From: Stegostoma tigrinum
Taxonomy: Eukaryota
Assembly (NCBI RefSeq): GCF_030684315.1
Contig: NC_081373.1
Location: forward strand, 17,585,989 to 17,649,988
Length of the DNA: 64,000 nucleotides
Direction: 5' to 3'
Translations under genes and position numbers: made by a program
In this document: in pieces, positions 1 to 64,000 of the stretch
How positions within the stretch are numbered: position 1 is the stretch's first letter
How the letters are laid out: every line of letters begins with the position of its first letter
Notes under the pieces: model-generated
Databases searched by the model: none
Told to the model about the DNA's origin: nothing
The model's input: only the letters and a program-made list of their open reading frames with translations

Positions 1-49
1 TTGCCAAATTTGCTTCAGAGCAAATAACATTATTTACAAAGTAAAAATA

Positions 50-245
50 GAAGTTGCATTTACATACAGCCTTTCATGACCTAAGGATGACCCAAAATGT
101 TTCATAGTCAAGAAAGTATGTTTGAGCTGTGGCCGCTGTTGTAATATGGGATACATCACAGGCAATTTGAGCACAGCAAACTCATAGAAACAACAATATG
201 ATAACGTCCTGAAAATCTGTTCCGGTGATATTAATTGGGGTATAT
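50..245 (-). mobile_element. DeuSINE (SacSINE1/AmnSINE1-like) 3' fragment
   Basis: Matches the tail of the longer copy at 7097-7526 (ttgcatttac...cctttcatgacc...cccaaa...tgttgtaat...gcacagcaa). Confidence 0.6.
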
Positions 246-2402
246 AATCGTATATTGATGAGGTCGCAATATGAACTGTAAGCAATAATCAATATTAAAA
301 GTAAAATAAATAAATGGTGTACACATTTTGCAAACAAGATGAAAATGCTCATTATCAGTTAAAGCCTTGAGTGGGCACTCTTCCTGATTTAGTTCAAATA
401 CCTCTGTTCATAAGATGCATTTGTTTTCTGTAAATATCTTTTAATCAATCCGCAATGGTGTATTGAGGAACAAATTCATTCGTCTCTGTAACAGGTCCTT
501 CACGAAAATAAGGGAATCAATGTTGGCCACCCATCTTTTACAATATAGAACATAAGTTGTGTAATTTTTAGCCAAACATCACCTTTCTCTGCCTGCTGAT
601 TGTTTCAAAGTGAGTGATATATTTAACATTTGAAGCAATTGACATTGTGTTAGGATTGTCCCCTACCAGGTCCGGCACAAGTTCATTGTAAAACAGTAAT
701 TAATACTTTTTTTAGATCACGAATTTTCACACAATCTTTCTTCAAAGTCTCAAAATTTCTGCTTTCGTTGCACCTCCAAATCATCACACTCAGATTTTTT
801 CAAAATGAACTGTTTGATTCATACAATAATGACATAGTTCTCCAATTTCTTGTGTATATTTGCACCCAAACCATAAGCACATTTAAAAAATAGGATCTAC
901 AAAGATTTTGTTTATGATTGGTGCAAATTCTAGGGAAATTCTCTCGTTCCGATATTTTCAATCTTTGGTAATTAATAAATTATAAAATAGAGCACTGATA
1001 CAGGGGTTTTCTTTAAAGTTTTTTGTAGTGTAATTATTATGTATTTAATAATCATTAATAATGGAGGACTGGGAGGCCAAATCATGATACACGTCCCTAG
1101 GACAGGTTAAAAATGAGAGTGTTGATAGCAGGCAACTAGTTCTTTGCACTCTGAACAAAATCTGATATTTTGTTTCGAGTGTAAATACCTCTCTTACTAA
1201 ACATCAGCCTCTGTTGCGACGTTGTATTGTTAGCAAGATCTTTGACATATTTTCATCTATAATTGTTGTTTCAAGAGAGCTATGCCCTGCATTTTGTTTG
1301 ATTTCAGTTGCGAGAGAGGAATAGAAGCCAGATGAACCATACACGCCTTACGGGGCCCCACGGCAGTCCATGTGACAGCTGTTAATAATGATTCTAAATG
1401 TATGTTGTGCTATTAGAGACTGGTACATGACTTATTTCTGAAGCAGCATTTTGCACTGATAGTAATTATCTGGCAGTACAGGACCAGGTTTCAAACCAAG
1501 CCATCCTGTGCTATAAAGAGAAATCAGTAGTGTGATTCAATAATTAAGCCTAGTCCAGCCTGCATTCACTACATAAAAGTCTACTCCCCTGTTCTTTCCT
1601 CATGGATCAGTTCACTTCTACGGAACTGAGGGATGCTTCAAAGTTAACAGTTCTCTACCTCTGGAGTGCAGCTGTTCTCTTTGGCTGATCTTTTAAGTCC
1701 GTTCTGTGTCATTGGCTGGCGAGGGTATTAGCACTAACTGCTGAGTAGCAAAGCCAAAGGCTAAACTCTTTTCTGGAGAACATCAGAGACACTCAACAGC
1801 TGGGTTGTGTGAGTGGCTTGCTCTCAGCAAATGCTGCAACCACGTGGGAACCGAGCCACCCATCTGCTTGCTTACACTCTGAATGCCAATTATTTGCTGG
1901 TCGCACTGAAACAAGTTGGCAAATATTGTTCAGGGTGTATCTATTAGAAATGGGGAAAACTGTATCAAATCACATAATGCCGAGGTTTGACCTTCTGCGT
2001 TCTCCAGGACAGTTTTTAATTTGCATTTCTGCATCTGCATTACAGCCTCTCTTTTATCACCCTATTCCCTCCAGGTGCATGAGTAGGCAGCAGATAAAAC
2101 CAGTAACATTTTACATGACTGCAATGGGAAGTGTTTCTTCATTGGATAGTAATTATGGACAAGCCAAGCTCCTTCCCTTCTTCCTGAGCTGTAATTAGTT
2201 CTCAAGGATACCAGATGGAAAATTAAGAAACCTGTTAATGGGTAGCACACATGTTGGCCAGGCTAGAACTTTATTAGCATTTCGAGGGGTTCACTGGTCT
2301 GGAGTGAATGCCAGGCCTACTTCATTGGATGCTTTTTGAATCTGAACACTTAAGAGATGTGAAACAGTAGGGGAAACATTTGGTACCAGTATTAAAGAAG
2401 CA

Positions 2403-2520
2403 GAAAGATTTGCATTTTTACAGCACTTTTTGCCACCTCAGGATGACCCAAAGTGCTTTACCATCAGTGAAGTACTTTTCAAAAGAGTGGACATTGTTAC
2501 CATAGAAAGAGTCAATTAGG
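2403..2520 (-). mobile_element. DeuSINE-type SINE 3' fragment
   Basis: gaaagatttgcattt...cacctcaggatgacccaaagtgctttac...gaagtactttt, the same tail as 50-245 and 7097-7526. Confidence 0.6.
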
Positions 2521-3119
2521 GTACATTACCACATTTGAATTTTCAATAGACAACACATAATATACCTGAGAACAAGGTCAGAACATGTGGACTCAGAGAA
2601 TAGGTAGCATAACGGATAGCAAGCTGGTGACAAAACAGCAAACAGATAAATATTTTAGTAAGATTGACAAAAGGCAGGCAGTGACTTTAGATCAATACTG
2701 GCACCACTGTTATTCATCATTTATAAAAACAATTTGGTTACAAGCAATTGAAAGTTAAGTTTTAAAACCTGCAAATTAGGGGTTATAATGAATACATATA
2801 AACATATGAATTAGCAGTATGAGTAAGTCATTTGTCCCTTCAAATATGCTCCCACCCTCAAAAAGATCATGGCTGATGTCTACCTCTGCTTTAAAAATAT
2901 TCAATAATTCTGCTTTCACTGTTGTCTCTGGAAAAGAGCTCCAAAGATTCACAACCTCTGGAGAGAAGGGCCATGAGAGAATTCAGGCTGTCATGAGTGA
3001 GTCTGCAGAATGGATATACAATTGGCAAGTGAGCTTCAATATAAGTAAAAACTTATGCAACCCAGCAGAAATTAAGGGACCACGTAATCTTTGGAAAATG
3101 CATTTTACCCAGATACCTT

Positions 3120-4700
3120 TTTCCCTGTTCTTTACAGTCTTGGAAGAATGCTGGTGTATTAGGAAGAATTAGGTGACTCGGACTGTTTTCCTGATGGTCA
3201 GAGTTCTGTGGTTGTTTTCTTCTTCATTTGAAAGTTTTTTAATGTCTTGTTGTTCTTTTGTGTTCAGCCTGGCTGATGTGCATCCATCCTTTATCACTGT
3301 TGATGTGGTCCAGGGGCTACAGCAGGCAATTTTTCTTTGTAGTAGTTTGAATCATTGCACATCATTTGCCTCTTCTTAGTGTGTCTTTGCAGTGTTTTTT
3401 CACCACACGTTTAATTTGCGTCAGTGGAACGTTTTACTCATTCCACACATAGCTTTGTGTTGAAGTAGACAAACTCATGACTTCAACTGCTTGAAAAGTT
3501 ACATTTTCGACTTCCGTCACAGCTGTTGAATATTCAGTAAAGCCAGCTTGTTCACTGCCTCAATTTTGTTAACTGCAGGTACATTGTTCTTTGATCTGAA
3601 ATCTGGAATTGGTGTTGGGGGTGTCTTCTTTCGAAGTTGGAGAGGTTAGAAATTTTGACTTAACTTGTCCCTTCACCATTAGAGTTGGTCACTGTGTTTT
3701 TACAAATTGACTCAATTCGGTAGCAAATGCTTTCACTGGCTGTTTGCTATGATACAGACAAATTGCGTAGATTGTTCAGTTACTGCCCCTTTGCTTGCAC
3801 CGTACCTTGGGCTTTGTTGCCACAAGGAATTTATCGTATTAACTAACCTCAGGAGATTCTGCTTTGTCTTTAGGTTCCATCATGTGCTTACGGAGTCTAG
3901 AAAAAGCCTTTCCTTCACTTTTTGTTGTTTAACGTCATCCATCCTTTGAACGAAATTGCGAACAAATGCCTTTCTACTTAGCAGAGAGAATTCTTGTTTT
4001 TGAAAATGGTAGTAAGAGTAGGCCATTCAGACCTATGAGCCTGCTCTGCCATTCAATATGACCATTCATGGCCATGAAGTGTTTTCAAGTATTTGTTGTT
4101 CCATATGTTGGGCAGCTGCTTGGATCATACCTTTAACTTTAGGTGTGACCATTTAGCTGAACTTCTTTTGGCTTTACCAATGTTTTGTTAACTGACCTTA
4201 TTGCGCCAACTTGAAATTTGAGAGATGCCCATTGACATAAATCTCTGCATTCCAAAATGTTTGGCCTTGATCAATAATTTCCTTAAAGAAAATGTACAGG
4301 CTAAATTGGGTCTTTCTAGAAGAAGAAGAACGCATCTTAACCAATTTAACCAGTGGGCAAAGGGATGTCGTAGCTGTTATGCTGTGTGAAACTGATGTTA
4401 GTGGTTGAGCAGTTGATTTCAAGATGCTTGGCTTTGCAGGTTAGGTGAAAGGACTTTGTCCTGTTTCACTTCTCCTGTGGTTTTATGTGCTTTCTGACTT
4501 CTGGCAAAGACAGAAAAAAAATCATTCTTTCTTTCTACCTACAGCACTGGACTGGCCAGGTCTATTCTTAGCTGTGACCCTCGAGCGCACACTTTAACCT
4601 ACTAGTACAGGCACACCAGGTTTGAAAAACTGGCTTTTAATCCCTTTTTCTTATTTATTCTTGAAGAGGGAAAACATGAGCATGTGTCTCTCACAGACTG
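3120..4700 (-). mobile_element. Degraded Ty3/Gypsy LTR-retrotransposon internal region (protease-adjacent)
   Basis: ORF 4198-4422 ends FFKEIIDQGQTFWNAEIYVNGHLSNFKL, resembling the W-x-A-x-I-x-VNG-x4-FKL(DTGA) approach to the Gypsy aspartic protease; the catalytic DTG is lost. Boundaries are approximate. Confidence 0.5.
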
Positions 4701-7096
4701 CTGTCTGTTCTCTCAAAGTGTTCACAGTCTGAGATAACTTAAAATGGATGAGAGTTCAGTTTGCAGTCGTTTCTCCTTTTGAAATCCTTCTCTTTGAAAC
4801 TTCCTTTACATTCATCAGGTGAGACATTCCAGGGTCTTACTGGAGGCTGAGAGTAATCCACAAGAACTTCCAGACAGTTTAATTGTTTAGAAATTAAATT
4901 CTCAGTCATGCTTTTTGCTGCATGTCTTCATTTTTAAAAATCTTGCCATTTAAATTTCAGCGAGTTTTGAGAAGATTTAAATTTCAGTATGCCCCAGAGT
5001 GATCTGGATTTATGAACCATCATCATGACAATTACACTGTTCTCATTTGCTTCACATGATTTGGTTAGCAATTTTCCAGCTTTCTGCCCCTACAATATGC
5101 AGGTTTCTCTGATGGCCCTCTTAATTGCCCTTTTTTTGGCCTTATATCATGTAATATAAATTTATTGCATGACTGTAACTATGTACAGGTTATATGAGTT
5201 GGTTCAGCAGTAACACAGAGACTGTTAGGAGCACACTGACCCCAAGTCTATCCCATGAAAGCTCTTGCTCTACTCTGACCAAGTCCCCATTGCAATCATT
5301 ACAGTAGATAGTACTTACTGAATTCAATCAAGTATTAATCCTTATGAATCCTTGCAGACCCACATACGATAATACTAACCAGAAGTGTCTGTTCCTCTTC
5401 TAGCCATTATCACCATGTACTAGATACAAGTATGTGTTTCTGAATGTGTTTTGCTAATTATTGTTTGCAATTCCTAGAGGCTTTTATGTTTTTGCGTTGA
5501 GATTCATGCACATTAAGAGTGAGTTGTTCTGTCTTGTGTATGTCTCCAGGCTTTAAATTTTCACATTCTTAAATGTCACTCATTTTTTTTTAATTGCCAG
5601 GATCTTTACCATTCTTCAAGCAGCTTTAGGCGAGGTCAGGCTGCTTCTAAGCCACTGTCACATGAGACTGTGGCTTCAAACAAATAAAGTAGTCTGAAAA
5701 TAGCAATGTGAGCAGGGCTAGAAGAGTGATGAGAAGAAACAGCTTCAGAAGTGTAAGAAAAAAAATAGAATCTATAGTTTTTTTTAAATTTGCCTGCATC
5801 TTCTGTAAATTTCCACAAAGCCCCTCTTTAAACTGTGGAATCGCCCTCAGGGCAAACACGGCTTTAGAAAATTGAAACCCCCCACCTTCTCCACCTGTTC
5901 ACAATTTTTTGAAAAACAAAGTATTTTAAATCCGGTTTACAATCCTAACAATTGCCCTGCTATCTACAGTTTGTCGTGTCAACCCTGCCGTCTTCCTGTA
6001 TCTCCTCTTCTCACTTCAAAACCTCATATAAAACTTAATATTTTAAGATTATCTGTAATCTCCTATATGGTGGTTGATTTTTCCGCTTGTCTGTCTCAGT
6101 TTCTCATGAAGAATCTCTGGATCCATTTTGCTACAGCCACAATAGATTCAGATTGTAGATTCTCTGAGTTGAGGAAGAGCAGTTGGTGGAAGCACTGCTT
6201 TTGTGAGATCACTGGCCTGTGGCACCCCTCCTTATTTCCCAACTGTTGAAATAAGTGATTGGAGACTCAAGGGTGTAGACCTGTGATTTTCTGAGCAGTC
6301 TTCTCTGCTGCTCTTTTGTCAGTGAAGAATTAGCAATCACCTTTAAGAATATTTTGCACTACACATTTTGCAAATTGTGATTGCAGTTTTTTTTGTACAC
6401 CAAACCAGTTCCGTGTGCTGGTACTTTTAATATACACGCTGATTGAAGGTTGCGAACAAAGTGGAAAAGTTTGGTTCTCAGAAGGCAGCTTTAAACAGCA
6501 AAGTGTCACTTCATATTACCCATATGAGAGCAAAGCACTTTGTGGTCACAAGGAATGTACAAATGCCTTGTACTTATAGAGTAAGCAGTTTCAAAAAGTC
6601 GATTTTAACGAGAGTTCATTTGCAAATGAATAAAAGATCAAAGATGATTTTGCTCTTTGTGTAATGAGAAAGCATTAATGCAACTCAGCATGACCATGTT
6701 AGAGAAAGTATCTGTGTCAACTGACTATACAGACTGTTTGAGAACAAAAGACCATTTCTCCTTTATTTAAAAATTAAGTCATTCTGGATACAATCATTTA
6801 AGAATGGTCTGAATTGCTGCAAACACAGTTGCATATAAAGAAATGATAATTACTCTTTTAACTTCTGAAGCATTCAAATAGACTATTCAAATTGATATCA
6901 TTTTAAAACTCCTTTAATTCTGTTTGCATATCAAAGCATGCTAACTACAATGGATAGAAATAATGTTTATTGTAATGACAGTGAAGAAATGTGAACAGAG
7001 ATAATTTCATGTCTAGTCAGTTTGCATATGTTTGTTAATTCCACTCAATGACACCATGAGATTCAGTCAAAATCCATTGCGTAAAAGAAAGCCTTG

Positions 7097-7526
7097 AAAG
7101 ATTTACATTTATATATAGCACTTTTCATTACTACCTGACAACTTCAGACACTTTATAGCCAAGGAAGTACTTTTTCAAGTGGAGTCATTGCTGTAAATGT
7201 GGGAAACAGAATGGCCAATTTGTTCACATCAAGCTCTCAGAGGCAGCAATGTGGTAATGAAGAGATAATTACTTTTGAGATGTTGATTGAGGGATAAAAA
7301 AACGGACAGGACACTGTGAACAACTGCCCCACACTTTTTCGAAGAGGTACTATGGGATTTTTTATATCCACCAGAGCAACAATGCATCCGAAAGAATCAC
7401 CGTTGAGAGGACAGCATTCCCTCAGTAGAAGAGTGCCAACTTGACGTTTATGTTCAAGCCCAGGAGTGGGATTGAAACCAGCAGAGATTCAAAGGCGATA
7501 GTTCTATCAGCTAAGCCATGGCTGAG
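7097..7526 (-). mobile_element. Near full-length DeuSINE (SacSINE1-like) tRNA-headed SINE
   Basis: The minus strand starts with a tRNA-like head (cagccatggcttagctgatag...gtttcaatcccactcc), followed by a Deu-like core and a tail ending gctatatataaatgtaaat; old and diverged. Confidence 0.65.
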
Positions 7527-8061
7527 ACTATAATGAAGTACTTCTGACGTGATGGATTGAAGTAAATTCAAAATGTACTTACTGAAATTAATGGGAATAG
7601 ATTGAAAATTGCTCTAAGAAAATGTTGAACCAAACACTGGCCAGCAGATTTGCCATAATTATTCTTGGTATGTCAATCTTGTTTCTTTTTCCCTCAGTTT
7701 GAGATCATGACTACTTTCATTCTTAATTTAGGAATCTCACGGTTTGCTTCCGTTAATTTTAGTTGACCGGTTTGTGACTAAATCTGACAGAATGAAATGA
7801 ATAAATATAGTCAAACTGGTCAGATCACTTCAATTCCTTCTCTTGGATGTTTTACTATTTTGACAGAAAAAATCAAAATCTGATGCCAGGCCTGCTCAGT
7901 AAACAGTTGTACTTATCCAGTATTAAAGAAGCTAAATAAAGAAGGAAGGTTTAAATGTCATTCCTAATTTTGCTAAGTTTCTGCAATCAGCTGTGGCGAT
8001 ATTGGGGATGCTACAATTGGCTCCAGTGTGCTTGAACAAGGAAGGGGTAAGAGAAAAAAGA

Positions 8062-8190
8062 AGGGTTACTGGACCTGAAACATTAATACTGTTTTTGTCT
8101 CCCCAAATGCTGCCAGGCCTGCTGAGTTTCTCCTGCAATTTCTGCTTCTGATTGTTTCAGATTTCCAGCATCCACAGTTCTTTACTTTGA
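8062..8190 (+). mobile_element. PLE pseudo-LTR fragment, HHR family 2 (single arm, degenerate)
   Basis: agggttactggacctgaaacattaatact...gctgccaggcctgctgagtttctcc...gatttccagcatccacagttc, homologous to the arms at 15907-16137 and 61159-61398. Confidence 0.65.
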
Positions 8191-8789
8191 GTCTATTCCT
8201 CATCACTACCCATTAATTCTTTCTGGAACAACACATACTTGGGCATCGAATGAAGAGAAGGTTAGGCAACTTCTTTAATCCATGGTTACAGGTGAAGAAT
8301 GGTCACTTGGACAAAGTACCAAGGAACTGAAATTGTGTGCCAGCATAATGGCCCCTTGAATATGTTCTGACATTCAACAGGAGAGTGGTTGATCTTTGAC
8401 TTCAGCGGAAATTTCCTGATCCCAGAATTCTTTGATTCCTTTATAATCCTAAAGGCCTGTTAATGTCAGCTTTGGAAATACTCGATGACTGAGCATCCAA
8501 AGGCCCTATGCTATATGACACGAAAAAGTCACAATTCTCTGGGAGAAGAAATTTCTTTTCACCTCGGCCCTTACTGGCTAACCCCTTAACACAAAACTGC
8601 CCAATAGTTCCAGACTTCTTCATCCTCTAAGTATCTACAAATCCTACATGTTTCAGTGAGATCATTTCTCATTCTTCTAAACTCCTAAAATTCTAAATTA
8701 CTCACAATTTTAAAAACAGATATATCTTGTTTATCTTTTCTCCTCTCTTTGGTTAAGGAATCCTATGCTGCTAGCACTGAGCATCATTA

Positions 8790-9010
8790 CAGTAACTCAG
8801 TTGGTAAATCAGTTGGTGTGGTGGCAGGCCTATGACGCTGAGTGATGCCAACAGTGTTTGGGTCTAATTTGTGCAGTAGCTGAAGTTACCAAGAAGGACT
8901 CTCCTCCTTAACTCCTCCCCTTGACTGAGGTGTGCTGAGCCTTAGGTTAAATCACCATTGGTTGTCTCTCTGTAATGATGGAACAGGTCTGTGGGACTAC
9001 GGTGACTGGT
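8790..9010 (+). mobile_element. Diverged tRNA-derived SINE
   Basis: A-box-like taactcagttggt head, followed by a body recalled from shark SINEs (gaaggactctcc...ctgaggtgtg...aggttaaatcacca). Confidence 0.4.
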
Positions 9011-9754
9011 CTTTCAGGGCCAAGTCTCTTTATGCCAGTTAGACAGCAGAATGAAGCCTTATCTCCTTCAGCAATATATCTCCTTCAGCAGATGGACATG
9101 GAGGCCAAGCAATGAGGACGTGTCAGAAACTGGAGGAAACTTCTTTTTGATTGTGAATGTATGATGCCAACCCTTTATTTTGAAACATACAGAGGTGATA
9201 CTTTACTCTGGAAAATGGCTGCTCAAAATCAAGGAATTTCTGCTGCCCTTCGACATCCAAAGATTTCCTGGTACAATATTTAGGCAAATCACCTAAAAAC
9301 TATCTAAGACTGCTTAAGTATGCAGGTTGGATTCTATGCAACTGTGGAACACCAATTTACCTGGTTGTGCCAGGCATTGTGTAGCCTAGACAATGGTCTT
9401 TAAAAGGACTTCTGGAGATTTCCAAAACAAAAATGAAACAAGATTATGTTTTTTGTTCTTGTTTTGGCACGCAGAGGTGCTGTTTGTGAACCCACAGATA
9501 GTCTGAGATAGGTTTTTGGTGTGTAATGACCCTTCCTCAGGATTACCTTCCAGCCCAATTCTCCATCCAGGGACCAGACCAATGGCAACATCCGCTTAAT
9601 TTGATTTATTTATTGTCACTTTTTTTTACATAATACTGTGAAAAGTGTGTAGAGTTGCCACTATTTGGTGCCACCTTAATAGACAGAAAAATAAATCAAA
9701 ACATGGAAAATAAAGGCAGAAGGATAATGAAGTAAATAAAAAGCATCTAACCTT

Positions 9755-10070
9755 GTTAGCACTGCAGCCTCTCAGCGCCCGGGACCCGGGTTCGATTCCA
9801 GCCTCAGGCAACTGTCTGTGTGGAGTTTGCACATTCTCCCCGTGTCTGTGTGGGTTTCCTCCGGGTGCTCCGGTTTCCTCCCAAGCTCAAAGGTGTGCAG
9901 ACTAGGTGGATTGGCCATGCTAAATTGTCCATAGTGTTCAGGGATGTGTAGATTAGGTGGGCTTTAGGGGGATGGATCTGGGTGGGTTGCTCTGAGGGTT
10001 GGTGTGAATTTGCTGGGCCAAAGGGCCCGTTTCCACACTATAGGGATTCAATGAAACATAATTCTATGAT
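9755..10070 (+). mobile_element. HE1 (V-SINE) shark SINE
   Basis: B-box ggttcgattcc, V-domain (tgtgtggagtttgcacattctccccgtgtctg...ggtttcctcc) and CR1-type tail (gggcc...ttccacact...gggattc). Confidence 0.9.
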
Positions 10071-10480
10071 TTACAGTCCTTCTTATCAAGTGTTTCATCT
10101 GGGCCATGCGCCTGTTGCCAGGCATGAGTCCTCTTTGCCATGTCACTGCTGTTGGAACAAAAGTTGTAAATCTTGGGCACCACCTCCCAACAAGGCCTTT
10201 GCCGCTATGAGTCCTCAGTAGACCTTGACAATGCAGATGCCACTGATGCTGCTGAGTACCACATCGGCCCAAACTTGACTCCGTCGCCTTGACTCTGCTT
10301 CGGGCCCACTTCGCTGATACAGCTGCTGCTGATCCCACTGGGTCTGGTACTGGGCCCACCCTTACCTCTGCCTCCATGAATTTGCACTAGACACAGATGC
10401 CATCAAGAACCCAAACTCACTTCCACTGTAGCAGCCATGAGTCAATGCAGAAGCAACTGGAAACCCAAACCCTCTGAAGC

Positions 10481-10940
10481 CATGAGTCTGTGCCGGGCCC
10501 AATCACCACGAGTCCATGGGGGGCCCATTCACCATGAGTCCGTGCCGTGCCCATTCACCATGAGTCCGTGCCAGGCCCATTCACCACCAGTCCGTGCCGG
10601 GGCCATTCACCACGAGTCTGTGCCGGGCCCATTCACCACGAGTCCACGGAGGGCCCATTCACCATGAGTTCGTGCCAGGCCCATTCACCACCAGTCCGTG
10701 CTGGACCTATTCACCACCAGTCCGTGCCGTGCCCATTCACCACGAGTCGATGCCGGGCCCATTCACTACGAGTCTGTGCCGGGCCCATTCATCATGAGTC
10801 CACGGAAGGCCCATTCACCATGAGTCCGTGCCAGGCCCATTCACCACCAGTCCGTGCCGGGCCCCTTCACCACCAGTCCGTGCCGGACCCCTTCACCACG
10901 AGTCCGTGCCAGCCCATTCACCACCAGTCCGGGCTGGGCC
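10481..10940. repeat. GC-rich 26-bp minisatellite, about 17.5 copies
   Basis: Consensus gcccattcacca(c/t)(g/c)agtccgtgccgg repeated contiguously with no spacers. Confidence 0.95.
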
Positions 10941-13295
10941 TACTAGGCCACCATTGATGCTGTCACCGTGACCGAACTCTTCAACAAACTGTAGATAAAA
11001 TAAGAAAAGAGAAATAAAAGAGAAAAGAAGAAATGAAAAATAGGAAAAGAGAGTGAAAAACTCAGTGCAAGAAAATCAGATCCAAAGTCTGGTGTGGCTT
11101 GGGCCCAAAGCAGCGACAACATGGGGTGACTACTTTGGTGCAAATCATGTTTCTCCCCATAATGTATGTTTCAGAATTATAGACCCTGTCCCTTAGTTGG
11201 ACCGTGTCCATATTCATTTCATATTGTGTATGTTTAGACTGGAAGTGCAATTTTGTCATGCAACAAGGAAACATTAATTTCTTTCACAGTTGTTTTTGTG
11301 GAACTCTGATTAGATAAGTGTCTTTGGATCTGTAAACTTGTACAGTAACTGTTTATTTCTGAGAATGACTTAATCGTGTGTTTGTAAAATTCATCATAAA
11401 GTATGTGAGTAAACAGGGACAGAAATTAACACAAAATAAGTAGGAACAGTCACTTGATAATACAGAACTTGGAACATTTCTTTTGAAGAGACATGATTTT
11501 GAAGCTTTATATCTTGCAGTCATCAGGACAAACACAAGAAAAAACACATTTAAAATTTTGCCAAAAATTTATAAGGCAGGAGGAATGACGCTGATTGATT
11601 AGAAAAGAGGCAATAGCACAGACAAAGCAGTGAGGAACTGTGGGCTCAAGTCCCCAGGTATTTCGAAAATACACAAGGCTTGAACAGTTTCCTTGTGTTT
11701 GCAAAGAACAGCTTCTTGTGACTGTTTGTATGCATGTTGTTTCAGAAAGTGGAAACACACCATGGTAGATACCTAGCTAACTATCCTAAATAGGTTGTTA
11801 CTGTATCTGTTAGGCTGTATATCCCTGCAGTTGGCTGGTTGTATCAAATAACATATTCCTTAGGTTGTCCATAATAGGGAGAGTGCAGACTTGACTTAAC
11901 CAGCCCCTACTTCAAATTCCAAAGCAGCTGATTCCTGTTAGCTGTAACTCCGCAATTAGGCAGCACCTACTGAAGAATTCTGAGTGTGCCATTAACTATA
12001 TGAACACTAACTGGGGATTCATTTGAGAACATGTAAAGGGCCAGTTGTTGAAACTGTGTGGGTTTGAGTTGGGCGTGACATGCTTGTAATATTTCACTCT
12101 AATAAATGTAAGACTGAATAAGGATTGTTCCTGTATCATCCTTCACCAATGACTTTTTGCAATTAAAAATCCAATAGGAAAATGGCAGTACAGCTCAAGA
12201 GTCATGTTAAGCCACTCACACCTGAGTACAATAAAGTTGGGGAAGTTTAAGACTCATTGTGGCATCCTACTATGCTGTTGATGGTGCCCCAGAAGAGTAT
12301 ACCTCCAGCTTAGTCCAAAGTCACATTTTAAAAGATTCCTAAATGTTATGAGAGAAAAGGGCTATTGTAACCTAGGGAACTCAACTCTGAGGACCAAAGT
12401 ATAGAGTTCCATTATCACTAGGATCCGTATAAGGAACAGTTAGCTTCAGTACAACTCACACCTGGCAGCACCAGATTATATTGTTTTTGCTCAGAGAATG
12501 CTCTGTCATATAACTGCGGCTGTAGAGAGATATTGCAATAAACTATAAATTTGGATTGGACCTAGTTTGTCTGTGACCCTATCAGATTTTATGCTCTAGT
12601 GAAATCACACTCAAAGAACAAATGAAAATCAAAGAAATAATCATTGAGTTTATAAAATGCCCAGAATTCTTACTGAGAATTAGTGAAGCAGGAGCAAGAC
12701 TAATTCTTGTAATGTTTTAATTATTGCATTGGGTTTAAGTAGAATTTATGGAATTAGTTTATAAGATATATTGAAGTTGTGGTTTACTTTCTTCTGTAAC
12801 AGTTTATTTCACTTTGAAATTCTAGGTTTAAAAAAAATTACAGGTGTGTGACAGTGCCAAACTGATTCTTTGAAGCCACAGATGCTTCTGTCAGGAACCA
12901 CAAGGTGTTGAAATCCCAGGGGGATGGAGAGAGCGAGTGGGAGAGTTGGATACTCAGCACAGGAGGTGTCTATCAGAAAGCACCCCAAAGGATTGTAAAG
13001 AGTCAAACAATCTGCTTTCAACAGCTGTGGTAAAGCAATTTGAGTGTAATAAGGTAAAACATTTCACAAAGAAAACAAGGAAAAATCTCTTCTGCATCCT
13101 AAGCACTCAAGTGCAATGCAAAACAATCATGGCAATTAAAGAAAGCAGATGGCAAATGATTCTCTGACCCAACCACAATTAATGAAATATTTGCATACGT
13201 CTGCACTTTGGAATCTCTGCAATTCTGTCCCAGTTTCCCCTCTTGGCAAACCACAATGCATGGCTGATTTGCTAGCTCTCAGCTTTTGGATGTTA

Positions 13296-13645
13296 GGGTG
13301 GCACGGTGGCTCAGTGGTTAGCACTGCTGCCTCACAGCGCCAGGGACTCAGGTTTGATTCTATCCTTGGGTTACTCTCCGTGTGGAATTTGCATATTCTC
13401 CCCGCGGCTGCATGGGTTTCTGCTGGATGTTCTGGTTTCCTCCCACAGTCCAAAGATGTGCAGCCTAGGTGGATTGGCCTTGCTAAATTGCCCGTAGTGT
13501 TCAGGGATGTGTAGCTCAGGCGGGTTAGCCATAGGAAATGGAGAGTTACAAGGAAAGGGCAGGGGATGAGTCTGGTTAAGATGCTCTGAGGGTTGGTGTG
13601 GACTTGTAGGGTCAAAGGTCCTGTTTCCACACTGTAGAGATCGTA
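13296..13645 (+). mobile_element. HE1 (V-SINE), full length
   Basis: A-box tggctcagtgg, degenerate B-box ggtttgattct, V-domain and CR1-like tail. Confidence 0.9.
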
Positions 13646-14369
13646 CGAACTTACAACCCCTGATATCTGCAAATATGTTTTATAAGGGAGGAATATGCCT
13701 ACAGTCCTGAAAAGCTCTTTTTTTGGTAAAAACACATCACCATTTTTGAATTTCACCAACATTCAAACACTTATGCTCAACCCTGGAGTTGCAAGTTGAA
13801 TTAATTGGTGACAGCCCTGTTATTAGAGAAGAATGAAAATGAATAGTGGTTCATACCCTTGCTTGGTAATAGCCACATATTTGTTGGCAAGAATAGCAAC
13901 GTGTTCAATCTGTCTGCCTCCCTCTGTCAAAAGAGAATACAGTATAGTTTACATTCACTGAATAGAGGGCTTCAGTGACTTCCTTTATGCAACTGGGGAT
14001 GGCAAATATCTCAAGCTCAAGGCTGATAGGCGCCAGTGACAAATAAAAATTCCAGCTAGAGTCACTTTCATAGGCCACGTTGCAACTGTGCCTGAAGCAG
14101 GTGACGGATTTCAATGCTGATATCTCACACTTTTTTGGTCACTGGGATTCAGGCTGGAGAATTTCTCCTCAAACTGCCTGCGTGGGAATGACCTCCTGGT
14201 ATGACAGCATCTCCCTTTCCTCTTTTTGTAGCGGCTTGTTCTGTGCTGCATGCTCCTGTTTATTCTCCAAACTATAGAGTAGCTAGTAATGCACCAACGT
14301 CTGGGAGCAACTGGCTTGTGCAGAACTCAACAAAGTTCCTTCATCCTCTGAAAGACATTTTGAAACAAC

Positions 14370-15464
14370 CATAGAAACATAGAACATAGAATATTACAGC
14401 ACATGCAGCTGTACAAAACACTAGTGCGGCCTCGTTTGGAATATTGCGAGCAGTTCTGGTCGCCCCATTACAGGAAGGATGCGGAAGCATTGGAAAAGGT
14501 GTAGAGGAGATTTACTAGGATGTTGCCTGGTCTGGAGCAGAGGCCCTATGAAGAAAGGCTGAGGGACTTGGGTCTGTCCTCATTGAAGAGAAGAAGGCGA
14601 AGAGGGGATTTAACAGAGACATACAAGATGATCAGAGGATTAGATAGGGTGGACAGTGAGAGTCTTTTTCCGAGCATGATGACTTCAGCTTGTACAAGGG
14701 GGCATAGCTACAAATTGAGGGGTGATAGATTTAAGACAGATGTCAGAGGCAGGTTCTTTACTCAGAGAGTGGTTAGGGCGTGGAATGCCCTGCCTGCCAA
14801 TGTAGTTAACTCAGCCACATTAGGGGCATTTAAACAGTACTTGGATAACATATGGATAATGATGGGATAGTAGGGGGAGGGGATTAGATTAGTTCACAGG
14901 TTGGCGCAACATCGAGGGCCGAAGGGCCTGTTCTGCGCTGTATTGTTCTATGTCCTATGTTCTAGTACAGGCCCTTTGGCCCTCGGTGTTGTGCCGACCT
15001 GCCATATCGATCTCAAGCCTATCTAACCTACACTATTTCATGTACGCCCATATGCTTATCCAATGACGACTTAAATGTACCTAAAGTTGGCGAATCTACT
15101 ACTGTTACAGGCAAAGCGTTCCATTCCCTTACTACTCTCTGAGTAAAGAAACTACCTCTGACATCTGTCCTATATCTTTCACCCCTCAATTTAAAGCTAT
15201 GCCGCCTCGTGCTGGCCGTCACCATCCTAGGAAAAAGGGTCTCCCTATCCACCCTATCTAATCCTCTGATTATTTTATATGTTTCAATTAAGTCACCTCT
15301 CAACCTTCTTCTCTCTAATGAAAACAGCCTCAAATCCCTCAGCCTTTCCTTGTAAGACCTTCCTTCCATACCAGGCAACATCCTAGTAAATCTCCTCTGC
15401 ACCCTTTCCAAAGCTTCCACATCCTTCTTATAATGCCGTGACCAGAACTGTACACAATACTCCA
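14370..15464 (-). mobile_element. CR1/HER1 LINE 3' fragment, interrupted in its tail by the element at 14404-14963
   Basis: ORF 15028-15480 reads LEYCVQFWS...ALERVQRRFTRMLPG...LFSLERRRLRGDLIE...FFTQRVVREWNALP. The (catagaa)n tail is at 14370-14400 and the element resumes at 14964 (agtacaggccc). Confidence 0.9.
14404..14963 (+). mobile_element. CR1/HER1 LINE 3' fragment
   Basis: ORF 14520-14870 reads MLPGLE...RRRRGDLTETYK...FFTQRVVRAWNALP, followed by a 3' UTR and (ctatgtt)n tail. Confidence 0.92.
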
Positions 15465-15906
15465 GATCTAAATTGTACAATCACTGCAATACCCAGAGGA
15501 AATTGACCAGCAAAATAACCTACAAATAGCTGATGGTTCTTGAACACAGCATTGATGGAGGGTCCTTCTTGAGAGTGAACATATGTTAAGCTGAGTAAGG
15601 TTAAGAGAGAGCATTAGCTGAAGTGCTAAGCTCCACCAACTGGTATGTTGATTGAATTCATAATCTACTGCTCTGCTTGCTTCTGGAAGTTTCTCACTGC
15701 ACACGTGTCTCTGCCAACAACAAAATGCCCAATTTCTCACCTCAGGGAATGTGATAAGATCTCAAGATGCAGATTGAGTTCTTACAAAGTAAAAGTACAT
15801 CTCCTTCACCCTGGAGAACGCAGCACACAGTTGTGAATTCAGCACAAACCAGGATCCAACCATGCATATCCTCAAACAAATAGAAATTTTGCCTGCAAAA
15901 GAAAGT

Positions 15907-16137
15907 AAAAACCAGAAGAACTGTGGATGCTGCACATCAGGAACAAGAACAAAGTTGCTGGAAAAGCTCAGCAGGTCTGGCAGCATCTGTGAAGCAAAAA
16001 ACAGAGTTAACGTTTCAGGTCCGGTGACCATTCCTGTTCTGAGAAAGGATCACTGGACCCAAAACGCTAACTCCGTATTTTCCTTTACAGATGCTGCCAG
16101 AGCTGCTGAGCTTTTCCAGCAACTTTGTTCTTGTTCC
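15907..16137 (+). mobile_element. Fold-back PLE-derived insertion, HHR family 2
   Basis: Inverted arms 15940-16035 and 16036-16137; degenerate HHR gtt-CTGAGAA-aggatcactggaccc-AAAA-cgct-aac. Confidence 0.8.
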
Positions 16138-17485
16138 AGAAACTTTCCCTTTAGCTGGCATACATTTAAATAATTGGGCTAATATTCTGCTGGGAGCAAT
16201 GAATATGGTAAAGATTAACATACTCCTCCATCCTTTCTAATCCCATATGCAGCCCCTTCATATCCTGGTACACAGAGGAGGGTCTTAACAAATGTATCTT
16301 GAAACTCCTATGGGGTGGTAACAGGAAATGAATATGACTTGGATATTCAATTCATCCACAGAATGAGGGCAGACTTCTTGAAGTTCAAATGTTCTCCTTT
16401 GAAAAGTAATATCAAATTGTACAGCAGGCAGCTGATTCCCAATAAATCCATTTAGTGCTGCTGACAATGACCAATTTCACCCCCACTAAATTCAAAATAT
16501 ATCTCTTTCAAGCATGTTAAGGATAAAATGTAACATGACTCTGTCACTTTTGCATATCTCCTACAGTTCAATGTAAACTTCCAAAAGGGGCAAGTAAACC
16601 ATTTCTAGAGTGATTATAGTGCTTTGAAATATCAAGCGTTTCGGTGCTGAAAGCGTCAATGTGGAAAAAAGGAGCGATCTGAAAGAGCAAGTGTCAGAGG
16701 AAGCCTGCCTTTCAGCTATCTCACAGTGAGCATGATGGCCTTTGCTATAGAATTTCTTCTATGAGATCTTGTAGGAAGTGTTATTAAAATATTTAGGAAT
16801 CCCATGGCATTCCAAATTTAGTTCATAAATGTGAACAGAAATAACACTTGAAAGGAAAAAAAAGTCGCAATTTAGTGTATACAATGTGACATAATTTCAA
16901 TGTGCTAGTCCCTGGTAAGCATTCATTAACTCTACCCCAGTACAGCCCATCTAGATGCAAGACTATATTTTTGTTTATTGCAGGATGTCTTTTTAAGTAT
17001 TTATTACAAGCACTGAGGAAGTCATCAACTTCCTTTCTGCCTTGTGGCCAATAACAATCTCAAATCTAATGAACAAGGACTGAGTTCAACTGTGGCTGAC
17101 CTTAGCCCGTACTTCGAACCAACATTGTAAATTTTTTCAAGATGTAAAACTCATCCAGACCCCAGGCTTTGATAAGGAGCAACTTTACTTTATTAAGGTG
17201 ATTTAAGACCAGGGTTTTCTCCTCTATCCTAATGAGTTGCATGTGGGAAATAATTCTCAAATGTCTGAAACCATTTTTTTTAACCAAAGTGCCTCCTTTT
17301 CTCATCAGATTCAATTATAGTCAGACGATATTATTCTTACATTTTTAAAATCCCATTTAGACTTTTTTTCAACCAATGGTAAATGGCTACGGGGAAAAGA
17401 AACCAGTTTTTCACTCTGCTCTAGATGCCACAATGCTAATTTCATTCACAGAACAGAACCTTCTCCTGTCTCAGTCATATTGAAC

Positions 17486-17692
17486 TGAAATAAAAGCAGG
17501 ATGTGCTGGAGAAACTCAGCAGGACTGACATCTTTAGAGAGAGAGAAAAACAAGAGTTATCATTTCCAGTTGAAAACGGCTGAATGTTCACTCATTCTCT
17601 CACCTCAAATATTGGCAGATCAGTTGAGTGTCTCCAGCTTTTCTGCTTTTATTTCAGATTGCCAGCATCTGCAGTCCTTTGCTTTTGTTTCA
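17486..17692. mobile_element. Old fold-back PLE-derived insertion (family-2-like)
   Basis: Inverted arms gctggagaaactcagc / gttgagtgtctccagc, with the extension ccagcatctgcagtcc on one side only. Confidence 0.6.
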
Positions 17693-18363
17693 GAGTTATT
17701 GAGCTGTGAGGACTAGGAAGATCCCAACTTCATATTACTGCTGAGTTTATGTAACATCATACAGAACATAGGGCACAGAGCAAGTCATTTGGCCCAACTG
17801 GTCCACCCATGCTCCACCCTAGCTTCGTCTCATTTTTCTTAATCGAAAACTGACCTCAATGTTTTCCCTCAAATGTTCAGCTAATTTTCTCTTCATTTCA
17901 TCTTTACAATTCACTTCAGCCATACCCTGGGGTCACAACATCCACATTCTCACCCCTCTTTGCCTATAGACCCATATCTTCTGATGTCCCAATTCCTTGT
18001 TATTAGATAATGATGGCTTCTGATTTCTCCTTCTTCATGAGAGCAAGCATTTTCTTTCCGTAGCCACTTTATGGAAACATTTCCATATTTTGTAGAATCT
18101 TCTGGGTCCAAAATGATCCAGAACCTTGTAATCTTCCCACCTTCACCTGAACTGTGTTCTAGACTGAAAGAACCGGGCTCCATCTTCCTGCCCATCCACC
18201 AACTCAAGCCATTAAGTGATTAATTAATGACCATTTAAGGGCCTGATCCCTCCTGGCTGCTATTATTTCAGCCTCAGATGGGCTAAGAAAGAATCAGTCC
18301 ACCTGAATCTACCAGCCTACCAATGTGGGGAAGACTGTCTGGGAGAGTAGTTCCTAATCTGCA

Positions 18364-18580
18364 CTGCATGGGTTTCCTCCCGGTGCTCCAGGTTCCTCCC
18401 ACAGTCTAAACATGTGCAGGCTAGGTGGATTGGCCATGCTAAATTGCCCATAGTGTTCAGGGGTGTGTAGATTAGGTGGGTTATGAGGAATGGGTGTGGG
18501 TGGGATGCTCTGAGGTGTGGTTTGGACTTGTTGGTTCAAAGGGCCCATTTCCACACTGTAGGGATTCTATGATTCTAATC
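18364..18580 (+). mobile_element. 5'-truncated HE1 SINE
   Basis: V-domain 3' half plus tail gggattctatgattcta; flanking ctaatctg is duplicated (18354-18361 and 18575-18582). Confidence 0.85.
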
Positions 18581-18583
18581 TGT

Positions 18584-19415
18584 CGTCATCATCATCATCA
18601 TTGGTGGCCCCTCACAGATGAGAATGACTCTTGTCTTGGGGCAGCTGATAGCCATGGGAAGGGCTGGATGGGACATTGCTATGGCAGCATGCTCCTTTTG
18701 CTGTTTTCACTCGGCTTCCGCTTTTCCCTAACGGCAGGTATCCAGGTGTTCCATGCCCTCCCGGATACTCCTCCTCCACTTTTGGACAGTCTTGGGCTAG
18801 TGATTCCCAGGCGTCTGTGTGAATGCCACACTTTGCCAGTGAGTATCACTCAGGGTATCAGTGAAGTGTTTCCTCTGTTCACTGGGGGCTCGCCTACTGT
18901 CTCAGAGCTGGGTGTAGAGCACCTGCTTAGGGAGTGTCATGCTGATCACATGGACCAGGTGCCCAGCCCGTTGTAGCTGATCACGGATGTTCCGTATCTC
19001 AATGCTGGGCTGTTGGCCTAGTCGAGGACGCTGGTGTTGGTGCGTTTTCTTCCCAGTTGATTTGCAGGATCTTGCACAGGCAGCGTTGGTGGGACAGCCC
19101 CAGTGCCTTGAGGTCCCTGCTGTCTCAGAGCCATATAGGAAGGTAGGAACCACCACAGCTCTGTGTACCATGAGCTTGGTGTCAGGTCTGATGTTGTTGT
19201 TCTCTAACACCCTTTTCCTCAGGTGGCTGAAGGCTGTGCTAGTACACGGGAGGTGGTTGCTGGAATTCTTCATCAATTGCTGCTTTGGCCAACAGGACGC
19301 TCCTGAGATGTTGGATGTGGTCAATGTGCTACCAGCATCCGGATGGACTTTGGTTATTGGGGATTTGCTCCACAATGCCAGGCCAGGTTGGTGGAGGAGC
19401 TTTACACTAATCTGT
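18584..19415 (-). mobile_element. RTE-clade (BovB-like) LINE 3' fragment, degraded
   Basis: ORF 18902-19375 contains AFSHLRKRV...IRPDTKLMVHRAVVVPTFLYGSET, a typical RTE C-terminal motif; (tga)n tail on the minus strand at 18585-18601. Confidence 0.8.
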
Positions 19416-19422
19416 ACACAAT

Positions 19423-19732
19423 GGGGATGTGATGACCTAGTGGTATTATCATGAGACTATTAATCCAGAAATGTTAGTAATGTTCTGGGGAGTTGGGTTC
19501 AAATCCTGCCAAAGCAGATGGTCGTATCTGAATTTGATATGCGTCTGGAATTAAAGTCTGATGGTGACTGTGAGCCACTGTGAATTGTTAGGGGGGAAAC
19601 TCCCAAAACGCCCTTTAGGAGAGTAAACTGCTATCCTTACCCGGTCAGGCCTACATGTGACTCCAGACTCACAACAGTGCAGTTGAGTTTTACCTGCCCC
19701 TCGGATGCCCATATCCTGTGAATGAATAAAAA
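19423..19732 (+). mobile_element. tRNA-derived SINE (same family as 58237-58592)
   Basis: A-box tgacctagtgg, B-box ggttcaaatcc, core ggcctacatgtgactccagac, tail gtgaatgaataaaaa. Confidence 0.8.
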
Positions 19733-21504
19733 CACAATCAGGGGTCTGGGCATTGAGCAGGGAGGTATGTGGCCTTCACCTCCTTGCTCTGTCTTCCTGT
19801 GACTCCTGTCATGCTGTGAGATGATCCCAAGTGGCACTTGCTTACCTTTTCTGAGGTCAATCCACCATCCTGGGAATTTGACTGCGAGGGGGAAGAGGTT
19901 GCTGTGCCAGCAGAACCCTTGGCATCCTCTGTGATGGGACTGCTGAGTGCTGGAGCTGCCACTGACTGGCACATCCCTCTCAGTCCAGATACCAGTGGAA
20001 AACCTGCCAAACCACCAATCCAGTACCTGATTGCTGAAAGTTCTAGTGAGCTTTCACATCCCAATGAGACATGGTTAAAAACCTGCAATCTCTCCCACTT
20101 TTAGAATTAGTCCAAAATCATGAGGATATTACCCATAATTTAAAGCAATCTATTAGGTATTTTGTGAAAAAGAACTGAGCAAATACGTGTAGCAACCCTG
20201 CTGTCAGGGTCAGGGAAAAGAGCACTTCTCATCTGATGTAGCTGAGATTTCACCGGGAAAGCTGGAGTGCAGGGATTTTGGTTGGTAGCAAGTAATGGAA
20301 AAGGGTGTAATGTAGGAGGATCATGGTACCATCCAAAATCAAATGTAGCCTGGCTTCGTGGGGTGGGTGGCATAGTCCTGTCCATTTCCAGAGGCCTGTT
20401 GCGAAGGATACACAGAGGTAGGAGTAAGTAGATGGTTTGCGTGGAGCCTTGAGGAGTGTGAAGCCGATGGGGTTAAAGGGATGGGCTACGAGGAAGGGGA
20501 TGTGGATATCTAGGGGGAGGCTTACTGGTAAGTTCAGGCTGAGGCTGGAAGTCACTGGCTCACTATTACCCCTCCACTGTGATGCACATTGGAGTGGGGC
20601 ACAAAATAGTTGCAACTAGATTCGGAGTGGACAGGGTAGGTGACACGGCCTGTGAGAGAGAAGGCTGCAGCAAACAGTGACCACGGGGGATTTAAAGAGA
20701 GAGAACGCGGGTCACAGTAAGATATGAAAGATAGATCACACAGTCTGCCCTCTCCTGGGCCATTCTACATCACTGAGCACCTCCCTGGCTCAGCTACTGC
20801 TGAACAACTCTTTGACAGCTACAGCTTCACACACAAAGGGAGTGAAACATTAGGGGACACGGAAGAGGAGGGATGGCGGTGTCAGTGTGACCCAGTGCCA
20901 TGTGCACACATTGCTCCCTTGCCCTCTGCTTCCAGACGGGGCAGTAGGACTTAGCGTCGATCTCCATGCATGGAACCTTGTCTGTGGCCACAAGGTGCCA
21001 CTGGATGGTGCGGAGAAACATTTAGCAACTACACAGAGAAACTCACAAACACAGGACAGTCAATGTCATTTCTACAGAAATTGAGACTGCCATTCAAACT
21101 TTTCTCACCCATGCCAGCCAATTGCTCTCAGTAAGCCTGCTTCTCTCTGTCAATCCCAGAACACCTTGGTGTACTGTTTGGGTCTGCAGCTGGAGTGGAG
21201 AGAGCCTGAAGATTTCCAATAATATTCGAGGTGCACTTTCACTAAATAAAGATAGTTGCACATGCTTTTGGCATCTTCACTTCTCCACAACAGTATCGAC
21301 ACAGACAAGCGAGATGGTCAGTGACCTTCCTGGAGAGGATGCTACTGCGAATATTCTGTTGTTCTGTGGATGTGGAGATTATTAAAATAAGGCATTACAG
21401 ACTATGGTCAGAAATTAGTATAACAGCTGAAAGAGTGCTCACCAGATCAACCTGAAGCTGAACAAAAGATAAGACGTATTTGAAGATGCCTGAACTCAAA
21501 TGCA

Positions 21505-21740
21505 GGCATTTGATATGAGGGCTTTGAAGAGAAGTTTACAAGAATGATTCCGGGGATGAGAAAATTCAGTTGTGAGGAAAAATTGGAGAATCTGGGGCTG
21601 CTTTCTTTGGAAAGGAGTGGGCTAAGGACAGATTCCATAGTCATTTTCAAAATCATGAGGGGACTGGACAGAATAGATGGAGAGAAACTGTTCAAACTCA
21701 TAAAAGATTCAAGAAAGGAGGGTACAGTTTAAACTGTTCT
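21505..21740 (+). mobile_element. CR1 LINE fragment
   Basis: ORF 21544-21732 reads MIPGMRKFSCEEKLENLGLLSLER...FKIMRGLDRID. Confidence 0.8.
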
Positions 21741-22749
21741 GTAATTTGGCTCCTTTACTTTAGACTTGTTACTTATGTATTAGTTGAAGTGTGATTGCTG
21801 TACCCTGAAAACAAAATAAAAATATTTGTAGCAACCAACTGAGAGATGAGTCAATTCTCCCTCTTTACCTGATCATAACAAGGTCACAAAACCAACAGAG
21901 ACATCAGGCTGAAACCTTACATTTTTATTTTGGCTGTCAATATTGTCGTGTTTTGTGGACGGTTTCTTGTTGCGAAGCCCTGCGAGATTACTCACTATTA
22001 CTCCTGCTTTTATGATTCCTGCTTCCCCAGTGACCCTTCATCTTGTCACACCCCTCCTCAAATCCCTGTCTTGCTGAGGCCCTTTATGTTATAATTAATA
22101 CAAACAACTATATGAATTAGGAGCAGGAGAAGGGCTCTTCAGACATTCAATGAAATCTGATCTGATCTGATCATTCCACATTCCTGCCCACCACTGATAA
22201 CATTTCACCCCATACTTTATGAAGAATGTATGTGCCTCTGCCTTACAAAAAAAATTTTAAAAATCTCTGCTTCCACTGTCTTTTGAGGAAAGGAATTGCA
22301 AAGATTCGCAACCCTCCGCAAGAAAAAATATTCTTACTTCTGTTTCAAATGTGTGACCTCTTACTTTTAAACAGTGATCCCAGATTTAGGTGTACTCCAA
22401 GCTCTTTTGTTTAACAGGTTTTATGTTTGAATTACCCATACACATAGAATAACATTGAAGTAAATGTTTCCTGTTACTTGCTCACTCCTGCCCACATACA
22501 GCAACCACACTGATCAAAGAGACATGATACATCTTTAAAGGGCTCCTATTGACATTTGACCCGATAAAAATATGATTAGCTCATTTGGGGACAGTAATAC
22601 AGAATGTTTATAAAAACTCAACACGCATGTAGAAGAACCCACTACAGTTTAGGAGGACCAGGAATAATCAATGATAGATAAAAGTGAAGTTTGAACAATG
22701 AATGCAACAATACAAAATGGAATCCATACAGTAAGTGGTGAAATTTCTC

Positions 22750-22962
22750 TTTAATTCACTCATGTGACATGGGTGTTTTGCTCGTCCCAAGTTTCCCTGG
22801 AGAAGGTGGTGGTGAGTTGCTTTATTGAACCGCTGCATTCCATGTGCTGTAGGTTGACCCACAATACCCTTAGGGAGGGAATTCCAGGGTTTCAACCCAG
22901 TGATAGTGAAGAAATGGTGATATATTTCCAAGTCAGGATGGTGAGTGGCTTGGAGGGGAACT
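22750..22962 (-). mobile_element. CR1/L2-group LINE (second lineage) 3' end
   Basis: ORF reads FTITGLKPWNSLPKGIVG...FNKATHHHLLQG; homologous to 44630-45066. Confidence 0.75.
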
Positions 22963-23814
22963 ATAAATACAGAGGAGATAATGGCCTAGAAATTGTTGAT
23001 CATCCATAAGTATCTACAATTCCGGAAAACTGTCATGGGTACAAGTGCTGAGTCCTTTCTGCCATTTATATATGGAAAATCTTGAGACCCCCGGAAAAAC
23101 AATGCTTCTTTTTGATTTATTGATGCATAGTGACTAATTGGCAGATGTACATTTGTAGTCATGTTGGGTTGTCAGAGGCTCCCAGAGCAGATCTACTTGT
23201 TGGATATAATTTTTTTATTTGCGATAGGCATCATATGTAGTTAAGCTATTATGTTTCAAATCAATGAAAGTGTTTCAAAAAAGAGAAAGAATGACAAATA
23301 TTTTCAGTTGGTTTTGTACTTTTGATCTTCTGGGCGTACCCAATGCAAGAAGTGGCTCAGTGGTTAGCAGTGTTGCCTCACAGCACCAGGGACCTGGTGA
23401 CCTGGCAAATGAAAAGCATAAGATTTCAACTCTCACCTAGCCTGGCATCCAGCAGTATCCAAGGAGCACACTCTATCAGATGGATGTAACTGCCTACCTG
23501 TCAGTATCTCTTTCAGCACTTACTGCAGAAGGCTACAGAGCTAGGATACTGATAAACCTTAGCACACAATATGGAGTTGTGCTTGCTTATAATAGGGGGC
23601 AAAGTTTAAATTCTTAAGTAAGAAATATTTAAATCCTAGTCATTCAACTTGGATTGATTTACTGTAGGAAATCTACTTACTGCTCATAATTTGGTAACTT
23701 CATTCAGCAGGGTAGATTTGGAAGTATAAATGGCTACTTTGTCCTAGGTACTGTTCTTATGGAGATGTTGGTATACAGTTAGAATGCAGATTAATATGTT
23801 AGTGCTTTGACTCT

Positions 23815-23912
23815 CATGGTGCTTTGGTAGTGTTCCTACCTTTGGGCCAGGGTTCAAGTCCCACCTGCTCCAGAGGTGTGTCATAATATCTTTGAACAAG
23901 AAAATATCTATA
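23815..23912 (+). mobile_element. Short tRNA-derived SINE
   Basis: ggtgctttggtagtgttcctacc...ggttcaagtcccacctgctccagag (B-box); a related inverted copy lies near 40990-41110. Confidence 0.5.
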
Positions 23913-24489
23913 AATATTGCTATGGCTTTTAGTTAAGCTGGCAGCACAGTCATTCAAGAGGAAGAACTCGTGCCTGCCAAAATATTAACTAACTATACCT
24001 TCTCTTGTTTGGCTGAGTATGATATACTGTCAGCATGTACCACACTCAGGTCATTGTGCAGAAATGTGTTTGAGGAGAAGGAGAAGGATTGAGAGATGGT
24101 GTACACTCGGCAGAATTTAATCATTCCCTTGAATCATAATCTAGACAATGCCTGAAGGCATAAGATGTAAACGGCTTTCTTTTGAGGTTTTTCATGCTTA
24201 GGATTCTCAAAACTTCGCTACTGAAAAATCTGTGCCGAGGAGATTTTGTGCATTTCTCACAGTTGAGACATAATTTACTTGTTGAAGTCAAAGAGCTTAT
24301 ACCCTTGTGGATAGAATCTAGGTTAAGTGACCCAGGTGTGAACAGGAGTGCTGCTAGAGATTTACCAGTGAACGCTGTGTAGTTTAGCAAGATGGGGCAT
24401 TGACAAGCATCCAGCCACTTGTCCAACCAGGAATATAATTAGCTGGTCAAGCATTAAGAGTCTCATGTTGAACTAGTTAACTAGTATCT

Positions 24490-25310
24490 TTTATTTGTTT
24501 GTGGGATGTGGAAATTGCTGGCTGGCCAGCATTTATTGATTGTCCCTGGTTGCCCTTGGGAAGGGGTTGTTGAGCTTCCTTCTTGAACCGCAGAAGTCAC
24601 ATGCTGTAGGTTGGCCCACAATGCCCTTCGGCAGGGAATTCCAAATTTTGAACCTAGTGACTCTGAAGGACCCAAGTCAGCGTGGTTAGTGGCCTGGAGG
24701 GGTCTTGTTCCAGGGTGGTGTTCCCATGTATCTGCTGCCCTTGTCACTCTAGATGGAAGTGATCATGGGTTTGAAAGGTCCCATCTGAGGATCTTTGGTA
24801 GATTTCTGCAGTGCAACTTGTAGATGGTACACTGCGTACTGCATCGGTAGTGGAGGGAGTGAATGCTTGTGGGTGTAGTGCCAATCAAGCGGGCTGCTTT
24901 GTCCTGGATGGTGTCAAGTTTGCAGCTGCAGCCATGCGGGCAAGTGGGAGTATTCTATCACACTCCTGACTTGTGCCTTGTAGATGGTGGACAGACTGTG
25001 GGGAGTCAGGAGGTGAATTACTCGCCACAGCATTCCCAGCTTCTGGCCTGCTCTTGTAGCCACTGTGTTTATGTGGTGTGTCCACTTGAGCTTCTGGTCA
25101 ATGGTAACCCCCAGGGTGTTGATAGTGGGGGATTCGATGATGGTAACACCATTGAATGTCAAGGGGCAGTGGTTAGATTGTTTCCCATTGGACGTGGTCT
25201 TTACCTGGCATTTGTGTGGCACAAATGTAACGTACTACCTGTCCAGATCTTGTTGGATTAGAACAGAGATTGTCTCAGTATTGGAGGAGTTGCGAATGGT
25301 GCTGAACATA
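24490..25310 (-). mobile_element. CR1/L2-group LINE (second lineage) 3' fragment
   Basis: ORF 24914-25222 reads LGVTIDQKLKWTHHI...LSTIYKAQVRSVIEYS, the C-terminal region after the RT. Confidence 0.85.
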
Positions 25311-26049
25311 ATGTGGTCACATATTGGATTATTGTAGCTACTATTGATGGGTATTAGAAGTCATTTTAGAGATACGGTATAATGAATATTTCGATGGGTC
25401 CATGGGGTAAGCTGTGATGTACAATGTATGAGGTTGGAGATTTGGAACTAGTGTATGTAACAACATGTGGATCTGTAGCCTCACCATCATGTTTTAATCA
25501 TTAATGAATGTTATTTAAAGAAACCTAGAGAGCTAACCTGAGGTTGTATGATGACCTGAAGAACCCATTCTAAAACAGTCAGTGGGTTCACTTTTTTTAT
25601 TCATCACAAATATTAAACTCTAAGAATATTAGATATGGGATCCCAATTGTGTACTTAGTTTCAGAATCCTATAGTGACACTGGAAGAAAAATATTTTAGA
25701 AAGACCAGAACTTAGTCTATTTGGAATAACTATTATTATTTAGTAGAAGCAACTGTATAGGCTTTATTTTTCACAGCAGCTTGAGATAAGTTTATAAGAT
25801 TTTGTTTTATTTTTAAATGATCTGTTGTTGCATTGTGTAATGTATTCTCTCCTTCCTTCCATAACTACTTTTATTTAGTACATGGTCTTCCAGCTTTAGA
25901 GGAAGCCATAAATATTTATAGTAGATGTAGAATATATCTAATTTGTTCCTCTTCTCCAATGATGATATTTATAACAATGACAACATGCTTTACCTATCAA
26001 GTGCCCTTAAGCAGCAAAATGCGCCAAGAAAACTCACTGGACCTTTATG

Positions 26050-26600
26050 AAAACCAAATGTGATACTGAGTCATACAAGGCCCTATTAGGGCAGGTGGCC
26101 TAAGAGGGACGCTAAAAGCACCTCTGAAGGGGAGGAGGTGGAAAGGTTTAGGGAAGAGAATTGCGGATCTTAGGGCATCGGCAACAGAAGGCATGGCCAC
26201 CAATGGTGAAGCGGTTAAAGCCACGGATGCAAAAAATACCAGAATGGGAAGGATGCTCAAATCTCCAAACATGAAGAGTTGGGAGAGATTACAGCAATAA
26301 GGAAAGTCCAGAAGCAGATAGTTTGCAAACAGGGATGAGAATTTTAAAATTGAGACATTGCATAATTGGGAGTTAATATAATGCAGTGAGCAGAGGGGTG
26401 ACAAGGAATGGGACTTGGTGAGAAAAAAAGACTCAAGCAGCAGGATTTCAGGTGCCCTCAAGTTTGCTGAATGAGGAATGGGAGAAGCCAACCAGGATTG
26501 CATTGGGACAGTCAAATCTACAGGTAATAAATACAGGAAGGGATTTTCAGCAGCAGATGAGTTGAGTAAGGTGTTATTGCAAAAGTGGAAATAGATTGTA
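26050..26600 (-). mobile_element. L2 LINE 3' fragment, degraded
   Basis: The minus strand caccattggtggccatgccttc...cctaagatccgcaattctcttccctaaacc corresponds to the decayed L2 terminal motif G-G-x-A-F...P-K-x-W-N-S-L-P. Confidence 0.55.
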
Positions 26601-26686
26601 TGATGTGATGTGATGTGATGTGAGCCCACTACAATTCTGGTAACTCAGCCTCTTTTTGTGTAATCTCATAAAAAGACTAATAGGAG

Positions 26687-28436
26687 TACATCCCCCTCTC
26701 TGATGAAGGGTCTAGGCCCGAAACGTCAGCTTTTGTGCTCCTGAGATGCTGCTTGGCCTGCTGTGTTCATCCAGCCTCACATTTTATTATCTTGGAATCT
26801 TCAGCATCTGCAGTTCCCATTATCTCTGATACTATTTTAACCTCACTGCGAAGCCTCTTCCAGGGATGCCTAACCTGAAGAAGTTATCCTCCTCCCTCCG
26901 GACCAACCTCAGGGAATCTCTCTCCCATTGCAACTCTCTTGTCTCCACCTATCTTCTTTACTCTCCATCTTCGGTCCGCCTCCCCCTCTCTCCCTATTTA
27001 TTCCAGTTCCCTCCCCCCATCCCCCTCTCTGATGAAGGGTCTAGGCCCGAAACGTCAGCTTTTGTGCTCCTGAGATGCTGCTGGGCCTGCTGTGTTCATC
27101 CAGCCTCACATTTTATTATCTTGGAATCTCCAGCATCTGCAGTTCCCATTATCTCTGATACTATTTTAACCTCACTGCGAAGCCTCTTCCAGGGATGCCT
27201 AACCTGAAGAAGTTATCCTCCTCCCTCCGGACCAACCTCAGGGAATCTCTCTCCCATTGCAACTCTCTTGTCTCCACCTATCTTCTTTACTCTCCATCTT
27301 CGGTCCGCCTCCCCCTCTCTCCCTATTTATTCCAGTTCCCTCCCCCCATCCCCCTCTCTGATGAAGGGTCTAGGCCCGAAACGTCAGCTTTTGTGCTCCT
27401 GAGATGCTGCTTGGCCTGCTGTGTTCATCCAGCCTCACATTTTATTATCTTGGAATCTCCAGCATCTGCAGTTCCCATTATCTCTGATACTATTTTAACC
27501 TCACTGCGAAGCCTCTTCCAGGGATGCCTAACCTGAAGAAGTTACCCTCCTCCCTCCGGACCAACCTCAGGGAATCTCTCTCCCATTGCAACTCTCTTGT
27601 CTCCACCTATCTTCTTTACTCTCCATCTTCGGTCCGCCTCCCCCTCTCTCCCTATTTATTCCAGTTCCCTCCCCCCATCCCCCTCTCTGATGAAGGGTCT
27701 AGGCGCGAAACGTCAGCTTTTGTGCTCCTGAGATGCTGCTTTGCCTGCTGTGTTCATCCAGCCTCACATTTTATTATCTTGGAATCTCCAGCATCTGCAG
27801 TTCCCATTATCTCTGATACTATTTTAACCTCACTGCGAAGCCTCTTCCAGGGATGCCTAACCTGAAGAAGTTACCCTCCTCCCTCCGGACCAACCTCAGG
27901 GAATCTCTCTCCCATTGCAACTCTCTTGTCTCCACCTATCTTCTTTACTCTCCATCTTCGGTCCGCCTCCCCCTCTCTCCCTATTTATTCCAGTTCCCTC
28001 CCCCCATCCCCCTCTCTGATGAAGGGTCTAGGCCCGAAACGTCAGCTTTTGTGCTCCTGAGATGCTGCTTGGCCTGCTGTGTTCATCCAGCCTCACATTT
28101 TATTATCTTGGAATCTCCAACATCTGCAGTTCCCATTATCTCTGATACTATTTTAACCTCACTGCGAAGCCTCTTCCAGGGATGCCTAACCTGAAGAAGT
28201 TACCCTCCTCCCTCCGGACCAACCTCAGGGAATCTCTCTCCCATTGCAACTCTCTTGTCTCCACCTATCTTCTTTACTCTCCATCTTCGGTCCGCCTCCC
28301 CCTCTCTCCCTATTTATTCCAGTTCCCTCCCCCCATCCCCCTCTCTGATGAAGGGTCTAGGCCCGAAACGTCAGCTTTTGTGCTCCTGAGATGCTGCTTG
28401 GCCTGCTGTGTTCATCCAGCCTCACATTTTATTATC
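26687..28436 (+). repeat. Head-to-tail array of 5.3 x 329-bp PLE-derived units, each with a hammerhead motif (retrozyme-like)
   Basis: Exact 329-nt period and about 99% identical units. HHR cores start at 26700, 27029, 27358, 27687, 28016 and 28345. The array is flanked by the direct repeat taggag (26681-26686 and 28437-28442). Confidence 0.95.
26698..26729 (+). ncRNA. Minimal type I hammerhead ribozyme motif (copy 1 of 6; others at +329 steps)
   Basis: CUGAUGA-A-GGGUCUAGGCCC(helix II)-GAAA-CG-UC^AG. The core is complete, with an extra A after A9 and a palindromic ACGU helix III. Predicted cut is after 26727. Contiguous helix I is only 2 bp (CU/AG). Confidence 0.75.
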
Positions 28437-28649
28437 TAGGAGCTTAGAATTTTTAAGTAGAAGTACAAAGTGCATGCATTTAAGAATTAATTATGAATCA
28501 ACACAAAATATTGGGCAGGTACTAAATGCAGTAATGTACATAGCTTTGCATCCTTGTTATTGAGAGAACATTAAGCCATTTTTAGAACATCCAGCAAAAA
28601 AAATTACCAGAATAATGTTAGGGTTAAGACACCATAGTTATGGTGTTAG

Positions 28650-28780
28650 TGATAATGGGAACTGCAGATGCTGGAGAATCCAAGACAATAAAATGAAGGG
28701 TCTAGGCCCGAAACGTCAGCTTTTGTGCTCCTGAGATGCTGCTGGGCCTGCTGTGTTCATCCAGCCTCACATTTTATTGT
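28650..28780 (+). mobile_element. Fold-back PLE family-1 insertion with 17-bp TSD
   Basis: An inverted segment (tgataatgggaactgcag...gacaataaa) is followed by atgaagggtctaggcccgaaacgtc...attttattgt. TSD catagttatggtgttag at 28633-28649 and 28781-28797. Confidence 0.92.
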
Positions 28781-28900
28781 CATAGTTATGGTGTTAGACT
28801 TATTTCCACTGAACCAGAAATAACTAATGGAAATTTAATAGAGCTTTCTGCAAGTAGGACAAATTCTGAAACAGTGAAAAAGGAAAGACAATTTCTTCTG

Positions 28901-29000
28901 AAACAAAAACAAAAACAGCTGGAAAAATTCAGCAGGTCTGGCAGAATCTGTGGAGATAAATCAGAACTAATGTTTCAATTTCAGTGAACCTTCTTCACAA
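28901..29000 (-). mobile_element. PLE family-2 pseudo-LTR fragment
   Basis: aaacaaaaac...gctggaaaaattcagcaggtctggcag...taatgtttc...gtgaaccttcttca. Confidence 0.7.
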
Positions 29001-29252
29001 AGGTTCTGATAGAGAGCCTGTAGAGACACATTGGATGAATAGCTTCTTTCAGTGTTGTAAATTCCATAGGGTTCTATTGTTCATTGCAAATTAAAAGTTG
29101 GAAAAGTGTGTGACATTACAGGAAATTGCTTTAAGAAGAAAAATATGTAAAATAGTTTTCACATTCTCCGAGTGATGCAAAGCAGTTTGCAGCAAATTGA
29201 AATATCTCTGAAGAGTAGATGCTGCTGTGTCGACAAATGTACATCAAAATGT

Positions 29253-29498
29253 CCAGGTTCGAGTCCAGCCTCGGGCAACTATCTGTGTGGAGTTTGCACC
29301 TTCTCCTTGTGTCTGTGTGGGTTTCCTCCCACAGTCCGAATATGTGCAGGCTAGGTCGACTGGCCGTGCTTTGGAAATGCATGGTTACAGGGATAGGGCA
29401 GGGGGCTGCTTCTGGGCAGGATGCTCTTTGGAGGATTGGTGTAAACTTGATGGGCCCAAAGGCCTGCTTCCACACTGTAGGGGTTCTTTAAAAAAAAA
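29253..29498 (+). mobile_element. HE1 SINE, 5'-truncated
   Basis: B-box ggttcgagtcc, V-domain and CR1-like tail. Confidence 0.85.
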
Positions 29499-29737
29499 GC
29501 AATGAAAAAAATGACAAGTAAGTAAGGTTCTATGTTATTAGGTGAGCAATAAAAGTTGGTCAGGAGGATATTTGAAGCCCTCCCTTGCACTTTTTCCAAT
29601 AGTGTGGGTAAATTTTATATAGTCATCGATAATGGCAGACAGGGGTGCAGAAAATGGAAAGTAGTACAAATGATGGTGGGGGTGTATACCGTACAGCTTG
29701 CTCAAATTTACATCCCACTGATATCGGTCAAAAATGA

Positions 29738-29958
29738 TATCAGTGATAATGGGAACTGCAGATGCTGGAGAATCCAAGATAATAAAATGTGAGGCTGGAT
29801 GAACACAGCAGGCCCAGCAGCATCCCAGGGGCACAAAAGCTGATGTTACGGGCTAGACCCTTCTCTCTGATGAAGGGTCTAGGCCCGAAATGTCAGCTTT
29901 TGTGCTCCTGGGATACTGCTGGGCCTGCTGTGTTCATCCAGCCTCACATTTTATTATC
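29738..29958 (+). mobile_element. Fold-back PLE family-1 insertion with 14-bp TSD
   Basis: Near-perfect inverted arms meet at the HHR (ctctctgatgaagggtctaggcccgaaatgtc). TSD tcggtcaaaaatga at 29724-29737 and 29959-29972. Confidence 0.92.
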
Positions 29959-31189
29959 TCGGTCAAAAATGAAATTGGGTTGTGTGGAAAACAGGACCTG
30001 ATCTGCTTTCCTGTATGAGGTAATGTTAAAATTATTCGCACTAAATAGTTTAGCAGCTTATTTTAAAAGGCAATGCAGCAAATTCTTAGTACTGCTTTGA
30101 AATAGCAGCATAATTTACAAGGTTATAACTCATGACCATCTGATTTAGAGGATAGAATGCTACCTCTGAGTCAAACTGACATTTAAGTACATAATTGGAA
30201 GAACCTTTCAGCAAGCCAGGCTTGTGTGATGCCTCAGTTCTAACAGATTCACTTAAGAATCAAAAGCCAATGATCCTTTGCTAAAATATGTTGCTAAAAT
30301 AAGTTTTAATTAGTAAATTGATAAACCTTAAAGTTTCATTCCCAACTGGAAGCAGAAAATTAATTTTGGATAAAACTGAAATAGTTCAATGACTACGGGC
30401 CAAATCTTATGGCTTTTTAGGAATTACCACACTTCGTGGCTCATCACTGACAATTTTATGCTTTAGTATCACATGCTCCCAACTTTGATCTAGGTCTTAT
30501 CGAACTTCTTGTCTGATTCTGCCACAGATCTTGACAGAGCCCATGTCACTCAGACCCCTGTAAAATTCCACTGTGTATCTTTTATTGGAGTTACTAATTT
30601 TTTTTTTCTCTGTGACGCAAGTTTTTAACACAAGAAAAATGATCTTTGATGCAGAACCATCTGTGATTCTGAAAGCCAGAGTAATTTAAAAATATTTAGT
30701 TTGATGAATGTTGTATCATGTGCATCTTTAATTGTAAAACAAAATTAAAAATTGACTGCTTTTGTACAACAGAAGCATGCAACTTGTCTGACCTAACATC
30801 AAGTTCTGAGGATATTTTCAAGTGTTGTGCAAATAAAAATCACATCAATCTTAGCTCCTTCCCTTTAGCAGAGTACCTGGTCTTCTGTCACTGGCTCCTG
30901 CCTGGTTTTGTCCGATCAAATGATCGTCAGTTTGTGGATTAACTGATCAGCGAACACTACTGAGGAAGAAAGTAATTTGAGAAGAAAATACATGTATTTC
31001 TGGAGAGAGAAGGATCAGGAGATTTGAGGTGAAGCTGGGGCAGGCTTACTGTGAAAAGGATAGTCCTGGGTTTAATGGGGGTTTTTTTGTACTTTTTAAA
31101 AAGATTATTGTCTCATAGATGTAATCGTAAATTCAGAGATGGAAATGGACTTCAACATTGATGCAAATCAGGCAATTGTGAATCAACTG

Positions 31190-31288
31190 CAACAAAAACA
31201 GAAATTGCTTAAAAAACTCAGCAGGTCTGGCAGCATCTGTGAAAAAAAAATCAGAGTTAACCTTTTGGGTCCAGTGGCTCTTCCTCAG
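31190..31288 (-). mobile_element. PLE family-2 pseudo-LTR insertion with degenerate 16-bp TSD
   Basis: Minus-strand HHR remnant ctgaggaagagccactggacccaaaaggttaactc; flanks aattgtgaatcaactg (31174-31189) and aattgtaaatcaattg (31289-31304). Confidence 0.75.
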
Positions 31289-31317
31289 AATTGTAAATCA
31301 ATTGTCCTTTTTCAGAT

Positions 31318-31445
31318 AATAAAATGTGAGGCTGGATGAACACAGCAGGCCAAGCAGCATCTCAGGAGCACAAAAGCTGACGTTTCGGGCCTAGACCCTT
31401 CATCATTATCTTGGAATCTCCAGCATCTGCAGTCCCCATTATCTC
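31318..31445 (-). mobile_element. Fold-back PLE family-1 insertion with 15-bp TSD
   Basis: A minus-strand HHR arm is followed by the inverted downstream segment ttatcttggaatctccagc. TSD tgtcctttttcagat at 31303-31317 and 31446-31460. Confidence 0.92.
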
Positions 31446-31755
31446 TGTCCTTTTTCAGATCTCACTTGACTTTCATTCCCATTATCCACAAGGAATTTTC
31501 CCACCTGCGATCTAATCATTTGAGAGTTAGGGTCAAGGGTAGAGGAGGAATTGACTCCCTTCTTTATAACATCCTCTTGGTTGGTCACTACAAATGGTTT
31601 TCACTTTTTATACTCATCAATTAAAATGTAATTGAATCAAAATGAAGAAGCTAGTTACCACTTATTCCTGAGCAAAAGAAAGGGATTTTATCACTTACTA
31701 ACCCCAAGGAAAAATGATAAGGCACAATATCAAACAGACCTGAGAACAGGTAAAA

Positions 31756-32020
31756 TACAGTCATAGTGTCATACAGCATGGAAACAGACCCTTCGGTCCA
31801 AACTGTACATACTGAAAATAATCTCAAACTAAACTAGTCCCACCTGACTGCTCCTGGCCCATATCCCTCCAAACTTTTCCTTGTCATGTACTAACCCAAA
31901 TGCCTTTTAAATGTTGTAATTGTACCCACATCCACCACTTCCTCAGGAAGTTCATTCTACACATTTAAAATTTAAAATTTTCCCCTCATGTCGTTTGTAA
32001 ATCTCACTTCTCTCACCTTA
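31756..32020 (-). mobile_element. CR1 LINE 3' end
   Basis: Reverse-complement CR1 3' UTR and tail (gtcatacagcatggaaacagacccttcggtcc...tgccttttaaatgttgtaattgtaccc...gttcattc). Confidence 0.75.
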
Positions 32021-35000
32021 AAATGTGCTGAAGGGAAAAAAACTCAAAGCTGTATGGTTTATGAAATTCTTGTGGTGCTGGATTTTTAACCTGAGGTGAC
32101 AGTTATTTAATGTTGACTCATATCCGAGTGGTGAATTTTGACGATATGCTTGAGTTCTTGATGAATGGCTGTTTCCCCACTCAGCTTTTTCACTGGGTGC
32201 TCTCTTTGAGATGGTGATGAAAAACCAGGGAGAGAGACCACCTTCATTTTTTTGAATTTTCCTTCTTTCCATACCGCAGCTTAAAAGCAACTGTTAAATA
32301 TAGTTCTGTTTGTGTTTCTGGGCCTGGAACCATTGTCGTTCCAAGCTAGCTAACTGGCCGATTATCCTTTCATCTGACCCAACGTGTCGTTATCACACAA
32401 GTGTGAATAAAAACGTGAAACGAATTTATGGGGCGGGTTTGGTCATCAGTTTTCAATATTTTTAATCAAAAATGACAGTTTTGCTGCAGACTCATATGAT
32501 CCAACAGATGTTATTATTAGTCAAGTCAGATCCCAGTCTGAAGCCTGGCTTGATGGATCATATTTTGTTTTGGTTTGGTTTTAATGAATTTATATTTTAC
32601 TGAAACACAAACATTCAATGTTAATTTGGTTTTAACAATAAAACTGCAGTTTAATAAGCAAAATAAATGAAGATTAAATACAACAGACCAAACCAATTAC
32701 ATATAATATGCCCTGAAAGATTTTGAAACACACAGTAAAAATATAATCCCAATAATTGCAAAATACTCCTTTACAGATCCCAAAAACACCCTTTTATGGT
32801 GTTGAAAATCACGCTAGTCACACCAGAGAACAAAATCTCTTTTTCTTACACCTCGATTGGCTTAAGTTAACTTTGACGTCAACTCCTTGCCTGGAAAATC
32901 TTGTAGCACTTTCTTGGAACTTTCATACACCAGAATTTAAAAGTTCCCAGTTTCAAATAACCTCTTTACAGTTTTATCCAAACACTTTTGATGAGGGACT
33001 GTCACTACATGCCTTATTCTAACATAATCTTGTTTCATTTGCTTCTCTCTTTCTCAGGAGCACTGCTTTATACATCTACCTTCATCCAAGAACTTCACCA
33101 GACAGCCCTAAACTAAAACAAAATCTTTTCACCAAACTGCTAGTATTTCCTTTTAACTTAAAATCAACAATTCCAGAATCTTCTATCAGAAACCTTGACA
33201 CATAATTGTTTACTTTGCTCGTCAGTAAATCCTCCTAATGTAAATAAAAACCTACTCACGCTGAAAGCTGACTCCTTCACACTGTTTTAAATAAATCACC
33301 ATGGCTACAGAAATCCCTAAGAATTAATCATTAAACTCATCAGACACACAAGTAAATCCATACACCAACAATTCAAAATTCAGTCATTTAAATTTGAAAT
33401 GATATTAAAAGAAATGTCACACATACTGTATCATAAGACAGTTTTGTTTATTCCACAGAGGTCCCATGAAGCTTGTCTCAATCTGTAGGTGACCACGTTG
33501 TCATTTTACGTACTTTTTTTTTCCTTTTCAGTAAGCATTTCAGAGCATGAAATGTCTTGGGTGTTGGTGATGGCAATTAACATTTGTTCGTTAATATTTA
33601 TTACTGTTGCAGCAGTGTGAACCTGAGGTCCGGTATTTCTTGCCTAGGCAGTGATGGAGAATTGTAAACCTGTGTGTCTGTCTTTTAGGCCTTTTAGTTC
33701 CATCTCCAGGCACCACCCTTCCCCCCCCCACCCCCACCAACCCTATGCTTGCACCTCCTGTCTCCTTTTCTGACACACTTTGGACAGATTCTTTACATTA
33801 TGTTCCATTACATTACATCCAAAGCACAAGAAAAAGCCATCAGGCTCAAATGAGTTTGTCACATTTTAATACAATCTCATCTCTCCACATCAACTGCTCT
33901 CGTGGGAGAGGTTAATTTAGACATCCGAGGATAAAATGCCTCTCTGATCCTTTAGCCATCATCAGGTGAGCCACAGCTGGTTACTTTTCGGGAAAGTGAT
34001 TTCTAGCTTCCAGATGTCATGATCACCTTTTTTCCCAAAATTCCATTTATCACCTTCTAGAAGGATTATACAAAAGCAGTCTTCATTACCCATGCACCGT
34101 GCATAAGCATTTGCCCACAGTGAGATTGTTCTTAGAATACCTGCATGCTGATGGTATCTGAGATTTGAATTTTCTTATTAATGTATATGGGTACAAACAA
34201 TTATCCCACTGTACCAAAGGTCAGGGACTTTCAAAAACGGATTTAAATGTAAAAGGGAATTTCGAACGAATTAAAAGCAACAGACATGATATGTTCATCA
34301 CATAATCAATTTCTGTATCTCATAGCCAGAAGAACAGCAAAACAAAAAGCTTCTATGGAAGCAAACGACTAACAATCAGGAGATGGGGAATTTCTATTCT
34401 TGAGGGAGCAGTGCCAAGAATGTAACATTTTGAGTGTCAACATGGGTGATGGTGCATTGGGATAATGAAATGCTGATCTGAAGCTGGTTTCCCAGCAGCT
34501 GTGAATATGTGTAAAACTTGTTAATAGGATTTCAGCATCTCCATTTTAAAAAAATTAAACAAGCCATGGAGTAGGCTTGTAGCATCGTTATGGCACTGAA
34601 GGAAGCCATTTGGCTCACCGAGTCTATGCTGCTCTCCATTGAACAATCCAGTCAGTGCCACCATAGTAGAGGAGGGCACTCTGTACTAAAGGACTGCATG
34701 TTCCTTGGTTCCTGTTTAAAAAGTCTCAGCAGGAGCCATGCCTTTATGCAGTTCTGTGTTCAAGTGGAAACAAGGTCATCTGGCTCACTGATTTAACCCT
34801 GCTGGGGGTGTAGAAGGTTGTGTAGGTAGCAGTATGAGCAATAGATCTGAAGACTCAGAAAACAGTTGAGTCCAAGATGTTGTCAACCAAGTAAAGGTCA
34901 TTAGTTGCCAGTAGTAGTATACAGCACACATACATCAAAAGTTTGTGCCACGCAGTCATAGAAACACAACTTTAAACTCGCAAACACATTTACTTCTTTC

Positions 35001-35234
35001 AAATCATAGTTTGTGTAAAACCATAGAGAAGCATTTCTACAATGATAGATACTTTTCTTGGTGAGGGTTGGAGGGATGCGATGAACCTTTCAAAATTGAA
35101 AACGTTGTTTAGGAAAAAATTGCACAGAATTGAAGTTCACGTAACTCCAGAATGAGCAGTTCCAATAGTTCAGGATGGGCGTCAAATCCAAGCTTTCAAC
35201 CGGGGGAGGAGGGCTAATATCAATCATATTAGAT

Positions 35235-36680
35235 ATGATTTGGCCAGAATGGACTGGGAGCAGATACTCTCAGGTAAATGTGTCTCAGAGCAGTGGGATA
35301 CATTTAAGAAGGAAATATGGAGAATACAGGGCCAACGTGTTCCAATAATGGAAAAAGGGTGTGACCATCAAATCCTGAGAACTCTGGATATCAAGGGATA
35401 CAGAGCATTGGATTATGAGAGAAAAGGGGAGGCTTAAGGGAGGTACTGAGGGCACGAAACAGCAGAAGCCCTGTAGGAATATAGAATGTGCAGAAAGAAA
35501 CTTAAAGAGGAGATTAGGAGAGCAAGGGGGACATGAAAGGATGCTGGCAAATAAGGAGGGGAAAATCCTAAAATGTTTTACAGGGACATTAAAGCTAAAA
35601 AGGTAACAAGGGAAAAGTATAGCCTACTAAGGAACAATTGAGCTCAGTGTTGGTGTCCTTGCTAGTTGTGGTGTATATGAATGATTTAGACGCGTATGAG
35701 GGTTGATTAGTAAGTTTGTGGATGGTTCAAAAACTGGAGAGGTGGTAAATTGTGAAGAGGAGAGATTACTCCAGGATATACTCAGCATGGTCAGATGGAC
35801 TGATCACTGGCAAATGGAATTCAATCCAGATCAGTGTGAGATGATGCACTTGGGCTGGACAAACAAGGCAAGGGAAATCATGATGAAAAGTAAGACCCTG
35901 CGAAGCACCAAAGATTAGAGGGACCTTGGTATGCATGTCCACCAGTGACTTAAACTATTGGGACAGTGGATAAAGTGGTTAAGGCGACAATTGGGTACCT
36001 GTTTTTATTCCCTGAGGCACATAATTTAAGAGTTGGAAAGTCATACTGAAACTGTATAAAACATAGCGTAGGCCACAGCTAGAGTATACTGTCTGGAATC
36101 CACATTATAGGAGAGATGTGATAACACTGGAGAGGATACAGAGGAGATTTACCAGGACAGTATCACTTATGAAGAGAGATTTGACAGATGGGATTGTTTT
36201 CCTCAGAGCAGAGGAGAATGACAGGGGACATCACTGAGATGCATAAAATTATGTGGGATCAGTGACTAGAGGGATAGATTTAAGATAAGGAGCAGCTGAT
36301 TCAGTGGGGATGTGAATAAAAACTTTTTCATCCAGAGGGTGAACTCACCGAACCGCTGCAGTCTATGTGATACAGGGACACCATAGTACTGTTAGGAAGG
36401 GAGTGGTATGGAATGTTACAGCACAGGAGCTAATTTGACCCACTGAGTCCCTTTTTCAACCAGACAATGGTAAGAATCTGGAATTCACTGTCTGTAAGGG
36501 TGGTAGAGGCAGAAACCCTCGTAACATTTAAGAAGCATTTAGATGTACACTTGGAATGGCGAGGCATATAAGGCTAAGGACAAAAGCCAGAAAATGGAAC
36601 TAGAGTATTTAGGTGGTTGTTTTTGTGTGCACACAATGGGGTGAAGGGTCATTTTCTGTAGACCTCTGTGACTCTATGAG
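35235..36680 (+). mobile_element. Degraded, internally deleted CR1 LINE ORF2 and 3' end
   Basis: Peptides DWEQILSGK...QWDTFKKEI and ISKFVDGSK...WQMEFNPDQCEMMHLG; downstream gtaggccacagctagagtat...ggagatttaccagg. Confidence 0.85.
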
Positions 36681-36755
36681 CTGCAGTGGCTTATAAAACG
36701 ATCTTAACTCTATTTTATCCTTCAGGGTTTTACATCCAGTACCTTCACAGAATCT

Positions 36756-37559
36756 ATGATCTGAAGGACTGAAGATTAGTTTCAATTAGTCATCCCTATT
36801 TCAGCCCAGAATGGATAGAAGTGAATAACTGCCTGGTCGATCCACTTAGTCCTGTAGTGACTGGGAATTAGTTAATGTGCGTCATTTGTTTGGGGCTTTA
36901 CTCAAGTTGTTCATTAAATTCCTCCAGTTCATCAAAACTCTTTTGAAACAGATTTTGTCAACTATTCGCATAGTGCACTAACTGATGCACTACGCTGGGC
37001 GTCACTGGCAAGGCCCAGGCCTAACTGTACTCACTTGGTCTGCAGGCTCATTTCAGAGGACGGTTAAAAGTCAGATTGTCGAGAGTCTGCAGTAACATAT
37101 AGCTGATGCCAGTTGGCTGACTCAAAGGCAATATGTTGGAAATTAGCTCGAAAGCCCATGATCTGAAGGACTGAAGATTAGTTTCAATTAGTCATCCCTA
37201 TTTCAGCCCAGAATGGATAGAAGTGAATAACTGCCTGGTCGATCCACTTAGTCCTGTAGTGACTGGGAATTAGTTAATGTGCGTCATTTGTTTGGGGCTT
37301 TACTCAAGTTGTTCATTAAATTCCTCCAGTTCATCAAAAATCTTTTGAAACAGATTTTGTCAACTATTCGCATAGTGCACTAACTGATGCACTACGCTGG
37401 GCGTCACTGGCAAGGCCCAGGCCTAACTGTACTCACTTGGTCTGCAGGCTCATTTCAGAGGACGGTTAAAAGTCAGATTGTTGAGAGTCTGCAGTAACAT
37501 ATAGCTGATGCCAGTTGGCTGACTCAAAGGCAATATGTTGGAAATTAGCTCGAAAGCCC
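36756..37559. repeat. Tandem duplication, 2 x 402 bp
   Basis: 36756-37157 and 37158-37559 are identical apart from two substitutions that I could see (aaaactct/aaaaatct; gtcgag/gttgag). Confidence 0.95.
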
Positions 37560-37584
37560 ATTATATGGAATCATAGAATTTTAA

Positions 37585-37740
37585 AAATTAATTCATGTGT
37601 TGTGAACATTTCTGGCAAGGCTACTATTTGTGGCCCATTCCTAATTGCCCTTGGTTTAGTGTGGTGAACCTCTTTCTTGAAGCGTTGCAGTCTATGTGAT
37701 ACAGGTACACCATAGTGCTGTTAGGAAGGGATTGGTACAG
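37585..37740 (-). mobile_element. CR1/L2-group LINE (second lineage) 3' tail
   Basis: attcatg...gcccattcctaattgcccttg...tggtgaacctctttcttgaagcgttgcag, the reverse complement of the tail at 44985-45060. Confidence 0.6.
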
Positions 37741-39339
37741 AATGTTATAGCACAGAAGCCCATTTGATTCATCAAGTCTCTGCTGCCTCTTTGGTTAATC
37801 TGTGTATATTATCCTAAATTTGGGCCTTTGCTGAGCAGTGACTCACAGAATAAGGAAAAAAAATGTTATGAAATTGCTCATTGCCCATCACTAAAATATT
37901 TCTATGAATTCCAAATAAACCACTTAGTTTCTCCTTCCCCAAGAAGAACTGCTGGAACTTTGCTACATGTTACTATAGAAATTTGTCACTATCTTTACAT
38001 CGTCAAAGAGATATTCCACCCAGAACGTGTGGGCATCACACAATTGTTCAAGATTTTACAACAATATAAGAATATGGTTTACTAAAACAGCTGTAGCAAA
38101 ATATCAATGCTGAATGCAAATTTTTCCTGTTATCTTTGTTTAACAACAGGCAAGGAAGATTTCATCTATTCTATATGGCATAATCATAAATGCATTTTAT
38201 AAAGAATTCATTTATGATTTTGCCACACATTGTGAAAACCTTTCCTGTTTGTTATCTTTACTTATCAGAAGAGTCAAGAGTCCTACACGTTATAAACAAT
38301 AGCATAGTGTGCAGATCAAACTGGCAAGAGACAAGGCTGCATTTGGAATCAGAGCAGATGGGCCTGTAAACTAATGAGGAACAAATGCTCAAATGGCACA
38401 TTTTGCTATATTATTTTTTCTCTCTGTCTTTTATGGCATTAAAAACAGTTTTGCTGTCAATTTCTACAGCCCAGAGAAAGGCATGCCCAGCATCTCACCT
38501 GCCATTTTAGTTCAAAATGCTTCAGGGCAATGGGCCGTTCCAGCACAGCTGGCTTTCCCTTCTCACAAGGATATAAAATAAATCTATTCTGTGGGTAGTG
38601 TGCTTTGGAGTGTGTGGGCATATCTGTGCCCATTTGTGTGATAGGAGGAATTAGTTTGCAAGGGTCAGCAATGAGTCTGTACTTGACAACAGAAGCAATG
38701 CAGCAACACCAGTTTTCTGCTCTAACAAAAAGGTATGGAGTCCCCACAGATGTACACTTGTTGTTGTCACAGGAAAGGAGCATGATCCAGACAAATTTGT
38801 CAATGCCATACAAAAGGAAAGTTGTCAAAGTTACTTGCTGTAAAGTTAAGGATTAAGTCTAATAATGGTAACTGAACATGTGTGTAAGGAGTTTTGTCAT
38901 AATGATGTGAAATCACATGGAACTGGAGTAGAGTGTTTCACAGGTGTCCTCTCTTACCATGCCCTGGACCAACGGTCTCTACTTAAAAAAGGGTGGTGTT
39001 GTTCACTGAATGGACTACCTTCTGTCAATGGCCCAGAGCTAAATCTTTCCACATGGCGGTAAACACTGACCAGACACACACAACTATCAGCAAGCGAACA
39101 TCTGAAGTGAAGCCCAGAGACTGAACAGTGCAGTGATGACAGACAGAGGCAGCCTTGAAATTTGACTGCAGGAAAGGGGGGCAGTGGCAAACTCAAAGAG
39201 AAGCCCAGCATCAATTAGGAGCAACAGGCAAAGGACTGTGTGAACAATCCAGTTACTAGAACATGGATGGCAAAGATGCCTGCATCGCACTGACAAGGTG
39301 TGACAAAGTGAAATGCTTTCTGCTGCTGTAAGTCACACC

Positions 39340-39600
39340 TTGTGATGGAAAAAGCTTTGCCTTTCCCAGAGACCCTGGATCATACATAGCACCTTGGCCA
39401 GAATGTGTATTGGATCATCTGGTACCATAAATTTAGCAGATACCACACTGCCTCAGGCCTCAATGTAAAGACCAACAAATACCAGTTTAGTGCACTGTTG
39501 TATGCAGTTGGCAGCAATGCTTTTAGCACTCTCATCCGACAGGGTGTAGAAGCAGCAGTTGTCATGTACCACAACATCACGAAATGATTTGTACACTTGT
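39340..39600 (+). mobile_element. Ty3/Gypsy gag N-terminal remnant
   Basis: ORF 39405-39587 reads W..KFSRYHTASGLNVK....QFSALLYAVG, resembling the fish Gypsy gag start (W..RF.RYR.ASGL....Q...LLY.MG). Confidence 0.6.
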
Positions 39601-39624
39601 ACTCCTATTTTAGTTTAAAGTGAT

Positions 39625-40400
39625 TGGATGAAATTTAATTCTGAGGGACAGCATTGACCACCATTTGGCCAGGCAAAGATTAATAAAGAATAGAACTTCG
39701 TAAGGGGAAGATAATATCTAACAAATTTGAAATTTTTGAGGAGGTGACTAGGTATGTAGATGAGAGTAATGCAGTTGATGTAGTCTGCGCAGAGCTCAGT
39801 AAGGCTTTTGACAAGGTTCTGCACATACAGATTTAGAAGATTGGAGTCCATGGAATCCAGGGGAATTCGGCAAATTGGATCCAAAATTGGCTGAGTGGCA
39901 GGAAGAAGAGGGTGATGATTGAAGGGTGATTTTGGGACTGGAAACCTGTGATAAGTGCTGGATCCCTTGCTGTTTGCAGTGTACATTATAACTCCTGCAT
40001 TCATATCCAAATCATTAATCAGTAAGTTTTCAAATGACACAAAAATTGGTTGCATGGTAAGTAGCAGGAGAAAAACCTTAGACAATTGAATAATATAGAG
40101 AGCCTGGTCAGGTGGGCTCGTACATGGAATTCAGTTCTGAAAAGTGTGAGGTGATGCTTTTCGGAAGGACTAACACAGCAAAGGAGTGCACATAGACTAG
40201 AAGGAATTCTAGGAAGTACAGAGGATCTGAGGGACTATGGGGAGGATGTGATTACAGGAGAGAGGGTGCAGAAGAGTTTCACCAGGATGTTGCCTGGGCT
40301 GGAGTGACTCAGCTGTCAAGAGAGACCAAAATGCTGGCGTTGTTTTCCTTAAAGCTGAGGAGACTTGGGAGGGATCTAACTGAGGTGCGTAAAGGGTAGA
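39625..40400 (+). mobile_element. Degraded CR1 RT fragment
   Basis: DNA encodes decayed LTNL..FEEVT..VD...AVDVV...SKAFDKV, WIQNWL, ISKFSNDTKIG and RVQKSFTRMLPGLE. Confidence 0.85.
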
Positions 40401-40579
40401 TGCTTAAAGGAAAATATATTGAAAATGATTACACAGTGTGGAGCTGGAGGAACACACTGGGCCAAACTTGAGGGAACTCATGGCACCTTTATGCATAAGT
40501 CAATCATTTTCACTTCTGGTATAATTTTTGTGAACTATGTGGCTTCCCTTACAAGCCCAAGTCTCCCATTTGATCCTAA

Positions 40580-40935
40580 CCCATCCACCATCCTAAACAC
40601 ACATTCCCTCCATTATTGGTGCACAGTGGCAGCAGTGTGTACCCATCTGCAATGCACTGCAGGAACTCACCTAGCTTCTTTGACAGCACTTTCCAAATCT
40701 GTGTGCTCTCCCGTTGAGAAATACAAGGGAAACAAACGTGGGTACACCATCTTCTGCAAGTTATTTCACCCGATGGATTGGAGCAATGTGCCTTATTTTT
40801 ACGGCCACAGGGTCAAAATGTTGGAACTGCCTTCCTAATTGCGTGGTGTATCTACATCAGATGCCATCTAAGGATGGGAAATGAAAGCTGGCCTTGCCAG
40901 CCATGCTCACATCCCATGAGAAAATCGGAAAAAAA
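40580..40935 (+). mobile_element. CR1/L2-group LINE (second lineage) 3' fragment
   Basis: NTHSLHYWCTVAAVCT...; tail ggatgggaaatgaaagctggccttgccagccatgctcacatcccatga. Confidence 0.7.
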
Positions 40936-43119
40936 AGACTCACCCTCCTTAGCAAGGGTTTGCAGCAAGTAGCTCATGTTACATATTGCAGATATTTTCA
41001 TCAACCTGTTTATCATTTTCATCAACCTTGCAACACAGCTCTGGAGTAGGTGGGTCTGATGCTTAGGCCTTGTAGCCCCAAGGTCGGGGCACCACAACTG
41101 CACTATAAGAGGCCTATGCTACACAAGTTTTATTTTTGAATTGTTTGGCATCAAATTAAAACAGCTCATCAAGTGGAAATAAGCCATTTGCCACTTGTTA
41201 ATGACTGATGTATTGCATGTTAACAGTGTTACAAAATTAGACTGCGATGTGAGGCATGAGTGTGAGTTTAACGCTTCACTGAAGTAACTTCTTGTGAGAA
41301 TGGCATAGATAGTGGGTTCCAAAATTAAATTACCCATGGCTATGGACCGTTGAAAAACCTAGACTAAAGTGGTCTTGAAAAATGCAATACATCAATAAAA
41401 ATGAGGAGGCTTGCTAAGAAGTGTTGAAAGCGTATCGGTGACCAATCCGAACATGAGTTGTTACCTGAGGGGGTAAAAAACAAAATAAATCACTGAACAA
41501 GAAATGAGAGAAGGAAGAAGCAGATTCCTTCACTTTCTGTGTTTTTTTTGCATATTTTCACTTAATGCTTTGTCATTCTTTTTGTAAAACACCAGCTATA
41601 TTTTACAGACTAATCTTAAGAATGCTACTTGCAAGCAAGGCAATGACATATTCACTGCAAAACACATACTTGCCATGTTAGGAGGCAATCAGTTTGGTGG
41701 AACTGAGGACCAGTGTTGAGCTGACTGCGGTTGTTCATTCCAAAAGTGACCCTGTGTTGTCATTCTATTTAACAACATTGCACCCCAAGAAAATTTTATA
41801 GCTGTGCATTATTAATAAAGAGTGATGGAAACTGATATTTATCAACATTTCTTTTATTTTAAAACATTTTAACGGCAAAGGTTGTTTTCATCACTCCTAG
41901 ACCCACATTCTTCTGTAGTTTCTAGAAAACAGAATATTGTTAAAAGAAAAATATCACAAAGTGCAGTTTCTTTGTCATGAGAGCTTTTTGTTTGAATGTT
42001 TGTGATTGGTTGGATCACTGTCTGCCAACTGTAAACGCTAACAGCCATGAGGACATTGCTGGTGATTTCACTGTATATATGGTCAGGAGGTACAGTCTGG
42101 ATCACTGCAGAGAGCAGGCACTTATAAAGCTGGACCAGGGAGGTTGGTCCCTTGCATTTTTATTTAGCTGTTGTAGAATGTGACTAGCTGGATAGCGCGC
42201 AGCACATTACGAAAAGGTTGAGGGGTCGAAATTCCTTTGTGTGTTTGAGTTAATAGAGTAAGTTTTGTTTGAAAGTACAGCAGCGTGAATGTAATCGGAA
42301 GCCGCAACTGGGATTCAGCACTAAATCTTCAACTTTCTCAGGAAAGGGAGGGAGGCTGTCTGTAGCTGCAGCCAGCATATTTCTGCCAGTGACAGCGATA
42401 CTGTTTGCAAGAAAGACAGAAAAAAAAGTTTATTAAATTAGCTCCTCATGCCTCTTCAATCACAGAATGTGGGGTTAGCTGATTTATATCCTGTGTCCAT
42501 TTGGTAGCCATAGTTTATAATAACCTTGATTATCAATAATCCGATTTTCTTAGATTTAACATGACAAATTGAACTTGCAGTATCTACTGCTTTTTGTGGA
42601 AGAGGGATTCATGTATTGAAAATCCTTTTGTGTAAAGAACAGACTTCTAAATTCCCTCTTCAATGACTTGGCTCTGATTTTAAGGTTCTTTTGCCCTCAA
42701 CTTCTCCACCAGCAGAAAAAAAATAATTTTCAATATCCTAAAAGCCTAACAATTTGTGTTCTTGTGAGATCTTTCATGTCCTGTCTCAATAGTTCCCACA
42801 GTTAATTGAGTATTTTTGAGGTCCAGTCATTGTTGTAATCCAGCCAAACACAACAGATATTTGTGCATAGCAAGATTGCACAAGCAATAATTTAATTGGC
42901 CAAATAATCCATCATATTGGAGCAAATTGAGGAGGGAATGTTATCTTAACATTCCGGAGAGCTGCTGGACGCTTCTTGCCTGATGTAGTTTTGACCTTCC
43001 AGCCTGAAAATTTGCGGGCGGAGGGGTCTCTGAAATGTTGGACCACAACTCCCATGGAGAAATGAAATCTCAAGCTAGAATGTGTGTACAGATGTGACAC
43101 CAAACACAATGTTTGAAGA

Positions 43120-43328
43120 GATAACAAAGTGTAGAGCTGGATGAACACAGCAGGCCAAGCAGCATCTTAGGAGCACAAAAGCTGACGTTTTGGGCCTATG
43201 ATGACGGGTTTAGGCCTGAAATGTCAGCTTTTGTGCTCCTAAGATGCTGCTTGGCCTGCTGTATTCATCCAGCTCTACACTTTGTTATCTCGGATTCTCC
43301 GGCATCTGCAGTTTCCATTATCTCTGAT
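43120..43328 (-). mobile_element. Fold-back PLE family-1 (sister subfamily) insertion with 14-bp TSD
   Basis: Inverted arms meet at the HHR. TSD acaatgtttgaaga at 43106-43119 and 43329-43342. Diagnostic variant gctctacactttgttatc. Confidence 0.9.
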
Positions 43329-43919
43329 ACAATGTTTGAAGATGCAATATTGCAACCATTAAATCAAGGCTGGTATTTGAACAGGAACCTGTGCCTCAAC
43401 AGCATGTGGTCGATGGTGGCATCTCCTGGAAGCAGCATTGTAACTATATAAAAACAACATTAGCACGTTGACAGGAGTGGAAGTAATGAGAGTACTCCAT
43501 TTTCCTGTTGGTTACATTCACATAACAGTCAAGGACATGGTAGAGATCAGAAGTTGTGATTTATTGCTGTCGAACTCAGGTAACAGTTGGCCTTTTCCTG
43601 CAAGCCAACGAGAACATTAAAATCAGCATCCCTTGCTGCAGAACAGCCTCACAGACACTTTGGAAAAATGTCACACCTGATATAAGCTATGGAATGCATC
43701 AGCTATACCTTAAGGATAATTCCAGCTCCACTATTCATGTTAACCTAACATCTATCTGCTTATTTCAGCATTAGGTAAGAGATATTGTTGATTCCTATGA
43801 GACAGTAGCTAGATCAAAACTACATGATTACAAACTAGAGTTAAACTGAACACTGACTAGCTCCACCCGGAGACTGCCATATTAGTGGTGGAGTTAAAAT
43901 ATGTCCAGCATTAACCCAT

Positions 43920-44236
43920 GGCAGCACAGTGGCTCAGTGATTAGCACTGCAGCCTCACAGCAGCAGGGACCCGGGTTCGATTCCAGCCTCAGGTAACTGT
44001 CTGTGCGGAGTTTGCACATTCTCCCCATGTCTGCGTGGGTTTCCTCTGGGTGCTCCAGTTTCCTCCCACAGTCCTAAGATGCGCAGGCTAGGTGGATTGG
44101 CCATGCTAAATTGTCCCAAAGTGTTCAGGGGTATGTGGGTTATAGGGGGTTGAGTCTGGGTGGGATGCTCCAAGGGGCGGCGTTGTTGGGCCGAAGGGCC
44201 TGTTTTCACACTGTAGGGAATCTAATCTAAAAAAAA
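43920..44236 (+). mobile_element. HE1 (V-SINE), full length
   Basis: A-box tggctcagtga, B-box ggttcgattcc, V-domain and tail gggaatctaatctaaaa. Confidence 0.92.
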
Positions 44237-44629
44237 CCCTGTCAGGCCAACTGCCTGTTGGGTTTTGACTTGCAGCAGATGTGTGATATACCTCTCAGGG
44301 ACATGCTCAAGATGCCATTGTCGTATCATGGCATGTGAGCTATTGGTACAAACCTCTCAGTCTCCATCTTATTGCTCTGTCCTCTTGCAGCATGGCACAC
44401 TGACAGAAGATTGTTGCAGTGTATCCAAATTGCCTTGGGTGAGCCCAGAAGTGCAATTTCCTGTGATTATTAGATACATTTGTAAATACCAGGAGCTTTA
44501 AAAAAATGTCCATTACATTGTCAAGAAAAATGTGATACGCATTGTGTCCTTATGTTACTGGTGCTAAGGTAAGTATCACAGAGTGATAGTTGCAGATCAT
44601 TAGTACATCTTACCACAACACAGACCTTT

Positions 44630-45066
44630 CAACAACACTCAAGAAATTTGACACCATCCAGGACAAAACAGCCCACTTGATTGGCACCACATCCACAAGC
44701 ATTCACTCCCTCCACCACCGATGCTCCGTAGCAGCAGTGTGTACTATCTACACTGCACTGCAGAAATTCACCAAAGGTCCTCAGACAGCACCTTCCAAAC
44801 CGACGATCACTTCCATTTAGTAGGACTAGGGCAGCAGATGTATGGGAACACCACCACCTTCCCCTCCAAGTCACCCAAGTTCCTGACTTGGAAATGTATT
44901 GCCGTTCCTTCACTGTTGCTGGGTCAAAATCCTGGAATTCCCTCCCTAACGGCATTGTGGGTCAACCTGCAGCTGGAGGGAGGACTGCAGCGGCTCAAGA
45001 AGGCAGCTCACCACCACCTCCTCAAGGGCAACTAGGGATGGGCAAGAAGAATGAATTTTTAAAAAT
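44630..45066 (+). mobile_element. CR1/L2-group LINE (second lineage) 3' end
   Basis: TLKKFDTIQDKTAHLIG...IHSLHHR; RSFTVAGSKSWNSLPNGIVG; KKAAHHHLLKGN then tail. Confidence 0.85.
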
Positions 45067-45269
45067 GTGAAGGGTAGCATTCCATGTGTAATGGTATGCA
45101 ATCAGTGAAGACAATATGGATGGCTAACTATTTTAGATGCGTGGGAGCAGGATGGCAGGAGTGGCACAAATTGGAAGCACACTTTAAATATACAGAGCTG
45201 TATCAGGTTTCAATGAAGTTTTACGTCTATTTATACAGGTATTTTATCCACGTCCTGGTATGATGGTAG

Positions 45270-45870
45270 TGGAGTAGGGCTTCTGTGCCCACGGCTCATC
45301 AGCTCTGCCCACTTTTCATTTCTTTTTATCTCTCTTTTCTCTTTCGTTTGACTGACCTCTTGCTGAAGAGCTCGGTTGCGGCGACAGCACAGAGCCGACC
45401 CAACAGAGCTCCGGCTCCTGCTCCTGCTCCCGCTGGCGGCGTCTCGGAGAGCTTTGGGCTCTCAGCACCTTACCTGCTCGGCGAGATGGTCCTAGTGCCG
45501 ACTCATGTCCGCTGCGCTTCTGTGTCCAGCGTAGATTCACGGAGGCGGCAGGACGAGACCCGGCGGGATCAGCAGCGGCTGCATTGAGGTGGGCACGAAG
45601 TCGACTCATGGCAATAGTGGAGTCGGGTTGCCGCTGCATTGGCGAGGTCCATCAGGGACTCAGAGTGGCAAAGGCGTTGGTGAAGGCGAGTGGCCACCGA
45701 AGAGTGACCACTTTCATTCCAGCCGCAGTGGCACAGAATTACAGATCTCACATTGTTGGACTTCGCACTTGTAGGTTATCTGTTCAGACCAAGAACTTAG
45801 CAATTCTTTCATACTGCCGGACAGCTCATTCATACCTTTTAGCAGAGTTTAAATTAATATGGTTTTAAGG
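45270..45870 (+). mobile_element. GC/CpG-rich non-autonomous element related to 9600-11150
   Basis: A pyrimidine-rich leader precedes the 31-nt block shared with 10958-10988 (inverted); the CpG-rich body stands out from its surroundings. Confidence 0.4.
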
Positions 45871-46170
45871 TGCCAAGTTTAAATTGGGATATTCGCACAG
45901 ATAACAATGAGGGTATAAAGCAGCCGCTATCACGTTTTTTTAAGTGACATCGTCTGCACACCAATGTTCTAACTAAATAATTGCTCGTACTTAATATCTG
46001 ATCCTGATTCGTTACTGATAAGGCAGCCTATGTTTTATTTTGGCTTTTGTTCCTTTAGCGTTTTCCTTGAGGTTAGTTTTTTTTTGAATATCACCCAGCT
46101 ACAGTACATATGTAAATACCTGGAGCTTAATACAATCAAACAGAGGCAACATGGATAAGTGAAAGGGAAA

Positions 46171-46849
46171 TCATAGAACATTACAGCCCCTTCGGCCCTC
46201 GATGTTGTGCCAACCTGTCATACCGATCTCAAGCCCATCTAACCTACACTATTCCATGTACGTCCATATGCTTATCCAATGATGACTTAAATGTACCTAA
46301 AGTTGGCGAATCTACTACCGTTGCAGGCAAAGCGTTCCATTCCCTTACTACTCTGAGTAAAGAAACTACCTCTGACATTTGTCCTATATCTTTCACCCGT
46401 CAATTTAAAGCTATGCCCCCTTGTGCTCGCCATCACCATCCTAGGAAAAAAGCTCTCCCTATCCACCCTATCTAATCCTCTGATTATTTTATATGTTTCA
46501 ATTAAGTCATCTCTCAACCTTCTCTCTGATGAAAACAGCCTCAAGTCCCTCAGCCTTTCCTCATAAGACCTTCCCTCCATACCAGGCAACATCCTAGTAA
46601 ATCTAGTATCAGAGATAATGGGAACTGCAGATGCTGGAGATTCCAAGATAATAAAATGTGAGGCTGGATGAACACAGCAGGCCAAGCAGCATCTCAGGAG
46701 CACAAAAGGGTGCTGATGAAGGGTCTAGGCCCGAAACGTCAGCTTTTGTGCTCCTGAGATGCTGCTTGGCCTGCTGTGTTCATCCAGCCTCACATTTTAT
46801 TATCCTAGTAAATCTCCTCTGCACCCTTTCCAAAGCTTCCACATCCTTC
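46171..46849 (-). mobile_element. CR1/HER1 LINE 3' fragment (same subfamily as 14964-15464), interrupted by a PLE hairpin
   Basis: RFTRMLPGMEGRSYEERLRDLRLFS...GSFFTQ; catagaacattacagc tail. Confidence 0.9.
46605..46801 (+). mobile_element. Fold-back PLE family-1 insertion with 14-bp TSD inside CR1
   Basis: Inverted arm followed by ctgatgaagggtctaggcccgaaacgtc...ttttatt. TSD atcctagtaaatct at 46591-46604 and 46802-46815; the CR1 reading frame shows the empty site had one copy. Confidence 0.95.
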
Positions 46850-46854
46850 ATGTT

Positions 46855-47790
46855 CGACAAAAATTCTAGGGTTCTTTGAGAACAATACATTGATAAAGGG
46901 AAACTCAGAAATGTAATGGTATTTGGATTGCTAAAAGGCACTTATCAGGTGCCACTTAAAAGGTTACTGCACAAGATAAGAACTCATCATATTGGGGGTA
47001 ATATGTTAGCAAGAATTGAGGACTGGTTAACACATGGAAAACAGAGACTTAGGATTTATGGGCCTTTTTCAGACTGGAAAGATGTAACTAATGGAGGCAC
47101 AAGGATCAATCCTAAGGTTTTGGTTATTTACTATCTATGGTAATAACTTGGAGGTGGGGTCAGAATATAGTGCATCCAAATTTACTGATGAGGCAAAAAT
47201 AGGTGTTGAGACCATATTGTGATGAGGACATAAGGAATGTGTGCGGGGATATTGATAGGTTGAAAGAGTGGGAAAAAACTTGGCAGATGAAGTTTAACAT
47301 ACAAAAATCAGAGGCCATGCAGTTTTGTGGGAAGAATCAAAAGGCAGACTATTATTTAAATAGAAAGAGACTCTGAAAAAGTGAGATCTCGCTGTTCTTC
47401 AGTGTGACAACAAAAACCAGTATGCAAGTCCAACAGCTTTGTTTGACAACACAGGCTTTCAAAGCCTCACTTCTTCTGATGGTGTTACCTGAAGAAGGAG
47501 CGAGGATCCGAAGGCTTGTGTTTTCAAATAAACCTGTTGGGCTGTAACTTGATGTCGTGTGATGTCCAAACCAGTCCAACACTGGCACTTCCACATCAAG
47601 AAAGGTGAGATCACGGAAAGTATTCAAAGAGGAGGTAGACAGATTTTGAAAACATTGGGGAGTTGACAGCTCTCAAGAAATAGCATGAAAGAGAAGTTGA
47701 GGCCTGGGACAGATCAACCATGATCTTGTAGAATGGTGGGGCAGGCTTGAAGGGCTGAATAGCCTATTCTTCTCTTATTTCTTATGTTCC
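46855..47790 (+). mobile_element. Degraded CR1 RT fragment and 3' end
   Basis: VPLKRLLHKIRTH.IGGNML..IEDWL...KQR; SKFTDEAKIG; WQMKFN; tail ggcttgaagggctgaatagcctatt...ttcttatgttc. Confidence 0.8.
47408..47598 (+). mobile_element. Fold-back PLE-derived insertion, HHR family 3 (degenerate)
   Basis: tac-CTGAAGA-A-ggagcgaggatcc-GAAG-gc-tt-gtg at 47486-47520, with an inverted decayed copy immediately upstream (gtccaacagctttgtttg...cacaggctttc). Confidence 0.65.
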
Positions 47791-48212
47791 CGGGTTTTGC
47801 AGATACACAGCACGTACTGACAACTATAACAATGCCCTTCCAGTTTTGGTTATTCTTTTGGTCACTGGTGGGTTGTAAGTCCCTGTCATAGAACACTAAG
47901 GGGAGTGTCTTCTGTTCTGGCACCCGATGCTGATTGGAGCTCTGAAGTTAATCTTCCCCCTTGTGTTTTCCCTCCCCCTCCCCACCCCGATGATCCACAC
48001 GCAATTCTGTATCCTCTTAGTCTTTGTGTTCCCTGCCTTCAGTCATGCAGACGACGCAATGACCACTTCTTCTCACGGCCCTGCTGGGTCAAAAGAATTG
48101 CTGGACATTTGATTTTCTGCCAGCTCTCAAAGAATCTCGACAGTGTAGAAGGAGGACATTCAGCCCATTGAGTCTGTGCCAACCCTCCAAAGAGCATTGA
48201 CATATAGTGGAG

Positions 48213-48312
48213 GTGGTGGTGTAATTGTAAAGTTACTAGACTAGGAGACCGGGCTAATAGGGACATAGGTTTGAACCCCACCATGGTAAGATGGTGGGAT
48301 TTGAGTTTGATT
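48213..48312 (+). mobile_element. 5' fragment of tRNA-derived SINE (58237 family)
   Basis: gtggtggtgtaattg...actagactag...ggtttgaacccca...agatggtgggatttgagtt. Confidence 0.5.
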
Positions 48313-48483
48313 AAGTGTTGTAACTCTTGGGGGGTATTTTGGGGGGGAGAGGGGGCTGGTGTTTCCTCCGCAGTGAAGTGGAAGGCAAATTAACGAATGG
48401 CCAGACTGCAGTAAGATGGGAGACAATAAAATGTGAGGCTGGATGAACACAGCAGGCCCAGCAGCATCTCAGGAGCACAAAAG

Positions 48484-48515
48484 CTGACGTTTCGGGCCTA
48501 GACCCTTCTTCAGAG
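48484..48515 (-). ncRNA. Minimal type I hammerhead motif in the PLE pseudo-LTR
   Basis: Minus strand reads CU-CUGAAGA-A-GGGUCUAGGCCC-GAAA-CG-UC^AG, identical to the array HHR except at variable position 7. Confidence 0.75.
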
Positions 48516-48742
48516 AGGGGGATGGGGTGAGGGAACTGCAATAAATAGGGAGAGAGGGGGAGGCGGACCGAAGATGGAGAGAAAAGAAGATAGGTGGAGA
48601 GGAGAGTATAGGTGGGGAGGTAGGGAGGGGATAGGTCAGTCCAGGGAAGACGGACAGGTCAATGAGGTGGGCTGAGGTTTGTAGGTAGGAGATGGAGGTG
48701 CAGCTTGGGGTGGAGGAAGGGATGGGTGAGAGGAAGAACAGG

Positions 48743-50740
48743 TTAGGGAGGCAGAGACAGGCTGGGCTGGTTTTGGGATGCAGTGGGTGGAGGGGAAGAG
48801 CTGGGCTGGTTGTGTGGTGCAGTGCGGGGAGGGGACGAACTGGGCTGGTTTTGGGATGCGGTGGGGGAAGGGGAGATTTTGAAGCTGGTGACGTCCACAT
48901 TGATACCATTGGGCTGCAGGGTTCCCAAGCGGAATATGAGTTGCTGTTCCTGCAGCCTTCGGGTGGCATCATTGTGGCACTGCAGGAGGCCCATGATGGA
49001 CGTGTCATCTAAAGAATGGGAGGGGGAGTGGAAATGGTTTGCGACTGGGAGGTGCAGTTGTTTATTGCGAACCAAGGGGAGGTGTTCTGCAAAGCGGTCC
49101 CCAAGCCTCCACTTGGTTTCCCCAATGTAGAGGAAGCCACACTGGGTACAGTGGATGCAGTAAACCACATTGGCAGATGTGCAGGTGAATCTCTGCTTAA
49201 TGTGGAAAGTCATCTTGGGGCCTGGGATAGGGGTGAGGGAGGAGGTGTGGGGGCAAGTGTAGCATTTCCTGCGGTTGCAGGGGAAGGTGCTGGGTGTGGT
49301 GGGGTTGGAGGCCAGTGTGGAGCGACAAAGGGAGACACGGAGAGAGTGGTCTCTCCGGAAAGCAGACAGGGGTGGGGATGGATAAATGTCTTGGGTGGTG
49401 GGGTCGGATTGTAGATGGCGGAAGTGTCGGAGGATGATGCGTTGTATCCGGAGGTTGGTGGGTTGGTGTGTGAGAATGAGGGGGATCCTCTTTGGGCGGT
49501 TGTGGTGGGGGTGGGGTGTGAGGGATGTGTTGCGGGAAATGCGGGAGACGCGGTCAAGGGCGTTCTCGACCACTGTGGGGGGAAAGTTGCGGGCCTTGAA
49601 GAACTTGGACATCTGGGATGTGCGGGAGTGAAATGCCTCATCGTGGGAGCGGATGCGGCGGAGGCGGAGGAATTGGGAATAGCGGTTGGAATTTTTGCAG
49701 GAGGGTGGGTGGGAGGAGGTGTATTCTAGGTAGCTGTGGGAGTTGGTGGGCTTGAAATGGACATCAGTTACAAGCTGGTTGCCTGAGATGGAGACTGAGA
49801 GATTCAGGAAGGTGAGGGATGTGCTGGAGATGGCCCAGGTGAACTAAAGGTTGGGTTGGAAGGTGTTGGTGAAGTAGATGAACTGTTCGAGCTCCTCTGG
49901 GGAGCAAGAGGCGGCGCCGATACAGTCATCAATGTACCGGAGGAAGAGGTGGGGTTTGGGGCCTGTGTAGGTGCGGAAGAGGGACTGTTCCACGTAACCT
50001 ACAAAGAGGCAGGCATAGCTGGGGCCCATGCGGGTGCCCATGGCCACCCCCTTAGTCTGTAGGAAGTGGGAGGAATCGAAAGAGAAGCTTTTGAGGCTGA
50101 GGACGAGTTCGGCTAGGCGGATGAGGGTGTCGGTGGAGGGGGACTGGTCGGGCCTGCGGGACAGGAAGAAGCGGAGGGTCTTGAGGCCATCTGCATGCGG
50201 AATGCAGGTGTATAGGGACTGCACGTCCATGGTGAAAATGAGGTGTTGGGGGCCAGGGAATTGGAAGTCCTGGAGGAGGTGAAGGGCGTGGGCGGTGTCA
50301 TGGACGTAGGTAGGGAGTTCCTGGACCAAAGGGGAGAAAATGGAGTCCAGATAGGTGGAAATGAGTTCGGTGGGGCAGGAGCAGGCTGAGACGATGGGTC
50401 GACTAGGGCAGGCAGGTTTGTGGATTTTGGGAAGGAGATAGAAACGGGCCGTGCGGGGTTGGGGAATAATGAGGTTGGAGGCTGTGGGTGGGAGGTCCCC
50501 TGAAGTGATGAGATCATGAATGGTGTTGGAGATGATGGTTTGGTGCTCAGGTGTGGGGTCATGATCGAGGGGGCGGTAGGAGGTGGTGTCGGAGAGTTGG
50601 CGTCTGGCCTCGGCGATGTAGAGGTCAGTGCGCCATACTACCACTGCGCCACCCTTGTCTGCGGGTTTGATGGTGAGGTTGGGGTTGGAGCGGAGGGAGC
50701 GGAGGGCTGCCTGTTCTACGGGGGAGAAGTTGGAGTGGGT
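48743..50740 (-). pseudogene. PLE reverse transcriptase / GIY-YIG endonuclease ORF (5'-truncated, one internal nonsense codon)
   Basis: RT motifs KPADKGGAVVV, LLPKIHK, RPIVS, TMDVQSLYT, GVAMGTRMGPSYA, LRYIDD; GIY-YIG motif NVVYCIHC..CG.LYIGET..RL..RF.EH. ORFs 49844-50644 and 48743-49612 are in the same frame, separated by TAG at 49844-49846. Confidence 0.93.
48762..48870. repeat. 3 x 39-bp in-frame repeat at the end of the PLE ORF
   Basis: ctgggctggtt starts at 48762, 48801 and 48840; encodes PTASQNQPSSSPP-like repeats. Confidence 0.8.
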
Positions 50741-50855
50741 GAGAGGGGTGGAGAGGTTGTGGGTGGTTAATGTCTCGATGGCAGTTTGAGATGAAGAGGT
50801 CGAGGGAAGTTAGGAGGCCTGGGGGTGGTGTCCAGGAGGAGGAGTAAGATTGGAG

Positions 50856-51636
50856 CTGGGTGAGCCAGCAGCATGGAGGAGGGCCCATCTGACTTTGCAC
50901 TGAGGATGATGCCACTGACATGTCCATCCTCTGCGTAAAACCTAGTTAGGTCTCTGGATCATTAGTCCCTGTCTTCTGGACCGCAGTCTGGTGATATAAT
51001 TGCGATGCTACTGTTCGCTCAATCGCAGATACTTTTGAATCAGACATCCCGTTGTTTATACATTTCAATGTAGCTGTGTTATGAGACAGCATAAACTGAA
51101 GCTATCAGGACCTGGCTTTGGAATTGGCTGTTGCTACAGCGGTGGGGACAGTGTTGGCGAGTTTGGATCAGCGGTGAAAAATGGTGCCTGAGGATCGGTG
51201 ACTTGGCCACACGTTAGGTTCAGCGCTGGAGGTGGTGGAAAGGCATCACCGCACCATTGATGAGATGGGCCCAGCAGTGAGGGATGTGGCTCTGATGCTG
51301 GTGGGGTCCGGCATAGCAGGCGGTGAGGTGTTAGTGGGGAAGAATCAACCCAGGGGCAACAGATGGTGCCTGAAGAGTGGCTTCAATGATGAGTGGGTCT
51401 GGTGCAGTTGGGAGTGATGTGTTGGAGGAAGGATGGCACTGCATGTATTGTTGATGATGTGCTGGCTCAGGACTACTTTACTCTCTTAAAGCGATATCTT
51501 TCTATTTTTTTTCCCTTATTCTTAAAACTATCCAAAATGGCACCGGATCGTGGTGACAATGGAAAAGCTTTTCATTGTATTTTTCTGTTTTCTTACTGTA
51601 AAGTACTTGTGACAATAAAGTCATTCATTCATTCAA
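50856..51636 (+). mobile_element. Non-autonomous element with Rex1/Babar-like tail (probable PLE target)
   Basis: 3' end aatggcaccggatcgtggtgac...gcttttcattgta...gtgacaataaag(tcat)n, similar to the tail of 9600-11150. Confidence 0.45.
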
Positions 51637-52987
51637 AATGAAACTACAATCTTTAAGTGTAATGCCTTCCCTTTAACTATAATTGCAGTCCATCAAGATA
51701 GGATTTTCCTTTTTTAAAGTTGAATTCATCCCTTTTAGTAGTATAACATGGTGTAATTATTGTAGGTATTTTAGAAAAAAAGAATGCTGCTTCGAAATTC
51801 CATAATCCAATTACATCAGAAGCACATGAAGTATTAAAACCCACTTCAAATATTCGTTGCAACATGTATGTTTAGCTCACATATAATTGAAGAGTGATTT
51901 GTTTTAGCCAGGCAAAGTTACTACTTTGTAAGGACTTAAATTCTTTTTCCTTATACTTAATTGGACTTTAGTCACTGCATGCTAATACCTCTCAGCTGGT
52001 TTTAATTTAAAGAGGGAAATGTCGACTGATGGTAATTAGATTTACAGAATGCACCAATAGAAACGCAGGATGTCTGTTTGTATAAGAGCACATGGGAGAA
52101 CTTCAACTATTAGAAAGCTACCTTAAGAGAAGTTCTGATGTTGACTTTAACAAGGTGCAAAGTGGCACCAGTAGCACACTGTACTGGAAAGCGAAAAAAT
52201 GTTCTTCTCTGAAACAAATTTAATCTGTAACATTTAACGGTTTTGTAAAAAAGTCTTAAAAAGCTGTCAATAAATTTAAACTTCAGAAAATGGAAGATCG
52301 AACAAAAGAAAACAAAAGATTTAATTAACATAACACCTAACCATACTTTTCAAACAAAAATCTCAAAGTGCTTCACATGCTATGTCCCACTTCAAAGGAA
52401 AGTAACTGCAGTTTTTAAATAAGCCGCAAAATGCCCAAAATAGCAATGAGATGAATGGTCTGTTAATTTATTTTCTTTGCTAGAATTTGTTGAGGAGTGT
52501 TGGCCAAGATTTTGAGAGCGATGTTTGGCCTTCTTTACAGGGTGATCTTTTTTTAAAAGTAGCAACTGTTACAAATTTCTCTCTCAACCAAGGAGAGAAA
52601 TTGGCAGAAGCAAAGAGCAAAGTTTTCCTTAAATGATGCAGGATGGTGGAATAGAGAAGGAAAGGCCACACTGGAAAGTGAAAGGAGAAGATTATCACAA
52701 ATCGGAACACTCGAGGAGTGGAGCCAAATACACAGGGGTTATCTTGTACAAATTTAAGTGTTAGTTGAAATTTAATAATCTATCCATAACTCCCAGAGTA
52801 TAGCTTTCCCTTTGTTGGAAAAACATCATGAATACTCGATGCAATCTGCATCTCACATTCTTGCCTTTATGCTAATATAGTAGCAAAAAATATTCCAAGC
52901 ATCAATTATAAATATTGCAATTTAAAAAAAACTGTCTTGGGAGCAATTTATCCCAAAGTTCCAAACAAGATACTGTGCACAAGTTCT

Positions 52988-53657
52988 GTGCAGATACATA
53001 GATCCCTTAAAATGGCCACCCAAGTGGACAGGGTTGTTAAGAAAGCATATGGTGTTTTGGCTTTCATTAACAGGGGGATTGAGTTTAAGAGTCGTGAGAT
53101 CTTGTTGCAGCTCTATAAAACTTTGGTTAGACCGCACTTGGAATACTGCGTCCAGTTCTGGGCGCCCTATTATAGGAAAGATGTGGATGCTTTGGAGAGG
53201 GTTCAGAGGAGGTTTACCAGGATGCTGCCTGGACTGGAGGGCTTATCTTATGAAGAGAGGTTGACTGAGCTCGGTCTCTTTTCATTGGAGAAAAGGAGGA
53301 GGAGAGGGGACCTAATTGAGGTATACAAGATAATGAGAGGCATAGATAGAGTCGATAGCCAGAGACTATTTCCCAGGGCAGAAATGGCTAGCACGAGGGG
53401 TCATAGTTTTAAGCTGGTTGGTGGAAAGTATAGAGGGGATGTCAGAGGCAGGTTCTTTACGCAGAGAGTTGTGAGAGCATGGAATGCGTTGCCAGCAGCA
53501 GTTGTGGAAGCAAGGTCATTGGGGTCATTTAAGAGACTGCTGGACATGCATATGGTCACAGAAATTTGAGGGTGCATCCATGAGGATCAATGGTCGGCAC
53601 AACATTGTGGGCTGAAGGGCCTGTTCTGTGCTGTACTGTTCTATGTTCTATGTTCTA
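52988..53657 (+). mobile_element. Young 5'-truncated CR1/HER1 LINE, open ORF2 C-terminus
   Basis: Uninterrupted frame QVDRVVKKAYG...[19 protein letters not shown]...WNALP to the stop at 53569; (ctatgtt)n tail. Confidence 0.95.
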
Positions 53658-53748
53658 AGAGTTTTATTGGACTCGAAACATTAATTCAGCTTCTGTCTTC
53701 ACGGCTACTGTCAGACCTGCTGAGTTTCTTCATCACTCCCAGTTTTTA
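53658..53748 (+). mobile_element. PLE family-2-like pseudo-LTR remnant split by the CR1
   Basis: agagttttattggactc-GAAAC-att-aatt...cagacctgctgagttt; the missing agttCT start of the core is at 52982-52987. Confidence 0.55.
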
Positions 53749-55456
53749 TGACATTGAAGTGACTTGTATGGATTGAAATGACAGTACAAGGATAAAATCA
53801 ACTTAAATTAGAGACTGCCCTGCAGGATCAGCATCCGTGCCCTTTGATTAACCAAACTAATCAAGGCAATAATGCTCTAGGTTTTATCTCCAGTTTCCAT
53901 TACTGTAGCTAACTTTGGCCAGGATGGCAATAGTGGCAAAACATTTAGCCCGGATGCTGTACTTAATGGTTAGGAAAGGCACCCAGCGATTTTTACTAAT
54001 GATTTTAACCCAGAGATGCTCCCACTGTGACTACATGAAGGCAGGATCTGGTTTACTGATAAAGCACCCCACAAGTAAATAATGTAATGACATTCCCACA
54101 ACATACACATGGATGATGTATTCCCGAGGTAAAATACTTGAAGCTGAGCAGTGTCTATAGAACTGCATTCCAGTGGGCAGTCTGTGTATTTCAGAGACGT
54201 GAGTGGAAAATTCAAGAAAAAAGTACACAGAAATTAGACTCGTTTTGTTTAGATATCGGGGTTACAATGGAGAATAAAGCTATATGTCACAAAGTAATAT
54301 TGAATGCATGACAAAAATAAATCTCGCTGAATGGCAACGGAGATCAGTATTTACAGGGTTAATGGTTTTTGATTAACCCCGGTTTACAAGCTATTTAATA
54401 GTTATTTGCACAGCAGCAACTGCCAATGCCATGATTATTAACAAGCACTCAAGTATCTCGCTTCACTTCGACCAGCGAACAGAGAGAAAGAGAATTGTTT
54501 TTGGCATTGACTAGATTCCAGCACTTAGTATTTCACCCCCTATTAAACAAAGAGCCTCAGGCTTTCCAATGACCTCAGCCAACTTGCACATACCTCCACT
54601 GGGAATGCGTTTATTTATACCATTTCTAATTTCTAATTTATTTCCCAAACATCTTGATCTCCACATGGAGCAATAATGGTTGTGTTAATGGAATGTGCTC
54701 TTGTTAAGAGTTACAGAATGTATTTATTTCTCCCCTGAGTATTCAGTAGCAGTCCTCGAAGCTAAAGTATATTCTCTAAGGGTGGCAGAAGAAGCTGATT
54801 GCTCTAACCCACATTTCGTTGATAGGCACTGGATTTCGGTCAGAAAGAGAGAGCCAAAATAATTGTAGAAGGTGAATAGCTGCACATTAAGAGGCTTTGA
54901 AGTGGTAATATGCTGCATAAATGTAACGCAATCTGCACAACTGCTATTTGAGGTTTCTTTTTATTAAATGTGAATTAACAAGATCAGGTCTCGTTTACTC
55001 CTTCCTTGTCAGAGGGGTTATCGTGGATTTCACCTCCACATATTGGCTATTTCATTGCTCTACCCTCTTCACATTCTCAACTAGAGAGCCTGAAACTATT
55101 CTGTGACATATTAACAATCAATACTAAATGCTGAAATTCCTTGTTGCATCATTTGGAGTTTTACTGCTTTTGCTAAAATAATGCATGGTGTATTATAAGT
55201 GAATACATTAAGTCTTCTTAAGATTATAGCTCTTTGCATGAGTTTTGGATACCTTTATTGTTTATTTAACTACGTTGGCAGTGGATTCACAGGAAAATTG
55301 GATCAGGTCCTCCATCAAAAAATATATTTTTTAGACTGGGGCCACTAGATAATAAAGGTCAAAGTAACATAAAGCTCTCTGGCCACAGCATTTTTCAGCT
55401 TAGTCTTCAATGTGATACTTCCTGGGAATTCAATACCCAATCCAGAAAGGACGGAA

Positions 55457-55546
55457 CAAAAACAAAGTTGCTGGAAAAGTTCAGCAGGTCTGGCAGCATC
55501 TGCAAAGGAGAAAAGAGTTAATGTTTCGGGTCCAGTGACTGTCCTT
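55457..55546 (-). mobile_element. PLE family-2 insertion with 14-bp TSD
   Basis: Flanks cagaaaggac(g/a)gaa at 55443-55456 and 55547-55560; minus-strand HHR remnant gtcactggacccgaaacattaactc. Confidence 0.8.
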
Positions 55547-55620
55547 CAGAAAGGACAGAATGTGTGTCACGGTTAACCCTTCAGGACTAAGTTAGTCCAG
55601 TAAGTTCCACAGTTAGCCCA

Positions 55621-55740
55621 CAGGACCTGAAATGTAAACTCCAATTTCTCTCCACTGATGCTGCCAGATCTGCTGAGATTTTCCAGTAATTTCTGCTTTT
55701 GTTTCTGATTTCCAACAGCTGCAGTTCTTTTAGTTTCTTT
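55621..55740 (+). mobile_element. PLE family-2 pseudo-LTR fragment
   Basis: ggacctgaaatgtaaactc...gatgctgccagatctgctgag...gatttccaacagctgcagttc. Confidence 0.65.
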
Positions 55741-57168
55741 TTCCCTCCCTTACCCGGTCTGGACTACATGTGTTTCCAGGCCTGCAGCAACGTTGTTGAC
55801 TCTTAACTGCCCACTGGGCATTAAATGCTGGCTCAGCTGGCAATCCCTTCATCCTGTGAATGGATAAAAACAAAAATCCAAATTAATTTTAAACAGAAGC
55901 CTGGCAATTCCAGTCAGATTACCATTCCACTCATCTCTTGTTAGTGAGGTCTGAGCTCCATACCTCCAACCAAGGATTCCAAACCCAGCTCCTTCAGAAA
56001 TGAGGAGAGCATCAGAAATCAACATAGAATCCCTTCAAACAGGTCAGTTGTTGGATGTTAAACTATGGCCCCTTTTGGAGCAGTCAGTGAGTGGTAGAAT
56101 TGTCTGCAATAGAAATGTCCAATAGCAAAGCCAGACACTTTAACAAATGCTGAGAAAGGCTACATAGGTAAAGTATGGCAATAAGGTGGAAGCTTCTTTA
56201 GAGATTACAGTGTTAGTTGGATATGATGTCAAATGGATAAGGTTCCAGGTAAGTGATGGAGTGCTTAGAGTAAGTAGGTGAAGGGATGGGGCTAGGAGTG
56301 TCAAGGCTGATGGGCTTGTCCGGGTAGATCGCAGAGCTGGCAATAGGGATTTGTTATGCCCCATGGATGAAGGGATTGGTTGCTGAGGGTGAGTGTCAGG
56401 ACAAGGGGGATCAATTTAGCAGCACACAATGTCAGGCCCTGGCTGAGGGGGTGGAATTGTGGGAGTTTGGAGAAGTTTGGCCCACTGGCAGTCATTGTCA
56501 GGCATTCCTGGGGATGTCTGGGGGTGTGCAATTGGAGGCGTGTGTGTGGTAAGTTAGGGGAAGGATCACTCAGCCAAATGGTTACCCAGGAGTTAGGCTC
56601 GGTGAAAATTTAAAATTTTAAAGTTAGCATCGTGGGTAACCTTTAACTGAGCAGATGTAGCACTGTTCAGATTCTTCAACATTCGGGTTTTTATTTTAAC
56701 AGGTTCTAGATGCAGAGGAATTTCCCATTGGAATCTTCAGAATCTGCTGTGTCTGGGATTGCACAGGGCCCTGCTGTACAACTCCAGTCTGTGCTTCTCC
56801 AATGACTATCTGGCTTTCGGAATATCTGAGCCCAGACACTCAAGAGGATAGCAAAAGTATCCTTGTAACCACATGAGGAGGGTATTGGCTCAGAGTGAGG
56901 AAAATAAAATCTCCAACTGGTGGAAAGAATTCTCGATGTGAAGTCTAATTGTTGAAAGAGATGTCTGTAGCTGGTACTTGGTTACGATCCAAATTTCTTC
57001 AGGTAGACGTGTTGCCCCAACCTTCCTTCTTATCCTAGACTACAAAACTTACTAATACTAAGTGATGAAGGATTAATCACTGATATGTGTTTGACAGAAG
57101 AGTCACATGCTTGAGTAACCAGATCTATTCATTACATGATGGCATAATAACTGGCTATTAAAAAGATT

Positions 57169-57955
57169 TTGCAAAAATATACTTTATTCATTGCAAAAAT
57201 ACACTTTATTCATAAAAAAAACTTTATCTACATTCACAGGCACCAAAGCAGTTCTGTACAGTCTTTGCAAATCAAGGAGAAACAAACATTGGAATCTGAT
57301 ATTCCCTGCAGTTGCATAAACCAAAAGCATTTCGTACTCATGCAGGATACTATGTACATGCATTTGAGGCAAAGAGAGGGTCTAATAATGGCACAAACCC
57401 TCATTACAGTTTGGCAGAAAGACCTCCGACGATGGTCTTTCCCCACTGTGCCTTGGCGGCGGGTTCCCCAAGCTTTAGTGCACCCCTCAGCACATATTTC
57501 TGGATGATGGAATATGCTAGTCAGTAACACTCAGTCGAGGTCAACTCTTTGAGCTGGAAGACCAACAAGCTTTGGGCAGGCCTAGGAGCATCCTTCACCA
57601 AGTCGATGGTCCTCCAAGCGCAGTCATTGTAAGCCTTGGTGCGCACTCTGGGGAACAGACCGTACAGCACAGAGTCCTGCATCACAGAACTGCTCAGGAC
57701 AAACCTGGTCAAAAAGTCTCCAGACCTTTTTTGCAAAGGCACATTCCAGAAGGAGGTGTGTGAGAGTCTCTTCCCTCGTACAGCCACTATGAGGGAAGCT
57801 TTTGCTATCCTCTTAAGTGTCTTGGCTCAGCAGTGCGGTGGTGTGCAGTTAGCAGGCATACATAGAGGGTCTCACAGGTAGTGCCCTTTCCACCAGCAGC
57901 CAAACCACATCTTGGTGCTTGTTGCAAAGTTCTGGTGATGAGTCATTTTGCCTAC
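57169..57955 (-). mobile_element. L1/Tx1-clade LINE 3' fragment, degraded
   Basis: ORF 57521-57787 reads SVLYGLFP...CAWRTIDLVKDA....LLVFQLKELTSTEC, resembling the Tx1-type ORF2 C-terminus; tail atgaataaagtatatttt, locally duplicated at 57169-57212. Confidence 0.7.
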
Positions 57956-58236
57956 AAGTTATTCCTTTCAGGCTGACTGCATTCAAAACAGTGATCATGT
58001 TCTTCCCTTCAGTATGTAATGGCTAATCCTACAGCTTGCCCCTTTATGTTACCAATTTTCTTTTCTTCCATCTCCAGAAATAGAGGTAGAGGGTATGGCT
58101 TTCTTCTGTTTAGTGCAGATGTATCAATCATGAAAGAAAATTGGTCAACAATATTGTGGGTATTTATTTGAACATAAGACTGTGTGCACACTCTGGTAAC
58201 TGGGAGACTATGTAGAATAAGTGTAACTTTATCACA

Positions 58237-58592
58237 GGGAGGTGATGGCCTAGTGGTATTATTGCTGGACTGTTAATCCAGAGACCCAGATAATGTTCAA
58301 GGGATTCAGGGTCAAATTCCATCGTGGCAGATGGTGGAATTTGAATTCAATAAATTTCTGGAATTAAGAGTCTAGTGATGACTGTGAATCCGTTACCAAT
58401 TGTTGGAAAAACCCATCTGGCTCACTAATGCCTTTTAGGGAAGAAAACTAGCATCCTTACCTGGTCTGGCCTACATGTGACTCCAGACCCACAGCAATGT
58501 GGTTGACTCTTAAATGCCCTCTGGGCATTTAAGGATAGGCAATAAACGCTGCCGAGCCAGTGATGCTCTCACCCGTGAATGAATAAAAAAAA
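58237..58592 (+). mobile_element. Full-length tRNA-derived SINE sharing its 3' tail with the second LINE lineage
   Basis: A-box tggcctagtgg, B-box-like gggtcaaattcc; tail gggcatttaaggataggcaataaacgctgcc...gtgaatgaataaaaaa. Confidence 0.85.
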
Positions 58593-59526
58593 TTATGGGA
58601 CGGCCGCTCACTTCTTTCTACAGTGTACATGGGGTCATATATCCCATCCTGCCTCATGATGGACAGTGGTAGACAACAGTTTAAGATGTGCCTCTTAAAA
58701 ATACGTAACAACTGAGGATGGGGCACCAATGCCCTGAGAATAGTATGTTTGGGGTAGTATTTGGAAAAGTATTGGAGTCAGTGCTCATTTGTCTACATCT
58801 GTGCCGTTTCTAACTCTTCACTCCTGATACCCATTTGCCATGGCAGCCACTGCTCCTAAGATAGTGCAATGGAGCATGTTATGAATTGGATAGATGTGAT
58901 GCTTTGGAACATCAGAAATTCTGTCCACAGCATGCAAAAATAGTTACATATTGCACTACAGCAGGTAAGATCCAAACATAAGGAGGTCAGTTAGAAGAGC
59001 CCAAGTTAGTGGAACAGGTAATGAAGCCCCTCCTTAAACTGGGGAAGGACAATATCTCCAAATCATTGTGAACACCAAGTGATCAGTTTTCAAATAATTT
59101 AGCACAAATTTCACAACAGATGCTGCCAGGTTAATGGCAATTCCTCTGTAAGCATTTCATAATCCTGAATTATTGCTATACAACTGATGGAATATTGGTT
59201 TCTCAATAGCTTAAGTAGATTGAAGACTATGTCTCACTGTGCTTTCAACGTAACTACATGTCATAGACCTATATTCAGACTTAGTGTCAGTCTTCTTGGG
59301 ATTATTAGAATTTTGTAAAGCTTTTTAGTGAATTTCCAAGTGGATGTATGAGGTTAGGTTTGAATAGGCTGATAGTTACTTGCATTATCTCTCTCTGTCT
59401 CTCCCTCTCTTCCAAAATTTGCTTGCTCAAAATCTACCTCAGTTCAGCAAAGATGAGAGTAAGGACTTTACGAAGCATGGAATAGATTCAATCAATAGTT
59501 CTGAAGTATTTTCTCAGGCTGCATAT

Positions 59527-60075
59527 TATAGAGTCATGGAGCTGTAAAGCACAGCCAGGGGTTCTTTGGCCCATTGGAATTTACTGGTTAAAAACAAGCG
59601 CATGACTATTCTAACTCCATTAGAATGGCCTTGTATGCTTTGGCGTTGCACCTCTGAATACGTCTGAAACGTTACGTAAGTTTCTGCCTCTACTACCCAT
59701 ACAGACAGTGAGTTCCAGATTCCCACTGCCCGGGGGGTAAAAAAGAAAATCCTCATGTCCCCTCTGAATCTCCCACCCCTTACCATAAATCTCTGCCCCC
59801 TGTTTATTGATCCTTCCACCAAGGGGAATGGTTCCTTCTTGCTGACTGTACCTAAGGTGCCCGTCAGTTATGTCCCGGCCCAGTCTCCTCTGTTCCAAAG
59901 GAAACAACAGCGGTTTGCCCAATCTCTCTTCATAACTAAACCTCTCCAGTCCAGGCAACTTCCTGGTAAATCTCCTCTGCACCCTTTCCAGTGCAAGCAC
60001 ATCCCTCCTATAATGTGGATTCTGGAATTGTATACAATACCCTAGCTGTTGTCTAACTAACACTTTATACAGTTA
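59527..60075 (-). mobile_element. CR1 LINE 3' fragment
   Basis: LVRQQLGYCIQF...ALERVQRRFTRKLPGLE; GGRFRGD...GIWNSL. Confidence 0.9.
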
Positions 60076-60759
60076 TCTGTTCATTTAAAGCTGGGAGTAC
60101 ACTTTTAAAAATTTGCTATTCCATTATTGCCAATTAAGTTTTGAATTAACGTTTTGAATACAGCCACTAGTATGATTAATGAGCTTGAAAGGAGCAATTT
60201 GTGATTTTACAACTGAGTTTTTGACTAGTCTTGATCACTGGGAAAGCTGTAACTTGCAGTTAGCCATCACACTTTTGATCTGTTGTTTGATGCCAGAAAA
60301 AAAAGGCAGTAATTAGTGCTAGAAGCAGAATTTAGTTTAACACCACTGTTACCAAAAGCAGCACGAAAGGCCATGGCTCAAGATGATGTTGGATGCGTCA
60401 GAAGTTGATTACCATTTACTTATCTGATTTTAATCCTCTTCCAGTTATAGCAACGTATAGGTTAGCCACTTGCCATACAACCTGCTCAACGTACCTTTTC
60501 ATTAAAGTCAAGATATAGATATAAATTAAGTAGACAATGCACTACGTCAAACCTATCAATGCAGAAAATTACCTGCCTAATATCTAGGCATACTTTTATC
60601 AAATTTATTACCATACCTTATTGCCAACCAATTCGCAGTATGATCACATTTCTAAATAGTCGTTTGGTCATTCAGAATTTCATTATTGCTAAAAGAAAGA
60701 CACATTTTCATTTTTCTCCCATCAAGACATTCACAAAAATTACTGAACAAAGGGAAGTC

Positions 60760-61660
60760 AAGAGTGATCATTGTATGGCTATGGACTATGATTGGTAGAG
60801 GCAATGCAGTGAAGAATAAACCAGTTGGTGATGATTGACAGTCAACTGTCAAGCTCTGTTTAACTTTTAAATCAGGCAGGTTGACTTTGTTTAGCCAAGG
60901 TAGCTCCCTGTGAAATGAACCAAAGAATACCTATTAATACCTATTTTATTGATTTGAAACAGGTGCGGTGTGTATACTTTATTTTTGGCTGTAGAGAACA
61001 GAAGCCCTGCGTATTCATATATGTAGCTTCTAGTTCTCACCAATGCACTACTCTATGATCCAGACTGACAATCTTAAATTGCTTGTTAGCATAATTCTTC
61101 AAATACACCAGATTATCCAACAAATGCTGTCTAAAACGGGAAACATATCTCATTCCACCAAAAACAGAAATTGCTGGAAAAGCTCAGCAGGCCTGGCAGC
61201 ATCTGTGTAGAGGAATCAAAGTTAACGTTTGAGGTCCAGTGACTCTTCCTCAGAACTGAGGTGTTCTGAGGAAGATTCAGTGGACCCAAAACAATAACTC
61301 TGATTTCTCTCCACAGATGCTTGCCAGGCCACCTGAGCTTTTCCAGCAATTTCTGTTTTTGTTCCTGATTTCCAGCACCTGCAGTTCTTTCGGTTTTTAA
61401 ACATAGCTCACTATAGTGAGTTTTTTTGCAAGCTAGTTGAATGTGCTGTGTGCCTTTCTTTAGTGAACAGCTAAATGGACGTACTATTTGATGCAATCCA
61501 TCAGTGATGTGTGGCCTATGTGCTAGGCATCACACTGGCATTGAAATTCATGTACCACTATACTCATTTGTGTGATAGGCAAAGCTTCTTTGTAGCTTGA
61601 TGACAGTGTCCAGTTACTGGGGAACACTATTCATGTTCCTCCTTCACACTAATAAGTCTG
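60760..61660 (-). mobile_element. Old, distinct PLE GIY-YIG C-terminus and 3' UTR (interrupted)
   Basis: Hand translation of the minus strand gives LPITQMSIVVHEFQCQCDA*HIGHTS (61590-61515), QHLLDN...KNYANKQFKIVS and ELEATYMNTQG (61130-61005), a decayed GIY-YIG domain. Confidence 0.65.
61159..61398 (-). mobile_element. Fold-back PLE family-2 insertion
   Basis: About 100-nt inverted arms meet at two back-to-back HHR remnants (agtt-CTGAGGA-A-gagtcactggacctc-aaacgtt-aact). Degenerate TSD aaacata(t/g)ctca at 61141 and 61399. Confidence 0.85.
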
Positions 61661-64000
61661 CAGACCCAAACTCTGGGAATATAATTTTGTATTTGGACCG
61701 CACATGTTTGAAAAATTCTTTTAAAATGGTGCATGTGGGTAACTCACGGTTGAGCTCTTAAATGAATCTGGAATGTTTTGAAGCAGAGTTTGCTGAATGC
61801 AGCCTAAAAGTCAAAGATAAACAAGAATAGGAAGAAAACATGCCAAAACTATAAGTAATGATAAATGGACATTAGGCTGACTGATAGCTTACTGATAGTT
61901 ACTCAGAAGAGCCACTATCTGAGAGGATGCCAGCACACGTGCAAAAAAGATCAAAGCTTTTCCCTAACTGTACATATATTTGTCTTAGCAAAGGGTCAAA
62001 TACATTCAAATTTAAGAGGTCCAATCCTGGCCAAACCTTCCTATAGCCTGTTAAATCTGTACTGGTACATTGCATAGTATTGCACTGCAAACCTGCAGGT
62101 TTCTTTGGGTATTGTAGCTGTGGTTTTAACAAGATACACTCTGTCACCCACTTAGGGGTAATCATGGCATGAACTGCAAAACAATGTAGGGCATGTCTGA
62201 TAAAATATTCATATTAATTTTTTATGCAGGAACAAATGAACACTTAAAAACAAAACAGAGAGGGTTCTGTTTGATTACCTCAGGGTGCAACTACATTTAT
62301 TAATAATTTACGAATGGAGTTAGCATGTCACTTAACAAACACAGTGCACCACATGCTATCCGTGCAGTGCTTAAAGAAACCTTTAATAATGTGTGTAAAC
62401 AAAATGTTTTGTTTTGTGTATTTCGTCAATACACTTTTCCAAGTTCAAAATTCAGAGCTTTAAATGCAAAATGTTCATTTCAGTCATTTCTTTCCTTCCA
62501 GTGGTAAACGACAGCAGCCGATGCTAACAGCTGTTGGTTCTCAATGAAGAAAGTTGGAACTTTACTGAGAGGTTAGCCTGTGAAATAATTAGTTTCGACA
62601 CACATGGCTGTATCAGATGGAGCCAACATTGAGGAATAATTCTGTTGTGTAATGATGCTCTTTATGCAAAGTCCATACTGGAAGCAGATAGATTGGGACA
62701 ATAGATAAACCTTGAGGCAAGGATAGAATCAGGCGGTGCATGGGATTTTTCTTAATACTGTTTCTTAGTTACATAGAGTGAAAATTTGGGCAGGAAATAA
62801 TGCAGTATACGGTCTTTTACACCCATATCATTTGACCCAAATAGCTTTATTCCATGTGGGATTCCATGATCCAATAGTCCTGTGTTATTATGATTATTCA
62901 CTGGTAATAATCGGGACAAGAGACCATTACCCAACAGAGGATTTTGAAACTAGGACCAGAATAGACCTATTCAGACCATGATCAGCTGCTGGACGGACTG
63001 CAACCGTCTCCATCATAATGCTAATGCCTTGGCTGGTTATCCAAGACCCAGTAGATTCTGTACAATGAGCACATAATCCATGCACAATCGTACGCAGAGT
63101 TATGCTGTCTGTATAAATGGGCCAGTTACAGAGATGACCCTTAGATCTTTACCTTCCCGTTGAAAACCACAAGAGACAAGACAGTAACCCAACTGGGGTC
63201 AGGGACCACGAAGAAACCACTTTGACGTGCCCTATTTGATATTCATCCACAGCTGATGGGATTGGCCACCTGAGCTTCATTTTTTTAAGGCAAATGTGGA
63301 ATTTTTGTTCGATTTCCAAACACAGGAGCCTCACTTTGGAGCTTGTACACCTCAAAGCATCAAATCTTACATATTTTGGCTGTCAGTTTTGTCAAATAAT
63401 TTTGGAGGATTTTTAGCTATGAGAACTGGAAACATCTCCCTTACTCACCAAACCCATCTCATTAACTACCTACTGTATCCCTGTGATGCCAATCTCACCC
63501 AATTTCAGCCCTGTTTCTCCATGGGGAGTTCTGAGAATGACTTGTCACTTACCAGATCTTCGCCAAAAGACCAGCATTCCTGCTACCTGAACAATATTTA
63601 GAAGGTTGCTGTATACCCAGACTAGCATTGACATTCCCAAACTGTCTCACTTGACGACAGGCACCAAACAGAGTTATCAACGCCATGAGAATGTCAATGA
63701 CCTTCTTCTCTGTGCCAGGCTAAGTACCACACTCTTCTGTCTGCTACCTCACACTCACTCTATCTGTTACTCTACTACCTCCCACCAAGGCTCATGCTTT
63801 CCACCCACCCCCCTACTGTTTCCTGCAAAATCATCTATCATTTACTCACATTTCCCCCCAGCTTACTGGATCACTAGCACTGTAACAGCCAAGCCACCTG
63901 CTTTCACCTCACTCAGTCCCTTCCTTTCTCCCTTTCTACGGAAATACAGCCCACAGGAGAGGGCCTGGATGAGTGGATGGGTATCTGACATTCGACTCCT

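Follow-up and report, generated by a model that had tools for sequence, protein, structure and literature searches.

In head-to-head insertions of a very abundant Penelope-like retrotransposon (PLE) of Stegostoma tigrinum, probably of the Neptune type, the two arms divide two internal start sites between them: each site was taken by one arm in 138 of 140 insertions, about half being expected under independence. This use of one internal start site per arm suggests that both cut DNA strands copy one RNA simultaneously. The two-armed end pattern as such is the known PLE 'tail'. The element was followed in a window of 64,000 nucleotides (contig NC_081373.1, positions 17,585,989 to 17,649,988) and in 200 further loci, mostly young copies from one contig of one genome, found by exact seeds.

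Insertions in the window

Positions on the element are given as y, with y = 0 at the final C of TTATT(A/G)TC, which is window position 27120 in the tandem array. All seven insertions end at y = -3 to +1 (28436, 28780/81, 29958, 31315-18, 43120, 46801-04 and 48422/23). The first base 3' of the predicted hammerhead cut is y = -63, placing the cut 64 nt before site 1, and the common end 64 nt 3' of the ribozyme cut claimed in a previous sequence-only reading was thus recovered in all seven. The end motif as written there was one base short and gave zero matches.

Five of the insertions are hairpins. At 28633..28797, within a 17-bp TSD (28633-28649 / 28781-28797), the left arm starts at y = -11 and ends at site 2, while the right arm starts at y = -88 and ends at site 1. 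The hairpin at 29724..29972 has a perfect 14-bp TSD (29724-29737 / 29959-29972; 17 bp with one mismatch), site 2 on the left arm and site 1 on the right, and a rare substitution common to both arms. Site 1 lies on the left arm at 31303..31460 (15-bp TSD, 31303-31317 / 31446-31460), where the right arm is nearly all tail. The insertion at 43106..43342 belongs to an older subfamily (87-91% against the array), has a 14-bp TSD (43106-43119 / 43329-43342) and carries the tail on its longer arm, which reaches y = -93 against -78 for the tail-less arm. The last hairpin, at 46591..46815 (14-bp TSD, 46591-46604 / 46802-46815), has 4 additional bases at the junction. The tail arms of the five end at y = +34, +40, +35, +39 and +42, that is at site 2, 34-42 nt 3' of site 1. 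The continuation that had been put at 40-45 nt is therefore present, but a little shorter and more variable; that it occurs only in the inverted arm holds by definition, a head-to-head hairpin having no intrinsic forward arm. Sequencing-run contigs (one study, at most two samples) cross outer junctions of the hairpins near 28.6, 29.7 and 31.3 kb, which are for this reason unlikely to be assembly artefacts; no empty allele of these three was found among the run-contig joints listed.

The tandem array (26689..28436, forward strand) consists of 5.3 copies of a 329-nt unit, starts at y = -102 and ends at site 1. The unit is an internally deleted PLE comprising the pLTR, the tail and the ORF start. 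Its junction occurs 48 times on 17 contigs, which marks it as a non-autonomous, retrozyme-like unit that is spreading. Judged by motif, the array has the hallmark of non-LTR retrozymes, a type I hammerhead motif in two or more successive tandem units. A 6-bp flanking match was rejected as a TSD since it is within chance, which leaves the array without a convincing one; the expected TSD length of 13-17 bp was found in the hairpins (14-17 bp) and in the PLE copy described below (13 bp with one mismatch), but not in the array.

A minimal type I hammerhead motif was recognised by eye at 27029..27058 (forward strand) according to published criteria (PMC4209133), with the predicted cut after 27056. 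It has the core boxes, a stem II of 3 bp, a palindromic stem III and a stem I of only 2 bp. There is one motif per array unit and six copies in 26689-28436, one of them with a stem II substitution; an Rfam scan of the window returned 0 matches, hammerhead included. The AGCT palindrome at the cut could by itself draw junctions to that point, and L130 is the only direct-repeat locus that starts exactly at the cut without its help. An octamer at 26995..27002 (forward strand, y = -125), which precedes the main peak of arm 5' ends by 30 nt, presumably resembles a TATA box closely enough to be a candidate pLTR promoter. A cap-derived G preceded 7 of 19 arms starting at y <= -90, which lends no support to the promoter reading. 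A 3' splice site at y = -114 as the cause of the arm ends was rejected, since the ends lie elsewhere.

The element and its protein

Exact seed matches to the family number at least 96,427 across this genome (exact-pattern search). The natural copy L125 has a stop-free frame of 964 aa, a single ORF for a PLE-type RT with a C-terminal endonuclease. Its RVT_1 match (E 1.1e-5) is under the curated cut-off, the DKG, VVY..YIG and Cys/His residues were seen by eye, and a GIY-YIG match was absent from the Pfam search. The following features of an EN+ PLE are found: a single ORF with a DKG-motif RT followed by a C-terminal GIY-YIG endonuclease with CCHH, pLTRs in partial tandem (pLTR-ORF-pLTR copies with a unit of 3,513 nt), and a tail of 30-40 bp at one end together with an adjoining inverted, 5'-truncated copy. 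A Cys linker, CX4CxxC, lies between RT and endonuclease both in the window ORF 48743-49843 and in the full-frame protein. According to the accessible text of PMC8557442, a CX2-5CxxC linker at this place defines the Neptune/Nematis clades. A homologue search with the N-terminal region only gave no homologues, and a PDB sequence search gave no match.

The PLE copy of the window lies on the reverse strand at 48410..50855 including its TSD (13 bp, one mismatch), the element itself at 48423-50842. It is 5'-truncated, in single orientation and ends at site 1; judged from its sequence, it encodes the RT, the Cys linker and a GIY-YIG-type endonuclease region, interrupted by an in-frame stop.

Two initiation sites in further loci

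A tail-seeded set comprised 60 loci of 74 planned, and elements touching a locus edge were left out of the site-usage and pair counts. Ends bounded by a TSD were taken from 113 of 136 pairs. Site 1, the proximal initiation window, covers y = -4..+3 (27116..27123 in array unit 2, forward strand) and is overlapped by 98 of the 113 ends; site 2, the distal window at the end of the tail, covers y = +33..+44 (27153..27164, forward strand), with a mode at +34 to +36, and accounts for 104 of 113. These clusters agree with an internal start of reverse transcription, at neither the RNA 3' end nor the ribozyme cut, as had been proposed. The single fixed start nucleotide of the same proposal did not stand, y = 0 being compatible with only 46 of 113 site-1 ends: the ends are not broadly scattered, yet they fill windows of 8-12 nt (about 8 nt for site 1) and no single nucleotide.

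Complete head-to-head chains numbered 147, of which 136 joined site 1 with site 2 by automatic scoring and another two on inspection (L067 and L159); seven had one arm ending elsewhere. L130 and L168, both without a TSD, remain as exceptions to the one-of-each rule. In the set picked for having a tail, the partner arm still ended at site 1 in 51 of 53 cases. Single-orientation elements of the unselected set (n = 53) ended at site 1 in 24 cases, at site 2 in 27 and elsewhere in two, and among 110 simple pairs the tail was on the longer arm in 28 and on the shorter arm in 29. The fixed order of the earlier proposal, with site 1 for a main arm and site 2 for an inverted arm, is contradicted by these counts.

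The target appears symmetric. A TSD was located in 119 of 136 pairs and measured 14-16 bp in 94 of them, and the base bias outside both nicks is alike, with A at -7 in 79 and 73 of 113 and a purine at -3 in 90 and 98 of 113. Microhomology of at least 3 nt between target and RNA was found at 17/49 site-1 ends and 11/50 site-2 ends, about 7% being expected from shuffling, in a set of 54 of 65 pairs (two read-through, six without TSD and three with poorly aligned ends were dropped); the larger set gave 25/101 and 31/106. Priming by both target strands, also part of the sequence-only reading, thus appears to hold. RNA folding around the two sites gave no unusual structure (z 0.37 and 1.01).

The two arms of an insertion also resemble each other. 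They match at 944 of 1002 polymorphic positions, compared with 70% in shuffled pairs (maximum 79%), and 17 of 68 variants present in exactly two arms are common to the arms of one insertion, with 0.76 expected. The 5' ends of long pairs lie at most 15 nt apart in 10 of 35 (0.97 in the shuffle), and short pairs match in 5' class (Fisher P 8e-6). Most arms (179/220) extend upstream of the predicted ribozyme cut; the main peak, of 84 arms, is at y = -104..-84, about 30 nt beyond the cut, and only 27 start at y = -65..-52. The suggestion that the ribozyme usually sets the 5' limit is not supported by these starts.

A proposed model for two-armed insertion

We consider it probable that both strands are nicked by a complex with two-fold symmetry, which starts two cDNAs on a single RNA, one from each site. 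This RT-endonuclease complex, probably a dimer, would sit on the element RNA immediately 3' of the pLTR hammerhead and nick both target strands about 14-16 bp apart. Each target 3' end would pair by a few bases with the RNA and prime a cDNA, from site 1 for one end and from site 2, about 35 nt downstream, for the other, with either DNA strand able to take either site. Both RTs would then copy the same RNA toward its 5' end, which requires strand displacement, the site-2 RT displacing the site-1 cDNA, and the cDNA 3' ends would be joined via short inverted matches or a few added bases. The expected product is a head-to-head insertion with a full-length TSD and the tail on one side; priming by one strand only would give a single-orientation insertion ending at site 1 or site 2. 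Short hairpins may be run-off copies of the 5' end of a pLTR-initiated RNA (about y = -97..-92) or, less often, of a hammerhead-cut RNA (y = -63), if the putative promoter and ribozyme are active. Against the single RNA stand 25 of 35 long pairs without a common 5' end.

Gene conversion between the arms, or a pair of RNAs derived from one source locus, would also account for the shared variants. It is conceivable, but unlikely, that both strands prime while each subunit holds a separate RNA, drawn from the same source locus or a tandem transcript, in an asymmetric dimer with one site each. Such an arrangement accounts for the common variants without strand displacement; minimal hammerheads have been proposed to pair as dimers (PMC4209133), and some pairs have very different 5' ends, as in L045, where one arm starts at the cut and the other runs through. 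The 10 of 35 long pairs whose arms stop at arbitrary places no more than 15 nt apart argue against it, because one RNA 5' end explains them directly. Matching 5' ends and common variants would also follow if the site-2 cDNA snapped back and copied itself until a stop or a cleavage at site 1, a scheme related to the self-priming proposed in the accessible part of PMC3846280. The geometry allows this for 81 of 110 simple pairs, and an overlap through short inverted matches is seen at 57 of 110 junctions. We nevertheless regard it as quite improbable: the tail-less arm outreaches the tailed one in the 5' direction by more than 10 nt in 29 of 110 pairs, at times by more than 1 kb, and so cannot be its copy. 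Moreover, a site-1 cDNA folding back cannot give a tail, and site 1 is used alone in single-orientation insertions, with target microhomology as rich as at site 2.

The tail has been ascribed in print to endonuclease resolution of a transposition intermediate (PMC8557442, accessible text) instead of two RT starts, and a fly endonuclease is reported to require the tail for recognition (cited in the accessible part of PMC11167929). This reading has little probability, since both ends spread over 8-12 nt with microhomology to each new target, as priming predicts, and RT starts in vitro at both tail borders (PMC11167929, accessible part). No more can be said for an ordered reaction with the first strand at site 1 as main arm, the second at site 2 as inverted arm and the ribozyme setting the 5' end; it agrees with both single-orientation elements of the window and with four of its five hairpins, but conflicts with the tail on the longer arm in 28/110 pairs, the 27/53 single-orientation ends at site 2 and the 179/220 arms passing the cut. 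That the hairpins descend from a few master fold-back elements is next to impossible. Five junction types were seen two or three times each among the 110 pairs, but 104 junctions are distinct, those of the hairpins at 46591 and 31303 occur once and twice genome-wide, and both outer ends adjoin a locus-specific TSD, all as claimed for hairpins made anew at each insertion. Among these readings, two cDNAs on one RNA is the one we favour. Whether PLEs normally integrate by concerted double target priming, with a dimer, a symmetric target, one RNA and two fixed starts 35 nt apart, is in our judgement evenly balanced; if it is, the inverted pLTR and one-sided tail of PLEs generally would be a direct footprint of concerted double priming, which would replace the self-priming and endonuclease-resolution explanations.

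Significance

The element and its tail were known before, as was initiation at two internal sites (in vitro, 2024; PMC11167929, accessible part), and the novelty was overrated in the sequence-only reading because tail and internal initiation had been published. The one-site-per-arm rule and the dual-priming model were not found in the published literature searched; older PLE papers and a supplementary figure of PMC11167929 may hold part of them. The origin of inverted, one-tailed PLE insertions is called undefined in the accessible text of PMC8557442. For these a specific model, testable in the existing in vitro system, is offered by the one-site-per-arm rule together with the symmetric target, a stagger of 14-16 bp and the common-template signal, and the genomic signature extends internal initiation beyond Poseidon, to a Neptune-type element. 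Given at least 96,427 exact seed matches, two-site insertion supplies palindromes and ribozyme-bearing arrays to this genome on a large scale.

Comparison with known systems

In L1 twin priming both target strands prime cDNA, which gives an inversion inside the TSD; the second primer anneals further upstream, and each arm represents a different part of the RNA. Priming by both strands and the inversion within the TSD are found here as well, whereas the starts lie at defined neighbouring sites and the arms overlap on the RNA, so that the insertions do not qualify as twin priming of the L1 type; L037 and L064, with a layout like that of L1, are exceptions.

Non-LTR retrozymes (bioRxiv 10.64898/2026.07.22.740005, accessible part) resemble the array in being hammerhead-bearing, pLTR-derived tandem units at many loci. 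The arrays here, known from DNA alone, differ in being bounded by the site 1 and site 2 ends of the parent PLE, which ties them to the PLE insertion machinery.

The closest likeness is with the Poseidon PLE of the green anole in vitro (Frangieh et al. 2024, PMC11167929), for which the accessible text describes two internal RT start sites bounding the tail, cutting and extension of both target strands, a predicted dimer and insertion by hammerhead mutants. Both elements have two adjacent internal starts 3' of the hammerhead with the tail between them, but the shark element has a Neptune/Nematis-type Cys linker. The Poseidon start sites, in that text, are bulk data, equal between strands, and the two sites are unlinked to a single event or to inverted arms; an ATT preference is given at the cut, where the bias here lies 3-8 nt outside each nick.

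Canonical EN+ PLE insertions, as described in the accessible parts of PMC8557442, PMC3846280 and PMC8969392, are partial tandems with an adjoining inverted, 5'-truncated copy and often a tail of 30-40 bp at one end, the TSDs of rotifer PLEs being 8-10 bp. All features of the canonical structure are present in the shark element. In those accounts the tail stems from endonuclease resolution, self-priming explains the inversion and the cycle is called undefined, whereas here exactly one arm carries the tail in 138 of 140 insertions and both arms look target-primed.

Insertion ends in the window

Positions are expressed as y and counted from the final C of TTATT(A/G)TC (y = 0; window 27120, within the tandem array), which puts the first base past the predicted hammerhead cut at y = −63. 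Ends near y = 0 were designated site 1, those near y = +35 site 2, and the stretch between them the tail. The array (26689–28436, forward strand, ending at 28436), the Penelope-like element (PLE; 48423–50842, reverse strand, ending at 48422/23) and five hairpins, head-to-head two-armed insertions at 28633–28797, 29724–29972, 31303–31460, 43106–43342 and 46591–46815 (site-1 ends at 28780/81, 29958, 31315–18, 43120 and 46801–04), all end at y = −3 to +1. The sequence-only reading that these seven insertions terminate at one internal site was borne out; the terminal motif it gave was one base short and had no match anywhere in the search. Tail arms of the hairpins end at y = +34 to +42. TSDs were 14–17 bp for the five hairpins and 13 bp with one mismatch for the PLE; the candidate TSD of the array, a 6-bp match only, is no more than chance and was rejected. 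Outer junctions of three hairpins were spanned by contigs from runs of one study.

The pseudo-LTR (pLTR) motif is predicted to be a minimal hammerhead whose stem I measures 2 bp, and it resembles a fly variant described in the accessible text of PMC4209133. It gave no Rfam match in the window scan.

Other repeats are present in the window: a tandem repeat with a period of 26 nt (10428–10967), two identical copies spaced 402 nt (36756–37457) and fragments of a repeat (14437–15464, with two inverted, and 46182–46830) whose translation we take to resemble a LINE C-terminus. The 46591 hairpin is inserted in the third of these fragments. A second short-repeat family with several inverted pairs (8066–8136, 15952–16115, 28913–28996, 31202–31285, 53664–53729, 55465–55548 and 61168–61342) shows a weak likeness to the PLE pLTR around y = −60 to −16, and probably consists of hairpins inserted by an older family of PLEs.

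Parent element and arrays

Judging by its sequence, the parent is an endonuclease-bearing PLE. Natural pLTR-ORF-pLTR copies have a unit of 3,513 nt. One copy (L125) holds a stop-free frame of 964 aa with an RVT_1 match below the cut-off (E 1.1e-5), in which a DKG motif, a CX4CxxC linker and a GIY-YIG-type region were recognized by eye; according to the accessible text of PMC8557442, such a linker distinguishes the clades Neptune and Nematis. In the 3.2-Gb genome there were 96,427 exact matches to a 32-nt seed whose last base is y = −3, 16,393 to the seed with 17 further bases (one variant) and 1,740 to a pattern running through site 2.

The array unit of 329 nt is a PLE with an internal deletion, and its unit junction was found 48 times on 17 contigs. 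Related arrays on one contig, C1 (L107, L132–L136), have periods of 166, 293, 313, 329, 336 and 362 nt, the PLE being internally deleted in a different way in each. The array resembles the retrozymes described in the available part of bioRxiv 10.64898/2026.07.22.740005.

One site per arm

The window and 200 loci were analysed: L001–L084, containing the first 100 seed matches (C1, 0–3 Mb); L085–L090, from the 60 kb adjoining the window; L091–L140, mostly picked for read-through of the tail; and L141–L200, 60 loci of 74 planned, picked for presence of the tail. This sample is biased towards young copies and a single contig.

Site 1 lay at one outer end and site 2 at the other in 136 of 147 complete head-to-head chains, and seven had one arm ending elsewhere. 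On inspection two more, one of two neighbours joined in chaining (L067) and one nested within another copy (L159), resolved to the same arrangement, giving 138/140 with the seven left out. Both exceptions lack a TSD: L130 is compound (two site-1 ends) and L168 belongs to an old subfamily (two site-2 ends). Since single-orientation elements of an unselected set use both sites about equally (24/53 site 1, 27/53 site 2), independent choice would leave both arms at the same site in about half of the pairs; for 138/139, with L130 excluded, binomial P is 4e-40. By automatic count, 51/53 of the tail-selected set had one of each, and most inverted arrays in L132–L139 likewise have site 1 at one end and site 2 at the other.

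Site 1 is a window rather than the single fixed nucleotide first proposed: y = −4 to +3 is overlapped by 98/113 ends, and y = 0 is possible for only 46/113. Site 2 is wider (y = +33 to +44, 104/113). The proposed order of a site-1 main arm and a site-2 inverted arm did not hold either; of 110 simple pairs, 29 had the site-1 arm and 28 the site-2 arm reaching further 5', with 53 within 10 nt, so neither arm is consistently the main one.

Both insertion ends appear target-primed. TSDs were found in 119/136 head-to-head pairs, 94 of the 119 being 14–16 bp, and in 9/21 (site 1) and 25/53 (site 2) young single-orientation copies, with lengths scattered over 9–16 bp. The base bias outside the nicks is alike on both strands, with A at −7 in 79/113 and 73/113 and a purine at −3 in 90/113 and 98/113. 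Target-RNA microhomology of at least 3 nt occurred at 17/49 site-1 and 11/50 site-2 ends (shuffle about 7%), and at 25/101 and 31/106 in a larger set.

Template, joining and mechanism

The two arms of one insertion have a common template. Paired arms match at 944 of the 1002 polymorphic positions, compared with 70% and at most 79% for shuffled pairs, and diverge by 1.8%, versus 4.5% when shuffled; of 68 variants present in exactly two arms, 17 were common to one insertion (0.76 expected). The 5' ends of long pairs lay within 15 nt of each other in 10/35 (shuffle 0.97), and in the remaining 25 they did not.

Hairpins arise anew at each insertion, as had been supposed: 104 distinct junctions were counted in 110 pairs, and two window junctions occurred once and twice genome-wide. 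By BLAST boundaries, the arms overlap by 1–7 nt in 57 of the 110, meet exactly in 10 and are separated by extra bases in 43, a spectrum resembling that of microhomology-mediated end joining, which yields such junctions. About two and a half vertebrate telomere repeat units lie between the arms at L019:2316–2332, where a contribution of telomerase or telomeric RNA to joining is possible. At L030:2096–2245, 150 nt unmatched to the reference element are caught between two long arms with near-equal 5' ends. The inverted arm at L037:2996–3641 and L064:3510–3672 is an internal fragment within a 14–15 bp TSD, reminiscent of L1-type twin priming.

The simplest account, and one we think rather probable, is that a two-fold symmetric complex nicks both target strands 14–16 bp apart, that two cDNAs would be primed on one RNA, one from each site, and that their ends would then be joined. 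Four elements of this account are inferred: that the complex is a dimer, that both cDNAs are copied from one RNA molecule, that strand displacement takes place, and how the ends are joined. Fold-back of one cDNA fails for the 29/110 pairs in which the tail-less arm is the longer one. The main rival is two RNAs from one source; a common source locus or gene conversion could account for the shared variants, though not easily for matching arbitrary 5' ends. Two-site priming on one RNA is akin to L1 twin priming, which works alike, but the shark insertions fall outside that process because their arms overlap.

5' ends of the arms

The ribozyme had been proposed to delimit the template, and as a general limit this does not stand, as 179/220 arms pass the cut; some use of cut RNA as template is nevertheless likely, because paired arms agree in the class at −65 to −52 (9/13, Fisher P 8e-6) and the direct repeats of L130 begin at the first base past the cut and run to about y = +33. 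An AGCT palindrome at the cut could be the source of some hairpins starting there. The L130 unit (7731–8052) looks like template jumping from the 5' end of cut RNA to site 2. L105:1119–2004, head-to-head with a 16-bp TSD, has its left outer end at y = −62 adjoining the cut, where reverse transcription may have been primed at the 3' terminus of the upstream product of cleavage.

Of the 220 5' ends, 84 lie at y = −104 to −84, 27 at −65 to −52 and 8 at −64 to −62. The main peak is 30 nt downstream of an octamer at y = −125, which we regard as TATA-like, and therefore suggests run-off at a candidate pLTR transcription start. A cap-derived G was not evident (7/19 arms). The pLTR promoter of fly Penelope is TATA-less in the accessible text of PMC2377424.

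Comparison with known elements

The one-site-per-arm regularity was not found in the more recent PLE literature covered by the search. It is the one mechanistic feature here that may be new, and the element belongs to a known kind. A 30–40 bp tail, often one-ended, and an inverted truncated copy alongside are standard PLE traits in the accessible parts of PMC8557442, PMC3846280 and PMC8969392. The internal start of reverse transcription, the first inference of the sequence-only reading, is already published, since the available text of PMC11167929 shows for an anole element in vitro that it begins at two internal sites flanking the tail. Both strands are cut and extended there, alike in bulk, a dimer is predicted, and hammerhead cleavage is dispensable in vitro.

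What the first reader, a model, noticed from the sequence alone, without database searches (positions are those of the whole stretch)
26687..28436. Retrozyme-like array: six hammerhead ribozymes spaced exactly 329 nt apart, inserted as one retrotransposition event
Seen: 5.3 units of 329 bp, about 99% identical, each carrying CUGAUGA-A-GGGUCUAGGCCC-GAAA-CG-UC, bounded by a 6-bp direct repeat (taggag) and ending at the same nucleotide as the PLE at 48423. Established: PLE pseudo-LTRs carry minimal type I hammerheads; those with a palindromic helix III (here ACGU) must fold as dimers, as in newt satellite 2; metazoan non-LTR retrozymes are tandem units of a few hundred nt that self-cleave to monomers and circularise. 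Inference: this is a non-autonomous shark retrozyme directly derived from, and mobilised by, the PLE family present in this window. The tandem layout would supply dimer partners and yield a 329-nt monomer or circRNA. Caveat: the contiguous helix I is only 2 bp, so activity is unproven.
Basis: partly seen in the sequence, partly recalled or inferred. Interest (0 to 1): 0.88.

Follow-up and report, generated by a model that had tools for sequence, protein, structure and literature searches.

The report
Tandem mini-Penelope retrotransposon in a shark
This is a real 1.75-kb run of five head-to-tail copies of a shark jumping gene that has lost nearly all of its protein-coding part and kept only a weak-looking self-cutting RNA motif; such arrays are a known kind, and this one is a clean example of how they arise.

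Summary
The array is real: 5.3 units of 329 bp, 99% alike. Each unit is a Penelope-like element (PLE, Neptune-type by motif) with its middle deleted. It keeps the last ~76 nt of the 3'UTR, the pseudo-LTR with the hammerhead, the tail, the 5'UTR and the first 26 codons of the ORF. Those 26 residues are identical to the N-terminus of a zebra-shark PLE-derived protein. The 3' end sits at the family's usual insertion end, inside a 6-bp direct repeat (chance about 1%; five sibling inserts have 14-17 bp). PLE origin is therefore well supported and PLE-driven insertion likely. The variants shared between units fit one circular template poorly. Most likely it was copied from an uncut multi-unit transcript, or inserted short and then expanded locally. 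PLE-derived retrozyme arrays are already reported, including in one cartilaginous fish. Copies at other loci could not be checked.

The parts
26681..26686 (+). Left copy of the 6-bp direct repeat (probable target-site duplication), followed by 2 extra bases at 26687-26688
   Evidence: chance 0.8-1.4% in 5000 random pairs
26689..28436 (+). Head-to-tail array: 5 full 329-bp units (starting 26689, 27018, 27347, 27676, 28005) plus 103 bp of a sixth (28334)
26689..26792 (+). Unit positions 1-104: PLE pseudo-LTR end, up to the family's usual 3' insertion end (same in each unit)
   Evidence: 97% identical to PLE 48524-48421; sibling inserts end at positions 100-103
26698..26729 (+). Minimal type I hammerhead: 2-bp helix I, 4-bp helix II with a self-complementary 12-mer, 2-nt palindromic helix III; predicted cut after 26727. 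Repeated every 329 nt; the unit 4 copy has a helix II mismatch at 27705
   Evidence: consensus features from PMC4209133
26793..26834 (+). Unit positions 105-146: PLE 'tail' between the two inferred reverse-transcription start sites
   Evidence: the inverted arms of 5 of 5 short inserts start at unit positions 136-145 (146-150 by BLAST); tail concept from PMC11167929 and PMC8557442
26866..26943 (+). Unit positions 178-255: start codon and first 26 codons of the PLE ORF
   Evidence: 26 of 26 residues identical to the N-terminus of P0121 (Stegostoma tigrinum XP_059505880.1), which aligns from residue 1 with full-length PLE protein P0010 at E 2e-15; best-scoring of 127,858 six-frame 23-mers
26942..26943 (+). 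Deletion junction: ORF codon 26 joined to the 3'UTR through 2 shared bases, within a weakly similar C/T-rich stretch; removes about 2.6 kb of ORF and about 140 nt of 3'UTR (inferred from relatives of 840-960 aa)
   Evidence: ORF-side DNA beyond codon 26 was not available
26942..27017 (+). Unit positions 254-329: last ~76 nt of the ~218-nt PLE 3'UTR
   Evidence: alignment to the PLE just above 48524
28437..28442 (+). Right copy of the 6-bp direct repeat
48421..50882 (-). 5'-truncated, frameshifted PLE of the same family (RT, CX4CX2C linker motif, GIY-YIG-type endonuclease region, 3'UTR, pseudo-LTR with hammerhead); a relative, not the direct parent
28650..28780 (+). Short two-armed insert of the same family (inverted tail arm plus direct pLTR arm), 17-bp TSD
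29738..29958 (+). Short two-armed insert, 14-bp TSD
31318..31445 (-). Short two-armed insert, 15-bp TSD
43120..43328 (-). Short two-armed insert (older, more diverged), 14-bp TSD
46605..46801 (+). Short two-armed insert, 14-bp TSD

Best explanation
A non-autonomous mini-PLE. SHOWN: each unit is a shark PLE whose ORF is deleted after codon 26 and joined to the end of its own 3'UTR. The unit keeps the pseudo-LTR, hammerhead, tail and ORF start but no enzyme. INFERRED, strong: the family's RT/GIY-YIG protein inserted it in trans by target-primed reverse transcription starting inside the RNA at unit position 103/104, leaving a short target duplication. INFERRED, moderate: the template was a linear, uncut read-through transcript of a slightly heterogeneous head-to-tail source array elsewhere, copied back to about where family cDNAs normally stop (position 1-25). 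The hammerhead is inherited with the pseudo-LTR, probably cleaves little unaided, and is not needed for this route.
For: ORF-start identity 26 of 26 residues and top rank in the profile scan; 186-nt match to the PLE 3' end at 94.6-96.2%. The 3' end equals that of 5 of 5 short inserts and the PLE. The copy runs through all six cut sites, and 5 of 5 direct arms of sibling inserts stop at positions 8-25, none at the cut (39/40), so templates were uncut or re-ligated. In the anole PLE, RT starts internally, needs a tandem read-through RNA and does not need ribozyme cleavage (PMC11167929). Units are not independent copies of one template: units 1 and 2 share T at position 199 where units 3-5 and P0121 have the other state, and unit 2 carries G at position 66, a family variant seen in 3 of 6 independent inserts. 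Simulated chance for 7 independent substitutions is 0.8%, 0.5% and 0.005% together.
Against: No second locus with this junction was found, but no shark genome could be searched; protein searches and the prokaryote scan are nearly blind to it. The direct repeat is 6 bp against 14-17 bp in 5 of 5 siblings, and the array lacks the inverted tail arm that all five have. Gene conversion or unequal exchange after insertion would give the same shared variants. One inverted arm (46605 insert) ends 2 nt from the cut site, which a cleaved template could explain. The mechanism is borrowed from a Poseidon-clade element. The transcription start near position 1-25 is inferred only.
Confidence: 0.48

Rival explanations
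1. Local expansion: a 1.3- to 2.3-unit deleted PLE was inserted once (or the deletion happened in place), and unequal exchange or slippage between its direct repeats built the 5.3 units. It is then a young minisatellite, not a mobile family.
For: Same outer ends are expected. The shared variant in adjacent units 1 and 2 is the usual mark of duplication. A 402-bp, 400/402-identical tandem duplication of unrelated sequence lies at 36756-37561. Li et al. propose this route for retrozyme birth. The ORF-start motif occurs nowhere else in the window (5 of 5 matches in the array).
Against: The family variant at position 66 sits in an inner unit, with both outer pLTRs in the other state, which needs an extra conversion. 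Four rounds of exact expansion are needed.
Confidence: 0.3
2. One reading: dimeric or protein-assisted hammerheads cut the transcript to a 329-nt monomer, it is ligated to a circle, and PLE RT rolls round it 5.3 times.
For: Every unit has one core and the unit is exactly cut-to-cut. The minimal-hammerhead consensus features are present: unpaired base before helix II, G10.1-C11.1, palindromic helix III. The cDNA crosses the cut sites, as a circle would allow. The derived position-199 state is in the last-made units, as a switch to a second circle would give. Circles of 330-350 nt are shown for axolotl. A circle could also have founded a source array.
Against: Helix I is 2 bp. The monomer core is trapped by self-pairing (probability 0.52-0.59), and the two-core cofold gives -38.0 kcal/mol for the helix II duplex against -5.5 for the double hammerhead. 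The monomer is not highly self-paired: 36% paired as a circle, z 0.24 as a linear strand. One template predicts no shared variants. 8 of 9 Xenopus dimers did not cleave. Energy models ignore tertiary contacts and proteins, so none of this excludes cleavage.
Confidence: 0.17
3. Assembly artefact: one or two units expanded by the assembler.
For: Units are 99% identical; reads were not available.
Against: Four of five full units carry private or shared single-base differences, the window has no N, and both ends coincide with biologically expected positions inside a direct repeat.
Confidence: 0.04

Closest known systems
Animal non-LTR retrozymes as PLE derivatives (Li, Clavereau, Pollet, bioRxiv 10.64898/2026.07.22.740005; main text read; supplements not available)
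   Same: Tandem repeat with a type I (here minimal) hammerhead in each unit. Unit 329 bp against their mean of 363 bp for one chondrichthyan; 75% of their families have at most seven units; homology to PLE pLTRs.
   Different: They show co-occurrence and pLTR homology. Here the origin is read base by base as an internal deletion keeping 26 ORF codons. Their main text does not name the chondrichthyan, so this family may or may not be in their supplement.
Non-LTR retrozymes of coral, mussel and axolotl; newt satellite 2 (Cervera and de la Pena 2020, PMC7229834; parts 2-3 of 6 and passages read)
   Same: 150-450 bp tandem units with one type I hammerhead each, TSD longer than 4 bp, a palindromic helix III that needs a partner, PLE proposed as mobiliser.
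   Different: Coral and axolotl retrozymes have canonical hammerheads, and these elements give abundant, highly self-paired circular RNAs. This one has an unmodified minimal PLE hammerhead, a C/U-rich poorly paired monomer (50.8% GC), and no RNA evidence.
Non-autonomous and deleted PLEs: MRC1 and other non-autonomous Chlamys (PMC8557442, PMC9940879; passages), Adineta vaga Penelope derivatives (PMC3846280; passages)
   Same: [quoted passage not shown]
   Different: Different clade and host. MRC1 is shown to be active and multicopy; mobility here is untested.
PAc (Poseidon, Anolis) mechanism (Frangieh et al. 2024, PMC11167929; main text parts 1-2 of 4 read, supplements searched by keyword only)
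   Same: Two RT start sites a tail-length apart downstream of the hammerhead; cDNA crosses the uncut ribozyme.
   Different: PAc start sites lie inside the ORF; here they lie 32-75 nt before the start codon. This family is Neptune-like by linker motif.
Minimal PLE hammerheads, including the Drosophila virilis variant (Cervera and de la Pena 2014, PMC4209133; parts 1-2 of 4 read)
   Same: Core boxes, unpaired base before helix II, G10.1-C11.1, palindromic helix III; 2-bp helix I as in D. virilis; low cleavage in vitro.
   Different: Helix II is short (4 bp against 6-8 in the examples described) and self-complementary over 12 nt.

Membership tests
Non-autonomous PLE derivative | Sequence derived from an autonomous PLE's ends (pLTR, 3'UTR, 5' region) | tested here: met
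Non-autonomous PLE derivative | No RT or endonuclease coding capacity | tested here: met
   longest stop-to-stop frame 125 aa, no Pfam match; ORF ends at the junction after codon 26
Non-autonomous PLE derivative | 3' end at the family's insertion end, head-to-tail arrangement | tested here: met
   position 103/104 as in 5 of 5 short inserts and the PLE
Non-autonomous PLE derivative | Target-site duplication | tested here: inconclusive
   6 bp, chance about 1%, shorter than the 14-17 bp of 5 of 5 siblings; empty allele not available
Non-autonomous PLE derivative | Dispersed copies with the same junction (a mobile family) | not testable with these tools
   no eukaryotic genome collection; indirect protein searches blank
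Neptune-clade PLE (parent) | CX2-5CxxC motif between RT and C-terminal GIY-YIG endonuclease (shared with Nematis) | tested here: met
   CX4CX2C in frame 48743-49843; definition in PMC8557442
Neptune-clade PLE (parent) | RT phylogeny with named clade references | not tested
   no clade-labelled reference proteins in hand; Nematis not excluded
Non-LTR retrozyme, operational definition of Li et al. 2026 | Tandem repeat with two or more consecutive units holding a complete canonical or minimal type I hammerhead | tested here: inconclusive
   units 1-3 and 5-6 hold intact cores; their descriptor was not available, so acceptance of a 2-bp helix I is unknown
Non-LTR retrozyme, operational definition of Li et al. 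2026 | Hammerhead motif MFE below -5 kcal/mol | tested here: met
   -11.0 kcal/mol, but for a core-trapping fold, not the active one
Non-LTR retrozyme sensu Cervera and de la Pena 2020 | 150-450 bp tandem units, no LTR/PBS/PPT, TSD longer than 4 bp | tested here: met
Non-LTR retrozyme sensu Cervera and de la Pena 2020 | Classical type I hammerhead with typical helix sizes | tested here: not met
   helix I 2 bp, minimal helix III; no Rfam hammerhead match
Non-LTR retrozyme sensu Cervera and de la Pena 2020 | Monomer predicted as a stable, highly self-paired circle; GC below 50% | tested here: not met
   36% paired, -50.5 kcal/mol, GC 50.8%; z 0.24, 62 of 100 shuffles fold as well
Non-LTR retrozyme sensu Cervera and de la Pena 2020 | Self-cleavage and expression as linear and circular monomer RNA | not testable with these tools
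   needs in vitro transcription, northern blot or RNA-seq

The most novel reading that the evidence does not exclude
A retrozyme caught at birth: one deletion turned a shark PLE into a 329-nt unit that is now a mobile family in its own right. PLE protein assists cleavage, the monomer circularises and seeds new arrays, and the 12-nt self-complementary helix II acts as an RNA dimerisation handle for a dimeric PLE RT, which would also explain why the two-armed short inserts join near it. With the parent family in the same genome, the PLE-to-retrozyme transition could be tested step by step.
Probability: 0.15. Interest if true: 0.62.

Novelty: new member of a known kind. Interest (0 to 1): 0.35.

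Why it matters
The idea that animal retrozymes come from PLEs is in print, but it rests on co-occurrence and pLTR similarity. This locus shows the step directly: a PLE with one internal deletion, still 95-96% identical to its family and still carrying the ORF start. That makes it a convenient test case for two open points: whether such arrays move through ribozyme-made circles or uncut multimers, and whether minimal PLE hammerheads cleave at all in vivo. If the junction is unique and no RNA is made, it is an ordinary dead PLE derivative, and a caution that motif-based retrozyme counts include inert arrays.

Tried and rejected
Rfam: 0 matches at gathering score in 64 kb; one chance lncRNA match at E 2.7 in 801 bases. 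Search for the junction in predicted proteins: 0 of 4 candidates, 0 of 8; phmmer over 1.84 billion representatives gave 1 hit, P0121, which has the ORF start but not the junction. All are weak evidence for a non-coding repeat. Junction 26-mer in prokaryotic genomes: 0 matches, uninformative except against a bacterial origin. BLASTP of the unit against the 120 RT relatives was too insensitive to find the ORF start; the profile scan found it, but its columns were chosen after I had noticed the likeness, so P0121 is the independent proof. Host exons: 0 of 300 scanned frames (the longest of 347 frames of 55 aa or more outside the array and PLE) matched Pfam; sensitivity is low, so intron versus intergenic is unresolved. 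Back-splicing as the source of the junction: rejected, no AG acceptor just before the 3'UTR segment. A longer helix I by distal pairing: not supported, helix I pairing probability about 0 in ensembles. Lunse et al. 2017 on dimeric PLE hammerheads is not held; known only through a review passage. Literature searches: no paper holds Penelope + Stegostoma + repeat; searches listed no study of a shark retrozyme beyond Li et al., whose supplements could not be seen and may list this family.

Full report
Observation. The array is as described. TRF gives 5.3 copies of 329 bp at 99%, six hammerhead cores lie exactly 329 nt apart, and only 6 of 329 positions vary. One variant (27705, unit 4) breaks a helix II pair, so 5 of 6 cores carry the quoted motif. 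A 6-bp direct repeat flanks it (26681-26686, 28437-28442); 38 and 69 of 5000 random position pairs do as well at 2 and 3 nt of slack. Rfam finds no hammerhead family here.

Host and parent. The RT frame at 49844-50809 matches Pfam RVT_1 at E 2.3e-6, just under the curated cut-off. It finds 1144 proteins at E<=1e-30, the best from Chiloscyllium punctatum at 82% identity. The downstream frame holds a CX4CX2C linker and a GIY-YIG-type region, the layout given for Neptune and Nematis PLEs (PMC8557442, passages). This copy spans about 48421-50882, lacks its 5' part and has frameshifts.

What the unit is. Positions 248-329 and 1-104 match the PLE's 3' end at 94.6-96.2% over 186 nt. Positions 105-146 also occur in the inverted arms of five short inserts of the family. 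The rest was unexplained until translated. A peptide starting at position 178 ranked first among 127,858 six-frame 23-mers against a profile of PLE N-termini built from 39 of 48 full-length relatives; 14 of 100,000 shuffles scored as well. I chose the profile columns after seeing the likeness, so independent proof was needed. phmmer returned one hit, P0121, a Stegostoma tigrinum RefSeq protein. Its first 26 residues are identical to the unit's, and it then continues as a PLE ORF, aligning from residue 1 with full-length P0010 at E 2e-15. The unit instead jumps after codon 26 into the last ~76 nt of the 3'UTR, with 2 shared bases at the join. So the unit is a PLE with one internal deletion of roughly 2.7 kb, and the host is probably the zebra shark or a close carpet shark.

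How it got there. Five short inserts of the same family share one design: an inverted arm starting at position 136-145, a direct arm ending at 100-103, and TSDs of 17, 14, 15, 14 and 14 bp. Two start sites about 40 nt apart match the tail and internal RT initiation shown for the anole PLE, where read-through tandem RNA is the template and ribozyme cleavage is not needed (PMC11167929). The array ends at the first site, so PLE-driven insertion is likely. Its repeat is shorter than the siblings' and it has no inverted arm, which I cannot explain. The direct arms stop at positions 8, 12, 13, 15 and 25, and the array stops at 1; none stops at the cut site (39/40), though one inverted arm ends at 42. 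Templates were therefore mostly uncut or re-ligated.

One template or several. Units 1 and 2 share T at position 199; units 3-5 and P0121 have the other state. Unit 2 alone has G at position 66, a variant present in 3 of 6 independent family inserts. If all units were copied from one circle and then took 7 independent substitutions, the two patterns arise in 0.8% and 0.5% of 20,000 simulations. The simulation ignores gene conversion, so it rejects only the simplest rolling-circle history. A heterogeneous multi-unit source transcript (0.48) or local expansion of a short insert (0.30) fit better than rolling circle (0.17). These weights are my judgement from one locus.

The ribozyme. It has the consensus features of minimal PLE hammerheads, and a 2-bp helix I like the D. 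virilis variant; those motifs cleave poorly even as dimers (PMC4209133). In the monomer the core pairs with its own cut site (probability 0.52-0.59). Two cores cofold through the self-complementary helix II at -38.0 kcal/mol, against -5.5 for the double hammerhead. In real unit pairs 1-2 and 5-6 the inter-unit helix II pair has probability 0.999 and the helix III pair about 0. The monomer is C/U-rich, 36% paired as a circle, and no more stable than shuffles, unlike the highly self-paired circles of coral and mussel retrozymes. These are equilibrium secondary-structure models; the anole ribozyme cleaves once protein is added, so activity is not excluded.

What is known. Li, Clavereau and Pollet (bioRxiv 2026.07.22.740005, main text read) report tandem hammerhead repeats in 20 of 31 vertebrates, including one chondrichthyan (mean 363 bp), argue that they derive from PLE pLTRs, and found cleavage in 1 of 9 Xenopus dimers. 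Non-autonomous PLEs with multicopy head-to-tail insertions (MRC1) and internally deleted Penelope copies are also described. I file this as a new member of the non-autonomous PLE derivatives. It looks like a retrozyme and may pass the operational 2026 definition, but it fails two tested features of the 2020 description (classical hammerhead, highly self-paired monomer), so I do not file it there.

Verdict. The addition is a base-level origin for such an array. Mobility as a family, cleavage and circular RNA remain untested. Interest 0.35.

Noticed in passing
window 28650-28780, 29738-29958, 31318-31445, 43120-43328, 46605-46801: Five short two-armed inserts of one PLE family in 18 kb, all with 14-17 bp TSDs, two start sites about 40 nt apart, and direct arms stopping at the 5' edge of the hammerhead. 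In two of them both arms share private variants, as if copied from one RNA.
   Followed up: yes
window 26708-26719 and each unit: Helix II is self-complementary over 12 nt and dominates predicted pairing between units; it could be a dimerisation handle or simply a trap.
   Followed up: partly
P0121 (XP_059505880.1), residues about 154-163: After about 150 residues of PLE ORF this gene model reads into sequence resembling the translated tail region, suggesting another rearranged PLE derivative annotated as a gene.
   Followed up: no
window 36756-37561: Tandem duplication of 402 bp, 400 of 402 bases identical, unrelated to the PLE.
   Followed up: partly
window 8060-8190, 15900-16120, about 28998, 31260-31290, 61170-61330: Older, diverged repeats weakly similar to the pLTR, some with decayed hammerhead-like cores; probably a second PLE family.
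   Followed up: no
window 10480-10940: GC-rich minisatellite, 26-bp period, 17.8 copies, 81% matches.
   Followed up: no
window 14505-15480, 46180-46600, 52832-53569, 59620-60072: Related LINE 3' fragments (CR1-like, label recalled); the 46605 PLE insert sits inside one of them.
   Followed up: no
window 48761-48874: 39-bp repeat (2.9 copies) at the end of the PLE ORF, extending the frame past the end seen in relatives.
   Followed up: no
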